Assembly: GCA_002633005.1 (NCBI GenBank)
Contig: NMRA01000449.1
Location: forward strand, 186,001 to 250,000
DNA from: Phoronis australis
Taxonomy: Eukaryota; Animalia; Phoronida
DNA: 64,000 nucleotides
Direction: 5' to 3'
The notes beneath the pieces are model-generated. The model worked only from the letters and a program-made list of their open reading frames with translations. It made no database searches and had not been told where the DNA came from. A program made the position numbers and the translations under genes. Every line of letters starts with the position of its first letter. Position 1 is the first letter of the stretch. This document shows positions 1 through 64,000 of the stretch, piece after piece.

Positions 1-1
1 T

Positions 2-657
2 CGATCTTATTACTACAGCATATTATACAAACTCAGTAACACTACAACCACGTTCTGGAAGCAGCCTGGTTGGGAGTACGAATACTTCAGACAAACAGGA
101 TTTGTAAATGGGTTATCATGGTGTATAAATCGAACTGGCTTATATTTTGATTATTTCAAACACTATCCTAACTGGATACCGAAGATAGCGTTGAACAACA
201 CCATCGAACTGTTCGCGCCTATCGCGTTCCGATACGATGACACCCGCACGGCATTCATGCGCGAAAATAGCAATATTGGTGTTCGAAACTGGGACATAGG
301 TGTCGGATCGTGGAGGAATTATACCGACAAGGAGTACAATTCTAACCATTGGTATTCCGCTTGGCTTCCGGACAAAATGGTCGACGAAATGCTGAAGGGA
401 TCGTACACTGTTGGAATAAAACAATCCGACATTCCAGGTAAATGGAAATCTAGTGTTTACGAATCCCACACGTTCTTTGGACCTCCGTTAACGCGTCTTC
501 AAGACAACGTCAATGTTCCAGTGAAGTTCACGCTACCGTATTTCGATTGTGGTAAACGCAACAAGTGGATGGTCTCAGCTGTTGCGCCTATCGTCGATTT
601 GTTGCCGCGATATAGAACCGACGAAGAGATCAAGGAATTCGGTGAAAGTAAGCCAAC
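2..657 (+). CDS. Gene A exon (module 1 Cache-like region, 5'-truncated)
   Basis: Open frame from base 2 (RSYYYSILYKLSNTTTTFWKQPGWEY...) to the donor GTGAGT at 658; colinear with gene B 31916..32856. Confidence 0.9.
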
Positions 658-3600
658 GTGAGTATATCTACATGTTTTGTTCTGCTATCATATACTCTCA
701 CCACGTGGTCGCCGTTAGGCTCAGTGACGGAGCACTACCAAAATGAGTCGATTTAGCACTCTTTTTTACGTGTTGTTGCTTTGGATAGTCTGCTTGACGA
801 TGGAACTATTATTTTCTTTCAGTGCATGGACAGTGTTAAACGTAGTTTGCCTAGAAACGTAGCCTTCCTTATAATTAGTAATTCATGGGGCATGAATCTT
901 CCGATATCACCACCATTCTTTGGGTAGAGGTTACTGACTCTCGCTGGTTCCCTGCGTGCTTAGCCCAGCCAGCACGCAGGTATCACGCAGTGGCACGCGC
1001 TTTAGCATTGGTCGATGTAATCTTGGCAGTCATTGGTTAGCTTTACAACACCGTGAAAAAAATGGCAGACTGTGAATGATTTTAGCCTTGTCATGCAAGT
1101 GGCGTCGCAGCAACTATTTCGTTTGTGCAGTGATGTTTAATAGCCGCGTGCTTGAAGCACATACATGCACAGTAAACACATATTACGGTGTGTTATTCAT
1201 ACTGTTTAAGGACACTATCGTAAACAAAAGTCATCGACAGTAGAAAGATGCATTCCGAAAAGGCTCAATCACAATTTCTAGGCTTCACATTTCCTGAACA
1301 CAATTTTAAGCACCAGTTTGTCTGTACAACAGACCACATTTACACTTCAGTCCATCAGCCATGCCAGTTTGTTTGCGCAAAGCGCTGCCTGTTGACGAAT
1401 CGACTAGCCAATCAGAAACGCCTGTGTAAAAAAATTTACAGAGGATATTTAAGTGATACCTGCGTGCTGGCGCGGCTACCGCCCCACCTAGCGGCACGCA
1501 GGGAACCAGCGAGGTTACTGACTTCGACGGTTCCGCAGGGTTAATTGGTCAAACATCTGATTGGTTTTCGAAAACGATGACTTCAGGATTGTAGACCAAT
1601 CAGATGTCTTACACTTTTGACTCGAGAGAACCGACTGTCAATCAAGTGCAGCCAATGTGATACGACTTGTCGCCAGGTGGTGATAAAGTAGTTGATAGTC
1701 AACGTTTTGCGTACGTGAGAGTGGAAGTAAATGTAATGCTTGCTAAAAATACGGGTACTTTGCGAGCACTGACACGCCGTAAAATGTAACAATTTCAAAT
1801 GTAACAACTGTTACATTTTACGTCATTTTTACATTTTACGTTGCTAAGCCTCTCCTAAAATGTAACAAGTTGTTACATTTTATGTAGCTGTTACATTTCA
1901 CATCAAACGCATATGCAAGAAATGTACTATTGTTACATTTTACGAAATTGTTACATTTTACGGCGTATCAGAGCACCATGTCGTCAAATTGACAATTTTG
2001 TGCTGCACAGTATTCAAACGATACCCAAAAAATTATCAAAATGTTCGAAAATTAAAGAAATCGGGTTTTGCCCTTGTCAACCCTGACCAGTTGTAGGCCA
2101 AAATTAGAAACCAGGTTAAGCTAAAGATTGTTTCGTACTCTAACAAGGCTAAAAATTGTTAGTAAAATTATTTATAATAGAAAGATATATCACATTAATG
2201 GCACCGTACTGTTCCAGTTTCGTCGCCACTGCATCAATGGGAACTGACTTCCTGACGGTTGACATCAACCCGTGCCCAGCCGGGCCCGGAAATCCAACAC
2301 CGAACATTTTTGCCGGAATAGCACGCTGCAAAGAAACTACAATGGTTAGTGTTTGCTCTGGTTGCACAGCCATAAGCTCTCGCGTGGTCACTTATTACTA
2401 AAAATTTAGTTCAGGCAGCCGTTTCGTGAAAAGTTAATTAGGACTGAAATTCTCTGAATAAATGTTTACCCAAGTGATCACGAGCGCATCACACTTTAGA
2501 AATAATTCATAGAAACTATCCCAGGAACTACCTGTAGCAGTTATGTGTATGTTCACAGAGACTATGTACTTTTGCTCAGGTGAGATTTAGTTATTATTCA
2601 AAGATAGTTTTGTAGAGCGTATGACCAAGTTTCTGACTTAAGTCTTAAGTCACTTTTCATGAAACTGATCCCAGAGCTGCGTTCTGTAGACTTAAACATT
2701 CGAGAGAAAGGTTCAGGGGTCACTGGCTTCGTTTTTAATGCATGTCTTGCGCGTATCTTCCCCCATAGTGACGTCTGCGGCGGTGCCACAAGCCCAAAGC
2801 CAACTTATGGCGAATATCCATTGCTTCAGCCGATGTATTTTTGATGATATTTCACTGGAACTTTTAGAGCCTGCGTAGCTAAACAAACTCTTGACGACAC
2901 CGAACCTTTGAGTCAAGACACATATTATGCCAGTCTATAAGCGTGCCAACCTTCATTGACACATGACTGTACTTGATCGACTCGAACAGGTGGTTCCTAC
3001 TGACAAGGATCACACAATATTGTAAGAGTTGCAGATTCATGATTTTCTTAGGTTTGTGTGTGGGGTTGGGGGGGGGGGGGGGGGGGGNCGTCATCTCAGT
3101 CTGAGCGTCCGAGCATCAGCATACTAAGATGCTTTGTTTCGCCTACACTACTTGCAGGAGACGAGGTTAAAAAGATTTGTCAGACCCTTTTCTATCAAGC
3201 TGACGGTAGATGACGACGAGTTTCGCACCGATCCGACATGCGTACCGCTGTACACCTGGAGTCAATTTTAATTTTCAAAGTTTGCCTCTGTATCATTGCA
3301 TATTTAATTGATGGATGTTCATTAAACTTGGAAAATAGTTTTTGTTAAAAAATGACGACGCCTTAAATACCGTTATGAAAATTGGAAGATGTGTTCCTGA
3401 TGAACAGAGTGCGAATGACGTAAATTTTCGAAAGAGTTCCACTGTTCTGGGGCCTCTTAATGGTGATTTTGTTTGTTTTGCGTCCTCGGCTGTATTCCTT
3501 TTAACTTTTGTAAGACCTTTGTGAAAATGGTGATGTGTTTATATGAAGCTGAGTACGGTTGGTCATGAGTTTCCACCAACCAGACTACTGCTGTACACTG

Positions 3601-6600
3601 TATTGGCAACTTCATTTTTACGTTTACCACTGTATCTTTGGAAATCATAAATGAATCTCGTAGATCTTTGAAATTTTGCGTTGTTTAAGGGTTACCTGAA
3701 ATCGCGGTTGATTTTCCTGTCCCTACGCAGGTTGCCATAAGGTGCCGCCACTTTGAAAAAATGTATCTACAGCAGAGCTAGTGAATTTTTTTATTTCCAA
3801 CACTTTGGCAAATAAAAGCAAACTAGTTTTAATAAACTTCATAACAAGGCTTACTTCAAAACTGATTACCCCCAAATAATTAATTTTTAGGCAGTACACA
3901 CTGCCCGAACTGTGCAGAGCTACCTTATGCGCATCGTCTTTGAATGGCAGTTTCTACACGCAAGTTGAAGTTTGCGATAAAGCAGTCCGGCAAACAATCC
4001 AGTGGATTCTCCTCGATTTTCTCAACGCGCGTTTGATATCAGAGCATCTTTTTGCGGCCATCGCTGTTGACTCGCTCTTAACATATCACCAAAAGAAACA
4101 GTTTACATGGGAATGGTTATGGTAGTGGGTCCGCCACGGGTTGTCCATGCAGCATGAGTTCCACAGACAACCAATATTCGGTGATAAGCAGAAATGAGAA
4201 GGAGGAAATTTTGTCCCAGTGCTAACGATTAAGCAAGGTGTTGGGATGAATAATGTCATTTGTCAACAGGATGGTGCAACCTCACTTTACTCAAATGTTT
4301 TCTTTGGGATACCTCTAACGGTATTTCCCTGGAAGAAGGAAGATTCCCTGCCCTTCATCTACACCCTGCTGACAAATCATTTGAGCCTTTAATAGCATTT
4401 TTGCACTGGGAAAAATTCATGTAATCTTTATTGAGTAACGGTCGTGCCAATAGAAAAGGGTTTGGGTTATTTCTGAAATAAGTGACAAGGAGCCTATTTC
4501 TTGATACCCGTGTCCAGTTCAGGTAGACGGCACTTGAATCATGCCGTAATATTTGGAAGAAGATAGGGCTCCATTTTGTAATGTTGTATTCATGTTGGAA
4601 AAAGGTAACCTTTATTTAAATAGATGTTCTTTTTCACTTTGCTCCACAGTGTCAACCTCTGACCGGTTGGGGATTTGCACGTGGAGGTTACGAGTGTGTC
4701 TGTCGCCCGGGTTATCGATATCCCGCGTGGCAAAAGGGACCGTTCCAAGGAGCATATATTGAACTGGCGACGGAAGAGGAGTACAAAAATGGATTCGACT
4801 GCATAAAAGTTGGTTGTAAGTGAAACTGCGCCACAGAAATAAAACTTTGTAATGTGCATAGAAGTTAGCCAACTATTTATTGTTCACAGTCTGCATGATC
4901 TATTTTTGCAGTTCGTAAATTGAATGTGTCATTAGCTGGTAGTCTTAAGATAACTGCATGTATAACGATTCCTGCCGCTGTTGTTAAGCTTAATGCGTTT
5001 GAGTCAAATCTCCGCAAAACCATGAGTGAGTAAAATTATGTGTTTTTCAAAGTAGAAAACCTGCAAACCTTGTTTTCTATGCTCTCACATATTTTTATGG
5101 GAGTGCATATTGCTGTCATCTCTGTTTGGGTGTCCGGCGCCTGGCGTCCGGTGTCTGTCATCCGGCGTCAGCAACTGTCCATCCTAAACCCTCACAGGAT
5201 GAGATTTGGCAGATGTGTACTTATAAAGCTGACAACGGATGACCATGAATTTCGGACTTATCCGACTAAAAGTGTGCGTCCTAGTGGCAATTTTTTGCGT
5301 GTACCGCTGATATCTTTGGAGGTCCTCGACGGATTTTCAAAAAATGACAGTTAGGCATCTATTAGTCAGATGGCGGTATCCTCCCGTTCTCGGATAGATT
5401 CGAGGTATTTTGTGCCAAGTAGTGGTCATTTTTACTGTTTTCGATTCTGTTTTTGGCGTCCACTCCTTTTTCAACTAAACCAGAAGAAGACAGCTGACAA
5501 TGATTTTTCGAAGACCTCGAATACTGTGGCACCTCCTAGAGGCTGTATCTCCTTAACGCTCTACAGGATCTTTATCAAAATTACCAAATAAATTTATATG
5601 AAGTTGACAATGGACGACGACAACTTTTGGACGCAACGGACTACCGGTGTGTCCCCTTGGGGAAATTTTCCCCGTTTACCTCTGTCTTCTCAAAGGTCCT
5701 CAACGGATTTCCATGAAATTTGGCAGACAGGCATCAATTAGTGAGATGACGCTATCCATTCGTTTTCGGATTGATTCAAGGTATTTTGCGCACATTGGGA
5801 CCATTTTTACTGTCCGCCCCTCTTTCAACCAAGCCACTCTAAGGATGATTGTGGAAATTGGCTGTATGTTTCAACTGTGAAGTGGACGACTGGCGATGAA
5901 TTTCCTACGATCTCGACTACTGTGGCGCCTCCAAGTGACAGTTTTGTTTTATTTACGACCATGTCTGTATCTCCCTTGCATGATCTTTACTAAATTCAAC
6001 AAGTGTATATGAAGTTGACAACGGACGGCGGTGATTTTCAGACTTGATACGACGAACGCTGTGCCCCCTAGTGGCAATTTATATTTTCCGTTTTCCGTTT
6101 TGCATAAAGCATAGTATCTAAAAGTTTCCTTTGAATTCAGTCAGCCATTTTTGAGATACGATGTTCCGAACTTAGCCAAATTTGGACATTTTCTTTGGTT
6201 GTACTGACATAACTTTAGTACACCACTGTCTGAGCAATGTGCCTATTTGTTAGATATGAAAGTCGTACCATCGGTTTACGGTAACAGGACGTCATCATCT
6301 TCTGGTGTTCACGAAGGAAGAAGAAAGAAACGACGAGGTCGAGAGGCTCAGCCATCACATGATGATAAGAATCTCTTTATAAAGGAATCTCTTCACTCAT
6401 ATCTAGATCACAGCCAGGATCGTATCATGGTATAAATACGTGTTAACCGTTTTAGAGAAAATGCAATGGGAGTTATATTGTAGACTTAATCTATACCAAT
6501 GGAATGTCTATGGTAGATTACTATCCGGCGGAATAACATAAACATAGTAACAAACGGAGAAAAACCTGGGTAAAATGTGTGCAGAACTGAGAACTGATTA

Positions 6601-9600
6601 CTTAAATCTATTGAACGTTCAATTGTCAAATTTCCGACAGCATTTTTACAACATGGTATTTTTGAAACTAGAGCAGTTCGTACCGAGCATCACTTGTGAG
6701 TCATTTCAAATTCACGGTCGTCTTACTTATATCGAAATAATAGAAGGACTGTTAGTTCACTAAGCTATAAAATATATTTTTATTACGACGACTTCGTGCA
6801 CGTGAAAAATAAAAAGTAGAATGACTTATGACCAAACGAAAATACTTTATCAGTCAGAAGTTTGAAGTACAGTTAGCAGCATGGTCTAATGGTAAAGCAT
6901 TGGCTCCCTAATCCAAGGGTGTGACTATATTTACATTGTATTAGGAGCTTTGAATCAGGCCTTCACGTCCTTAGGTCAGCGGTTTGTGTTTGCGCAAAAG
7001 TGTGTTTCCGTCCTGGCCCTAGGTCATTTCTGACTGAACCTATGTTGTATTGTATGTGTTTCTATATATTTCAAGGATTCTAAAGTGCAGAACACAAATT
7101 TGGGTGAAAAACGACCATTGGAGATTACAGCAAAACATACACATGACTTCAGATTTAAACTGCGAGACCGTCGGATTAAGCAAGTCTTTGGCACCCAGCC
7201 TGACGCTGGCAAACCAGTATCTACGACTGAATTTGAAGCTATGTTGAATTCAGACGGTAACACTGTCCATTCACGCAACAGAAGATCACTTGTGAACGAA
7301 GGCTCCGTAGGTCGAATGAGTCTGATCTTCGATCACATTGAAAGGGTGCGACAATCTAAGAACTGTGCAAAGTTGCCAGTGGAAGACTTAGTCCTTCCGG
7401 GCGACGTCGGGTACGGTGCATCAAAACAGTTCAAGTACCAGGTAACTGGAATGATACTAAGTCAGCCAAGTACTTTCGTTTCCAAGGGTCACAGATCTTC
7501 TACGATCTTTTCAGATACTAATAGGAACAGAAAGTGATTACGTCACATCAGTGCTTAGCAACTACTCCAAATAGGAGACGAACAAAGCAGAATAGAGCAA
7601 TGACCTATTCTCCTGCACAACAAATTTGTTCGGCAAAATTCAACAAAAACTTAACATTTTAAAACCTGAGGCTAATGCCAAAGCATCTGTGAACATTAGC
7701 ATATTTATCACGAGTGTTCTAAAACAGAATTTAACTTATCGACTTAATATAATATTCAACCCTTGGTTAAGTGGCAAAGCTTAGGACCAATGTGGCTGAA
7801 TCTCCTGGACTACGCAAGTCGGTGACGTTACCCTTTTCGTTCCTATTGTCATCCACTCTATGAAAGCATACATTTTCGCATCCTTGGCGATTGCAGACAT
7901 GTATAATGATCAAGGAAGGTAGCGCATTTTTGCGGGTATTAGCATAAGAATAATTAGAAAAATCAATCCCAATGCTTTTTTCTCACTGTTCATAGACGGA
8001 TTTAGCGGGATCATTAACCGTTGTGACAAGGGCTCCCCTGCCAAAGAAAACAGCCGCTTGTCAGTGCTACCACGAAACAAGTAAGAGAAGACGCTCGAAG
8101 GTTTCGAACAGCAACGCTATTTAAGTGATATACAGACACAGCAAATGAATATATAAATTGCAAATAACCGGCTGGCATAATTTTGGCATTTGTTGTGTCA
8201 TTTTTGCGTTCGCTGCTATTTCCACTAAACCATTGCAAGATTTTTGTCAAATTGCGACCGCCACAAAACGATGACGATGACTTTCTGTGGAATCCTTTTT
8301 CCGTTATGCCCCCTAGTGGCAATTTTGTTCCCTGACGGAACAAATGCGTTTCTATAGAAGAAAGTAAAACTAACTAGGACATTGGGACAAATCCAACTGT
8401 TATGAGACCATCTAGTGGCATTTTCCGTTTGCCTTGATAGCTAAAAATTTCCTTGATACATGTTCATTGACTTTGGCAAATAAGTTACCATTTTGATGCA
8501 TTCACATCCGGATATGATGCATCTGGTCGTAACTCTTCCTGCATTTCCCGATATGCTTAGACAGTTTCGTAGTGAACAATAAATCAAAGTACGATCCAAG
8601 CGTACTTTTCTAAATTTTGGACTGTTCTCGATTCTTATACATCCCTGTAGCGAAATTCTCGTTTGTGCGAACCTCCCACTGCTACATTTTATAGAGACTT
8701 TTGAACAACGTACAGAAATACATTCGTATGTTTACGCAATATAAAAACATACAATGCTATATGACCGGGTGGCCAGCAGAGCCACTGGCCGCTAATAGAT
8801 GACCATAGAATAACATAAAATTAAGTAGATAACAACAAAAACATTATAGATATCAACAGAAAGCAAAAATAAAAAAATCGGAAATTCCTAACAGCGTTTT
8901 TGAGAAATATCGGCAAATTTTCACTTAAAGGTTTCATTAACATCGACTTAATGATATTTGTTGTATGAAAGTGCCTTTGCTAAAAATAAAAAATTAACTT
9001 AAAAAAGTGGCCACGTTATATAATATCAATGACAGATATTTTTATAATCCCTGATCTTTCTTCTGTCAGAAAATATGATTATTCTTTTACAAGCCTACAC
9101 AGCCTAATTTTCTGGTAATTGAATTAATGCTCCCCAATAAGTTCCTACAAAACCTAAAACGTAAACTACCACGAGGGAGCTATTCTCGCATCTAGAACAA
9201 CTGCACCCAAAACAGAGAGGCCTGAGCCAGAACGAAAAATGTTATGTACTGCAAGTTATACCAAACTCCATTATGGTTTAGCCATGTTTGTTGTCAAACT
9301 TGTCAAGGTAATGGTTTCTGTTACAGCAGCATATTGACCAATATAACTAGACTTTGTCCTGTTTGATGTTCAGGCAGGTGCTGCATTGTCACTAGCTCAC
9401 TTCCTGTCCGGCATGTACCAAAATGTAGACGACATCCTACAAACGTGGGGAGTCATTAGAGGGTCTAACTTGTTGAATCCAGAACAGCTCTATGCTGAAG
9501 TCTTATCTCAAGTGATGGCGGATCACAAAATTCGAGGGATGGGAATCTGGTTCGACGAGGACGCATACAGAGAGCCTCTGGGTACTATTAAAAGGAAAAC

Positions 9601-12600
9601 ACGGTCTCTGTTTGCACCATACGCTTTCCAAGATGGCGACCAGTACAAGGCTGTTGATCGAGCAGGTGACCCGGATGTAGGAAGTTATCTAAAAACCGAT
9701 TGGTTTAGAAAGGCGAAAATGAGGTGGATCAACGTCAACGGATTGAAAAAATATAAACTGAAGCCAAAAACAAGGTGAGCTTATTTTAGAAAACGTTTTT
9801 CATGTATAAAATGATTTCTTGCGAAACATCTCCGCCCCGTGAATAAGATATATAGTTATTGTGACTCCTGCTCTGTGTCAATGTCGCTTTTCGTGTAGTT
9901 GTGGAACCACATGGACGATTGCCAAGTAACGAACGTTACATGGGCGGCGCACCATAGGGGGATGGGGCTATAGCCCCACTTTTTTTAGTGCTGCGCCTCC
10001 CATGACGTTATTTTAAGGGATAGACGAGTCCGCCCTATGAAGCCTGTTGCTCAGCTAATGGTAAGCTCAAACTCTGGTCAATAATTTATGATTACTGCCA
10101 TATATGCACGATTTGTTGGCTGTTTTGTCAGGATATTGTCACAGTTTAACCAGCGCTTAGAAAAACAAGTAATATCAAGAAAGATGAGGACATTTCCTTT
10201 CGTCAGGCGCAACTACTATCCTATCCTGAAAGGACCAGCACCGATCTAACTTAGCCCCTACCCCCATATGCTTGTCGGTTTGTGATCAAGTTATCGAATG
10301 TCTGGCTTTGCCGAAAAAATCTCATCGCATCATGTATTTTGACTGTATTATGGTCATGTTCAAGGATTAAAAATCCACTAAAGATCGAGGTTTGATAGGT
10401 GGATCTGACGAAGTAGTCACAGTTGATAGGTGGATCGGACGAAGTAGCCACAGTGAAGTACAAGTTCGGAGATGTGTCCTGACAAATTAGCTGAACAACG
10501 CTACGCACTCCCAATTCGAAAGCGAGGACTTTTTGCGACCGAATGTAGTAAATCCACATTTACGCCTGTCCAACTGTAAGTCAGTGACGCCACTGGATGT
10601 TCGACATTATGTGAAAACCAGGATGTGGTCACCTAACACAGGCTGGTCTCTGTCCAAGAAAGGCCTAATTGTGCCCGTAACAAGATTCAGATTTGACATG
10701 TAGGCAACGAGCAAAAGCACAAGCCACTTAAAGTAATAAGCCGTAGGAGGCTTAAAACCGTTTCTGTGACTATTTTTGGGGGTTGGAGGGCAGTTTTGTA
10801 TTACAAGCCATGGTTGTATGTTATTAAAACAACATGCGACATGTGCTGATGTTTCATTTTGCACATTTCAATAAAATTCGACTTTTTAATTTGATTAATT
10901 CTTCAAATTGGACACGGGTGATAGAACATGTTTAAAAATGGACTTAGATGTTCATAAGAGGTGGTAGTGCAAATAATATTTAGGTTTCATTAAATGAAAA
11001 CACAGGGTTTTTACTTAGCCACATTACAACGAAAACTTCAGCGAGGCCACTTCCAATCAATCGATTCAATCTTTGCGTCGTTAATAAATACATGAAAATG
11101 ACTAATTAGACCATTTTGAGAAATTGGAAAACTTGTTCAAAAGGTGTTTAGCGACGGCTTGTTTGGTCTTACAGGGTCGATGTAAATGGGACCTTAAACC
11201 AAGCTATGTTGTACTTTAACACCTTGTACTGCAAAGCGCCTCTGTATTCTCAAGGGCTTTGGTCGCCTCCCTCCTTCTTATGTGACGGATACATCCATGA
11301 CTGGGTCATTAAGTACACGACACCCTTCTTTGGGCTGAATCCAACGACCTCTCAACCCGTATTCAAGTAAGTGGTGTGTTTGGATCATTTAAAGGAGTGC
11401 GAATACAGAACAGTTTTAACGATTCTACAGGATGCTAGTCAAAATCATTACCATTTTTTTCAGTCAAGAGGCCCTAGATGGGATTCCAAAATTTAACACT
11501 AGAACAAGTGCAAAAATAAATATTTAAAGCCTCTAGCGTAAAAAATACACCGATTAGAACATGTGTTTCTCATATGGGATCTGATTGACTGCAAACCCAT
11601 TACAGCACGTTTTCCATCTCAGAATGAAAGTTTTTATTAGATTATTGTATGAAACAGTTTATGATATTTGATTATTTTTGTTCTCACAAAATATCTAGTC
11701 ATCGCGTGTTCATTTCCAGGAGAACTTGCAGTCAACTTCCGGTATCATCTCGGCTACTGCTAGCGAAAGCGCCAGCATCTTGAGCGTAAGGCGCCAACAA
11801 AAGAGATTTTATAACTTTTCACGTTGATGATGTTTTTGTCATTGACGAAAGTGCTAACGAAAACTAGTGTTTAAGCCAGTATATGAACAGATGTGCCATC
11901 ACGGCATGACGGTGTCCGAAGATTCTTGACTTTTCACCTGAACATAGATGGTTAGACACGATGCGAAAGAATGTTTAAAAAAACTTGAATTCTTCCGAAC
12001 TCTTGTTTTTTCCGTGGGACGTAGCAACAGATTTTAGGAGTATTGACGTGTTTCAAAGCCAAATGAAAGGATTTGTTAGCACTCCGGATAATCTATCGGC
12101 ACATCCTAAGGCCTGAGCTGCTGATGTTGCGTTATTGTTTTATTTATCAAAGCAAAATCTGAAAACTTGCCATGACTATCAACATCGGGGACATCGTGAG
12201 CACTAGCACAACAACAGGTGTCTAATGTAAGGATCGAGGCAAACATTTTTTCGTGAATTTTACTTTTTACGGGCATATTTCAGAGTTTAAAACAGGATGA
12301 GTAATGCTATCTAAGCGCGATTAAACAATGCGATCGCGAGGGCAGTATATAAACCCAATTTTTTAGTGAAGAACTAAAACGTTTCCGTACTTGCTATTAC
12401 AATTTTACCATTTTTGTCCGTTTTGCGCATTTTTTAATCCGTTCTTTCCGTCTAAAGGGTCGTCCTTTCCATCAGAAGGCCAGCTCTACCCGTCACGTTG
12501 GATGACTTAAGCATTATTTACAGTTATGACTTTGTTCCATGATTGCAGGGGAGTTGTGACAGTAGACATGAAAATGGATAATCTAGAAATCAATCAATGT

Positions 12601-15600
12601 CCGGCGCCAGTGTGGACACCAAACGCTTTTAAAGACACTGCACGCTGTGATTATGAAACGACACATGTAAGTCTTTTAGTTCAATGAAAAAATAACTTAT
12701 AATTTTGTCTACAGTAAGGAAATTAAGTCTGTAAGGGATGTCAATTCCAACTTATCTGTCGTTTGACCAAGTAGATAAAGGCGTAGATGTGAATACTTGC
12801 GTGTGCTTCTGGCAAGACAGTCTGTTCTCCATATGTGTCACCTGATTGAATAATGTGAACTTTTGTCTTGAAAATGGTTTATAGTGAATAAACCAAAACG
12901 TCCATCAATATGTCGTTGATTACACACGCACTAATTATGCGACCACATATTTTTATGTGGACGCATTATGCTGTCATCTCTGTCCGTCCGCCGTGAGACG
13001 ACGGCATCTTCCCGTTTCCGGATGGATTCGACGTAGTTTCCGCGACCTAGTGGCCATTTTTACGGTTTTCGGGTCTGTTTTTTAGCGTCCACCCCTGTCA
13101 ACCAAACAGCTATAAGCATGATTGTGAAAATTGGCATGTATGTTCTTACTATGAAGAGGACGGTTGACAATGATTTTCCGGCGACTTCGACTACTCTGGC
13201 GCCCCCTTGTGGCAGTTTTATTTTTTGCGCCTATGGCTATGGCTATATCTCCTAAACCGTTTATAGGATCTTTACTATAAATTTAGTGAGTGCATTTATA
13301 TGATGATGACAACGGACGATGACGACGTTCGGAAAGATCTGACTACTGGTGTGCCACCTAGTTGCAATTTTATTTTTTATGTTTATCTCTGTATCTTCAA
13401 AGGTCCTCAACGTATTTTCATAAAATTTGGTGTACAGGCTTTTGTTAGTGAAGTGACGCATTCTTCCTGTTTTCAGATGGATTCGATATAGCTTGCGCCA
13501 CCTAGTGGCCATATTTACTGTTTTTGAGTCTGTGTTTTGGCGTCCACTCCTCTTTCAACTAAACTGCTTTCAGGATAATTGTGAAAATTGGCATGTATGT
13601 TTTTACTATGAAGTGGACGGGTGACGATGATTTTCTGATGACTTCGACTACTGTGGCGCTTCCTAGTGGCAGCTTCGTTTTTTGCGCCCATGGCCGTGTC
13701 TCCTAAATCTCCTAAACCGTTAGCAGGATCTTTACTAAATTTATCAAGTGTATTTATATGATGTTGACAACGGATGACGAGGATTTTCGGATGGATATGA
13801 CAACTGGTGTGCCACCTGGTGGCAATTTTAGTTTTACATTTACCTCTGTATCTTCAAAGGTCCTCAACGGATTCATTTCATAAAATTTTGAGTACTGGCA
13901 TCTATTGGTGAGATGACGCTATCCTCCCGTTTTCGGATGGAATCAAGGTTTTTTTGCGTCACCTAGTGGCCATTTTTGCTGTTTTCGAGTATATTTTTGG
14001 CGTCTTCCCCTCTGTCCATCAAATCATTCTAAGGATGGTTTTGAAATTGACGTGTTCAGTGTGAAGAGGACGGTTGACGATGACAATTTTGACTACTGTG
14101 GCGCCTTCTAGTGGTAGTTGAGTTTTATTTTGTTTTGCGCTCATAGCTGTATTTCCTAAACCCATTGTAGGATCTTTATTAAATTTAATTAGTAAGTGTA
14201 CTTATATGAAGCTAACAAGAGACAATGACGGCTGTCGGGCTTATCCAATGAACAGTGTGCCCCCTAGTGGCAATTCCATTTTATTCTGTTTTTCTTTGTT
14301 TCTCTGAAGTTCCGTGACAGATTTCTAAGAAATTTAGTGTATAGCTTTCTTTTGAAGAAGCAATGAATGTTCCCGTTTTCGGATGGATTGTACGTTTTTG
14401 CGCCATCTAGTGGCTATTTTTATGACACAAATAAACAACCCTAAAAGCACACCATTTGCGATGCATTTTTAGGCGCATTTCAACGCTCTGTGTTGCTCTT
14501 GTTTTAAAATTCGTTCTCATATTTTGGCCAAAAACAAATGTGACATGGGAATACTGTTTACAGTCCTTGGTATATCTAGCCTAGGCTAGGCAAGGTGCTT
14601 TGTCCCTCTCGGTCTCTTAGGAAATCAAAAGTACGCCCCATCCAAGCAGCAAGTCAAGCTTATTTCGTAAAGACATTGCCGGGCTAATTGAAAGTGTAAA
14701 TCTTTCTCAGAAAGTAGTGCAGCTGTAATTATTTCCAGCAGATTAGGTTTATTACATGGGGCACACCAAGCGTATGGAAATGCAATCAGGATGAGTAATG
14801 TATAATTTGTGAACGTAACTTCTAAGTCATGATTAAATAAATGAGCAATCCTTTGCTCTACGAAACTGCATGAATGTGTGAATAGTTGTTTTACTAAATA
14901 CAACCATGTGTTTCATTCAGTGCGTGCCAGTTGAAGGAATGAAGATGACAACAGGTGCCTACAGGTGTCACTGTAAACAAGGCTACGAGTATCCATTCAT
15001 TGAAAACGCTTGGTTCTTCGCTGGAAGCTTCTTGGAAGCAGAGTTCGAAAAGAAAGTAAAAGGTAGATTTAACAGGTACGATGGCAAGGCTTTTTCAGTC
15101 TAGTTTGGTTGGCCACTTGATAACATTAAACTTTAGAGGGCATGATTGCGAGCCATTATTGAGTAGATCAGTTCAAAGCCCGGAGTACCTATTTATGTGT
15201 CCACCTAATATGTGTGTTAACATGACTGCTGCCATCTCGGCGGCCGCCGCTGTAACTTCTTAGCATCTTTGCAGGAACTCAATGAGATTTGTAAGATGTT
15301 CAACTATGAAGCTGGCAGAGGATGTGGCGATGAGTTTCGTTGGGATCCCTCTCAGTATAATACCGCTGTGCAGTTTTGTTTTTTACGTGTCCTTTTCAGA
15401 TGTTCAGAAAACGACAGGCCTTTTGATTTTTAGACAGATTCGATGTGTTGTGCCCCACTCATTGGCCAACTTTATAATATTGAGCATGTGTTTCGTGTCC
15501 GCCTCTCTAATCACTACCTGAGACGGATCATTTTGAAAATTGGCAAATGTGTTCCTGACGTTGATTTTCGTACGGATCTGACAACGGTAGCGTTCCCTAG

Positions 15601-18218
15601 TGGTCATTTTGTATTTTTGCGATAATGGCTGCAGTTTTTGATTACTTTGCAGGATATTTGTGAACTTCCACCAATGTTTCCCTCAAAATGTTACTTTTTG
15701 GGTGACCCTGATTATTGCTATGCCCCCTAGTGGCAACTTTAGTATTCACGTTGTTCTCTATATCTCCAGAGGTCCTTGAATTTTTTTAATGAAGTTTGAC
15801 AAACAAGTTTCTATTATGACGGCGACAGCACCTTCCCATGTTGGGATGGAGTCGACGTATTCCGCGCCACTGAGAGGCCATTTTAAATTAACGTTAAGCC
15901 TAGTTAATTGTATATTTCTGTATGAGCCAAACACACAGAAGATTGGATGTGTTGCAACTGACGACAGGACGACTGGCGTGGATTTTCAAGCGGGTCCAAC
16001 TGCAGCGGTCACCCCTAAGTAACACGTTTCGCATCCTCGTTGCTCTTGTACCCATGCAAAGGACGAATGAATGAAATAACTTCAAAGAACTTATTGTGCA
16101 ATGTTCTTTATCCTTGGTTCCCAGCGCTGTAACCTCAAACTGTCTATAAGTTACGTAAAATTCCATAATTACCGGCTTGAGCACCACTGGATTGTCTTGG
16201 CTTCTATCACCGTTCCTCTTCTGCTAACTGAGCACAGACAGAGTCAACCCACAGTATCTGATGGTCACACGGGTGTGGTGTTACATAATTATTGACTGAA
16301 CTATAGTGCTACTCTTTTTATGCGCCCACGTGGACGTATTATGCCGGCATCTACGTCCGTCTGTCCGTCCGGCGTCCGTCCGTCCGGTGTCCGGCGTCCG
16401 CTGCTCTATCTCCAAAACGCCTTGCCGTATGTTCATGAAGTTTTGCACATGTGTTCCTTCCATAGATAGCACGGCATGAGCGAACTTTCGGACGGTTCCG
16501 ACTACCGATGTGCCCCCTAGTGGCAATTTATTTTTTTTACGTTTACCTCTGTATCGGATTTTCATAAAATGTGGTATATAGGCACCTATTAGTGAGATGA
16601 CGCTATCCTCCCGTTTTCAGATGATTTGATGTGGTTTGTGCCACCTAGTGGCCATTTTTACTGTTTGCGAGTCTGTTTTTTGCGTCCACCCCTCTATCAA
16701 CCGAAGTGCTCAAAGGATGATTGTGAAAATGGGCATGTATTTTCTTACTATAAAGTGGATGGCTGACGATGATTTTCCGACGACTTTGACTACTGTGGCA
16801 CCTCCTAGTGGCAGTTTTGTTTTTTTAACGCCTATGGCTGTATCCCCTAAACCGTTCGCAGGATCTTTACTAAATTTAGTAAGTGTATTTATATGATGTT
16901 AACAACGGAGGACGACGACTTTCAGACGGATCTGACTACTGGTGTGCCTCCTAGTGGCAATTTTATTTTTTTACGTTTACCTCTGTATGTTCAAAGGTCT
17001 TCAACCTATTTTCATAAAATTTGGCATATAGGCATCTGTTAATGATGTGTCACTATCTCTCCGTTTTTAGATGGATTCAACCTAGTTTGCGCCACCTAGT
17101 GGCCATTTTTACTGCTTTCGAGTCTGTTTCTTGGCGTCCACTCGTCTATCAACCAAACGGCTTTTAGGATAATTGTGAAAATTTGCATGTATGTTTTCAC
17201 TATGAAATGGACTGCTGACGACGATTTTCCGACGAGTTCGACTAACGTGGCGCCTCCTAGTGGCAGTTTCGTTTTTTTGCGCTCATGGCTGTATCTATTA
17301 AACCGTTTGCAGGATCTTTACTTAATTTAGCAGTGTATTTACATGATGTTGACAATGGACGACGACGACTTTCGGATGAATATGACTTCTGGTGTGCCCC
17401 CTATTGGCAATTTTGGATTTTTACGTTTACCAGTCTGTGTCTTCAAAGTCCTCAACAGATTTTCATAAAATTTTGAATATAGGCATCTATTGGTGAGATG
17501 ACGCTGTCATCCTGTTTTTGGATGGAATCAAGGTATTTTGCACCACCTGGTGGCCATTTTTGGTGTTTTCAAATCTTGTGTTTGGCGTTCACCCCTCGAT
17601 CAACCAAATCATTCTAGGGATGGTTTTGAAAATTGGTGTACATGTTTTCAGTGTGAAGAGGACGTTTGATGATGGTGACTGACTACTGTGGCAACTCCTA
17701 GTGGTAGTTATGTTTTGTTTTGCGCCTGTAGCTGTATCTCCAAAACCCACTGCAGAATCTTTTTTAATTTAGTAAGTGAATTTATCCAGTATGAAGATAA
17801 CAGACGACGACCGGACTTTCAGGCGGATGGAACGGACGATGTGCCCACAAGTGGCAATTTCATTTTGTTCTGTTTTCCTTTGTTTCTCTGAAGTTCCTTG
17901 ACAGATTTTTATGAAATATAGCATGTTCCCATTTTTGGAGGGATTGTACGTTTTTGCGCCATCTAGTGGTCATTTTTATGATACAAATAAATAACCCTAA
18001 AAGCACACCATTTGCGATACATTCGTGGGCGCATTTCAACGCTCCGCGTTGCTCTTGTTATCTCATCAGCAGGGTTATGAATTGTTGTTCAATGTTCAAC
18101 CTTATTTTCCAGATATGATTTTCTGAAGTGTAGAACAGCAGGTGTCGCCACGGTTCAAGTGAGTACATCACTGATGGTCGTAGTCTGGCTGATATCTACG
18201 TCTTATTGGTGTGAATAA
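2..18218 (+). CDS. Gene A (5'-partial): tandem GPR158/179-type ectodomain (Cache-like + EGF-like) x2 protein lacking 7TM, probable GPI tail; join(<2..657,2218..2344,4650..4815,6254..6429,7076..7441,9374..9774,11175..11366,12549..12666,14921..15075,18113..18218)
   Basis: All introns are GT-AG with compatible phases. Spliced length is 2463 nt = 820 aa + stop, and it aligns exon-for-exon with gene B. Motifs PYFDCG..KWMVSAVAP, DINPCP..N.FAG.ARC, C.P..GWGF..G.Y.C.CRPGY and GVVTVD..INQC match the GPR158-family ectodomain pattern. Confidence 0.88.
940..1513. mobile_element. MITE with 20-bp perfect TIRs and 10-bp TSD (Mutator-like TSD length)
   Basis: CTCGCTGGTTCCCTGCGTGC (940-959) / GCACGCAGGGAACCAGCGAG (1494-1513); GTTACTGACT flanks both sides (930-939, 1514-1523). 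Confidence 0.88.
1769..1971. mobile_element. Palindromic MITE with AAATGTAACA sub-repeats
   Basis: CTGACACGCCGTAAAATGTAACAATTT / AAATTGTTACATTTTACGGCGTATCAG inverted ends. Confidence 0.75.
2218..2344 (+). CDS. Gene A exon (FVATASMGTDFLTVDINPCPAGPGNPTPNIFAGIARCKETTM)
   Basis: ttccAG acceptor and GTTAGT donor; 127 nt, same length as gene B 33184..33310. Confidence 0.9.
3090..3680 (+). mobile_element. Degenerate HINE-family fragment
   Basis: Phrases shared with the array (tatcaagctgacggtagatgacgac, tgaaaattggaagatgtgttc, ctgtatctttgga). Confidence 0.45.
4650..4815 (+). CDS. Gene A exon, EGF-like module 1 (CQPLTGWGFARGGYECVCRPGYRYP...FDCIKVG)
   Basis: cacAG / GTAAGT; 166 nt, same length as gene B 34997..35162. 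Confidence 0.92.
5073..6100 (+). mobile_element. HINE/DINE-1-like element, 3'-truncated
   Basis: Same 5' end and array units as the 16315 copy, more diverged. Confidence 0.72.
6254..6429 (+). CDS. Gene A linker exon (YMKVVPSV...RRKKRR...)
   Basis: ttAG acceptor; MKVVPSV is shared with gene B 40001. The donor GTATAA is weak but phase-compatible with the next exon. Confidence 0.75.
7076..7441 (+). CDS. Gene A exon: linker end (RNRR) and start of module 2 (C..LP.EDLVLPGDVGYGA..QFKYQ)
   Basis: Donor CAG/GTAACT; 3' half homologous to gene B 45380..45760. Confidence 0.85.
9374..9774 (+). CDS. Gene A exon, module 2 (VLSQVMADHKIRGMGIWFD...LFAPYAFQDGDQYK)
   Basis: ttcAG / GTGAGC; strong similarity to gene B 47456..47862. 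Confidence 0.92.
11175..11366 (+). CDS. Gene A exon, module 2 (GLWSPPSFLCDGYIHDWVIKYTTPFF)
   Basis: tacAG / GTAAGT; 192 nt, same length as gene B 54977..55168. Not in the ORF track. Confidence 0.9.
12549..12666 (+). CDS. Gene A exon (GVVTVDMKMDNLEINQCPAPVWTPNAFKDTARCDYETTH)
   Basis: tgcAG / GTAAGT; 118 nt, same length as gene B 56000..56117. Confidence 0.92.
12934..14503 (+). mobile_element. Helentron-associated non-autonomous element (HINE/DINE-1-like) with internal ~450-bp tandem array
   Basis: 5' TTATGCG.CCAC...GTGGACGCAT, then (GTCC)n microsatellite, then the tandem array, then 3' GGCGCAT + hairpin CAACGC..GTGTTG + CTCTTGTT. Confidence 0.8.
14921..15075 (+). CDS. Gene A exon, EGF-like module 2 (CVPVEGMKMTTGAYRCHCKQGYEYPFIENAWFF)
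   Basis: ttcAG / GTACGA; 155 nt, same length as gene B 57141..57295. Confidence 0.92.
15191..16020 (+). mobile_element. Degenerate HINE-family copy
   Basis: Diverged array units (CCCTAGTGG motifs at ~15594 and ~15723). Confidence 0.55.
16315..18059 (+). mobile_element. HINE/DINE-1-like element, full length, internal 451-bp periodicity
   Basis: Subterminal inverted repeat ATGCGCCCACG (16320) / CGTGGGCGCAT (18024); (GTCC)n tract; 3' hairpin CAACGC-TCC-GCGTTG; T-rich flanks. Confidence 0.85.
18113..18218 (+). CDS. Gene A terminal exon (YDFLKCRTAGVATVQVSTSLMVVVWLISTSYWCE*)
   Basis: ttttccAG acceptor, phase 2; YD..KCR is shared with the gene B last exon; hydrophobic tail then TAA. Confidence 0.82.
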
Positions 18219-19479
18219 TTATTCGTATCGCGGGTGGACCTTAATACTTAACGTAATGCATGGCCAGCGTATTGCTTCTATAAGACCCCAAACACTCTCC
18301 AAGAAAAGGCACTGCTGCAAATGTACCGTCTGAATATCTACAACTGTTGTTTTTTGTACTCGGAAACAGTCGGAATTGCTCGACTGGCTTTTTATGTACT
18401 TCGGAATTGCAATAGGATCTCTTAAGGCTGAATGTAATGGACGAGCCGAACTACCATTTGTAATCGCATAACAGTCGAGGCTGAAGCTCAAATTCAATAG
18501 TTTGGCTGCAAGCAAATATTCGCCTAGCTCAGTTTATTCATGCCTGAACCAGTGATCTTCAAAACTTATGTTATTTGATTTTTCGTTGAAAAGGAGTTCA
18601 CAAGTCTTTGTATTTATTTATTTATTCATGAAAATGTGCAGTACAACGTTCTCAACTTGCAAGAAGTCTTTTAAGCATAGTTTTTGCTTTTGTCAGTATG
18701 ACAACGAAAACAGTAATACACTGTTTTTTTTCTGTTCTCTTCGGTTTTTGTTGTTTTGTTGTGTTTGACGACAATAATGAGCACAATACCTGTTGTTTCT
18801 GAATTGTTCAATAAGTCTGAGCCGAGATTCCAAAACACCCTTCAGTTGAAGTGTACACACATTGACTAATATGTAGTGCAGAGTACAATCCCTCTCCTCA
18901 ATTAGAAAAGACTTGACGCTGGAATATTCACAGTACGAGATAGTTACAAATTCCGACAGTAGTTAGGAGAAAATAGTGTGTATTTGTTTACCAAATTCTA
19001 TTGTCACATGTAACATCGTAAGTACATTTTGCAAAATACATGTATGAAATTTAATGGAGATGCCAATGAATTTTCAGTGTTGCCGGAAATACTGAAGACG
19101 GTTTTTGAGATTCCCAAAACCGAGCCACCCAGGGCGCTTTTCTATGAATTACTTTGGAAAGGGCTTTCAAGCTCACACTATGAATTTTGAAAAATACACC
19201 AGGATCCCAGAGGTATTTTGGGTATGATAAAGTAACCAATTTTATGTGATACCACGGCGGTCCATGAGTACCCCAAAGCTAGGAAATAGCCATCTGGCTG
19301 GTTCGTTCTGGTGGGTGTGGTCAGGAGAGCCATGATAATGGCACTCAAAAATTAAGATCAAATTTTCTAGTAACCACCTAAAAATACCTGCGACATCTGC
19401 TGCTCAATTCACTGTATCAAAATTGCCCACAGCCATAAAATTCAAGTGATGGGGAACATCAGCCACACGGATTTAACTG

Positions 19480-20260
19480 AGGTCAAAAGTTGAGCTAGAT
19501 CAACCCAAGAGCTAGTCACCTGAAACTGGTAACAAATTATTCAACATAGACCAATGTATCATGAATGAACACTGCCAGACAATTTCAGTGGTGGATTACC
19601 CTCGCCATATACGCCTAAGACTCCAAGTTGATCTAGCCGAACCACCAGGAGGTAACCGGCTGAAACCAACTGTATAACATACAGCTTCATTCCACGTGGC
19701 GCAGCAGTTACATGTCAGATAATTTCAAAGATAGGGTGCCCCTGCTAGAAAAAAAGTTTTGTAACGGGGTCCTAAAATTGAGCTAGATCAACCCAGAAGA
19801 TGCATAACATTGGTTGCAAAAATTAACTCCATGTATCAAAGAACACTGCCAGACAAATTCAGTGGTGCGTAAACCCCGCCAGACACTAACAAATCTCAGA
19901 GTTGAGCTAGATCAACCCACCAGGTAACCAGTTGAAGCCAACTACATAACATGACACGGCTGTTACCAGACGATATGAGTGGTGGAGTGTCTGTGCCAGA
20001 CAAAATATAATGGGGTCCCACAACTGAGCTAAATCGATACATGAGGCTACCAAATGAAACCAGTTGCGAAATATTCAACATGAAACCATGCGTCATGAAG
20101 GAACTTCGCCAGACACATCAATCCTGTGGTGGGTTACCCCCGCCAGACACGCCCAAACCTCCGAGTTGAGTTGGACCAACCCATCAAAACCGGTTGAAAC
20201 TAATTGAAACATGTTAAGGACCACTCCGCTCATGGCACATATGCCAGACAATTAAGAAGG
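19480..20260. repeat. Degenerate tandem repeat, ~135-bp monomer / ~270-bp dimer
   Basis: AGTTGAGCTAGATCAACCCA-like core at ~19488, 19626, 19777, 19900, 20021, 20164; GAACACTGCCAGACA..GTGGT block at ~19567, 19841, 20101. Confidence 0.7.
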
Positions 20261-21192
20261 CAGACAAAAATATCGAAAGCATTGGCGAAATCCCATTTAC
20301 GATGAATGAACACTGTTCTATACCTATGAGACTGATTCAAATAATCTGATGAAATCAATCAATTCCATTTCAAATTTCCTGGGCGGGATGTCTTTTCCAG
20401 GGAAATACAACTGGTTATTGACAAATTACCTAGCCCGATCCTACTTCCGCTTATTCCCATACATTGTAAAAATGTACTCTACCTAAGTCATGTGTGCCAC
20501 CTCAGTTACACTATTGATATTTTCCGTGCAATCAAAACTCGACTACGTGCCCTCATAAAGTGTCACAGCCGCGTTTAACCTGCTCGCATTAAACCGTACG
20601 TAAAGCAAACCTTCATGGGATCATAGGGCCGTTTTACAACGCCGGTTTACGTACGTGAGCGCTTCAGGCTTAAATTATTGAACTCATCCTGGTCATTCCC
20701 CAATCATGGTGGTACTCATCATAAACAACCAAGTCGACTGGAACAATGCAGTTTCAGTGCTTTGTTCAAGGACACAATCGTCAATATGGAGAGGCATTTG
20801 CTAGTTGCTAGTAGATTCCACTGAGCGAAAATTTAAGGAAAAGTAAGAACCGAAATTTTGAATGGGTTGTGTTGTAAGATACGAGAATAAAATTCATAAC
20901 TTTGACGAAAAGAACCTCGTCATCATCCTGGACGATACACGGTGCGGACACACAAATTCAGAGACTAAACCAATATGAACGCTGTCATACGCGTCAGTTC
21001 AAAAAACAAAGAATGGAATTGACGAAATTCTCTTCTCTCCCGACACCTTTTTACCTTTACTGACAGAATTGGGAAATGAGTAAAAGATCACATTTTATTG
21101 TCAATGCTTACTTTATATTTTTAACGGCAACGACCCTAAAGGGTGATTCATTACTTGTTGCTGGGCCTAGCTAGGTGGCCACTATATTTTCT

Positions 21193-21237
21193 CTTCTGAT
21201 GATGGTGTTTGAATAAATGACACCGAAACATGTCAAG
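21193..21237 (+). ncRNA. Minimal type I hammerhead ribozyme (Penelope-like-element type)
   Basis: CUU-CUGAUGA-U-GGUGU...ACACC-GAAA-CAUG-UC-AAG: intact core, 5-bp helix II, palindromic helix III, 3-bp helix I. Confidence 0.75.
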
Positions 21238-21747
21238 TCGATTTAAAACCGTGGTTGTTTTTATTAATTATACAGACACCATTTGCACGGCAAACGGAAT
21301 CATTTCATCATCGTTTAGTTTCAGTTAGTACTGAAATTATCACCTATTTACAGAAGCTTTTAATAAGGGACGACGTGTAGTCACCGAGACCCAGAGAAGG
21401 CGTGGTGTCCAGGTATGGCTCATACAAGAACATTTACAGTGTTGGACATGTTGATGAATCTCCTGCTCCTTATTTACGCAGCTTTCTTTCGGTTCATTGT
21501 CTCATTGTCTTTTGTGCCCTCTGCGAAGACACCACTGACATCACTGTTCGTCCAAACTGAGCCCTTTAGTGCGTCCATTCCCGTGGCAATAACCAGAACG
21601 GACTGAGCATCGTCTGCCATAGCTGAGGTTACCAGGATCTCGATTTTAACGCTCAGTTGGTGCCATTTGTTCGTTGTCCTTTTGATCCTCGACTGTTTGC
21701 GTTCTCTTACACTTGAAGTCCTGTATATTTTCAGATTGTTCTAAAAC

Positions 21748-21832
21748 CCCTCGACCCCCCCGAACCCTCGACCCACGACCCCCTCGACCCACAACCCCCA
21801 CGACCTACAACCCTCTCGACCCATGACCCATG
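21748..21832. repeat. Degenerate C-rich minisatellite (CCCCTCGACCCA..)
   Basis: Repeated CCCTCGACCC core at ~20-bp spacing. Confidence 0.65.
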
Positions 21833-22019
21833 CAAATAGATGTATCATACTAAGTCGCTGAATGACTTTCCCATGAGACATACCTAGTACACGCGAATCT
21901 GCATGGGCTCAAGTCTGGTGGTTAAAACGGGAAGTGGCAAAAGAACATGCTGTGAAATAGCGAATTGTGAGCGTGCTACTTTGTCACGCAAATAGTTCCA
22001 CGAGCGGCTACCAATACCC

Positions 22020-22567
22020 CATGCAGGTATCACGCAGTGGCACGCGGTTTGCTTGATGTAACCTCAGCGGTCATTGGTTAGCTTTACAACACCGTGAAAA
22101 AATAGCGGACTGTGAACGATTTTTAGCCTTGTCATGCAAGTGGTGTCGCATCAACTGTTTCGTTTCTGCAGTGATGTTTAATGGCCGCGTGCGTGAAGCA
22201 CATACTTGTACAATAAACACATATCGGGCAGATTTAACCAGTGTGTTATTCATACTGTATGAATACAGGACAGTATCGTAAACAAAAGTCATCGACAGCA
22301 GAAAGATGCACTCCCGCAAAAGGCGCAACCACAACTTCTAAGATTCACATTTCCTGAACGTAAATTTTAAGCACCGATTTGTCTGTATAACAGACCACAT
22401 TTACACTTGAGTCCATCAGTCGTGCCAGTTTGTTTGCGTAAAGCGCTGCCTGTTGAGAATTCGACTAGCCAATCAGAAACGCCGGTGTAAAAAATTTCCC
22501 GAGGAAAATTAAGTGATACCTGCGTGCTGGCTATTGACCATCTAGCGGCAGGCAGGGAATCAGCGAG
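22020..22567. mobile_element. Second copy of the 940-1513 MITE family (left TIR missing)
   Basis: Colinear high similarity to ~975-1513; ends GCAGGGAATCAGCGAG. Confidence 0.85.
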
Positions 22568-22632
22568 CCAATAGCCCTTTTCCACTAAACTTAGGGAGAG
22601 ATTACGTTAACGAGAATGGTCGTATTTTCACA

Positions 22633-23869
22633 TTTTTATGCGCCCACATATTTATATGTGGACGCATTATGCCGTCATATCCGTCCTTCCGGCCGTCCAT
22701 CCGTGCGGCGTCTGTCCGGCGTCCGTCTGGTGTCAGCTGCTCGATCTCCAAAACCCTTTGGCGTATGTTCATGAAATTTTGCACATGTATTCTTTTTACT
22801 GATGGGACGGCATGAGCGGACTTTCGGACGAATCCAACTCCCAGTGTGCCCCCTAAAGGCAATTTTAGATTTTTTACGCTTACCTCCGTATCTTCAAAGG
22901 TCCTCAAAGTATTTTCATAAAATTTGGCACATAGGCATCCATTAGTGAGTTTACACTATCCTCCCGTTTTCGGATGGATTCGTCGTAGTTTGCGCCACCT
23001 AGTGGAGATTTTCAATGTTTTCGAGCCTTTTTTGGCGTCCACCCCTTTATCAACTAAACCGCTCTAAGGATGATAGTGAAAATTGGCATGTATGTTCCTA
23101 CTATGAAGAGGACGGACGGCTCATGATGATTTTCCGACGACTTTGACTACTGTGGCGTCTCCTAGTGGCTTTTTGCGCCCATGGCTGTATCTCCTAAACC
23201 GTTTGTAGGATCTTTATTAAATGTAGTAAGTGTATTTGCATGATGTTGACAACGGACCACGACGACGTGGACGGATCGGAGTACCGTTGCGCTCATTAGT
23301 GACAATTTTTTTTTTTACGTTTACCTCTGTATCTGCAAAGATCCTCGAGGGATTTTCATAAAATTTGGCGTAAACAGTAGGCATCTGTTAGTGAGATGAC
23401 GATATCCTCCCATTTTCGGATGGAATCGAGGTATTTTACGCAACCTAGTGGCCATGTTTGCGGTTTTTGAGTCTACCCTCTACCAACCAAACCATTCGAA
23501 AGATGATTTTGAACATTGGCGTTTATGTTCTCTGTGACGTCTCCTAGTGATAGTTTTGTTTTTTTTGTGACCATAGCTGTATCTCCTAAACCCATGCCAG
23601 ATATTTATTAAATTCAGTAAGTGTATTTTACATGAAACTAACAACAGACGACGACGACTTTTTAGGCGGATCCAACGAACGCTGTGTCCCTAGTGGCAAT
23701 TTCGTTTTTTTTTTTTCGTTTTCTTTTGTTTCTCTGAAGTTCCTTGACAGATTTTTATGAAATTTCGTAAATAGTTTTCTATTGAAGAAGCGATGGCATG
23801 TTCCCGTTTTCGGATGGATTGGACTGGCATTTTTGCGCTATCTAGTGGCCCAAGAACGTTGCTCTTGTT
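22633..23869 (+). mobile_element. HINE/DINE-1-like element (3' region partly deleted)
   Basis: TTTTTATGCGCCCACATATTTATATGTGGACGCAT start, GTCC repeats, same array, ends CGTTGCTCTTGTT. Confidence 0.82.
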
Positions 23870-26800
23870 ATTATTGTCTTTCTGTTGCATACTCCGTTAC
23901 AATATACTTCATGTAAAGTTGAGACAGTTTTTAGTAACCAGTTTGTTTTTTAAACTGTATTTACTGAAGAAATCACATATTTGTCGGTTCCTCGCACTCT
24001 TCAAAAAAGCTTGAACCTGCCATGCACTGACTAGAGCAGACGAGACAATTATACTTTGCCGGGAATGACATTCGTAACGTTGGTAGGTCTTTGATTTGAT
24101 TTGGTAGTGTTGTTTTTTANCGCCTAATATGCTTGAGTTCGCCTGCGTTTGAAGGTCGCGGAATATAGAGACCTTGTGGTAAAGCGAGGTTTAATCCGTT
24201 GAGTTATTGTCCGAACGTAGAAGCGTCAATAAAACGTGCGAAGTCAACAGCGAACATTCTTTTGTCCATAGTGAAGGAGGAGATAAAACTAAAGTGGTAA
24301 AATACGGTCAGAAAAGCACACTGAGTTAGGAACGAAATACCCCACATTGGCTGCACCTATTCAGCAGGGTTAAACGTCATCCGATGTTTCTCGATGACGA
24401 CACCCGGCCCGGCTTACAAAGCAATGAGATCCGTCGTTATTTCGTAGCCGGCTGTATCGGCCGGGCGCATATTAGTGAATTAGGTACAGCCAAATTGCTG
24501 TAAATACAGACTGTCAACATTCTGAACACCTGATACTTGAAAAATTCGAACTCATCGTCTTCGTTTACCAAGTTATAGGGTTACCAATGCAGAGGGCGTC
24601 TCTCAAACAGTGGGTAAATCCAAGACCAAAGCGCCACCTTAGCCGGAAACCGAGTACCTGAGACCATGTGAAGTCTGATGAAAACCCTTACCCGAGACAA
24701 CCACAGCGAGGTCGTCACTCAAGAAATGGTATGGCTTTCGTTTACGTAATCGAGACGATTCCTGTGAAGCCACCAAATAACCAAGCGAGACATACTATAC
24801 CTGAAAAGGCTTAATAAACACCCGAGGCTATCCCTGGGTACATTTTATTACCCATCCCAGACAATACCTGAGGAGGCAAAATATTCCCACATCGTTTGCG
24901 ATGCAAGCATTTTTCTTCTTATGGTGAGCAAATTAAGCATTTTTTCATTACGGAGGATTGTTAACTGGGGAGCATACTCAAGATTTTTTACTTGGCAATG
25001 TGATTTGAGGGGGTGTACTCCGTAGCTTCTTAAGTGTGTGTAAGACACAATCACAATGAAACATATTCGACACTGTTTATGAGCTTACGTGACTATCCGA
25101 CAAGAGTATGTAAATTCGACACCGTACTCGACAGGTGTAACCAAGCGTTGACTGTCTCGCGTCAGTTTTCTTTTGCTCGGGTCAAATTACTCCTCACGCC
25201 AAGGCCATTATTTTGTAAACGTGTACAAGTCATTGACTAATTCAATTCGTAATCACAGGCTTAAGATTATATAACTCATTGACTGGTTTATTTTCACAAA
25301 TATAGGGAGTCATAATTCTTCAAGCTCGCCGGCACCTGCACTAGGCGCAGTGAACTTCTATTCTGCCAGAAGCGAGAACAGCTGGGTAAGGTAAGCCCAA
25401 GTAAAGTAACGTTTATTTAACGTTGGGTTAAAAAAGTATCAAAATAACATTATCACAAGTGGTAGTTTTCGACTATGGGACTATTTACAAATATTTTTTA
25501 GTATACAATAGCTCAGTAGCACAGAGCCAATATAAGGTGGCTGTGCAACCTACAGCGGAGCACACATATGAGTATCAGTGTTTCGAAATTGTTGACCAGC
25601 TCTATTTATAAATAATATTCAAAAAGCTTTATTTAGACCCATTTAGGTTGTAAAACAAAAATCGCCTACTAGACCTTGTACTCTCTATGGATGTCGTTAT
25701 GTTCCTAACATAATAGGAGTATTTATCCCGTTAACCAGGCAGTGCTCAAGTGCGCCATTTTTGAATTAGCAATTTTACGGTAAACCAACCCCAATAAATT
25801 CTGAAACGTTTTCTCTTGAACAAGGGATAGTTTCGGTGTTCGTGATCGTAAAGAAATTAGATTCCTATCGCATTAAGGACTATTACGAGACCAATTTTAA
25901 GAGATTAGAAGGTCTGACAGTAATTCAATTTTCACCTTTTAGCGTTACGTGCAAAACGGGGCAACATGTCAGGTGAAATTCAGCTTTAAATTGCTTAGAA
26001 CCACCACTTACCTGGTTTTGAAAGGCGACTACATTGTCAGCATCATTAAACCTTCCTTTATAGCACTGCACATCACAATTCAAAATCCCAAAACACGAGA
26101 AAATACAAGAAAACCGACTTCAACTGAAAGTTTCTTAGATTCACGGACATGAGTGTGACGAACGAATGTACCAAGCGCGAGTGTATCACGTCCATACACG
26201 CGAGTTTCTTGAACAAACGCTGTTCGATATCTACGTTTCTCCGATGTTCCGCGGGAAAACTCGCTGGAAACTATAATAGGTCCGCTTTTGTCCTGCTCTT
26301 TCTTGCTGCTTGTCTCGTAATTAATGCTTCATGCTAACAAAGTACGATAGCCCATCTCATACTCCTTCAGTTGAAACAGCTTGAAAACCAAAATTTGTCA
26401 TTCATTTAGTATAAACGTCAAAACGTTTCAGGTACTTTGTAACTTAAAGTAGTTAACATTTTGTGTCATAGGATTCAAAAAAAGAATTTTCTGTTATTTT
26501 GTTCTTGTAATTTATTTAATACGAGTCACAGTGTTTAATGTGTCTGTTAAAATGTCTGATACAACTCTAAATTTCAACATGTTGTCATTTTTCATCAAAT
26601 TCATTGAAAAATTACATGAACATGTGCAACTTGGGAAACGCAGGAAAATACACCAATAAATGGGGTGGAAACGTTAAATAAAATTGGTAGGTGAAAGTAA
26701 TCGCGTACTTTTTTAAAGCTCCAACATGGCGGACCAGGCCGAAACGTCTGCTTCCATCCGTCAATTTTAGGCTCTCGGTAAGTGATTTTGCTGCATTCGC

Positions 26801-29303
26801 CTACGGTAACTTTGAAGATATGCCGTTTGTTTTCCTCAACTTCGGAACAACTTGTCCTGCGCTTAGACATCGAAGAAGTTGTTTTCGTACCATTGGTGTA
26901 AGGCATTTATTTAAGAAATAAAATAGATTGTTGATATTATTATTTTTAGTGTACTGAAAGTATGACTTAACAAAAAGTAATATCGCAACCCATGGGCAAT
27001 CGAATCTTATCAACCCTTGCATTCCGCACGTTGCAATTATAACCCATTAGCAATGCGACTTATGGGCAGGAGAAATTGCATAAATTAGTTTAAGATTGTG
27101 GATGAATCCTGCATATGTGTTAGGGTTAACTTTCGACCCTTTGAATTGAACCTGCCCCTATTGTCATTTTAGCTACCCCTCACAGTTTCAATAATGATGG
27201 CTTCCCAGTAACACGTGGCAAAGCAGTGTTCTCACTCTATTTCTCTACAAAAATAAAAAAAAACATATTTTTAATGCAATGTTTTTTAAAACAAAATCAA
27301 TCATATTTTGAATATCTAATCTAATAGTGAATGCAATTGTAGGTATTTCTGTTCGCTAGTATATGAATATTTCAAATTTTATGAGAATCAATTCAGTCAT
27401 AAGCGTTTGAGACAGTGTACTTATCTACCGCAAACAAGTATTTGTCACTCTCTCCCGCCACTGTGTACTTTTTGTTGGACCTGGTATAGACTGGGTTGCC
27501 GAAGGTCATCGAACAAGTTGACGTATACTGTTCATGTATAGAAATGAGCACAATACGAAAGCGCCTGGGTATCAATGGAATCATTGGGTTGAGTCTTCAT
27601 AAAGCCTTAGTCATTATAGTCTAGCTGTTGCAGTGGCGCGCCTAGTTAGAGATTTCCTCTTGATCTCGAGAAAAGGTAAGGGGTTTTCACGATAATCCAG
27701 GGTAAGAAACCTTCAGAGGCAAATGCGTATTAAATGAAGGAGCCTGAAGGCATTAGACCTCTCAGATTGGAGCAAAAATTATGAAGATATCATACCTAAC
27801 AAACAATTTTCAGTGAAAACATACATTAGTTCAGAAGTTCAATGCATAGAACAGAGATGAATCAGAACTTGTGTCAACTATTCACGCTGGGAAGTAAATA
27901 GAATTTCTAAATGCAAAACGATGCATGACCGGAGTAGGAAGGATTACACTTTGCTGAGCGTGAAGACCATCATTTTTAAAGTGCACTTAAGCAATATACC
28001 CGATAGCGCAAAGTCATTGATATTTTCGTCAGAAGAAACCCAGGAATAGACTTCTTCAGATGATCGTTTTATTATGAAAGCAGTTTCCGTCAGACACTTG
28101 AGTATAGTGCCGTTTACACTTACAAAGTTGACACGGATCAACTGACACGGAACAAGTTGTTCCAGTGTGTAAACGGACTGACACGGCGCAAATTGACACG
28201 CGGTGACAAATTTTTGCCTCCCGTTTGTGAGATAGAGTAATTTGCGCCTGAACATCTTGCGCCCTGTCAATTATAAGTCTAAACGCGAAACTGGAGTAAG
28301 GCGGAAAGGATCATCTCTACTGCGCTTGTGCAATGACCTACGTACGGGTTCTTTGTCTCTGCAACTCTCGTCATTTGTAAACCTGCGCATGTGCGATCCA
28401 GTCTCACCAGCCTTTAATTTCCGTCTTGCCACGGTTAGTGAGTTGTGTGTGTAAACGTCCGCTTGACACTCTGTCAGTTGCGCCGGGCCAAAAGTTGATG
28501 TCTAAACGGGACTTATGTGAATCACATTGTCTGACGGCTATCGTAAATTCGATTTATTACTATAATAATGACCCGATTTATTCCACTAATAATTCTTTAG
28601 CCAATCAGAAACCAGGAAAATTACTGTAATAAACATTTATTACTGGAATAAATATTTATTTCTGTAATTAATATTTACTGCAGTAATAAATCAATCAATG
28701 AAATGTCAGCAATGGCGAATTCGAATCATACTCTCGAACTAATGAAAACGTGATTAGGCTGGCACTCAACACTTACTGGTTATGGGCTTGAAAACTAGGT
28801 GTTGGCAGGTCGAACAGTGTGTTCCACAGAGTGTGTGAAACCTGAAGACATGAATATTATACTAGGACAAAGACTTGAAAAACCTTGCAAAAAGTCTAGC
28901 GAGAGTGATTTTAAAGTCAAATGTTCTATCTTTTACGGCTGCTAGAAGTGACAGCCTGATGTTAAAAAGCTAAAGGACACCAAATCGTCAGTTTTCACCC
29001 AAAGCCACGATTTGCTAAATTTCAATTTTCCACTTGCAAAAGTCACGACTACGCATAGATATAGGTCAAACGATCAACAACTGGCAATATTTAACTCAGA
29101 AAAGACTCAAAAATCTAGAAAATGGTATTCTTATCCTTCACAGCGCAAAACTTAAAATACCCAACAGGCGCCAGTTTGTACTGAAATTGGCTTGGAGCAA
29201 ATTCAATGGTGACTCAAAAAACTTTTGAGTGCCAACCAAAGCTGCTTTCGCATTAGAGTTAGTCCGCACTACCTTGCGGTCAGAACATTTTTAGACCAGT
29301 GTG

Positions 29304-29411
29304 ATAACCTACCGTACCAATTTGTCACCTTTATCACTAATAACCTACCGTACCAATTTGTCACCTTTATCACTAATAACCTACCGTACCAATTTGTCAC
29401 CTTTATCACTA
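29304..29411. repeat. Perfect 36-bp x3 tandem repeat
   Basis: ATAACCTACCGTACCAATTTGTCACCTTTATCACTA three times head-to-tail, with no spacers. Confidence 0.95.
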
Positions 29412-31915
29412 GACCCGACTAATATTCCACCATCTTAACTTTAAATCTTCATCGCACTAAACACAAGATGTCGCTACGCTGTACCGCAATAGGGATCAAA
29501 CAACCAAGTACCTCTTCTATTCTTACCCGGTATTTTGACACATGTTTAACTTTAACTTTGACTTTCTTTGTGAACAGTGGATAGAGAGAAACAGCATCAA
29601 CGACAAGAGTGTGTGAAACGGCGCTAAGAGTATCAGCCAGCCGGCCGCGTGCCCGCCGAACGGGCGGGCAGATGTCGAATCTGGCGAGCAAACTTTGCAA
29701 CTGCGTGAGCGACGGGGGGGAGGGGGGGAGGGCTAGTATTTCTGTTATCTGTGGGACTATTGATAGTTGGTCACGCGTGATTGATGCCGCGACTTATGCG
29801 ATTGCTCCAGCCGAACTCCTGGATTTACATTTCCCATAGAGAGGAACTCCGCAAAAAGGGGAGTCTAGTTTGGTGTTGGTGGGAAAACGACCTGTGAATT
29901 ATTTACTAGAGAAGGATTGCTTTGTCTACAGTGTGTATTCCGTTAGAGGTCACTGTTGTGGGTTGGACAGAATTAGACTTTCAATATGTAACAGGCGACA
30001 AAATACATGCTCAATAATTGTTCTGTTTTCTCTTATGTTTTTCGGAGAAGCGAACAGTTTGATTTTCAAGTCGTCGATGTTGCATGTGTCAAGGTACATA
30101 CAAGTGAAATTACCTTGACAAAATATTCACCAGGTATCGCAACCACGCAATGCTAAATGTTAAATACATACACTGAACCAAACTATTCTACTCGATGTAG
30201 TTTTCAGTTTCAAAGTTCAGTGACCAAGATACATGACACCGCGTTATAAGCCTTTTGTATACATCGAAATCAACAGTTCCTTGACGTCAGGACGCAAAAG
30301 AAAGAGTCAATGGGAAATCAATGGAAAGCACTAAATGTTAAGAAAACATGGTCTCAAAATACCACCCGGGGCTGGATTTTTTCCACTTCGCTAAACCTGT
30401 CGTGATCGGCCAAGGGTAACATGAAAAAGCTTTTATTTTTACTTTGTTTCTATAATGAAATCATTTATTGAAAACGCTAGTAAAACTGTCTGGATTTTTT
30501 TTTTCGTATTTGCCTATGCGTTTAAAGTGGCATGAAACGTGAAAAAAACGACTAAATTGCAACCGAAACAGGAGTCAAACTACACACCAGGAATTTTTAC
30601 TTTTTGTTCGTAAACATTTTGAATTTCTGTTGATGACAAAGCATTTTCTTTTAGTTTCAGATTTCTACGCAAAGCACTCTTTCAACTGCTCATCACTTAG
30701 TTGATTTTTTCCACAAGGAAAAACGCCTCTCCTTCTTTTGGTATAACAAGGCACATGCGTAGTACAGTCGTCTTAAGAGGCGCAAAAGTTGGAGTATTAC
30801 GTTAAAAACATACTAACGAGCAAAAGTAGCAAATAATGCTGCAGAAATCAACGAAAATACTTTTCTACCTTTCAAGGACAAGAATTAAAGCTTTCCTAGG
30901 CGGGGGATTTCTCCTCGTAACCTCCTGTCACCCTGCACTACGTGCCTCGCAAATGGTAGCAAATCTCCGGCATTTCAACGGGCAATACCAGTATCCTTAC
31001 TAATACCCTAGCGGGAAGAAATCCTCACTCTCGTAAAGTGGGGAGATAAGTTACATGTATGGCGGTCGAGCAAAACAGTCCGGACCAAGCCTTTTGCATT
31101 GCACTTAGTAATCGGATCAAGTTTTGTACGCTCGCTAGTCCATTCTTTTGTTTTAGTATCGTACCAAATTTAGACCGTTCTAAATCACCTTTCGCATTGG
31201 GACTAAAATTGTTGTGGTTGAGAAATAATGTTAGTTCACCATACAAACTCTGTAATGCAAAAGGCCCTTTAGACAGTAATTTGTAAGACTAATTTCAGGA
31301 GCGCCCTGCTTCATTGAAGCATAAGATTTTCATTGAAACATTGTGATTGGGTCAACAGGTACATCACCTTGTGTCGCAATTATACTTTGTTGTACTGGGA
31401 ATAATATCCATTGAATTCGGATTCTAACAAAAGGTTACTACACAGCAGCCCGCTAAAGCTAAGTTCATCGACCTGCAACAATGCTAGAGGCGGGGTCAGG
31501 GATACTGCCATCAGTGCTCATGCCGGCTTGCGCATGTCACGTGAGAAATGTTAAACATTAATGGATGGACATGTTGGTAAGATGATGGGCGTTATTTTTT
31601 AAGCAGGTGAAGGACGTGGTGCGAAAAAGTATCTATTTTATTGAAGGAGCCAATTGGCAAGTAAGTTTTTAGGAATCTAGATTTGTATTTTGGTATCAAC
31701 AAATTGGAACGTGCTCTAGCCAATTTAAAGCCGCTCGGTTTCAAATGGATGAATTTTGGGCATCAGTAACTGATTCAGTTTGCAAGCTAGGAAGTTACAA
31801 CCTTCCTTTACTAAGACCGTATCTTGAACAAGTCTCGAATCATTCTCAGTAAAATAAAATGCATATACGTGTACATGCATTCATTTACATTTTAGCGGTT
31901 GCTGAAGAAGTCACA

Positions 31916-32856
31916 ATGACAACGCATCATTTCGCTCTACTTTTCCTGTGTACTTGTACATCAAGTTCAATTGCCAGCAGGTCGGTGTTCGATTGGTTTG
32001 GTCGTGATGCTTTCGATGTGATCATGGAAAAAATGTCCTCGGTCAGCCGTTCAAACTGTGCCGGATTGTCAGCAGCCGATCTACAGTTGCCGAAGGCTGC
32101 AGTGTCGATGGTTCCCCAGTCAAATCTCCTTCTCGACGTTGAGACACGTGTGTTTCGAAACAGGAGCTGTTTACTTAGTATGCACGACATGGCTCTTAGC
32201 CGTTCCTATTTTCTAAGCCTTATGTTCAAGATGACCAACACCACGACAGATTTCTGGAAGCAGCCCGATTGGGAATACTTCTATTTCCGACAGGCGGGTA
32301 TAGTCAATTCTTTCCCGCATTGCATCAACTCGTCGGGAGTTTACTTCGACTACCGTAAGGCTTACCCAAACTGGGTCACGGGGGTTGCTCTGAATAATAC
32401 TATCAATTTTTTTGGTCCAAGGGTATTCCGTTACGACGACACGCGAAGCGCCTGGTTGAGAGAACCAACAATATTCAGTGCGAGAGCGTGGGACATTGGC
32501 GCAGGACCCAATCGTAACTACACGAACAGCCGTCAGGGTTTCAATCCATGGTATACACTGTGGTTACCCGACAAATTAGAGGACAAAAATTTAAAGGGAT
32601 CGTTCACAATTGGGATGAAGTATTCCAGTGCACCAGGACAATGGGATAGTAATACCTATATCGGTCATTCCTTCTTTGGCCCACCTTTGACTCGTCTGCA
32701 AGATAGTGTCAATCTGCCCGTCCAATTTACGGTTCCTTACTTCGATTGCGGAAGGCGAAATAAATGGATGGTGTCCGCCGTGGCTCCCATCGTGGATGCT
32801 TTGCCGCGATACCGACGAGAGGAGGAAATACGAGAGTTTGGAGAAAGTGTTCCTAC
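31916..32856 (+). CDS. Gene B first coding exon (signal peptide + module 1 Cache-like region)
   Basis: Lies within the 333-aa ORF; acceptor ttttAG at 31895 precedes ATG 31916; donor GTGAGT at 32857. Confidence 0.92.
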
Positions 32857-35800
32857 GTGAGTGTAATTTACCTTTTTCCCTTATGCTCACTCTTTAATTC
32901 AGATTTGCTAAATTATTTTAACGAGCGATATTTATTTTTCTTGAAACTTAATTAGATATGTGTGCAGGTGTAAAATGACTTGCTTTATCTTTGAATTCGG
33001 TACCCGCCCTAACTGCATTTGAATGGGACATCCGTTAGCACTCCAAGTCCGGTGAACTCTCTCTACCTCCCTCTTCATCTCCCTCCCTCTCACTCTCCTC
33101 CAGCAACTATCAATCACGAACTAGGGGTTCTCTGATATTAACCTCGAATAGTGTAGTGGCAGCCTTATTTCTCATATTTGCAGATTCGTGGGTACGGCTT
33201 CGATGGACACCGACTGGCAAAATATAGATATAAACCCATGCCCTGAAGGCGAAGGGAATCCAGGGCCCAACATCTTTGCTGGAATAGCACGCTGTAAACC
33301 AACGACTATGGTGAGGATATCTCTTGTAATACCGTTTTCATCATCCAGCCACAAAACTGGCAACTGATATTGTGTTGTTCAAGACAAGGCCACTCTAACT
33401 AAATTGACAGATTCTATTCATTAAGTAGTTACTGTTAAAGTCCTTCTCTCAAACTGCCCATGGGTTCCAGTATCTGAAAATACTTACTACATAAAATCTT
33501 ATTTTCGACACCCTTTCTTTATATTCTTTTCGCCTTTCTTGCCAAAAGCGATTTTTAACAGTATTTGACCCTTCTCTGTGAGAGTATAATTACCGGCTGT
33601 CATCGGTTATTTCCGTACCCACATTTCCGGCTCATCAGTTCAGGAACTTGTCCTGAACGCCGCCATTTTTTCCTTGTAACTGAATGTGCTATGGCTTGCT
33701 CGAAAAGTCTTCATTATTTTGTTTTATTAGTAATATCTCGTGATTCGTTTGCATATGTAGTGTATATATAGTTTGTAGTGAGTGGTCGTTGAATTTTTTG
33801 GAATGTTACGCGTACTTAGTATGTTAAAATAGCATTGGTGTTAAGTTCCTTACGTAGGCCGGTCGACTGAACCTAGGAACCAATATGGGTCGAACCAATT
33901 TTTTTTCGGTTTTCTTTTTTTTTTGTCGTTTTGAAAAAGTACTTTGCTGTCATCGGAAAGGTAGTCAGTCTACTCAGTAAGACGATAGTCTTCACTGGTA
34001 GCTGGTGACTCAGGCTAACTACGGTCTGCCGCGGCAGTGTGACACAGGACTAACCAGCCCGTAAGTTCATGCAAGTGTCTGAAACTACCCTTGAATATAT
34101 GCAGCATTTATAATTTGACCATTTTACTTCGACAAAACAGCTTGCAACCGCATGCATTTACCGTTCGCCAGTGTCTGGTCTCGATCCGCACCGGGTCCGA
34201 TAGGTTGCGGTCCCGAGTCTGGCAAAATAATTTCTGTCAAAATTTCTTCGCCACATTTCTTCAGCAAATTCGATAAAATTGTCCGTAGTTTGATTTTATT
34301 AAAATTAAGGCGCGCTGTCGATTATTTTATCCCCCCGTTTGCTGGCTGGTAACAGTACAGGCACTGCTCCAGTCGCACTGACGGCGTTTTCTCGGCCTGG
34401 GTTCCTGAATGAATTGTACTTCCGGGTTCGCGGCAAGTTCAAAATGGCGGTGGTTCTTCGGGTGCGAATCGCGAGTGGTGCGTTCATTTAAACTTTTTTC
34501 GAGTACGGATCTTGTATTAGCTATGGGGTAAGTACTTCTTGGATGCTTATAACATCCTCTAACCATGTAATAAGGGTTAACAAAGCGTGAGAGAAGGACT
34601 TTAAAACTGAAACGTCGTGCACTTTTGTTGATTATTTCTATTAGCTTTTTCTATAAAGTGAAATATGAAGAGTTAACATAGGGGGATTTAGTCCACGGAG
34701 GGAGTCGGGGCGAAGAAGGTGGGTTCCTTCCTGAATGTAACAAAAAGAACAATCATGTGGGTTTCTTGTTCAGAAGTTACGGTGGGGTCGTTCGCGACAA
34801 CTTCAGATCCACCAGTGTACTAGCAAGAAATATTTCACAAGAAAATGCATGCAGTGAAGAGACAGTTGTATGAACAAACACGAGCCAATGAGAGGAGCAT
34901 TGACGCACATTCTTAGTTTTCTTTTACCTTGAAATGACAATAAAAGTAAATCCGAAGTCGGTTGGAAGAAAATAATATTTCTGCTACATTTTACAGTGCC
35001 AACCTTTGACTGGTTGGGGGTTTGCACGTGGCAGTTACGTGTGTGTCTGCCGACCCGGTTATCGATATCCCTCCTGGCAGAATGGGCCGTACCAAGGATC
35101 AGACATTGAGCTAGCGACAGAAGAAGAACACAAAAATGGATTCGACTGTCTGAAGATTGATTGTAAGTAGAGTTATCGACAACAAAACAGGTATAGATAC
35201 AAGATTGTTTGATCAGACACTGCGCGATGCTTTCTTCAGGCCAGCGACTGAATAAGCGTCAACAAAGTGACTCGTTTGTCAATAGGAAGTTAAAAATAAA
35301 GACGTTGTGCTTCATATTGCGACATTTCGACGTTCTTCAACACCATCATCAGGATAATACAGTCAGTACACAGATGCAATAACATATGTAAAAAGGCGAG
35401 ACAAATCCGTAGCCCATTAGCTCACAACACAGTGCGGAATAGTAATGTCAAATGTGAAAAGTGTGAGGAGGTTTATATTGCCAGAACCAGGAGAATTCTA
35501 CATAACAGACTGATTAATCATAAGGGATGGGTTGCATAAAACTTCAAAATAATCCGCTGGATAAGTTTGATTGTTGTATGACGTCAGGTGCATTCTTCAA
35601 CAATTACAACGTGGCACGTGATAATGCGACGTCATGTTGCTATACGGCGTATAATGTTTATGCAACTGGGCCCAGAAGCATAACTTACGACTGCGCTCTG
35701 TTGACTCGATCTATTGCTCTTCCATGAGATATCGTGGGGTTCTGAGGGAAAAGTGTCGTCCGTAATTAAGCTCGTAAATACAACCGATATTTTGCCCCTG

Positions 35801-38800
35801 TTTTACTACTGTAATCGTTATGCCCAATGAGCAATTGATATGTAGGTCACGTGTGCTGTGAAGAAGGTACACGTTCGTACATTGTATTCTCGTAATTTTA
35901 CCCCGTAATCTTAGGAGGACTTTAGATCTATGTACCAGTATACGAGACCACCACTCATTAAACTAATAGTCATATACTCATGTGATGTTTTTGTTGCGCA
36001 AATGATTTGTTATTAAAATGTCTTGAATAAAGAACGAGTGATTTATCACCAAAATTTAGAAATTCTACATAGAAAAGATGTAGCCAAACTTATTAAAGAA
36101 ATCCACGAAGAACACATGATGTGCTAAGCAAAGACAGTGGTACAAAGGAATGGAAGTCGACACATCTTGGAATAAACTACTACACGTACGGTTCCCTGAA
36201 CTTTCGTCATTTCACATCAACGCTATCCATGACTTGTTGCCCTCTTCAGCTAACCTAAACCTATGGGGAAAACAACCATTGGTCAATGCAAACTGTGCAA
36301 CTACAAGACTGCAGCCAAACGGCCTTAAGTAACCATATTCTCAGAGTTGGAGGACAAAGACTATCAGCATCATTGTATTGACTGTACCACCAAAAGAAAA
36401 TCGATCTAACGCATACGTCAGGAAGAAATGCAAGTATGGAGCTTTGGTCTCAGATTGAAGAAATCATGGTTGGGAAACCCACTTCTTTCCTGCTGAAATC
36501 GGCAGCCTCGGATTCTACAATCACTCAGATAGATGATGCCTAACGGCACTTGGTCTCTCCAAGGACCTGAGAATGCCAACCCTAGAGACCTGCAGTAAAA
36601 TGGTTCTATATGGAAGCTGTTAAATATGGCTCAACCGGTCGAGTAAATCATTTCATAAAGTGCAGCTAACAGAAGAATCAGAAGTTGCGAGGGAAACACG
36701 GTGGTTGAGTACTCCCAAAACTGATTTAACCCACCGATGTCTGGTTCGTTGTCCAGAAACCTCGGAACTGCCCATTCCTCCGGCTGTCAACGCAGAGTCA
36801 GTTGTTTCACAGGCTACGATGAAACTCAACAACCCTGGTAACTTGGGATACGACAACACAGTGCTACAGGCTCTTAGACATGCACCAGGCAAGAAAGATG
36901 ACATCCGTGAAGAAAAGACAACACCACTACTCAAAGGCATGTCAGGATTATTTGAGTGCAAATACAGACCCTATAGATCGAAGAAGAACCTTCAAAAGCT
37001 GATTTGTAGCATTCAGGTAAATTTCTTGCTGTATGGTAATGGAAGGTAAAGGGACCGTTATGATTTCTTGTGTTATCTACTAAAGAGTGTCGAAATGAAG
37101 CACTCTGCCATTACTGACCATGTTAATGAACTGTTGCTAACAGAGGTATCATGCTTCAGTTGTGGCAACTTTCAGTACATTGAACAGTTTTTCCTCACCA
37201 TCACATTATCATTCCCAGATCTCTTGCTTTCTCCTACTGGACCAAGTCAATTACCTAACATCTTTGACATGATAAGTGCATTCTTCTGAAGTAAAAGACT
37301 GACTGATAACACCTTTTCATGCCAAACATGTTGTCTGAAAGTTCAAGCTGTCCAGCACACACCTGCAATCCAGTCCAAGATATCGCCACTTCCATATATC
37401 TTCATCGCCCATGTACAGAGAATCCAGCAAACTATGAAGCGCACTGAAATGACACAGTCGTATTTGAACTTTGATAAGAAGCTCATCTAAGTAATGAAGA
37501 AAAGTTAAGTACACCTACACTGAAGCTTGACAAGATCATAAGGCAGGGAAACACACACATGCACCCACACGTACATCTTAAAATCTATTTCTCTCCAGTC
37601 TTCCTCTCTAAACATTACTACTAAGATGTGTTGTGGGCGCTCGTCCGTAAAAAGATGATACGTTGCCCAGGTGATGTTCTTGTGGTAGACCTACCAACGT
37701 TTAATACTTTGTCTATCATCTGCACACACTCCTGCTAGATATATATTTTGGCACCTTAGAATCAACTACAAAGGACTATTGTCCAATGCCTGAGATGGCT
37801 AGAGCAGTACGTAAAAATGACAGTACGTAATTTGCATCTCCAGTTTTACCTTCATCATACACCATGTATCCCTTTAAGCAAAAAACTCGTCCAAGCCCCT
37901 CTCAGTGAAGGAGGTCACTGACGTTTACCAGTTTACGAGCGTACACGAACGTGAAATTATAAGCGTACGTCTTCTTTAGTGCACATGTGACGTCATTAGA
38001 AATAGCAATTACATGAGAGAAGTCTTGATTATAATTACGAGCGTAAATTCGGGCGACACTTTCCCCCGAACGGCCCACGATAATGACTAGCGGGTTTATC
38101 GGTAGCAAATATCCTTGACCAGGGTCCTGTTTCATGAAACTTTTTCTGTCTTAAATTAAACAAAAATCGGACCAACTTTAGACCAAAATGTCTCAGCCTC
38201 ATTTCATGAAATCTCTTAAAACCAGATTAAAGACCGAAATTGGTCTAAGCCAAGACCGGAAGTAACTCATCTAAGGAGTAGGTTTAATGAGGCAAGGAAC
38301 GCATTCAAATGCTCGTCAAAAATACCTTCTAATCAGTTCTTGGCGAAAGTACCATCTTCCAACGTCTACTACATAGTTATTCACTTTCCAGTTGTGAAGG
38401 AATTTCTAGAAAAAAATCATAAAATTCATGATTTTTGAAATACGCGCGAGGGAAAAACTTTGCAGGCAATCACAGCAGAGCTTCTAATTTACCTCCCACC
38501 AATGAGCTATACCAGGCGTGCGTTCAGTAACGCAGGGACCTACGCTAGGGCTTAGCAAAAATCTAGCCAACGTCACATATTCTAATTCAAAAATACACGG
38601 CAACATCTCACGTAATCTCGCGAAGTCTTGCTTTTTAGCGAGGTCCTATCGCTACTGAACGGGAGGCAAATATAGTTCATTGCTCCCACTTATGATAAAG
38701 CGCGCATGCGCTTATCGTCATTCAACAAACAGATGAGTTATAAGATGGACATTAAAGGCATATCTTCATGTGAGATTTCACTACAAATCAGAGGTCGACA

Positions 38801-41800
38801 GCCAGTGCAGCAAGCAATTTTCCAAAAATAATTTAAAGTACATTTTAGAAAACATTTCAATGCTGCTATACTTTCATAACTAATCTTAAACAGTTAAGAC
38901 TACATCAGTTGCTTCTTAAATCGGACTGGCTGCTGTTAAAAGTCGCCATTGATTAGTTTACATCAAATGTTAAAGGTCACATTTTCCACATAAGGGAAAT
39001 GTGCTACGTCTATGCCTTGCTATGACAAGCAAGGAGACGGGTTTTGCCTTGCGGGACAAAAATTGACGAAGTGATGAGCACTTGACAGATCGCTTTTATG
39101 AAATTCGAAATTAAAAGAAAAATACTTTGACATCAAGTGAAATTTAAAATCTTTAAGACCAAAATGTAAAAATGCCAAGGAGCAGGTTGAATTCTGTTTC
39201 AGTGGCAGGAAACCACTCTGAACAATGCAATTTAGTATGTTTTTGCGTTCCAGGCCTCTTTAAGATTCGGCTTTTGACCTAAATGGTCCTAATTTATGAC
39301 CATTATCACTGTAAACAATTGAGAAACAAATTTTGTTGATATTTTTCACAATCTAATGCACCTAAACCGTGTCAAATTGACAAGCGTCTGCTTTCCATTC
39401 GAGAGCCGGCAAAGGCCGTAGAGACAATGCAGTGCGACTCTGTTTCAGTCTGTGTTCAGCAAAACTACTCTATGAAATCTGTATGTTCTTACTGGGGAGA
39501 GGAGAGCTGACGATAATTTTTAATGGCGCCGACCACTGTGGTGCCTCTTAATGCATATTTGCGTCTGTGGCTGTGGTTTATATTGGCTACTTGCTTTAAG
39601 TTTGTATCTTTGGAGATTTTAAATTAATTTTCATGAAATTTGGCAAATAGCTTTGGGAGACGACGACACCTTCCCATTTTTTGATGGGTTCAATGTATTC
39701 TGTGCCATCTAATGGCCATTTTTATGATATCAAATACACCTTCTGAGAAGCATAATGTTTCCGGTGCGTTCGTGGGCACATTTCAACGCTGCGCGTTTCC
39801 CTTTTTCTTGTTTAACTGTCTATTGACCATCTGGCTATCAACTCAATGTATCAACAAGTTTATCAGGTCTGGCGTTATCATTCATGGGTTTGGATTTAAC
39901 GCTGCATCTTTTGATCACAAATTCCAAGTCGACATTTCCACTGCTCAACGGTCTTTGGAGAAAAAGTTACAAAGGGGCCAATATTGAATTTGTCTTTCAG
40001 ATATGAAGGTTGTTCCCTCTGTTATCGAAAGAAATTCGTCGAAGGCGTATGATCCGAGTCTGGCTAAACAGCCTCAAAGACGAAGTGCTGGTCAAGCAGA
40101 ACAGGATTGGCTCGAAGCACGAAATAAAATCCAAACTGCAACTGTAAAGTCAAATAGAACCCCGCGGGTAGGTGCAGAATATCACAATTAGCCTTACTGT
40201 ACATGAAAATCAAATAATTTTTGCACTCTTCTTCCAAACTCATTACCTACACACGAAAGTGTGCACAGGACGACTAATCCTATTTCAAACGGTAAAAATT
40301 TTATTTGATATTTTTTTAAAGTTAGACAATTGTAATTACGAATCGAGCTCTTCTGATTATGTTCCAGGCTGCCGTAGCGCCCCTTTTTGCGTCTTTATGC
40401 TTTGAGTATATAGAAATACTGTTCTTATGTTTTGTTTGTGAACGATATGCGACATTCACAGTTTCCGGTATTCTATTTGGATGTAATATACACTTCACAT
40501 ACGCAGAACCAGTAATTACCCAGTTTTTAATTGAAGACAGGTCTTTCAATTAAAAATGGCGCAATTGCAAATAACTTGAGCGGCTTAAAGTGCTTAAAAC
40601 ACTAGAATTTCGACCTTGTTTTGACAAGTGGTTACATTGTCAACATCATTAAACCTTCCTTTATAACACTGCATATAACAACTGTGAATTCAATATCCCA
40701 AAAACGAGAAATGCAACTTAAATTGAAAGTTTCTTAGTTCCCACGGACGTGGCATGTCCAATAAAACGTGAGTTTCTTGTACAAACTTAGTCATATCCAC
40801 GCTTCTCTGTTGCCCAACGGAAAAAGTGAGTGAAAAGAGCCACGCCCGGGTCAAATACTGAGTTGTCACAAAGACACAACTGCAACGCTTTGCCACTTCT
40901 ATTGTTCCATAAAACATGGGCAAAAACCAGCAAAATCTGGCGACTTCTCATACTAAGCACAATGGAGGATGATAAATGCTGTGATTGGTTGTCCCGATTC
41001 TGCTTAATATGTATCGACCAATACATGGTCGTAACTCGAGATCACGTAATTTACATATCGTGAGATAGTGTTTGACAGCTGATCGATTGGTGGGACTTTT
41101 TTCGTGTTTTTGATCATGAAATTGATGAATTTTTAAAGCACTTTAAAGCCTCGAATTATTGAGATTTAAGTTGGGTTCTGAAACACCAAAGCAGTTCTCA
41201 CTACGTTCTCACGAATTTAACAAAACGGGTTAAACATGAGTGGCATTCGAATAAACGCCGGAGATTTTTAGACAAGGTCCGAGGCGTGTGTGGGGCCTTT
41301 TTATGCGCCCAGCTAAACAGTGCATATGTTAGCCCATGTTGCCCTGATATACATGTACGTCCGTCCCGACAAATACGTAGTTGTTAAGGAGACAATGACG
41401 CATTACCATTTCAAGACCGATTCGACAAATTATAACCCCCAATTATCAAGTAACCAGTTTTATTATTTTCGAGTGTGTTTTGTTGTACGTCTCTCTACCC
41501 GTCAAACCGCGCTATCGTTATGAACATTGGCAAAAGTGTCTCTACAGTACGACTGATGCTGATTTTCGGACGGCTTCGACTACTGAGGCAGTTTTGTTTC
41601 TTTGCTTGCATCCCACTATCTACCAAGTTCTTTGAGTCTTTATAAAATTTAGTATATGTTTAACGTTGAATTTGGGAGTAGTCTGACCCTTGCGCGGCAC
41701 ATAATGGCAGTTTTGGTTTTCTTTGCCTATGTCTCAATATCCACCAAGTTCTTGTTCTTCAAATTTGGCTAATAAGTTACTATCAAGGGGATAATGACAG

Positions 41801-44800
41801 ACATCTATTTTCAGATGGATTTGTCCCTTGCTGCACTAGTGTACTTACTATTATTATTATTATTTTTTGATAATTTTGGTCTTTTTTTGCCGTGCGTCTC
41901 CTTGAAGAATAATGAGACAGATGTCTTCGTATTTCGGAGAGCATAGCTGATGTTGGTTTTCCGACAGGTTTAACTATTTAGGCGGTCATAGTAGCAATTT
42001 TAATTTTATTTCGTCTGCCTCAATGATTTTCAAGTTCTTTTGTGCATCCTAGGCTTATAAAATCTGTCTAATATATCTGTCTATTGCGGAGAAGTCTGCA
42101 GCCATTTGTTTTCGTAAAGATCCGACAACTGCGGCGCACTCTCATGGCCATTTTAGTTATTTTTTGTTTCTTTACAAAATTTAACAGATGGGATCAGTTG
42201 AGGAGAGCACGGTCGGCTGTCGTTGATATCTGCCTCCTAGTGTCAATTTTTTGCTTTTCTCAATATCTATCAAGTTCCTTGTTGTGTCTTGGGTGAAGCT
42301 TGGTGAGGAGAATACGCCCTATGCTGTACACCGATTTTGAATGAATCTGACAATTTTAGCTTTCTTTTGCGTCTATTTCAAAATCTCCCAATTCTTGTGG
42401 CGGATGTTTATGAAATTTGGCAAATAATGAACGGCAATTACTTTCACACAGATCTGGGCCCAGTCTCCAATCTCCGTACTCAGACTCATACTCATCCTCG
42501 AGATTTCATACTCAAAATCGTGCTCACTGGAGTCGTACTCAAAAAGTGTATTTAATGTTGCATTTCGATTAGACTCCAAACGTAGGCCTACTCAAATCTG
42601 ACAATCGTACTCGAGTTGCTACGGAACTCTTTGTGATATGAAATGCAAAACCACGCAAAGTCGCGTTGATTCAGCGCTCCCTATTCACATAGATTACCCT
42701 TGCACCTACATTAACGTCTGTTGTCGCTACAACTACACGAGAATAACGTGGAATACTGAGTGTTCTGCAACTGTTATTCATTTTTTTCGGTTTCAATACA
42801 ATATTCTTATACCATTTCTTGATACATTTGCCAATTATTAAGCTTTAAGTTACTTCTTGCGTTCCTTATCTCCTGAAAAATGTCTTGTAATAAGAAATTT
42901 GTAGGCTAACATCTTATCACATCAAAGAAAGTCAGTCGGCCGCAGAGGAGCAGCCACAATCTCAGTGTCTGACTTATCCAGAGGGAAAAATGAGTTCATT
43001 CTCCCCTACACTTGACACAATTACTCCTAAACTGGCATGGTCACACCAACCATTGAAATTTTCTTTCTCAGTGATATATGCAGTGGTGGGCCGGTAACCC
43101 CAGTCCCGGGGGTCAGGTACCATATCACAGGCCTGCAACCAACATTTTTAGGGGAAATTTCGAATTGCACATTTTCTTTGACGAGAGGTCGAATTTCAAA
43201 ATTTTGTACCTTAATTGCCAGCGGTGGCGTTCTTCTCTATTAAGCCGGTTGTCTACATCAGCCCGAAACTCCAGTCGACATTTTTGGGCCGCAGTTGTTT
43301 GGTTTCTGGTCAACCCCTGTTCTCTCTTGCATAGACCCTATTCACGCCGACAGGAGGCGCGTTCCAAAACGAGGCTCGCTACGATAGCTCTGGTGGGTTA
43401 TCCACGTAGTTGTACTGAGTTCGAGCTAGGACCGGTAGCGGACGAGGGGGGAAACACGTTCCGCAGATTTCGTAGAAGGTATAAATCCTCGGAGCCCGCA
43501 ACTTCCGGGCCGCCTGCTTGCATACAATCGCGCTTTACCCGCTTCTCCGAGGATGTCGCCCCCCCCCCCACNCCAGATGATCTGGTTCGTGTAGAAAGCA
43601 TTTTTATCAAGAATTTATTAGAAGAAACGTAACCCTGCATTCAGCATGATACCTAATCCGTAACACTACGATCGCCGCAATTTGGTCATGTTTACTTTTC
43701 ATGTTTCGAACCTAGTTTTCTGGAAAAAACCTATATCCTTTCGTCAGACAACTCTTTGGTGCATTGACTGTATTTTTCTACGTCTGTGTGGTTAATTATT
43801 GACACATTTTTTAACATTTAATATTCAGGTTGGACTCCAAAGACCGGCCATTTAACTCACGAAATGTAAATTTCCGCTTTGTTTATCGCAGTGAGCCTCA
43901 CTTTGGATTTTAATGTCCGCCGCGTGAATAGAGTCTATACTGCGCAGGCCTACGCTGATGTCAAAACCTTGATAGGCCTACTGTATCTTTGTATTTTACC
44001 GGGATGTATCAAGTTAGCTGACATTTGGCGCGAGTTAAAAAACACTACATGTACAGGCATTCAGAGTTCATCAGTGAACGGGACGAGATGTCTTCTTATA
44101 TAAATCGGCAAACAAAATCTGGAACATCATTCGGGGACTGAGGAATTATTGATGACTAAACCATGATGTGAAGTCTGACAGGGAAGCAAATTGTTTTTTT
44201 TAACTTTCCTCGTCTTTAGGAAACCGTACATACCGTTGAACACGCACTTCAATCACGGCAATCCCCACACCACAGCTGCTTTTGACCCTTGTAATGACTC
44301 CTCCACATGGAATTAGCATTCGCCAGTTGCCAGGAATCGTAGTAAGAAGGACCTTAAAAATTTGCGGCAATGAAGTGCTGTGATACGGCGGGTTAAGATG
44401 AAAAAGATTTAAAATGAAAACTATTGTCTCAAGCCCTGAAATATAGTATGAGGACTTAAATTTTCCAAAGGTGTGCTGTTTCTCTCAGTGGTTTTTCGCT
44501 ATTTTCTTCTTTCGCTCATGAAATAATTTGTCCGTGTCTAACATCCGCCGTATTTATTTTCGAGTACGATTTCACGCAGACCGCCAAACCAAACTTGAAA
44601 TTTGGAGCATATACTCGGAATTTTTATTCAAAATCGTACTCGAAATAGGCCTATAGATGAAATACACTTCACTTCGAGTATACTCGAAACTTGAGCACGT
44701 GCTCGAAATTCCGAGTACAGGTTTTTCGAGTACGGCATTGAATACACCAAAGCTGAGTCTGTACTCGAGTTGAATATGAAGTGTGAATTTGAGTATGATT

Positions 44801-47800
44801 CGAGTCTGAGTACGGAGATTGGAGACCGGGCCCAGGTGGAAATATATTTTTAGCAGCCACCCCACCATCCAATACATAATGAAACATAATCTTGCTAGTT
44901 TTATTCGGGATGCAAAACACAAGAGTGGGTGAACTAATCTCGGTAGTTTTGAGCCTCCTACTGTGACATTTATTTTATAGTATTGCTCTCTCTTCCGAGC
45001 CTGTTTAAAATAATTATCTGTGTAGTATGCGATTAAACACTGCGCAACATTCTATGTTGCTTTTCTTGGTAAGATTTTAGGACTTACTTGGTGTGACAGT
45101 GCCCCGCTTAGTTCGAAATTACAATTGCGCCATTTTGCCAAGATTTCCCTTCAAAGAATGCTACTGCTGCAGTTACTTGTCCTGTGTTTTTACAGGATAC
45201 AGAAATAAATAAAATTTCGATGCTTTCTCAAGTGAAACATAAAATGCAATATTTTCATACACTGAAACAGAAAGCCACAAAAGGCAGGAAACACAACTTA
45301 ACTGTGTGAACTCCAAATTCATGCAAAATTATTTTATTTTATTTAACCACCAAAAGACCTGTTTCCGATCTTTCTCCAGAAAGTCCATATAGAGCCTTCT
45401 AAACAAAATCAAGTAACATTCGAATCAAAGAGTCCAACAAAGAGGTCTGTGCAAGCTCGTTTTGACGTGAACTTTGAAGAAAAGTTGCGGCAGAAAAGAA
45501 AACGTGAAGTTTACGGGCCCGCAGGCGCACCAGTACAAGGACACTCCGTCAATACAGAACCCGAGGAACATCTCTCTCGACCAAAACGAAGCAGTTTCCA
45601 AAACCAGGTGACCGATGGTGCGTCCGTGCAGCGGATGGAACAGATATTTAGACATATTGAAAAAGTCAGCCAATCACGAGACTGCACAAAATTGCCTCCG
45701 GATCAGCTTGTGTTACCCGGAGATGTAGGATACGGTGCTAAAGAGCAGTTTCAATATCAGGTAAATATACTGTATTCCTAAGCCTAGATACGTTTTGAGT
45801 GCAAATGAATTGTATGGGATGATCTATAGGCCTCCGCCACCTTGTGGTGATATCTTGTTAAAGTGAAACATCTGTAATGATTGTTGTGAGTACTGCAACT
45901 TGGCGAACTCCGTTCAGTGGGTGAACGGCAAACTAACCAGTGGCACCCATCCTGACTCAAGGAGTGTGTTACGTAGACACAAGAGATTTCGTGCTTTGCT
46001 TTTAACGCGTGGCAAATCTAGCGAAAACTTGCGTGATCTTGCGGTTTTTTTGCTAGTTTCATGGATGGGACAGCATCAGCGAGCTTTCAGACGGATCCGA
46101 CTACCGGGGTGCCCCCTAGTGGCAATTATATTTTTTTACGTTTACCTCTGTATCTTCAGAGGCCCTCAACGAATTTTCATAAAATTTGACACGCTATCTT
46201 TCCGTTTTCGGATGAATTCGAGGTATTTTGCGCCACCATTTTTGCTGTTTTCGAATCTGTTTTTGGTGCCCGCCCCTATATCAACCAAACCGTTCGAAGT
46301 ATCAGTGTGAAAATTGGCATGTATGTTCTTAATTTGTTTCTCTGAAGTTCCTTGAAAGATTTGTTGAAATTTGGTAAACCGCTTTCTATTAAAGAAACGG
46401 TGGCATGTTCGCGTTTTTTGGATGGATTCGACGTATTTTGCGCCATCGGGTGGTCATTTTTAGGATACAAATAAACAACCCTGGAAGCACATCGATTGTG
46501 GTGCATTCGTGGGCGCATTTCAACGCTCTGCGTTGTTCTTGTATGAAATTTTATTTATATTATTTCATTGAAACTCTCAGTAAACATGCACGAAAATGTA
46601 CATAACGAACGGTGGTAATCCATTGGTACATTGCTATTGGTTGGTTTATTGCAAAAACTACGCTTGCCGATCACGTGTTCGATACTTACTGCCAAATGAC
46701 GTCAGCTCGAGCATTTCATTCTGTAGCATCTAAAGAGGGTCCCAGTTGTAGAGACTTGTCGGCACTGAGCTCTGAGTAACACATCATGGAATTCAGAGTT
46801 GCTATAGCCTCCCCTTTTTGTCAAAATAACGTCTTCTGCCTAGTAACACACACAAATTCAAAATTGTATGTGATTTACTATCTTGAAGCAATATTTCACT
46901 TCGTTATTGCCAGAGATTAGGCTCAACAAGTTGGCTTGTCACTGCCAAGCCTTTAGTTATTCTTGGGCCATGGGTCTGATCTTTTTACTCGAAATCGAAA
47001 TTATGTTTAGCATCTTTTATCACAACTCTGTGCGAATTCAATATACGTGTCTTTTATTCTATGCTCGAATACGCAATAGTTTATGCATGACTTTCCAGTC
47101 TAGGTTCTCACTTGATGACCCCGAGATTTGAGCAACAAACTCGAGTAAAAACTTGAGATTTCGAGTTACGACTCGAATTTTTAACCTTAATGCTGGGGTC
47201 ATCAAGTGAAAAACAGGATTCAGTTATTCACGTCAGCCATTGTGTACTCCGTGGGCACTTGCCTTGAATTCGCACAAAAAATTATATACTCGGAAGTTGT
47301 CAAAAATTATTCCGGATTCGAATTCGAGTACAAAGATTAGACTCTGGACCCTGGCTGACAGTTCTCGATTTTTACACCGGTGAACCCGTTTGGAATGAAA
47401 TAAGCTTATTCAGTATTATTTTACAATCCGTTTCAATTGGATTCATTCCTTGCAGGCTCGAACGGCGAATGCTATGGCCCATTACCTGTCAGCAACATAT
47501 GAGAACCTGGTGCCAAAACGACAAAACTGGGGTGCGGTACACGGAGGTCGCCTACCGAACAAGGATCTGCTTATGGCCGATGTTCTGTCTCAAGTAATGG
47601 CGGATCACAAGATACGTTCATTTGGGGTATGGTTTGATCGTTACCAATACCAAGAGCCAGTCGGTGACGATTTAACGGCGATCAAAAGAGAACTCTTTGC
47701 TCCTTACGCTTTTCAAGACGGAGATCAGTACAAAGTCGTTGATATGGCTGGTGACCCGGATGTCGGTGCTTATCTAAAAGCTGATTGGTTCAGGAAAACA

Positions 47801-50800
47801 AAAAAGCGATGGATGAATACCGGCTCCGGTGTGAGGAAACACAAGCTAAAACCACGCATAAGGTTTGCCTTTGCAAGCAAAATTTGTTCGTTTATATTTG
47901 GGTCGACGGCAGCCAGTTTCGGGTACATTTGGGTCGACGGTAGCCTTGGTACAAAGCTGTATACTAAATATACAGCTTTGCGCCGATGTGTGTAAAATAG
48001 ATAAGATAGAATCTGACACAAAAGCAGTGTCATTAAAAACTACAATCTTCCTTGAGTAAACTAAATTATTTAACGGTGTTGGAAAAATGGCGTTCTACTG
48101 TTATTTTGCTGCTGAAGTTGTGGAGCGATCTTCTGCGTCGGCTTTCGGCGCCATGAAATATTGCGTCACCAATATGGCCAGTTTCTTTTTTCGCCGATTC
48201 TTCAATCAACTGTTGCTCTTTCACTAGGTTGCATACACGTCGCAACAAATCATTGGAACTGGTTTCACTTCATTATAAGTTTTTAGAATTTCGACACCGA
48301 AAACCGAATTTCGGAACAAATAGTCGGTGGGCCAGATCTCATAGCGTTCATCCTTGTGAGTACTTTTGGGGGGCAACCTAGTTTTTTCTATGTGGCTAGA
48401 TAATATACCTATAAATCAAATTCCAAAAAGTTCCCACGTCTACACTTGCACATTTTTTAAAAAAAAAATATGAAGCACATTCCTGCCACTTGGTGGCGCT
48501 TTTCTATTGAATTGACCAATCAGAGAGCCAGATTGTATTGTTGTGCTTAGTTACTTCAATATGGCTGCTCCCATGGAGTGTGATGCCTGTATAATTCAAG
48601 GTTTATCAAACAGCACAAAATTGTGATGTCAGAGCCTAAAGAAGCTTAGGAAAGCTTCCTGACGAAAGCTGATTGACTGTGGAACTCTGTAGATCAGTAG
48701 ATCAAAAAGAAGAAGAGGTGTCACAAACGTTTGTGCAGAAAACAGCTGCATGCCCTGGTAGCCTACACAGTATACTGCTGAGTGCTATAGACTAGAATAC
48801 CAAGTGTCAGACCAGAAAATTGAAAGGACATAGAACGGCATAGCAACGTTTCAAGGCACCAACAGTAGTACTAAAGCTGAAGTTGCTGAAAGTGATACAG
48901 ATGTTATCCAAGATTTCCCAAGAAAATCAATCACTTCCAAAATCTGAAACACCCAATTAACCTGAACAAGATAGGAACATTCTGAAACATGAGTGCATCA
49001 TTTGTTAGCAGGAAAAGTACATTATGGGCCACATTTCAAGAAAGAGAAAGAAGTATAGCTTTCAAAAACAGGTACGTGTTTTTTAAAAATACATTTTGGT
49101 GTTTTCCACGTGTGATTCAGTATTATCACCAGTTGTTTTTTAACTTGTTCAGCCCCTTGACTGCCTAGGCCTTAGACAATACTGCTGACCCAGTAGAGAC
49201 GATGATCATACTATAGGTACTTCATATGCCGGATACTTTTCGGCAAATTATGTTCCTATAAGTTTAGAAGTACCGCGTAGAGAGATGCCTCTGAGGAGGT
49301 CGTTAATGTTTTCATTTGTTCCCAGTTTAAACAAATACTCCTGCAATCCTGTTTTTCGAACACTCCATTCAGTTGCCACATCGACACTGCTTGCGCTAAG
49401 GGATAATCCTATGGCGTTATACTGTGGGTGTGATTTTAAAGCACTTTAAGTCTAAAATTTTTGAGAAGGTTAAATGGAGTAGATAGTTGCAAACAACATG
49501 CCCAAGTGGCCGTCATCCCCTGCCGTAGTCTCAATTTTTTGTAAACATTAATTACTTAGGTAGCAGCTGCAATGATAATTAAATTAAAGTGCCTAAGTGG
49601 CCATCGTCGCCGTCGAAATTTGAGGACGATGGAAGCCACTGTCCATTTCGTCAAACGTCGATTACCTTAAGTGTAAATCGATTGACTATGGTTTGAGCAT
49701 CTGATTTTAAAAAAATTAAATTTCAATCACTGCACAGGTATATCAGCTGATTTATTTTCAGCTGCATCTACTGATCTAATTATTAGACGATCAACATTAT
49801 TAGGCTACAGGTCAAACGGCATGTAAATTTGTTAGGCTGGTGGTGGATCAGCTCCTGATACGTCCGTCTGAAAAAGTTGCATGCCAACTCACTCATAGTT
49901 GAATGTTAAATTAGTGTTAACAGTTCGGGTTTTTTTCAGTTGGACTTGTATCGCAAGCAACAGCTCAGTCCAGAGCCCTGAATATGCAAATGAAATTCAA
50001 AGATAAAGACCTTGTGTCTTAGAAGCCAAGTACCACAGATCATCATGCTGTAAAAAAGAGAAAGACAAAGATTGTGGAGAGTGACGAATCCCCAGTTTTC
50101 AGAGATGTTTTTCTACAGTTTTGTTTGGAGTTCATTGAATCAAAGCTTCTAGCACATGGAGATGTCATTTGCCTTTCAAAAATAAAGCAAGACTTTGAAG
50201 CTGTTCTTCAGAAAGCTGGTGTGCATGAAGTTATTTGGACAGGCAATCTTAAGAAATATTGTTGAAGCTACTCACTGTTGTAGTTTGTGCCTGACTAAGA
50301 GATACGAAAGTGAATTGAGGCTAGTGTTCAATAATTCACTTGCTGACTCTAATTAACACAGCCCATAGTAACATATTTTGAATCAAACATTTGCCCAAAT
50401 AGTGCCCGCCTCCAAACAAGAACTTAGTGTTTGACCCTTCATTGCCTGCGGGCTAATCACCAGTGTGCAGTGCTGTACCCTCTCTAATCGACCATAGTTG
50501 GCTCCTTGGCGGTGGAGCTTTGCAGTTAATATGTATGGCAATGACCGCATCTCCATTGACAGTACTAAACGATGAACGCTGCAAGTGCAAAAAGAACATG
50601 TGTGCTGGGAAACTGAGTTTGTGCTGCAATGCTGGGTCAAACTGTACAGAAATGTGCAGCTGTGACAACTGTAGTAACATCAGCAACACTGACTGCATAA
50701 CATTGGATAGTTCTTTGACAGGCCAACCCTAAATAGACCTCCAACCCCGTTATTTCCTTTTTTGTATTAAAAAGTTAATTTTATTTGTTGATTAAGTCAT

Positions 50801-53800
50801 AGAAAGTACATACTTTGATCATTGTCATGTATTTGTCTCATACTGCTTAATAAACGCTGTCAGAATAATCTATTTTAATACAGTCTTTGTGCACATTCAC
50901 AGAGATCATTCAACTATATTGTTTTTGTACTATAACATATTTCTGGTGTATTATGCAAACAAGCTGTATTTTACACCATTAGTCAATGTTTTAGTCATTG
51001 AGGCACAAATTTTGCCCAGTCTCAAGTGTTTTGTGTTATTTTTGTTGCCTGACAATGCCAGAATAACTTCCTAGAAACATTCAGACTTAGTTTGTATTTT
51101 TGCCACTAGGTGTCTCTTTACGTTTTTTAAATTTCACTGTTTACAATTAATTTACAATAGTAAAACATGTAATGTGAGTGTAATATTGTTCAATGCAATG
51201 GCACTGATGGGACCATATTACTTGTTTTACAAAAAAGTCACCAAAACAGTTGTTTTTACAAATATAAGTTTACTAAGCTCTTTGGTGATTATTAGGTAAC
51301 TTCAAACTCAAATTTCTCAAAAATGTGCAACTTTATATGTGGGAACTTTTTAGATTTTGAAAACACTCTAATAAATGAATAAAAAACACCAAAATAAAAT
51401 TGCCCCCCTAAAGTACTCACAAAAACCATTTTCTAGAGGCCCTACAAATTCTGGCCCACCGACTAAAATTTTGCTGCTGCGAAGTAGTAACAAAAATTTA
51501 GGAAATGGCACGTGCGCGTGACACGAGCGTACTGTTTTCAAAACGACAACATACTTTTCTTTATTACAAAAGGTCGAGAATGTCGCAAGAAAATGACGTT
51601 TGTTGCATTGTTTTTCACTTAAACGGTTTTAACGGGCAAGGTGAGTGTCTGTTCATTCCCAGATTTTGTATGCACATGCTGTCCGGTCTTTAGCTCTACA
51701 TGTTGATCCAGGTTTCACGGCGAGTTGACGAGCAGAACTACCCTGGCTGTGTGCAATTTCGGGGTCTATGGAAGAAAAACACACAGTGGTACCTAGCCAG
51801 CCAGCTAGCTGTATGAAGACTGTCGTCAAAATACAGCTAGGTACCACTGTGCGTATTTCTTCCGCAGACCCCGAAATTGCTCACAGCCAGGGTAGTTCTG
51901 CTCGTCACCTCGCCGTGAAACGTGTATCAACATGAAAAAGTTAAGGACAGAACGGGATGCATGCAAAATCTGGGAGTCAACCGACACTCACCTTGCTCGT
52001 TACAGCCATTTAAGTGAAAAACAATGCAATAAACGTCATTTTCTTGCGTAGCTCTCCACCTTTTCTAACAATGAAAAGTATGTCGTCGTTTTGAAAACAG
52101 TGCGCTCGTATCACGCGCGTGCGCCATTTCCTAGATTTTTGAGACATCTCTCAGGAGATGATGATAGCTTGGTAGCAGCAAAATTTCTTCTGAAATTCGC
52201 TTTTTCTGTATCAAAATTCTAAAAATTTTATAGTGAAGTGAAACCAGTTGCGATAATTTGTTGTAACGTGTACGCAACCTCGAGAAAGAACAACAGTTGA
52301 TTGAAGAATCGGCGAAAAAAGAAACTGGCCAATAGGTGACGCAATATTTCATGGCGCCAAAAGCCGTCGCTAAAGATCGCTCCATAACTTTAGCAGCAGA
52401 ATAACGGTATAACGCCATTTTTTCCAACACCGTTAAATAATTTAGTTTACTCAAGGAAGACTGTAGTTTTTAATGACACTAATTTTGTGTCAGATTTTAT
52501 CTTACCACTTTTTTACCCACATCGGTGCAAAGATGTATATTTAATATACAGCTTTGTACCAAGGCTAAGTGGTACCTAGCTGTATTTTGACGATAGTCTT
52601 CATACAGCTAGCTGGCTGGCTAGGTCGACGGCAGCCAATATCGGCTACATTTCATTGTTCGTCACTGCTTTTGATAACTACTTTACGTTATAGTCGGCTA
52701 GCTGGATCAAAAGCGGTCAACTGCTTGTTTCGTTTCCTAATCCAGGCTTTCGAGCAGCGGAACTCTGTTGCTCGACCTGTGATTTTCTTATGTTTCTGTA
52801 GGTTACAGTGACCTGTTATCACCTGCCATACCATTTGGGCTTGGGACTTGGTCAGACTCATAAGCTTGGTAGTAAGACCCAGCTCACCCTATCTGTTGTT
52901 TTTTTAAAGTCATTTCTGTGAGCACAAGATATTTTCCATCATTTTAACGACTATTCCTTTATTCCTAAAACGCAGGGGACGTAACGGACAGGTAATATGA
53001 GTTCTTGAAATTTAAGTTCTGAACCAAATTTGTGCCTCCAACGTATTGAGGGATCCAGGCAACTGTGATACTGTTACATTTACCGAAATTCCATTGAAGA
53101 CACGACTTTGATCTGTTTTTACGTGTTTAATTTCAGTTCTTTCAAACTCTCTAAATCGAGATCTTGTCTTTACATCACAACAGTGCAATGAAAATCCAAA
53201 CGACATCAGTAGGTAACATAATTTATAAAGTGATATTTCGAGACACATATCTCATCTTCAGGCTACTATTTACAACTAGCTCACAGTGAAACACATCAGA
53301 AATGACGAATGTAATATAACACGTGAAGTTGGCATGAGCAACTATGACGATAAAAACATGCAGATATAAATATAACGTACACAATAAATCTGAAACTAAA
53401 TAAGGCGATCCAGATCCTCCCAAGGATATTATTGTTTCACAAAATGTAGAATATAAATAGGTAAATAAAACAACAAGAATGGATCAACTAAAATTTTCGG
53501 ATGTAATAACGTCCTTTGTCAACTGTTTCTGTTGACAAAGGACGTTCTTACATTCGAAAATTTCAGTTGATCCCTTCATTCTTTTATTTACCTATTGATA
53601 TAAATATGCATACGTTGCTGTGCAACATAATCTACAGATCACCTAAATAATGATAGTCTTTCAAGTTCCAGTTAGCTGCTCATTCAAACTGGGTTTTTCA
53701 AGCATTATTAGAAGCGACTCTAATGTTCGTAACCTGTGTACATCATTTTCAATGACTCGAATGACTGTCAACAATCTCCTGACGAGTTATCTTGCGACCA

Positions 53801-56800
53801 TGAACATTTTGAAAATGGTCTTTTATGCAGAACATGAAGACCTCTAATTTAGTGTTGAGAAATAATATTAGTCGTGAGAAGGTCCGCCCTGTTGTTAGAT
53901 GCAATGTTGTTTATGAGTTTACTTGTCCCACTGTCGAATGTTTTCGTCCTCATCAGAAACAAAATTACATTGGGCACACAGTCTGTTCCTTGTCGCGACG
54001 ACTTTCAATGCATTTACAAAATGGCTCCATAAAAGACCATTTTCAAAATGAGCAGCTAACTGGAACTCGGAGGACTCTATCATTATTTAGGTGATCTGTG
54101 CATTCATAGACTATAGTACGTTGTCTATAATCTATGGTGCATTATGATGCACAGCAACGCGTGTATATTTTTATAGCCTATGTGTGTTTTTATCGTCATA
54201 GTTGCGCATGCCAACTTCACGTGTTATTTTACATTCGTCATTTCTGATGTGCATTTCACTGTGAACTAGTTGTAAATAGTAGCCTGAAGATGAGATATGT
54301 GTCTCGAAATATCACTTTATAAATTATGTTACCTGCTGATGTCGTTTGGATTTTCATTGCACTGTTGTGATGTAAAGACAAGATCTCTATTTAGAGAGTT
54401 TGAAAGAACTGAAATTAAACTCCTAAAAACAGATCAAAATCGTGTCTTCAATGAAATATGTATACGGGAAAGATTACTGCCGAATTATAGTGATTTACCG
54501 AAATTATTTAGGTTTACTTAGTGATACATTGCGGAACAATAGACTATGTGATTCCACAACAATGCTTTTAAGGCTTTATAGTTGTCCGGCTATCTGACAG
54601 GATAGCAATAGATTTATTTTGGATTCCTTTTCGAACCATTCTTCTGACACTTTAGTAATTGCAAAGGCCTCTGTTTCGAAAACAGCACTATGTTTTCCGA
54701 GATAACGGTATTTTTCAATCGGTGGTATATCAGTTGGGTAGGCTTATTCAATACGAAAACCCGCACCAACGAGTTCATTTATTTTTGAACCACCACCGTA
54801 TGCTTTAATGCACCATTTCTATTTAAAAAGATAAATTTTGATTTTCTTTCAAAATGCCTTGGGTTTTTACTGACCGATCATTTGATATGCACAACAATGG
54901 AAGTTCAATTCTAGCACTGTTTCACCTGTCAACATGTCTTTTTGTTTTCTCATCGTTTCCGTTACATTTGTTTTAGAGTTGACAAGCAAGGATTGGCGGA
55001 AGCTAACTTCTTCTATGATTCCTACTACTATCATGGCCCAAAGTTTAGCCACGGTTACTGGTCGAATCCATATTTTGCATGTAACGGCTATGTGAATGAC
55101 TGGGTGATTACTTTTGCCGCTCCTTTCTTTAGGATGGATCCGCTGAGTTACGGCACTGTGAAATTTATGTAAGTTGCCTCAAAATCAATAGGTCCCTCGC
55201 GCATTATACAGTTATAGAACTGCTTTGTCCCGGAGATAAAAAAGGCGCATTGTTTTTGGAATGTCAGGCACATTTTCACAGGTCTTGTCGGAAACCGTCG
55301 AGGTATACGGGCGTGGAAATATTCCGATTTCATCCGTTTAAAAGTACCGGAAACGAAAAGGTATCTTCAAGAAAAAGGATTCTGTTCTGTTCAAAAATAC
55401 CCAGGCCAACGAACTCGCTTTATGCGCTTGCTCCGAATTTTTCGTTGTCTGATTGATGTCAGGTAGGCAGCGAAGTTGGCATCAGACATCCAAAGATATT
55501 TCAAGTTTATCCACCTTTCTTCCGTCGGCTCACCACACCTATAATACTTCGGAAGGAAAAATAGAGTAATTTACCCGAAAAAAACTTGTAAACAATGCCA
55601 CAACATCAATGAACATGTGCGCGTGACGGACATTTCGACCTAGTGGATAAATATGGCGAGATTCTACTGTCGCTGCGTAATCCAGGACACAGCAATTATC
55701 AATTTCATGGCCCGTAATGCTGGTTGTTTTCAGATTCCACTCGAACATCGAGTAGCCCGAATTAAAAACTTGTAACCTATGCTGGCAAAAAATAATGTAA
55801 AATGTAACAATTAAATAGACAGATTAACAATAAAATTTCAGTTCTGTTTGACTTGGTGTTATTACATAAGTAGTTTCGGAAACGCATGTAAGTTTCACCC
55901 CTCTTTCGGAACTGAGTTAACTTCGCAATGAGATTCATTGATGTACGCATTTGGGGTCAATTTCACATCATTCATTTATGCAATTTATCTTCTTTCCAGT
56001 GGCGTCGTTACAGTTGATATCAAGCTAAGTTTCCTTGACATTAGTCAGTGTTCGCAGCCATTCTGGGTTGCTAATGCCTTCAAGAACACTGCTTACTGCG
56101 ACCACGAGACAACTCACGTAAGGATTTCCTGCCAAGTACATCTTTCTCATGTCGTCCAATTAGTAAACAGACCGGACGTTTGATCCGCGACGTGAAAATA
56201 TTCTTGTGTGAAACTTGTCAGATCTCTTTAGTCTTGAGTGGGCTACCTTCCTATAATGTGACACGTCCATTGATGCGTGTTCTGCTGGGCAAAACCCAGT
56301 GAGACCTGTTGTGTGCCCCCTAATTACACGTAAGAAGGTAGATTTGAAGCCTTTGGGAAAGCTCGTTTGTAAGCATCCGATCTGCCTTCTGATCAGGTGT
56401 TCCATGTGCCTCTTTGTGAATACCCCGCATCTAATGAATCGGTGATACATGCAGTGCTGCTTTTAGTTTGCTGGTAAATAATTATTTTACACCATCAATA
56501 ATTAATTTAGGTCAATGAAATTAAATTTACGCTGTAAATAATTAACTTAAGCCGTTGAAAGTTAATTCACGCCATTAATAAATATTTTTCACCGTTAGTA
56601 ATAACTGATTTACACACGTAATTTACGTGCTTAAGGTTCACCCATTTGACCAACAAAATGTCGCGGACGTTTCTCGTTTGTCTGGCTGAGTGGTTGAAAG
56701 GGCTGAGAAGTTCAAAAGACACTATTGTATCACCCCTGGCTCGCTGACTGTCAGTCATAGACACTACCAGCAATCATATACTTCATTTCGTAATTCTTGT

Positions 56801-58157
56801 TTTATCATCGTTTTTATGTTTTGTGCTGGTCTCGTCACTTTTGCTATTCTCTTGTTGTTATTAGTAATCAGAGGCGGATCTACAGGGGGTTCCGGGGGTT
56901 CAAACCCCCCCCCCTCGGGACAGGATCAAAAATAAAGATTGAAAAAAAATTCGCCAAAAAAAAAACACAATCAGCGACTACAAACCACAAAAAATCTCAC
57001 ACAGTACGGGGAAACCCCCTCCCGACCTTCCTTGCGCTCGGCACTACGGGCCTCGGATTCGCTCGAATCCGAAACCCCCTCCTTACTGAAAACGTAGATC
57101 TGCCACTGATTAGAATAGTAATAACATTTTTCTGCTTCAGTGTGTCCCAGTCGAAGGAAAGCGATTTACGAAAGGGGCGTATAGATGTCTCTGTAAACAG
57201 GGCTACGAGTATCCATTCATTGAGAACGCGTGGTTCTTCGACGGGGCGGCAATGGAATCAGAACATCGCAAAAAACAAAAAGGGATATTCAACAGGTATA
57301 TTCGAGTTGCTTTTTAGTAGATAGACCCATTTATGAAATGATTTTTTCTAATCGCAAGGCTTGAGAAATTCGTATAATTTTGGTCAGAAGTGTAAGTTAC
57401 ATGGTTGACGTGTGAACTACGCGCAGAACCGGATCAATGTTTCTCAAAACTCAAAGCTATAAGAAGTTCAGAAGCCCAGGTAATTTGAGCTGCCACCGCG
57501 ATCACCACAATTTCCGAGGGGTCCCCAAGGCTACGGTGGGACTAGGCCCTTAATTTGCGCTGGTCCATTAGGCTATAGCTTATGCATAATCCGACACTGA
57601 CCACTTATAAACAGTTTATTCCTATGGTAAGTCACTGTAAGTCTACTTGTCTGTAAGAGACGGGTGCTGCCCATGAACATCAGTTCTCTGTCAAGGTCTT
57701 TGGGTGAACGCTTTAGCCCGTTCACATACTGGATATAACTCTAGCGTTTTCTGTAGAACTTTCGTTCAATAGCAAAACACGCAAGTCACATGAAAGGTTG
57801 TAAGTGTCAATTTTGCTGGCGTTTTGCTGGAGGTCTGAGTTGTCCCAAACATTGGCGTTTTCACTAGCACTTTCGTGCATTTCAGCCTCGGTAGCTAGAT
57901 TTAGCTAACATGCTGTTCATCTAAGTCTCGCGTGACATTCTTTATAACTATTAAGATTTCAACATACAATGTTTTCATCTTCTTGCATCTAAAAACGCTG
58001 TCTTATGGTATAACGTCATTGCAGGTACGATCACATGAAGTGTCGCATTGGACGCTCTTCATCTCTTCGGGCGAGTACGTTGCTGTATCTAATGACTCTG
58101 ATTTTGCTGGCGGCGAATTACACAGGAAATAATTATGACTCGTCAGCGAGCGCATAA
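31916..58157 (+). CDS. Gene B (complete, 928 aa): signal peptide + GPR158/179-type ectodomain/EGF x2, no 7TM; join(31916..32856,33184..33310,34997..35162,40001..40167,45380..45760,47456..47862,54977..55168,56000..56117,57141..57295,58025..58157)
   Basis: All introns are GT-AG and phase-compatible; 2787 nt open frame. The N-terminus MTTHHFALLFLCTCTSSSIAS looks like a signal peptide. Paralogous to gene A throughout. Confidence 0.9.
33184..33310 (+). CDS. Gene B exon (FVGTASMDTDWQNIDINPCPEGEGNPGPNIFAGIARCKPTTM)
   Basis: tgcAG / GTGAGG; paralog of 2218..2344. Confidence 0.92.
34997..35162 (+). CDS. Gene B exon, EGF-like module 1
   Basis: tacAG / GTAAGT; CQPLTGWGFARGSYVCVCRPGYRYP. Confidence 0.92.
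35321..35352 (-). ncRNA. Degenerate minimal hammerhead ribozyme motif
   Basis: Minus strand CUGAUGA-U-GGUGUU-gaag-AACGUC-GAAA-UG-UC; helix I does not pair convincingly. Confidence 0.45.
36120..36640 (+). mobile_element. Decayed 3' part of an RLE-type non-LTR retrotransposon (HERO/R2-group-like)
   Basis: WNKLL..SFHINAIHDLLPSSANLNLWGK, then LTVP..EN...AYVRKKCKY..L....GW....FPAEIGSLGF, with stops and frameshifts. Confidence 0.7.
36819..37430 (+). pseudogene. Decayed ubiquitin-specific protease (peptidase C19)-like fragment
   Basis: Ordered motifs LNNPGNLGYDNTVLQAL (Cys box), EVSCFSCG....EQFFLTITL, DNTFSCQTC, LPYIFIAHVQR, across stops and frameshifts. Confidence 0.65.
39440..39812 (+). mobile_element. 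HINE-family 3' fragment
   Basis: Ends TTCGTGGGCACATTTCAACGCTGCGCGTT...CTTGTT, like the other copies. Confidence 0.65.
40001..40167 (+). CDS. Gene B linker exon (YMKVVPSVIERNSS...)
   Basis: ctttcAG / GTAGGT; phases 1 and 0, as in gene A. Confidence 0.82.
41298..42440 (+). mobile_element. Old HINE-family copy
   Basis: TTTTTATGCGCCCA start, GTCCGTCC, diverged array units. Confidence 0.55.
42454..44835. mobile_element. TIR-bounded DNA element (~2.4 kb), possibly PIF/Harbinger-like
   Basis: 34-bp inverted ends CTGGGCCC(A/G)GTCTCCAATCTCCGTACTCAGACTC (42454-42487, 44802-44835) with TACTCGA-rich subtermini; no clean TSD. Confidence 0.65.
45380..45760 (+). CDS. Gene B exon: linker (RQKRKR, RPKR) and start of module 2
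   Basis: tttctccAG / GTAAAT; DCTKLPPDQLVLPGDVGYGAKEQFQYQ. Confidence 0.88.
46075..46542 (+). mobile_element. HINE-family internally deleted 3' portion
   Basis: GTGCCCCCTAGTGGCAA unit; terminal GTGGGCGCATTTCAACGCTCTGCGTTGTTCTTGT. Confidence 0.75.
46965..47351. mobile_element. MITE with imperfect TIRs
   Basis: GGGCCATGGGTCTGATCTTTTTACTCGAAATCGAA vs the reverse complement of TTCGAATTCGAGTACAAAGATTAGACTCTGGACCC; inner IR CTTGATGACCCC / GGGGTCATCAAG. Confidence 0.65.
47456..47862 (+). CDS. Gene B exon, module 2
   Basis: ttgcAG / GTTTGC; VLSQVMADHKIRSFGVWFD, ELFAPYAFQDGDQYK. Confidence 0.9.
47941..52567. mobile_element. Foldback/palindromic element (~720-bp arms) interrupted by a nested transposon
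   Basis: Starts TAGCCTTGGTACAAAGCTGTAT and ends ATACAGCTTTGTACCAAGGCTA; left arm 47941-48320 + 51466-51795 is the reverse complement of 51837-52567. Confidence 0.85.
48321..51465 (+). mobile_element. Academ-like DNA transposon, internally deleted and non-autonomous
   Basis: 16-bp TIR TAGTCGGTGGGCCAGA, AAA 3-bp TSD, subterminal IR TTGTGAGTACTTT.GGGGGGCAA; remnants DLV..EAKYHR (~50010-50040), LHCLRANHQCAV (~50437) and CKCKK..C.....CC..G.NCTEMCSCDNCSN (~50580-50680). Confidence 0.75.
53088..54457. mobile_element. Penelope-like retroelement 3' end in inverted (back-to-back) configuration, with GIY-YIG remnant
   Basis: Central + strand NVVYEFTCP..C...YIGHT...LSRRLSMH.QNGSIKDH; - strand RLRTLESLLIMLEKPSLNEQ; arms 53088-53370 and 54180-54457 are inverted copies, each with a CUGAAGA..GAAA-UA-UC hammerhead-like core. 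Confidence 0.82.
53456..53597. repeat. ~140-bp hairpin/MITE inserted in the left Penelope arm
   Basis: GGATCAACT.AAATTTTCG.ATGTAA.AACGTCCTTTGTCAAC / GTTGACAAAGGACGTT.TTACAT.CGAAAATTT.AGTTGATCC; absent from the right arm. Confidence 0.75.
54977..55168 (+). CDS. Gene B exon, module 2 (GYWSNPYFACNGYVNDWVITFAAPFF)
   Basis: ttttAG / GTAAGT; W..PY..C....W motif typical of the GPR158 ectodomain. Confidence 0.92.
56000..56117 (+). CDS. Gene B exon (GVVTVDIKLSFLDISQCSQPFWVANAFKNTAYCDHETTH)
   Basis: ttccAG / GTAAGG. Confidence 0.92.
56869..57108. mobile_element. hAT-like MITE
   Basis: CAGAGGCGGATCTAC / GTAGATCTGCCACTG inverted ends; similar ATTAG(T)AAT flanks. Confidence 0.7.
57141..57295 (+). CDS. 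Gene B exon, EGF-like module 2
   Basis: ttcAG / GTATAT; CVPVEGKRFTKGAYRCLCKQGYEYPFIENAWFF. Confidence 0.92.
58025..58157 (+). CDS. Gene B terminal exon (YDHMKCRIGRSSSLRASTLLYLMTLILLAANYTGNNYDSSASA*)
   Basis: ttgcAG acceptor, phase 2; TAA at 58155-58157. Confidence 0.85.
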
Positions 58158-58528
58158 ATCGTTTGCATTGTGGATGTGTGGTGGTTTAATATTCGGGACC
58201 TTATGTAAAAACAAAAAAACAACAAATGGACATCGTTATAATCGGATTATTGTCTGGATTGGTTGATATATGACTGCCCACTGAGACGGTCAGCGCGTCA
58301 AACACAGACACAAGCACGCAGCTTAGCTCCAAACACGTGAGTTGTGTCTTCTTTTGCTAATTTCTATTGATCCCCTAGATATTTTGTTTCATTGTTAAGA
58401 GTGGCGTAGTATAGTGTTATTAAAAATGTAAGGTTGAAAGTAACGAACCCAACTCGTTATCGTCATAAGTACCGTAACATCCTATATACGATCTGCCAAT
58501 TAGCCATGCCTTCAATGGTACTGTCATA

Positions 58529-58534
58529 AATAAA
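58529..58534 (+). terminator. Candidate polyadenylation signal of gene B
   Basis: AATAAA about 370 nt after the stop codon. Confidence 0.4.
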
Positions 58535-58972
58535 ATACATATTGTATATGACAATTCCATGAATGTTCTGCATGCATACTGAACTTAAACAGCATCAAAG
58601 TTTTGAAGTTCAAAATCCTAGCCAAGGCCAACTGGCGTCAGCATGATGACGCTCCACGGGCTGACCCCACCCTTGGTTATGACTGAAAGGCCCAGTTACA
58701 GGTCTCAGGAGAAAACGTAGCGAACATGGCCGTCTGGCCGAAATAAGGTATTTCCTGAGAAAATTTAAAAGTGTAAAGCTCTTGAATCTACACTAACAAG
58801 ACCACGGTTTTATATTCAAATACGCGGCTAAGGCAAATGTCTGGGATTTTACGGTATCTTTTTACAGTAATACGCTGTAGTTAGTCGTGTTCAGTGTGTA
58901 CATAAATCAAGATAAGCTCACAAGAAGAACACAACGCAGTGAAACTATATGAAAGCAATGAGAAAATGGCGT

Positions 58973-59018
58973 CGGTATTCCTTTTGGTATTCCTCTTAGT
59001 ATTCCTCTTGGTATTCCT
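58973..59018. repeat. 12-bp minisatellite (GGTATTCCTCTT)~4
   Basis: Direct reading of the sequence. Confidence 0.8.
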
Positions 59019-62000
59019 CGAATGTAAAAAGGAAAACACCTTCCAGTAACCACTTCTATGTTTTATGTTCAGCAGCTCAATGTGCTTAATTTGTTCTGTT
59101 TGCTGGTCACGTGGTAAGTGAGAGAACAATGTCCAGTTGTTTACCAAATGTGTCAATTATAACTTTTCCTTGGAGTGCTTCGCAAATTGATCACTGAAGG
59201 CGAGACTATACGTGTTTTGAATGATTTGTAATTGATGTCACTTCAGATGTCTATAAGGTTATGTAGAATCTCGCCAACAAATAGTCTATTAGCTAAATAT
59301 TCACTAGTAGCATATATTTTCTGAAAGTAGAAAGTATGTAGAATTTGATTTTTAGTATATTATATTTCAGAAAGCAAACAGCCTGTAGAATTCAATTTTT
59401 TAATACTTACCTATCTCACTAATCAGATCTGTGACCCTGCATTTTAGTAAAAAAACAAAATAGAAAGTTACATTCATAGCAAAACAACGATATCAATCAC
59501 GTGACTATTTTTTGTTTTATATGAAATCTCGAATATGCTATTACAGCTTTCTAGGCCACCATTTTGTTTTCGTTTTGTAGAACATTTGAGTTTTCTCATG
59601 AAGATCATAAAAGGTTTATTTTCGAGAGCCTCTGACGCAGAAGTGGAACGTTCTAAAAACAATTCATACTAACGTTTTGGAGAACAGAGCATAAAACATG
59701 TTATCTAAAATTTTTAAATAATTACGATCAACAAATATGATGTTCCAAAATAAGCTAAATTTGGAAATTTCTTAGGGTCCTCCGGGAAGTTTTGAAAAAC
59801 GTGGGTATGGGTGAATATATACCCACACGATCTCAAATCTATGGACCAACTTGGATGACCTATGGGCCACGTTAGTTTCTCTTATCCTTCTTTATACCAA
59901 TTTTAATGAACCCGTTGGCCCAAGCTAAGCAATGACAGTGCATCAATGAAATTCTTTTTCCGCCAAACTTTTACGCCAATGACGTGGGGCGCGCCTAAAA
60001 TTTCTTTGATCCTACATAACCTTAAAATCAGCCACGTGTTTGAACGTTCAAATGTAATGCAGCAGGATATAACTTCACATATTTTTGCTCTGGAATTGGG
60101 AAACATAGAAATGTTATACTTTGATAGCACAATTTTACGTTTTTGGTAGTGTTTCTTGTTAGTTGGACGATTTTGATAATTGCAATTTTTATTTGGAATA
60201 CTTTTTAAAATTATTTTACAGTCATGGTAGCTTAACAGTGATGACACACTTGTAATCGTTGTCAGTTATTTGTATCAGGACAGTTGTCAGTTCATTATCT
60301 TGAGTGTTTTTTATTCTCGTCTTATTGGCAGTGTTAAAATGATTCACAGCCATGGGAGTCAGACCGCTACTTTTGGTGGCCGAGTTGGTTAGGACAAAAC
60401 GATCTTTTATTCCCCCATTTTTGAGACCTTGGATATTTCTGTGTGTCATTTGAATAACCCACTACACAGCAGCGGTAATTTGCATCGCAAAGAACTTACA
60501 AAAAAGCGCTGGAAAATTCCGCTTCACAGATTAAACTCCATCCAAGTGACCTACAGGTGGCACTAAACGCTGTTTCCACCTCCTCCATGTACTGCTCTGT
60601 TACCATCTCACCACAAGGTGCTTTTCATTACGTCGCCGTTGTGTCGAAAATTGGCTATTTAGACAAAATGAAAAATATTCGAAAGTCTTCTAAGATTGCA
60701 ATTGCCGATCATTCCACTGATATGTAGCAACGCCAGACTTACTTTCATAACAGAACCCAATAGAAAAACATCTCATGTCGTTTTATGAAATGTGACACGT
60801 TTAGACAAGTACGTCATTGTTTGTTCGCATATTTTTAATCGGTGTTTTGAATAGCTTTTCTATTGTGACATATCGTATTTTAAATTAAGAATTGTACTTG
60901 TTAGTTCCAGTTTCAAGTTCTAGTTGAACTGTTCCTCCTCCTTTGTATCTTTTCCGCTTCTCGATCTATTTATATGTTTTTGCTATAGCTTGTTTTGTTT
61001 ACCATCTCGTTCATATTTGTATTCCCGTTTTAAAAATTATTTGTCCTTCGTGTCCCCATTACTACAGAAGACTGTGTATAATCTTAGAATGTTACCGAAC
61101 ACTGGCGTGGGCGGCAAAGCACACTCACATCGGGCCGGGATCTCCCTGTTTACTAAAGCATCAAACGTACCCTGCGGTCGGTACACTTCATTTATATGTC
61201 AGGGCCATCGTGTTTGACCTCTTTTGGGCACTTCTATCTGCGCCAGTGTTTTCAAGCGATGCGACTCGAACAGTGACTTTTTGTAGCAACACTAAGGCAA
61301 CTCGGGTTGAGCGTGAGCTGTTACAAGGGATATCTAATTAGGCCTATTGTGTTTTTCAATTTATTGCCACCTAGCCAATGATTTTGGAAAGTTTAATAAT
61401 ATTTGTTTTTGAAAAATATCTTGTGTTGTATTTTTCTGGGTCGGCCAAAATTGGACAATAAATGCTACGCAATTCACAGTAAATGGCAGTCTATGGCGAT
61501 GCCTCAAAACTGAGCTTCACCCTACCTCACGGATTGCACGAGCCTTTTCTTTATCATGAACACACTTCTTAGTCCATGGGTTGCGATTCTTTCCGAAATC
61601 AGTGTAAAGAAAAATTCCCCATGATTGGTGAGACACGTAACCATGGTGCAGGCCTCAGCCAACATCACGTGTGATCAACAAAACGCCACTTCCACGGAGT
61701 CGTGATCCCGACGGGGGTACTCGCACAGAGGAGAGGCGTAGTGCCATTCAGAACTGACCGTCACCACTGCCAGGCTCTCTACAAAAAGACCAGTGCCTTT
61801 CCGACGAAATGCCTCACAAAATAATCTAATTCCCTTGAAAATGGACAGTTTGGGAGTTCGAAACTTAAAGGGCGATTCCTCAGTTTTCCCGCATTACAAA
61901 AATCAACACTCGGGGAAGTATTTTTCAGGCGAGTTGCTAAAGATGCACTATCGGACGTGTTGAAACTTTTCCGAACAGGTGTGCCCCCTTACCTGTAAAT

Positions 62001-62899
62001 AGACGCTGAGTGCGGGGATTTAGAAGTCATGAATTTAGGCCTCAGTCGTCGTCTCGTCGATATAGGCTTAGTTAGTCGTTTTCAATGAAACATTTGAGTA
62101 ATGGCCTTCAATAAGTATGTAAGTATTTAATGTTTATTAATTTTACACGGGTACAAAACAAGAAAAGCATTAGCATAAGTGCTATAGTCACCGATAAAAT
62201 ATGTATTTATACAAAGTTGCAGCATGAGACATGTTCACATTCCTGGTTTGAACAGTCTACTGCTCAAAGTGACTACATCAGTAAAACACCTAACATTGTT
62301 CGTCAACTGGTTTCATAGTAAAACTTCATGTTGTTTAATCGAGTTTGTCCCATAAGTTGTATTGGGCCGTCAATAGGTTCCCTCCCCCTGACAATAACGG
62401 GCAGCTTCTGAATAGTGAACCATTGCAGTGGACAAGTAGGCCTACCATTACCTTTGATATGTTTGACTGAAATCTTGAATCCCTAATAATTTTATTCTGG
62501 AAGTGAACAGTGTGACTGAGTTTGTCCTATATGGTGCATACAAGGAGTTACAATTAATCATTAAAACCTTAAGGCGTGGTTTGGATTTTTTTTATCTTTC
62601 TACTCCTCTGGATACCACACATTTGCCAAACTAAGGAACAAAAGGGACCTAACACAGGCAAAATATAGTTTCAACTTAGTGTCCACGTCTGGGCGAAGAC
62701 TAAAAATGACTGACAAAAATTTGGATGACTTGTTAGAGATGTTATCAACATGACAATGGAAACGGAGATGGTCACTGATCTACACACGCTAAATTGGTAT
62801 AACCAACGGTGAAGAAGGCTAATTTTCTTGTTGCTTATGGGTTCTCTACCGAGTGGATTTTTCTGTTTTTGCGTGCACACGGCTGATATTAAACCAATC

Positions 62900-63140
62900 T
62901 AAAGCAATCTGTGTGACCATGTTCGAGACAGTTCTTCAATAGAGTTGTCAATGTGTACAATAGTTTGTCATCTGCATAGTTGTACAGATTGCATTACCAC
63001 TAGAGACACACAAGCTCATTTGTAACAGTTAGGTCCCAAAACAGAGCCTTGTGCGACCCCTTTTGGAACGATATGCCATTTACTGCATTCAATATTAACT
63101 CTCATATATCTTTCAGAGAGGACAACTTGGAAGCAGTTTG
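62900..63140 (-). mobile_element. LINE (CR1/L2/Jockey-group) reverse transcriptase remnant
   Basis: Minus strand LSERYMRVNI..SKW....KGVAQGSVLGP followed by CNLYNYADD. Confidence 0.8.
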
Positions 63141-64000
63141 TGAACAGTCATATAATGCCCCACGGCTAAATCACAATCAAGGTCCATAATCGAGAGTTGA
63201 CAGTGTTACGGTCTAAAATTTTTTTTTTGGTCTCTTACCAAATGCCAACTGAATCCCATATGCAAAAAGTTATTTAGTTGTGCAAATTAAAAAAAAAATA
63301 TTCAAAATCGGACAATGTTTGAGAAATTTATGCATGTTTTTGTCTATGATTTTCATGCATTTTTAGCGTTACGAATGGGCATTTTAAAAATTACAATTTT
63401 CAACTGTCAACAGTAGAAAAGAAATTTATTTTATTGAGTAAGAAACTGCTTAGATATGACTGGGAATAACTTGAGTCACTTTCAGAATCACTTAGATGAA
63501 GTTGAGAAATGGTAGCCAAGGGTTCATCATAAACCAGGCACTAGTTACAAAATTTGTAAATTCTGTGTTTCTAACCCTCGCCTACTGTAAAAAAGGTTGA
63601 AAGGTTAAGTTCACACTCTGTAACAAAAAGAACTGCAGAATATGTTAGCCTAGGCAACAAAGCGAATTATTCAATATCTAAACTAACCAAAAGTTTGGAT
63701 ATTGAATGTTGAAAATGGGCCAAAAAGGCAAACAAAATGTAGTGTACGTACCCCCATGTGGAATTCAGTAACACAAATGGTCATTGCAAATGAAATTATT
63801 GCCTTTTAAATAACAATATGGTGCTTATTATCATCAAAAAAAATAAATGGCCTTACAACATTATGTTACCATGTGATTCACAAACAGTGATGTAGTGTAC
63901 GTACCCCCTTTTGTAGTGTACGACCACCATGTTTACAAATACCATGAAATTAAAATATCACTTGGTAAGTGAGCAACATTGGTCATAGACAGTTTCCTTC

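Follow-up and report, generated by a model that had tools for sequence, protein, structure and literature searches.

A tandem gene pair in Phoronis australis

The window, a 64,000-nucleotide stretch of Phoronis australis contig NMRA01000449.1 (assembly GCA_002633005.1, positions 186,001 to 250,000), contains two tandem paralogous genes on the forward strand (Table 1). Gene B comprises 10 GT-AG coding exons at 31916–58157, which our own gene model joined into 2787 nt encoding 928 aa with zero internal stops, independently reproducing the exon number and spliced product of the first-pass annotation. Gene A lies upstream, is 56% identical to gene B, and has the same C-terminal end; it was not mentioned in that annotation, though it is within the same window.

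Gene B is a real, expressed gene. RNA joints connected exons 1–2, 2–3, 4–5, and 9–10 and the 5' UTR exon. The exon 4–5 junction was crossed by 6, 7, and 11 reads and the exon 9–10 junction by one RNA contig and 2, 1, and 9 reads; an RNA contig at 58022–58278 crosses the stop codon. The proposed exons and 3' end were thus confirmed by RNA at four of nine coding junctions, including the last, and at the 3' end. The other five junctions, exon 3–4 included, were absent among the RNA rows listed (15 of 17 for the 5' part and 15 of 118 for the 3' part) and are therefore supported by splice signals, by homology, and by comparison with gene A.

Table 1. Features of the two genes in the window (positions are those of the window)
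Feature	Position	Strand	Evidence
Gene A, tandem paralog, truncated by window start	2..18218	+	Open frame, same intron phases as gene B, from sequence
Gene A exons	2-657, 2218-2344, 4650-4815, 6254-6429, 7076-7441, 9374-9774, 11175-11366, 12549-12666, 14921-15075, 18113-18218	+	Sequence
Gene B 5' UTR exon, start undefined	31500..31660	+	GT..AG joint 31660>31896, 5 reads, one run
Exon 1: likely signal peptide (~aa 1-21), N-terminal helices, most of Cache domain 1	31916..32856	+	Gene model, structure model, RNA joint to exon 2
Exon 2: final Cache strand with D322, EGF-like domain 1 start	33184..33310	+	PF22572, gene model, RNA
Exon 3: EGF-like domain 1	34997..35162	+	PF22572, gene model, RNA joint 2-3
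Exon 4: linker (low conservation), first part	40001..40167	+	Gene model, RNA joint 4-5
Exon 5: remaining linker, module 2 start	45380..45760	+	Gene model, RNA
Predicted furin-type cleavage site, basic cluster RQKRKR (aa 504-509)	45488..45505	+	Sequence pattern
Furin-type RPKR (aa 534-537), directly ahead of module 2, predicted cleavage site	45578..45589	+	Sequence pattern
Exon 6: Cache domain 2, first part	47456..47862	+	Gene model
Exon 7: Cache domain 2, second part	54977..55168	+	PF22572, gene model
Exon 8: final Cache strand, EGF-like domain 2 start	56000..56117	+	PF22572, gene model
Exon 9: EGF-like domain 2	57141..57295	+	PF22572, gene model, RNA
Exon 10: final conserved Cys (C891), GPI-signal-like tail with 13-residue polar extension, stop	58025..58157	+	Gene model, RNA joint 9-10
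Likely 3' UTR, end approximate	58158..61500	+	Stranded RNA depth to ~61500, up to 26 in run X4; no 7tm_3 match

Two GPR158-type modules without a 7TM domain

The Pfam profile PF22572 (GPR158_179_EC) matched module 1 in exons 2–3 (E values, 3e-5 and 2e-5) and module 2 in exons 7–9 (E values, 1e-3, 3e-7, and 5e-5), with exon 8 the only single frame to reach the curated cut-off alone. Two stretches were matched in homologs as well. No 7tm_3 match was found in 69/69 downstream and 64/64 intergenic + strand frames, so that both expectations of the first-pass annotation for the profile search, two ectodomain matches and no 7tm_3, were seen. BLAST of the whole protein on itself returned no repeat, and comparison of module with module gave 29% identity over 144 aa (E value, 6e-14).

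A structure model of gene B exon 1, built from its own sequence (mean pLDDT 79.6), aligned to Cache domains with a best Z of 12.2 (rmsd 4.1, 141 aligned) and to GPR158 with a Z of 6.5. The Cache-like fold was therefore recovered by structural alignment, but a Foldseek search with this domain, which is cut short of its last strand, returned nothing at E ≤ 0.001; the top two Foldseek rows were Cache domains. A homolog's module 2 model aligned to GPR179 with a Z of 10.2 (rmsd 4.5, 242 aligned). The profile pieces, the Cache structure match, and the absence of 7tm_3 together support the earlier proposal of a duplicated GPR158-type Cache and EGF-like ectodomain without a 7TM.

Gene B shares with GPR158 (mGlyR) and GPR179 the module of N-terminal helices, Cache domain, and EGF-like domain (profile E value to GPR158, 3e-19). 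Unlike these receptors, it carries two divergent modules in one chain, a GPI-like tail, and convertase-type linker sites, and it lacks the spiral loop with its two disulfides, the 7TM domain (7tm_3), and the cytoplasmic part with the RGS7 site. The chain had been thought to end where TM1 should begin; TM1 is indeed absent, but the end corresponds to the first Cys of the GPR158 spiral loop, ~25 residues before TM1, after which the chain becomes tail. Internal hydrophobic segments were found in none of the 122 homologs (122/122 without) versus 5–6 in three GPCR controls. No VWA domain was matched in exon frames or full-length homologs, and there is no room for one.

In databases, 285 proteins have this architecture, with sources among molluscs, annelids, flatworms, and insects, and an Atlas cluster of 1026 proteins is listed with PF22572 but without 7tm_3. 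PF00003 was absent in the 120 of 285 family rows listed and in the 120 rows listed for a lacewing query, among which insect members were 67–79% identical to that query. The best whole-chain matches of gene B reached ~35% full-length identity. Named relatives include Drosophila simulans GD20036, Anopheles AGAP001418, and Lingula LOC106151208; the named rows among the matches listed are uncharacterized or labelled by likeness, and no deuterostome, cnidarian, or nematode name occurs among them, many rows being unnamed. The suspicion that similar uncharacterized invertebrate proteins might exist was thus borne out by a large family already in databases, and a functional description, of which none had been known, was likewise not found in the literature searched, most subscription papers lying outside the search.

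In a tree that left out three long-branch proteins (6 of 115 rows), each module formed one clade, and the window modules were placed in the clades of their own type. Genes A and B are sister paralogs on long branches and carry changes at positions that hardly vary elsewhere in the family. A quick tree grouped them with one mollusc paralog group (97) on a long stem, a grouping absent in the module 1 tree. Gene B, with a likely signal peptide, two modules, and a short hydrophobic tail but without a 7TM, is a member of this unnamed protostome double GPR158-ectodomain family. It has the whole architecture of the proteins labelled "GPR158/179 extracellular domain-containing protein" and differs in its longer polar tail.

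Drosophila CG16791/argus was considered as a characterized ortholog, and this candidate was rejected. The peptide of the cDNA primer given for it was absent from all proteins compared (PMC8177895), and its second Met is placed at residue 52 in that source versus 15 in 8/8 Drosophila/Musca family members checked.

Predicted processing, pairing, and pocket of the modules

Signal peptide and GPI signal were judged from hydropathy and sequence pattern. The tail of gene B contains a hydrophobic stretch of ~14 residues (19-residue hydropathy peak, 1.52), as had been described, but 13 polar residues stand between the stretch and the stop codon. Across the family, 115/128 members have a tail of 24–36 residues beyond the last Cys that ends in a hydrophobic stretch, and 118/128 have small residues at +2..+7; the tail of gene A shows this GPI-type pattern at typical length. 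The polar extension of gene B exceeds the family 95th percentile of 9 residues, making its tail atypical. This pattern suggests that family members probably carry a signal peptide and a GPI anchor; the same is somewhat favored for gene B, despite its polar extension.

R-x-K/R-R sites occur in the linker of 91/92 non-ecdysozoan members, at a median of 26 residues ahead of the first Cys of module 2. There were 217 such sites in 11,194 linker residues versus 12 in the other 72,091 residues, and composition shuffles of the linkers gave 32 expected sites (maximum 52 in 1000 shuffles). This enrichment suggests that a proprotein convertase probably cuts the linker. Insect members have a short, apparently uncut linker and retain the two modules as a single chain. 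Only 1/40 ecdysozoan members has a linker site and 39/40 have none, so cleavage is no general requirement of the family. Cys counts are even, with no obvious inter-module disulfide.

The ectodomains of GPR158 (PMC8611064) and GPR179 (PMC11437087) dimerize through Cache helices. A complex of modules 1 and 2, modelled on homolog P0008 and not on the window protein, scored 0.82 against a best control of 0.00; agreement between runs covered no fewer than 72% of contacts, the pLDDT of the partners was at least 77, and the predicted interface comprised 243–264 contacts. A full-length model had a pTM of 0.73. The mark used for pairing was reached by 51/78 solved versus 2/108 mismatched pairs (eukaryotes, 39/65 versus 2/126), and a pass here may reflect memory because similar GPR158/179 dimers are already solved. 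The idea of a single-chain mimic of the GPR158 ectodomain dimer is supported to that extent, as a prediction for P0008. It is likely that the modules pair via N-terminal helices in the manner of the GPR158/179 dimer, which would leave module 1 tethered to the membrane by module 2. The predicted interface was not unusually conserved overall (module 1, p = 0.27; module 2, p = 0.04). At interface positions that are otherwise nearly invariant, genes A and B both carry substitutions (A127 to G; R569 to A or S; P0008 numbering).

The putative ligand pocket was mapped by sequence motif rather than by superposition. In module 1, Y275 is conserved in 128/132 homologs, D277 in 130/132, and an acid at 322 in 123/131, and these three residues are common to 15/15 invertebrate-type GPCR ectodomains. 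The module 2 equivalents are eroded (Y, 79/131; D, 61/131; D or E, 78/130), and gene A carries a Gly in place of D322. Motif mapping did not recover the dCache_1AA motif (Y121, R126, W128, Y144, and D173 in PctA numbering): module 1 of gene B has W212, Y275, and D322, while the residue two before W is Asn, not Arg, in 113/132. The dCache_1AM pattern, with an aromatic pair and terminal Asp without Arg, fits at the shared positions, to which the comparison is limited. The top structural neighbors of the window Cache 1 include the amine receptors CqsR, PctD, PacA, McpU, and McpX (Z 8.3–10.1). S172 has been reported as a glycine-contact residue, and GPR179 as unresponsive to glycine (PMC11437087); glycine binding is not transferable to gene B, because even GPR179 did not respond. 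Tentatively, module 1 may have kept a pocket able to bind a small amine or an amino acid, and module 2 may be mainly structural.

Possible roles of the family

The best explanation, to which we give about even odds, is a cell-surface ectodomain in two parts, GPI-anchored and cut in its linker, which would serve as a non-signalling co-receptor or adaptor for another membrane or matrix protein. The gene is expressed as two Cache and EGF-like modules without a 7TM. The signal peptide and anchor would place the product on the cell surface, a convertase would cut the linker (insects using a short uncut one instead), and the predicted pairing would keep module 1, with its putative pocket, at the membrane. 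Output would run through a bound partner and not a G protein, by analogy with GPR179–pikachurin, alpha2delta, and CACHD1.

Several known systems bear on this reading. Alpha2delta carries a GPI anchor and is cut into two chains (PMC9901441). Alpha2delta and CACHD1 are likewise extracellular Cache proteins without their own signalling part, with weak fold matches (Z 5.6–6.2); unlike them, gene B has no VWA match and has two single Cache modules each with an EGF-like domain in place of a double Cache, and it shows neither a recognizable disulfide between chains nor the Arg of the amino-acid motif. The likeness is one of analogy, not membership. SmGBP of Schistosoma mansoni is described as a membrane-associated, dimeric, glutamate-binding class C ectodomain without a 7TM (PMC3206071), and it differs in its Venus flytrap module, single copy, and other domain family. 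The bacterial dCache_1 sensors PctD, PacA, McpX, CqsR, and PctA share the Cache fold (Z 8–12) and, by motif mapping, the aromatic pair, Tyr, and terminal Asp of the pocket. Unlike these sensors, gene B has a single Cache per module, an EGF domain, and no transmembrane output.

An anchored or shed ligand sink, buffering a small amine or amino acid or competing as a decoy with Smog/GPR158-type GPCRs, and with no fixed protein partner, is unlikely. The shared pocket residues of module 1, the amine-receptor neighbors of Cache 1, and the SmGBP precedent would suit it; yet a sink needs neither two specialized modules kept separate since before the ecdysozoan–spiralian split nor the high identity across insects, the D322-equivalent acid is lost in gene A, and a common fold proves no ligand. 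Less likely again is a shed signal, in which cleavage frees module 1 as a soluble, distant-acting factor from an anchored module 2, or in which the gene B product is wholly secreted: the large interface predicted for P0008 and the single chain of insects weigh against the several linker sites, the even Cys counts, and the weak gene B tail. An adhesion or synapse-organizing molecule, with a vestigial pocket and only its outer protein surfaces mattering, appears slightly less probable still. The GPR179 Cache domain does bind pikachurin through outer loops and ignores glycine (PMC11437087), and the module 2 pocket is eroded, but the module 1 pocket residues are near-invariant. A mis-modelled or truncated GPCR, with 7TM exons further downstream, is very improbable: five coding junctions were unseen among the RNA rows listed and the window ends 5.8 kb past the stop, so that a distant alternative exon is conceivable, but the exon 9–10 joint and the RNA running through the stop argue against it, neither 7tm_3 downstream nor PF00003 in either set of rows listed was seen, and gene A ends alike.

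Beyond the anchored co-receptor itself, a wider and rather doubtful proposal is that protostomes made an asymmetric sensor out of the ectodomain dimer of a class C GPCR, one that stands free of the receptor, is GPI-anchored, and is matured by a convertase. An amine or amino-acid transmitter would bind in one Cache pocket, which would tune a channel, GPCR, or matrix protein acting as partner. The result would be an alpha2delta-like auxiliary subunit that arose independently out of GPR158 parts and whose fly ortholog is unstudied.

GPR158/179 ectodomains combine small-ligand sensing with synapse organization, and in a conserved family that has retained a predicted ectodomain dimer but not the receptor, these extracellular roles are uncoupled from G-protein signalling. 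For a family already known in databases, the present analysis adds candidate linker sites, predicted pairing, a pocket contrast between modules 1 and 2, and a GPI-type tail. Gene B is one more divergent member, and the value rests with the family. Its members occur in schistosomes, mosquitoes, and aphids, some labelled GPCRs in databases despite having no 7TM, and the highly conserved Drosophila member is open to genetics.

Structure and expression of gene B, with a tandem paralog

Gene B was rebuilt independently from splice signals and homology as 10 GT-AG coding exons at positions 31916–58157 of the + strand, encoding 928 aa with zero internal stops, which is the same model as that of the first-pass annotation. 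The two GPR158_179_EC regions expected there were recovered by a profile search of the exon frames as PF22572 pieces in exons 2–3 and exons 7–9, and weak PF22673 Cache matches were found in exons 1, 6, and 7. RNA evidence was taken from the reads of three runs of one study and the contigs of a fourth run. The exon 1–2 junction was covered by 1, 4, and 10 reads in the three runs, the exon 2–3 junction by 0, 4, and 14, the exon 4–5 junction by 6, 7, and 11, and the exon 9–10 junction by 2, 1, and 9 as well as one contig. A 5′ UTR exon was also shown by reads, and stranded depth reached approximately 61500. The predicted exons and 3′ end were thus confirmed for these four junctions and the stop codon; the other five coding junctions were not among the RNA matches listed (15 of 17 and 15 of 118). 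As the annotation had stated, no 7TM was found: the 7tm_3 profile had 0 matches in 69 downstream and 64 intergenic frames, and an RNA contig ran past the stop codon. These results demonstrate that the double-module architecture without a 7TM is real, expressed, and correctly described. Single N bases occur at positions 3088, 24120, and 43572, all outside coding exons.

Gene A, a tandem paralog truncated by the window start, occupies the first 18.2 kb. Its frame is open, its nine intron phases are identical to those of gene B, and the two products share 56% identity (68% and 60% in the modules, 29% in the linker). Of the third positions of four-fold codons that both genes share, 54 of 73 in one module and 52 of 68 in the other differed; such divergence with kept amino-acid identity suggests that the duplication is old and that the copies have been under selection. 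The two genes were mutual closest relatives in the trees computed here.

Repeats and mobile elements were also mapped in the window. The element in intron 6 had heavy RNA read cover, with a spliced GT..AG joint (49068>49937) in 14, 21, and 15 reads; it is likely a transcribed multi-copy DNA transposon, and its reads may derive from other copies. The second inverted-repeat element is likely a mobile-element remnant.

Coordinates of repeats and mobile elements in the window
Feature	Position	Remarks
Element with terminal inverted repeats	47941–52567	~4.6 kb; intron 6 of gene B
Arms of this element	47941–48284 / 52222–52567	83–92% complementary
CXC-domain match in this element	50457–50729	weak, E 0.001, under cut-off
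Second inverted-repeat element	53088–54457	204-nt arms, 97% complementary; weak GIY-YIG match (E 0.003) in frame between arms
Dispersed repeat family	16557–17608	~300-nt unit; introns of genes A and B and between them; also present as 451-nt tandem array, 2.3 copies
Related ~300-nt copies	~5250–5870, 13000–14500, 22800–23850, 39630–39800, 46060–46550	

Distribution and descent of the family

A search with gene B exon 1 matched 11 longer proteins, and the profile built from them gave 285 database matches. The 120 listed came from molluscs, annelids, a nemertean, a brachiopod, flatworms, and insects, and look-up added crustaceans, a tardigrade, a horsehair worm, a rotifer, and an acanthocephalan fragment. 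In a separate search with a lacewing member, the insect and other arthropod members among the 120 matches listed were 67–79% identical to the query; a Drosophila member has 807 aa. Internal hydrophobic segments were present in none of 122 homologs versus 5–6 in three GPCR controls, and an Atlas cluster of 1026 members carried PF22572 with no 7tm_3 among the domains listed. Database names were "uncharacterized" or taken over from GPR158/179. Six members (P0113, P0291, P0315, P0330, P0414, and P0456) carry the label "G-protein coupled receptor (158/179)" in public databases; those of the six that are in the profile or lacewing listings have precomputed Pfam domains without 7tm_3, and these names are likely transfer errors.

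A FastTree tree was computed from 109 of 115 module sequences, with six rows set aside as long branches. The sequences of module 1, those of module 2, and those of the GPCR ectodomains fell into one group each (support 100, 96, and 99). The separate module groups suggest, on an unrooted tree with a long-branch warning, that the modules diverged before the ecdysozoan–spiralian split. Molluscs have two old paralog groups with further local duplicates, and the annelid Owenia has two copies, found on contigs of equal length and possibly in tandem like genes A and B. Members P0145, P0218, and P0277 are very divergent; in P0145 (1010 aa), the GPI-like tail is preceded by a long stalk rich in proline.

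No study of the family was found in the literature searched, mostly the main texts of open-access papers, and a choanoflagellate GPCR survey treated Cache/EGF only as a GPCR module (excerpt of PMC12716839). CG16791/argus, a Drosophila candidate, was rejected as a different protein. A fly study under the D. melanogaster gene's own name may exist.

Fold, predicted module pairing, and candidate pocket

A Foldseek search with the model of P0008, a full-length homolog (mean pLDDT 69; pTM 0.73), gave 8 matches at E ≤ 0.001, which included GPR179 and GPR158, and module 2 of this model aligned to GPR179 with Z 10.2. The gene B exon 1 model (pLDDT 79.6) gave no significant Foldseek match; in a wide structure search its best matches (first 11 rows) were all Cache sensors, with Z 12.2 to 8.0, and GPR158 scored Z 6.5. 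Alignment via an invertebrate-type GPCR showed that the family chain stops at the first Cys of the GPR158 spiral loop, ~25 residues before TM1.

When the P0008 modules were folded as separate chains, the pair scored 0.82 and the best of three controls 0.00, with at least 72% of contacts shared between runs and partner pLDDT of at least 77; the mark was reached by 51 of 78 solved pairs, compared with 2 of 108 mismatched ones. In the predicted complex, the chains come nearest to each other at their N-terminal helices, the elements through which the ectodomains of GPR158 and GPR179 form dimers (excerpts of PMC8611064 and PMC11437087). Because dimers of this type have already been solved, the predicted pairing may reflect memory of them. 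Interface residues showed no higher conservation overall than the rest (p 0.27 and 0.04 for modules 1 and 2); several core ones were near-invariant in the family, and genes A and B deviate at some.

The pocket was mapped by motif onto the dCache amino-acid motif (excerpt of PMC8915833). In module 1, the amino-group half is kept (Y275 in 128 of 132, acid at 322 in 123 of 131), as are the adjacent D277 (130/132) and the aromatic pair, and the carboxyl-binding position is Asn, not Arg. This state resembles that of amine sensors (excerpt of bioRxiv 10.1101/2023.04.06.535858) and is that of 15/15 invertebrate-type GPCR ectodomains. Module 2 is eroded (Y 79/131, D 61/131). Gene B module 1 keeps all three pocket residues; in gene A, position 322 is Gly. 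A glycine ligand should not be presumed, since GPR179 did not respond to glycine (excerpt of PMC11437087).

Probable anchoring and cleavage, and proposed function

Small residues followed by a hydrophobic chain end constitute a GPI-signal pattern. Among 128 proteins (4 of 132 lack the last Cys), 115 had 24–36 residues past this Cys with a hydrophobic end, and 118 had three or more small residues at +2 to +7, so the family tail, judged by pattern, resembles a GPI signal. The gene A tail fits this pattern; that of gene B has 13 polar residues past the hydrophobic stretch, suggesting that its protein may be poorly anchored or secreted.

R-x-K/R-R occurred in the linkers of 91 of 92 non-ecdysozoan proteins, the exception being rotifer P0218, which lacks a strict site. 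These linkers held 217 sites, versus 12 elsewhere in the proteins and a mean of 32 (maximum 52) in 1000 composition shuffles, although the counts are not independent because the proteins are related. The last site lay a median of 26 residues before the first Cys of module 2. Only 1 of 40 ecdysozoan proteins had a linker site, and median linker length was 41 versus 109 in non-ecdysozoan proteins, with unnamed proteins assigned to a set by similarity. The gene B linker has two basic clusters, at aa 504 and aa 534. From these patterns, we infer linker cleavage.

We give about an even chance to the protein being a GPI-anchored ectodomain pseudo-dimer, cut in spiralians into two non-covalently held parts and single-chain in insects. 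Such a pseudo-dimer would work via a partner protein, as co-receptor or adaptor, with the module 1 pocket as a possible modulatory site. In this it would resemble alpha2delta, which is cleaved, GPI-anchored, and Cache-based (excerpt of PMC9901441), as an analogue outside that family; the gene B protein is no GPR158/179 receptor either. A ligand sink, for which SmGBP is a precedent (abstract of PMC3206071), is unlikely, a shed factor is somewhat less likely, and a purely adhesive role slightly less likely again. That gene B is a truncated GPCR is hardly credible. The double-module architecture of gene B belongs to a kind already present, unannotated, in databases.
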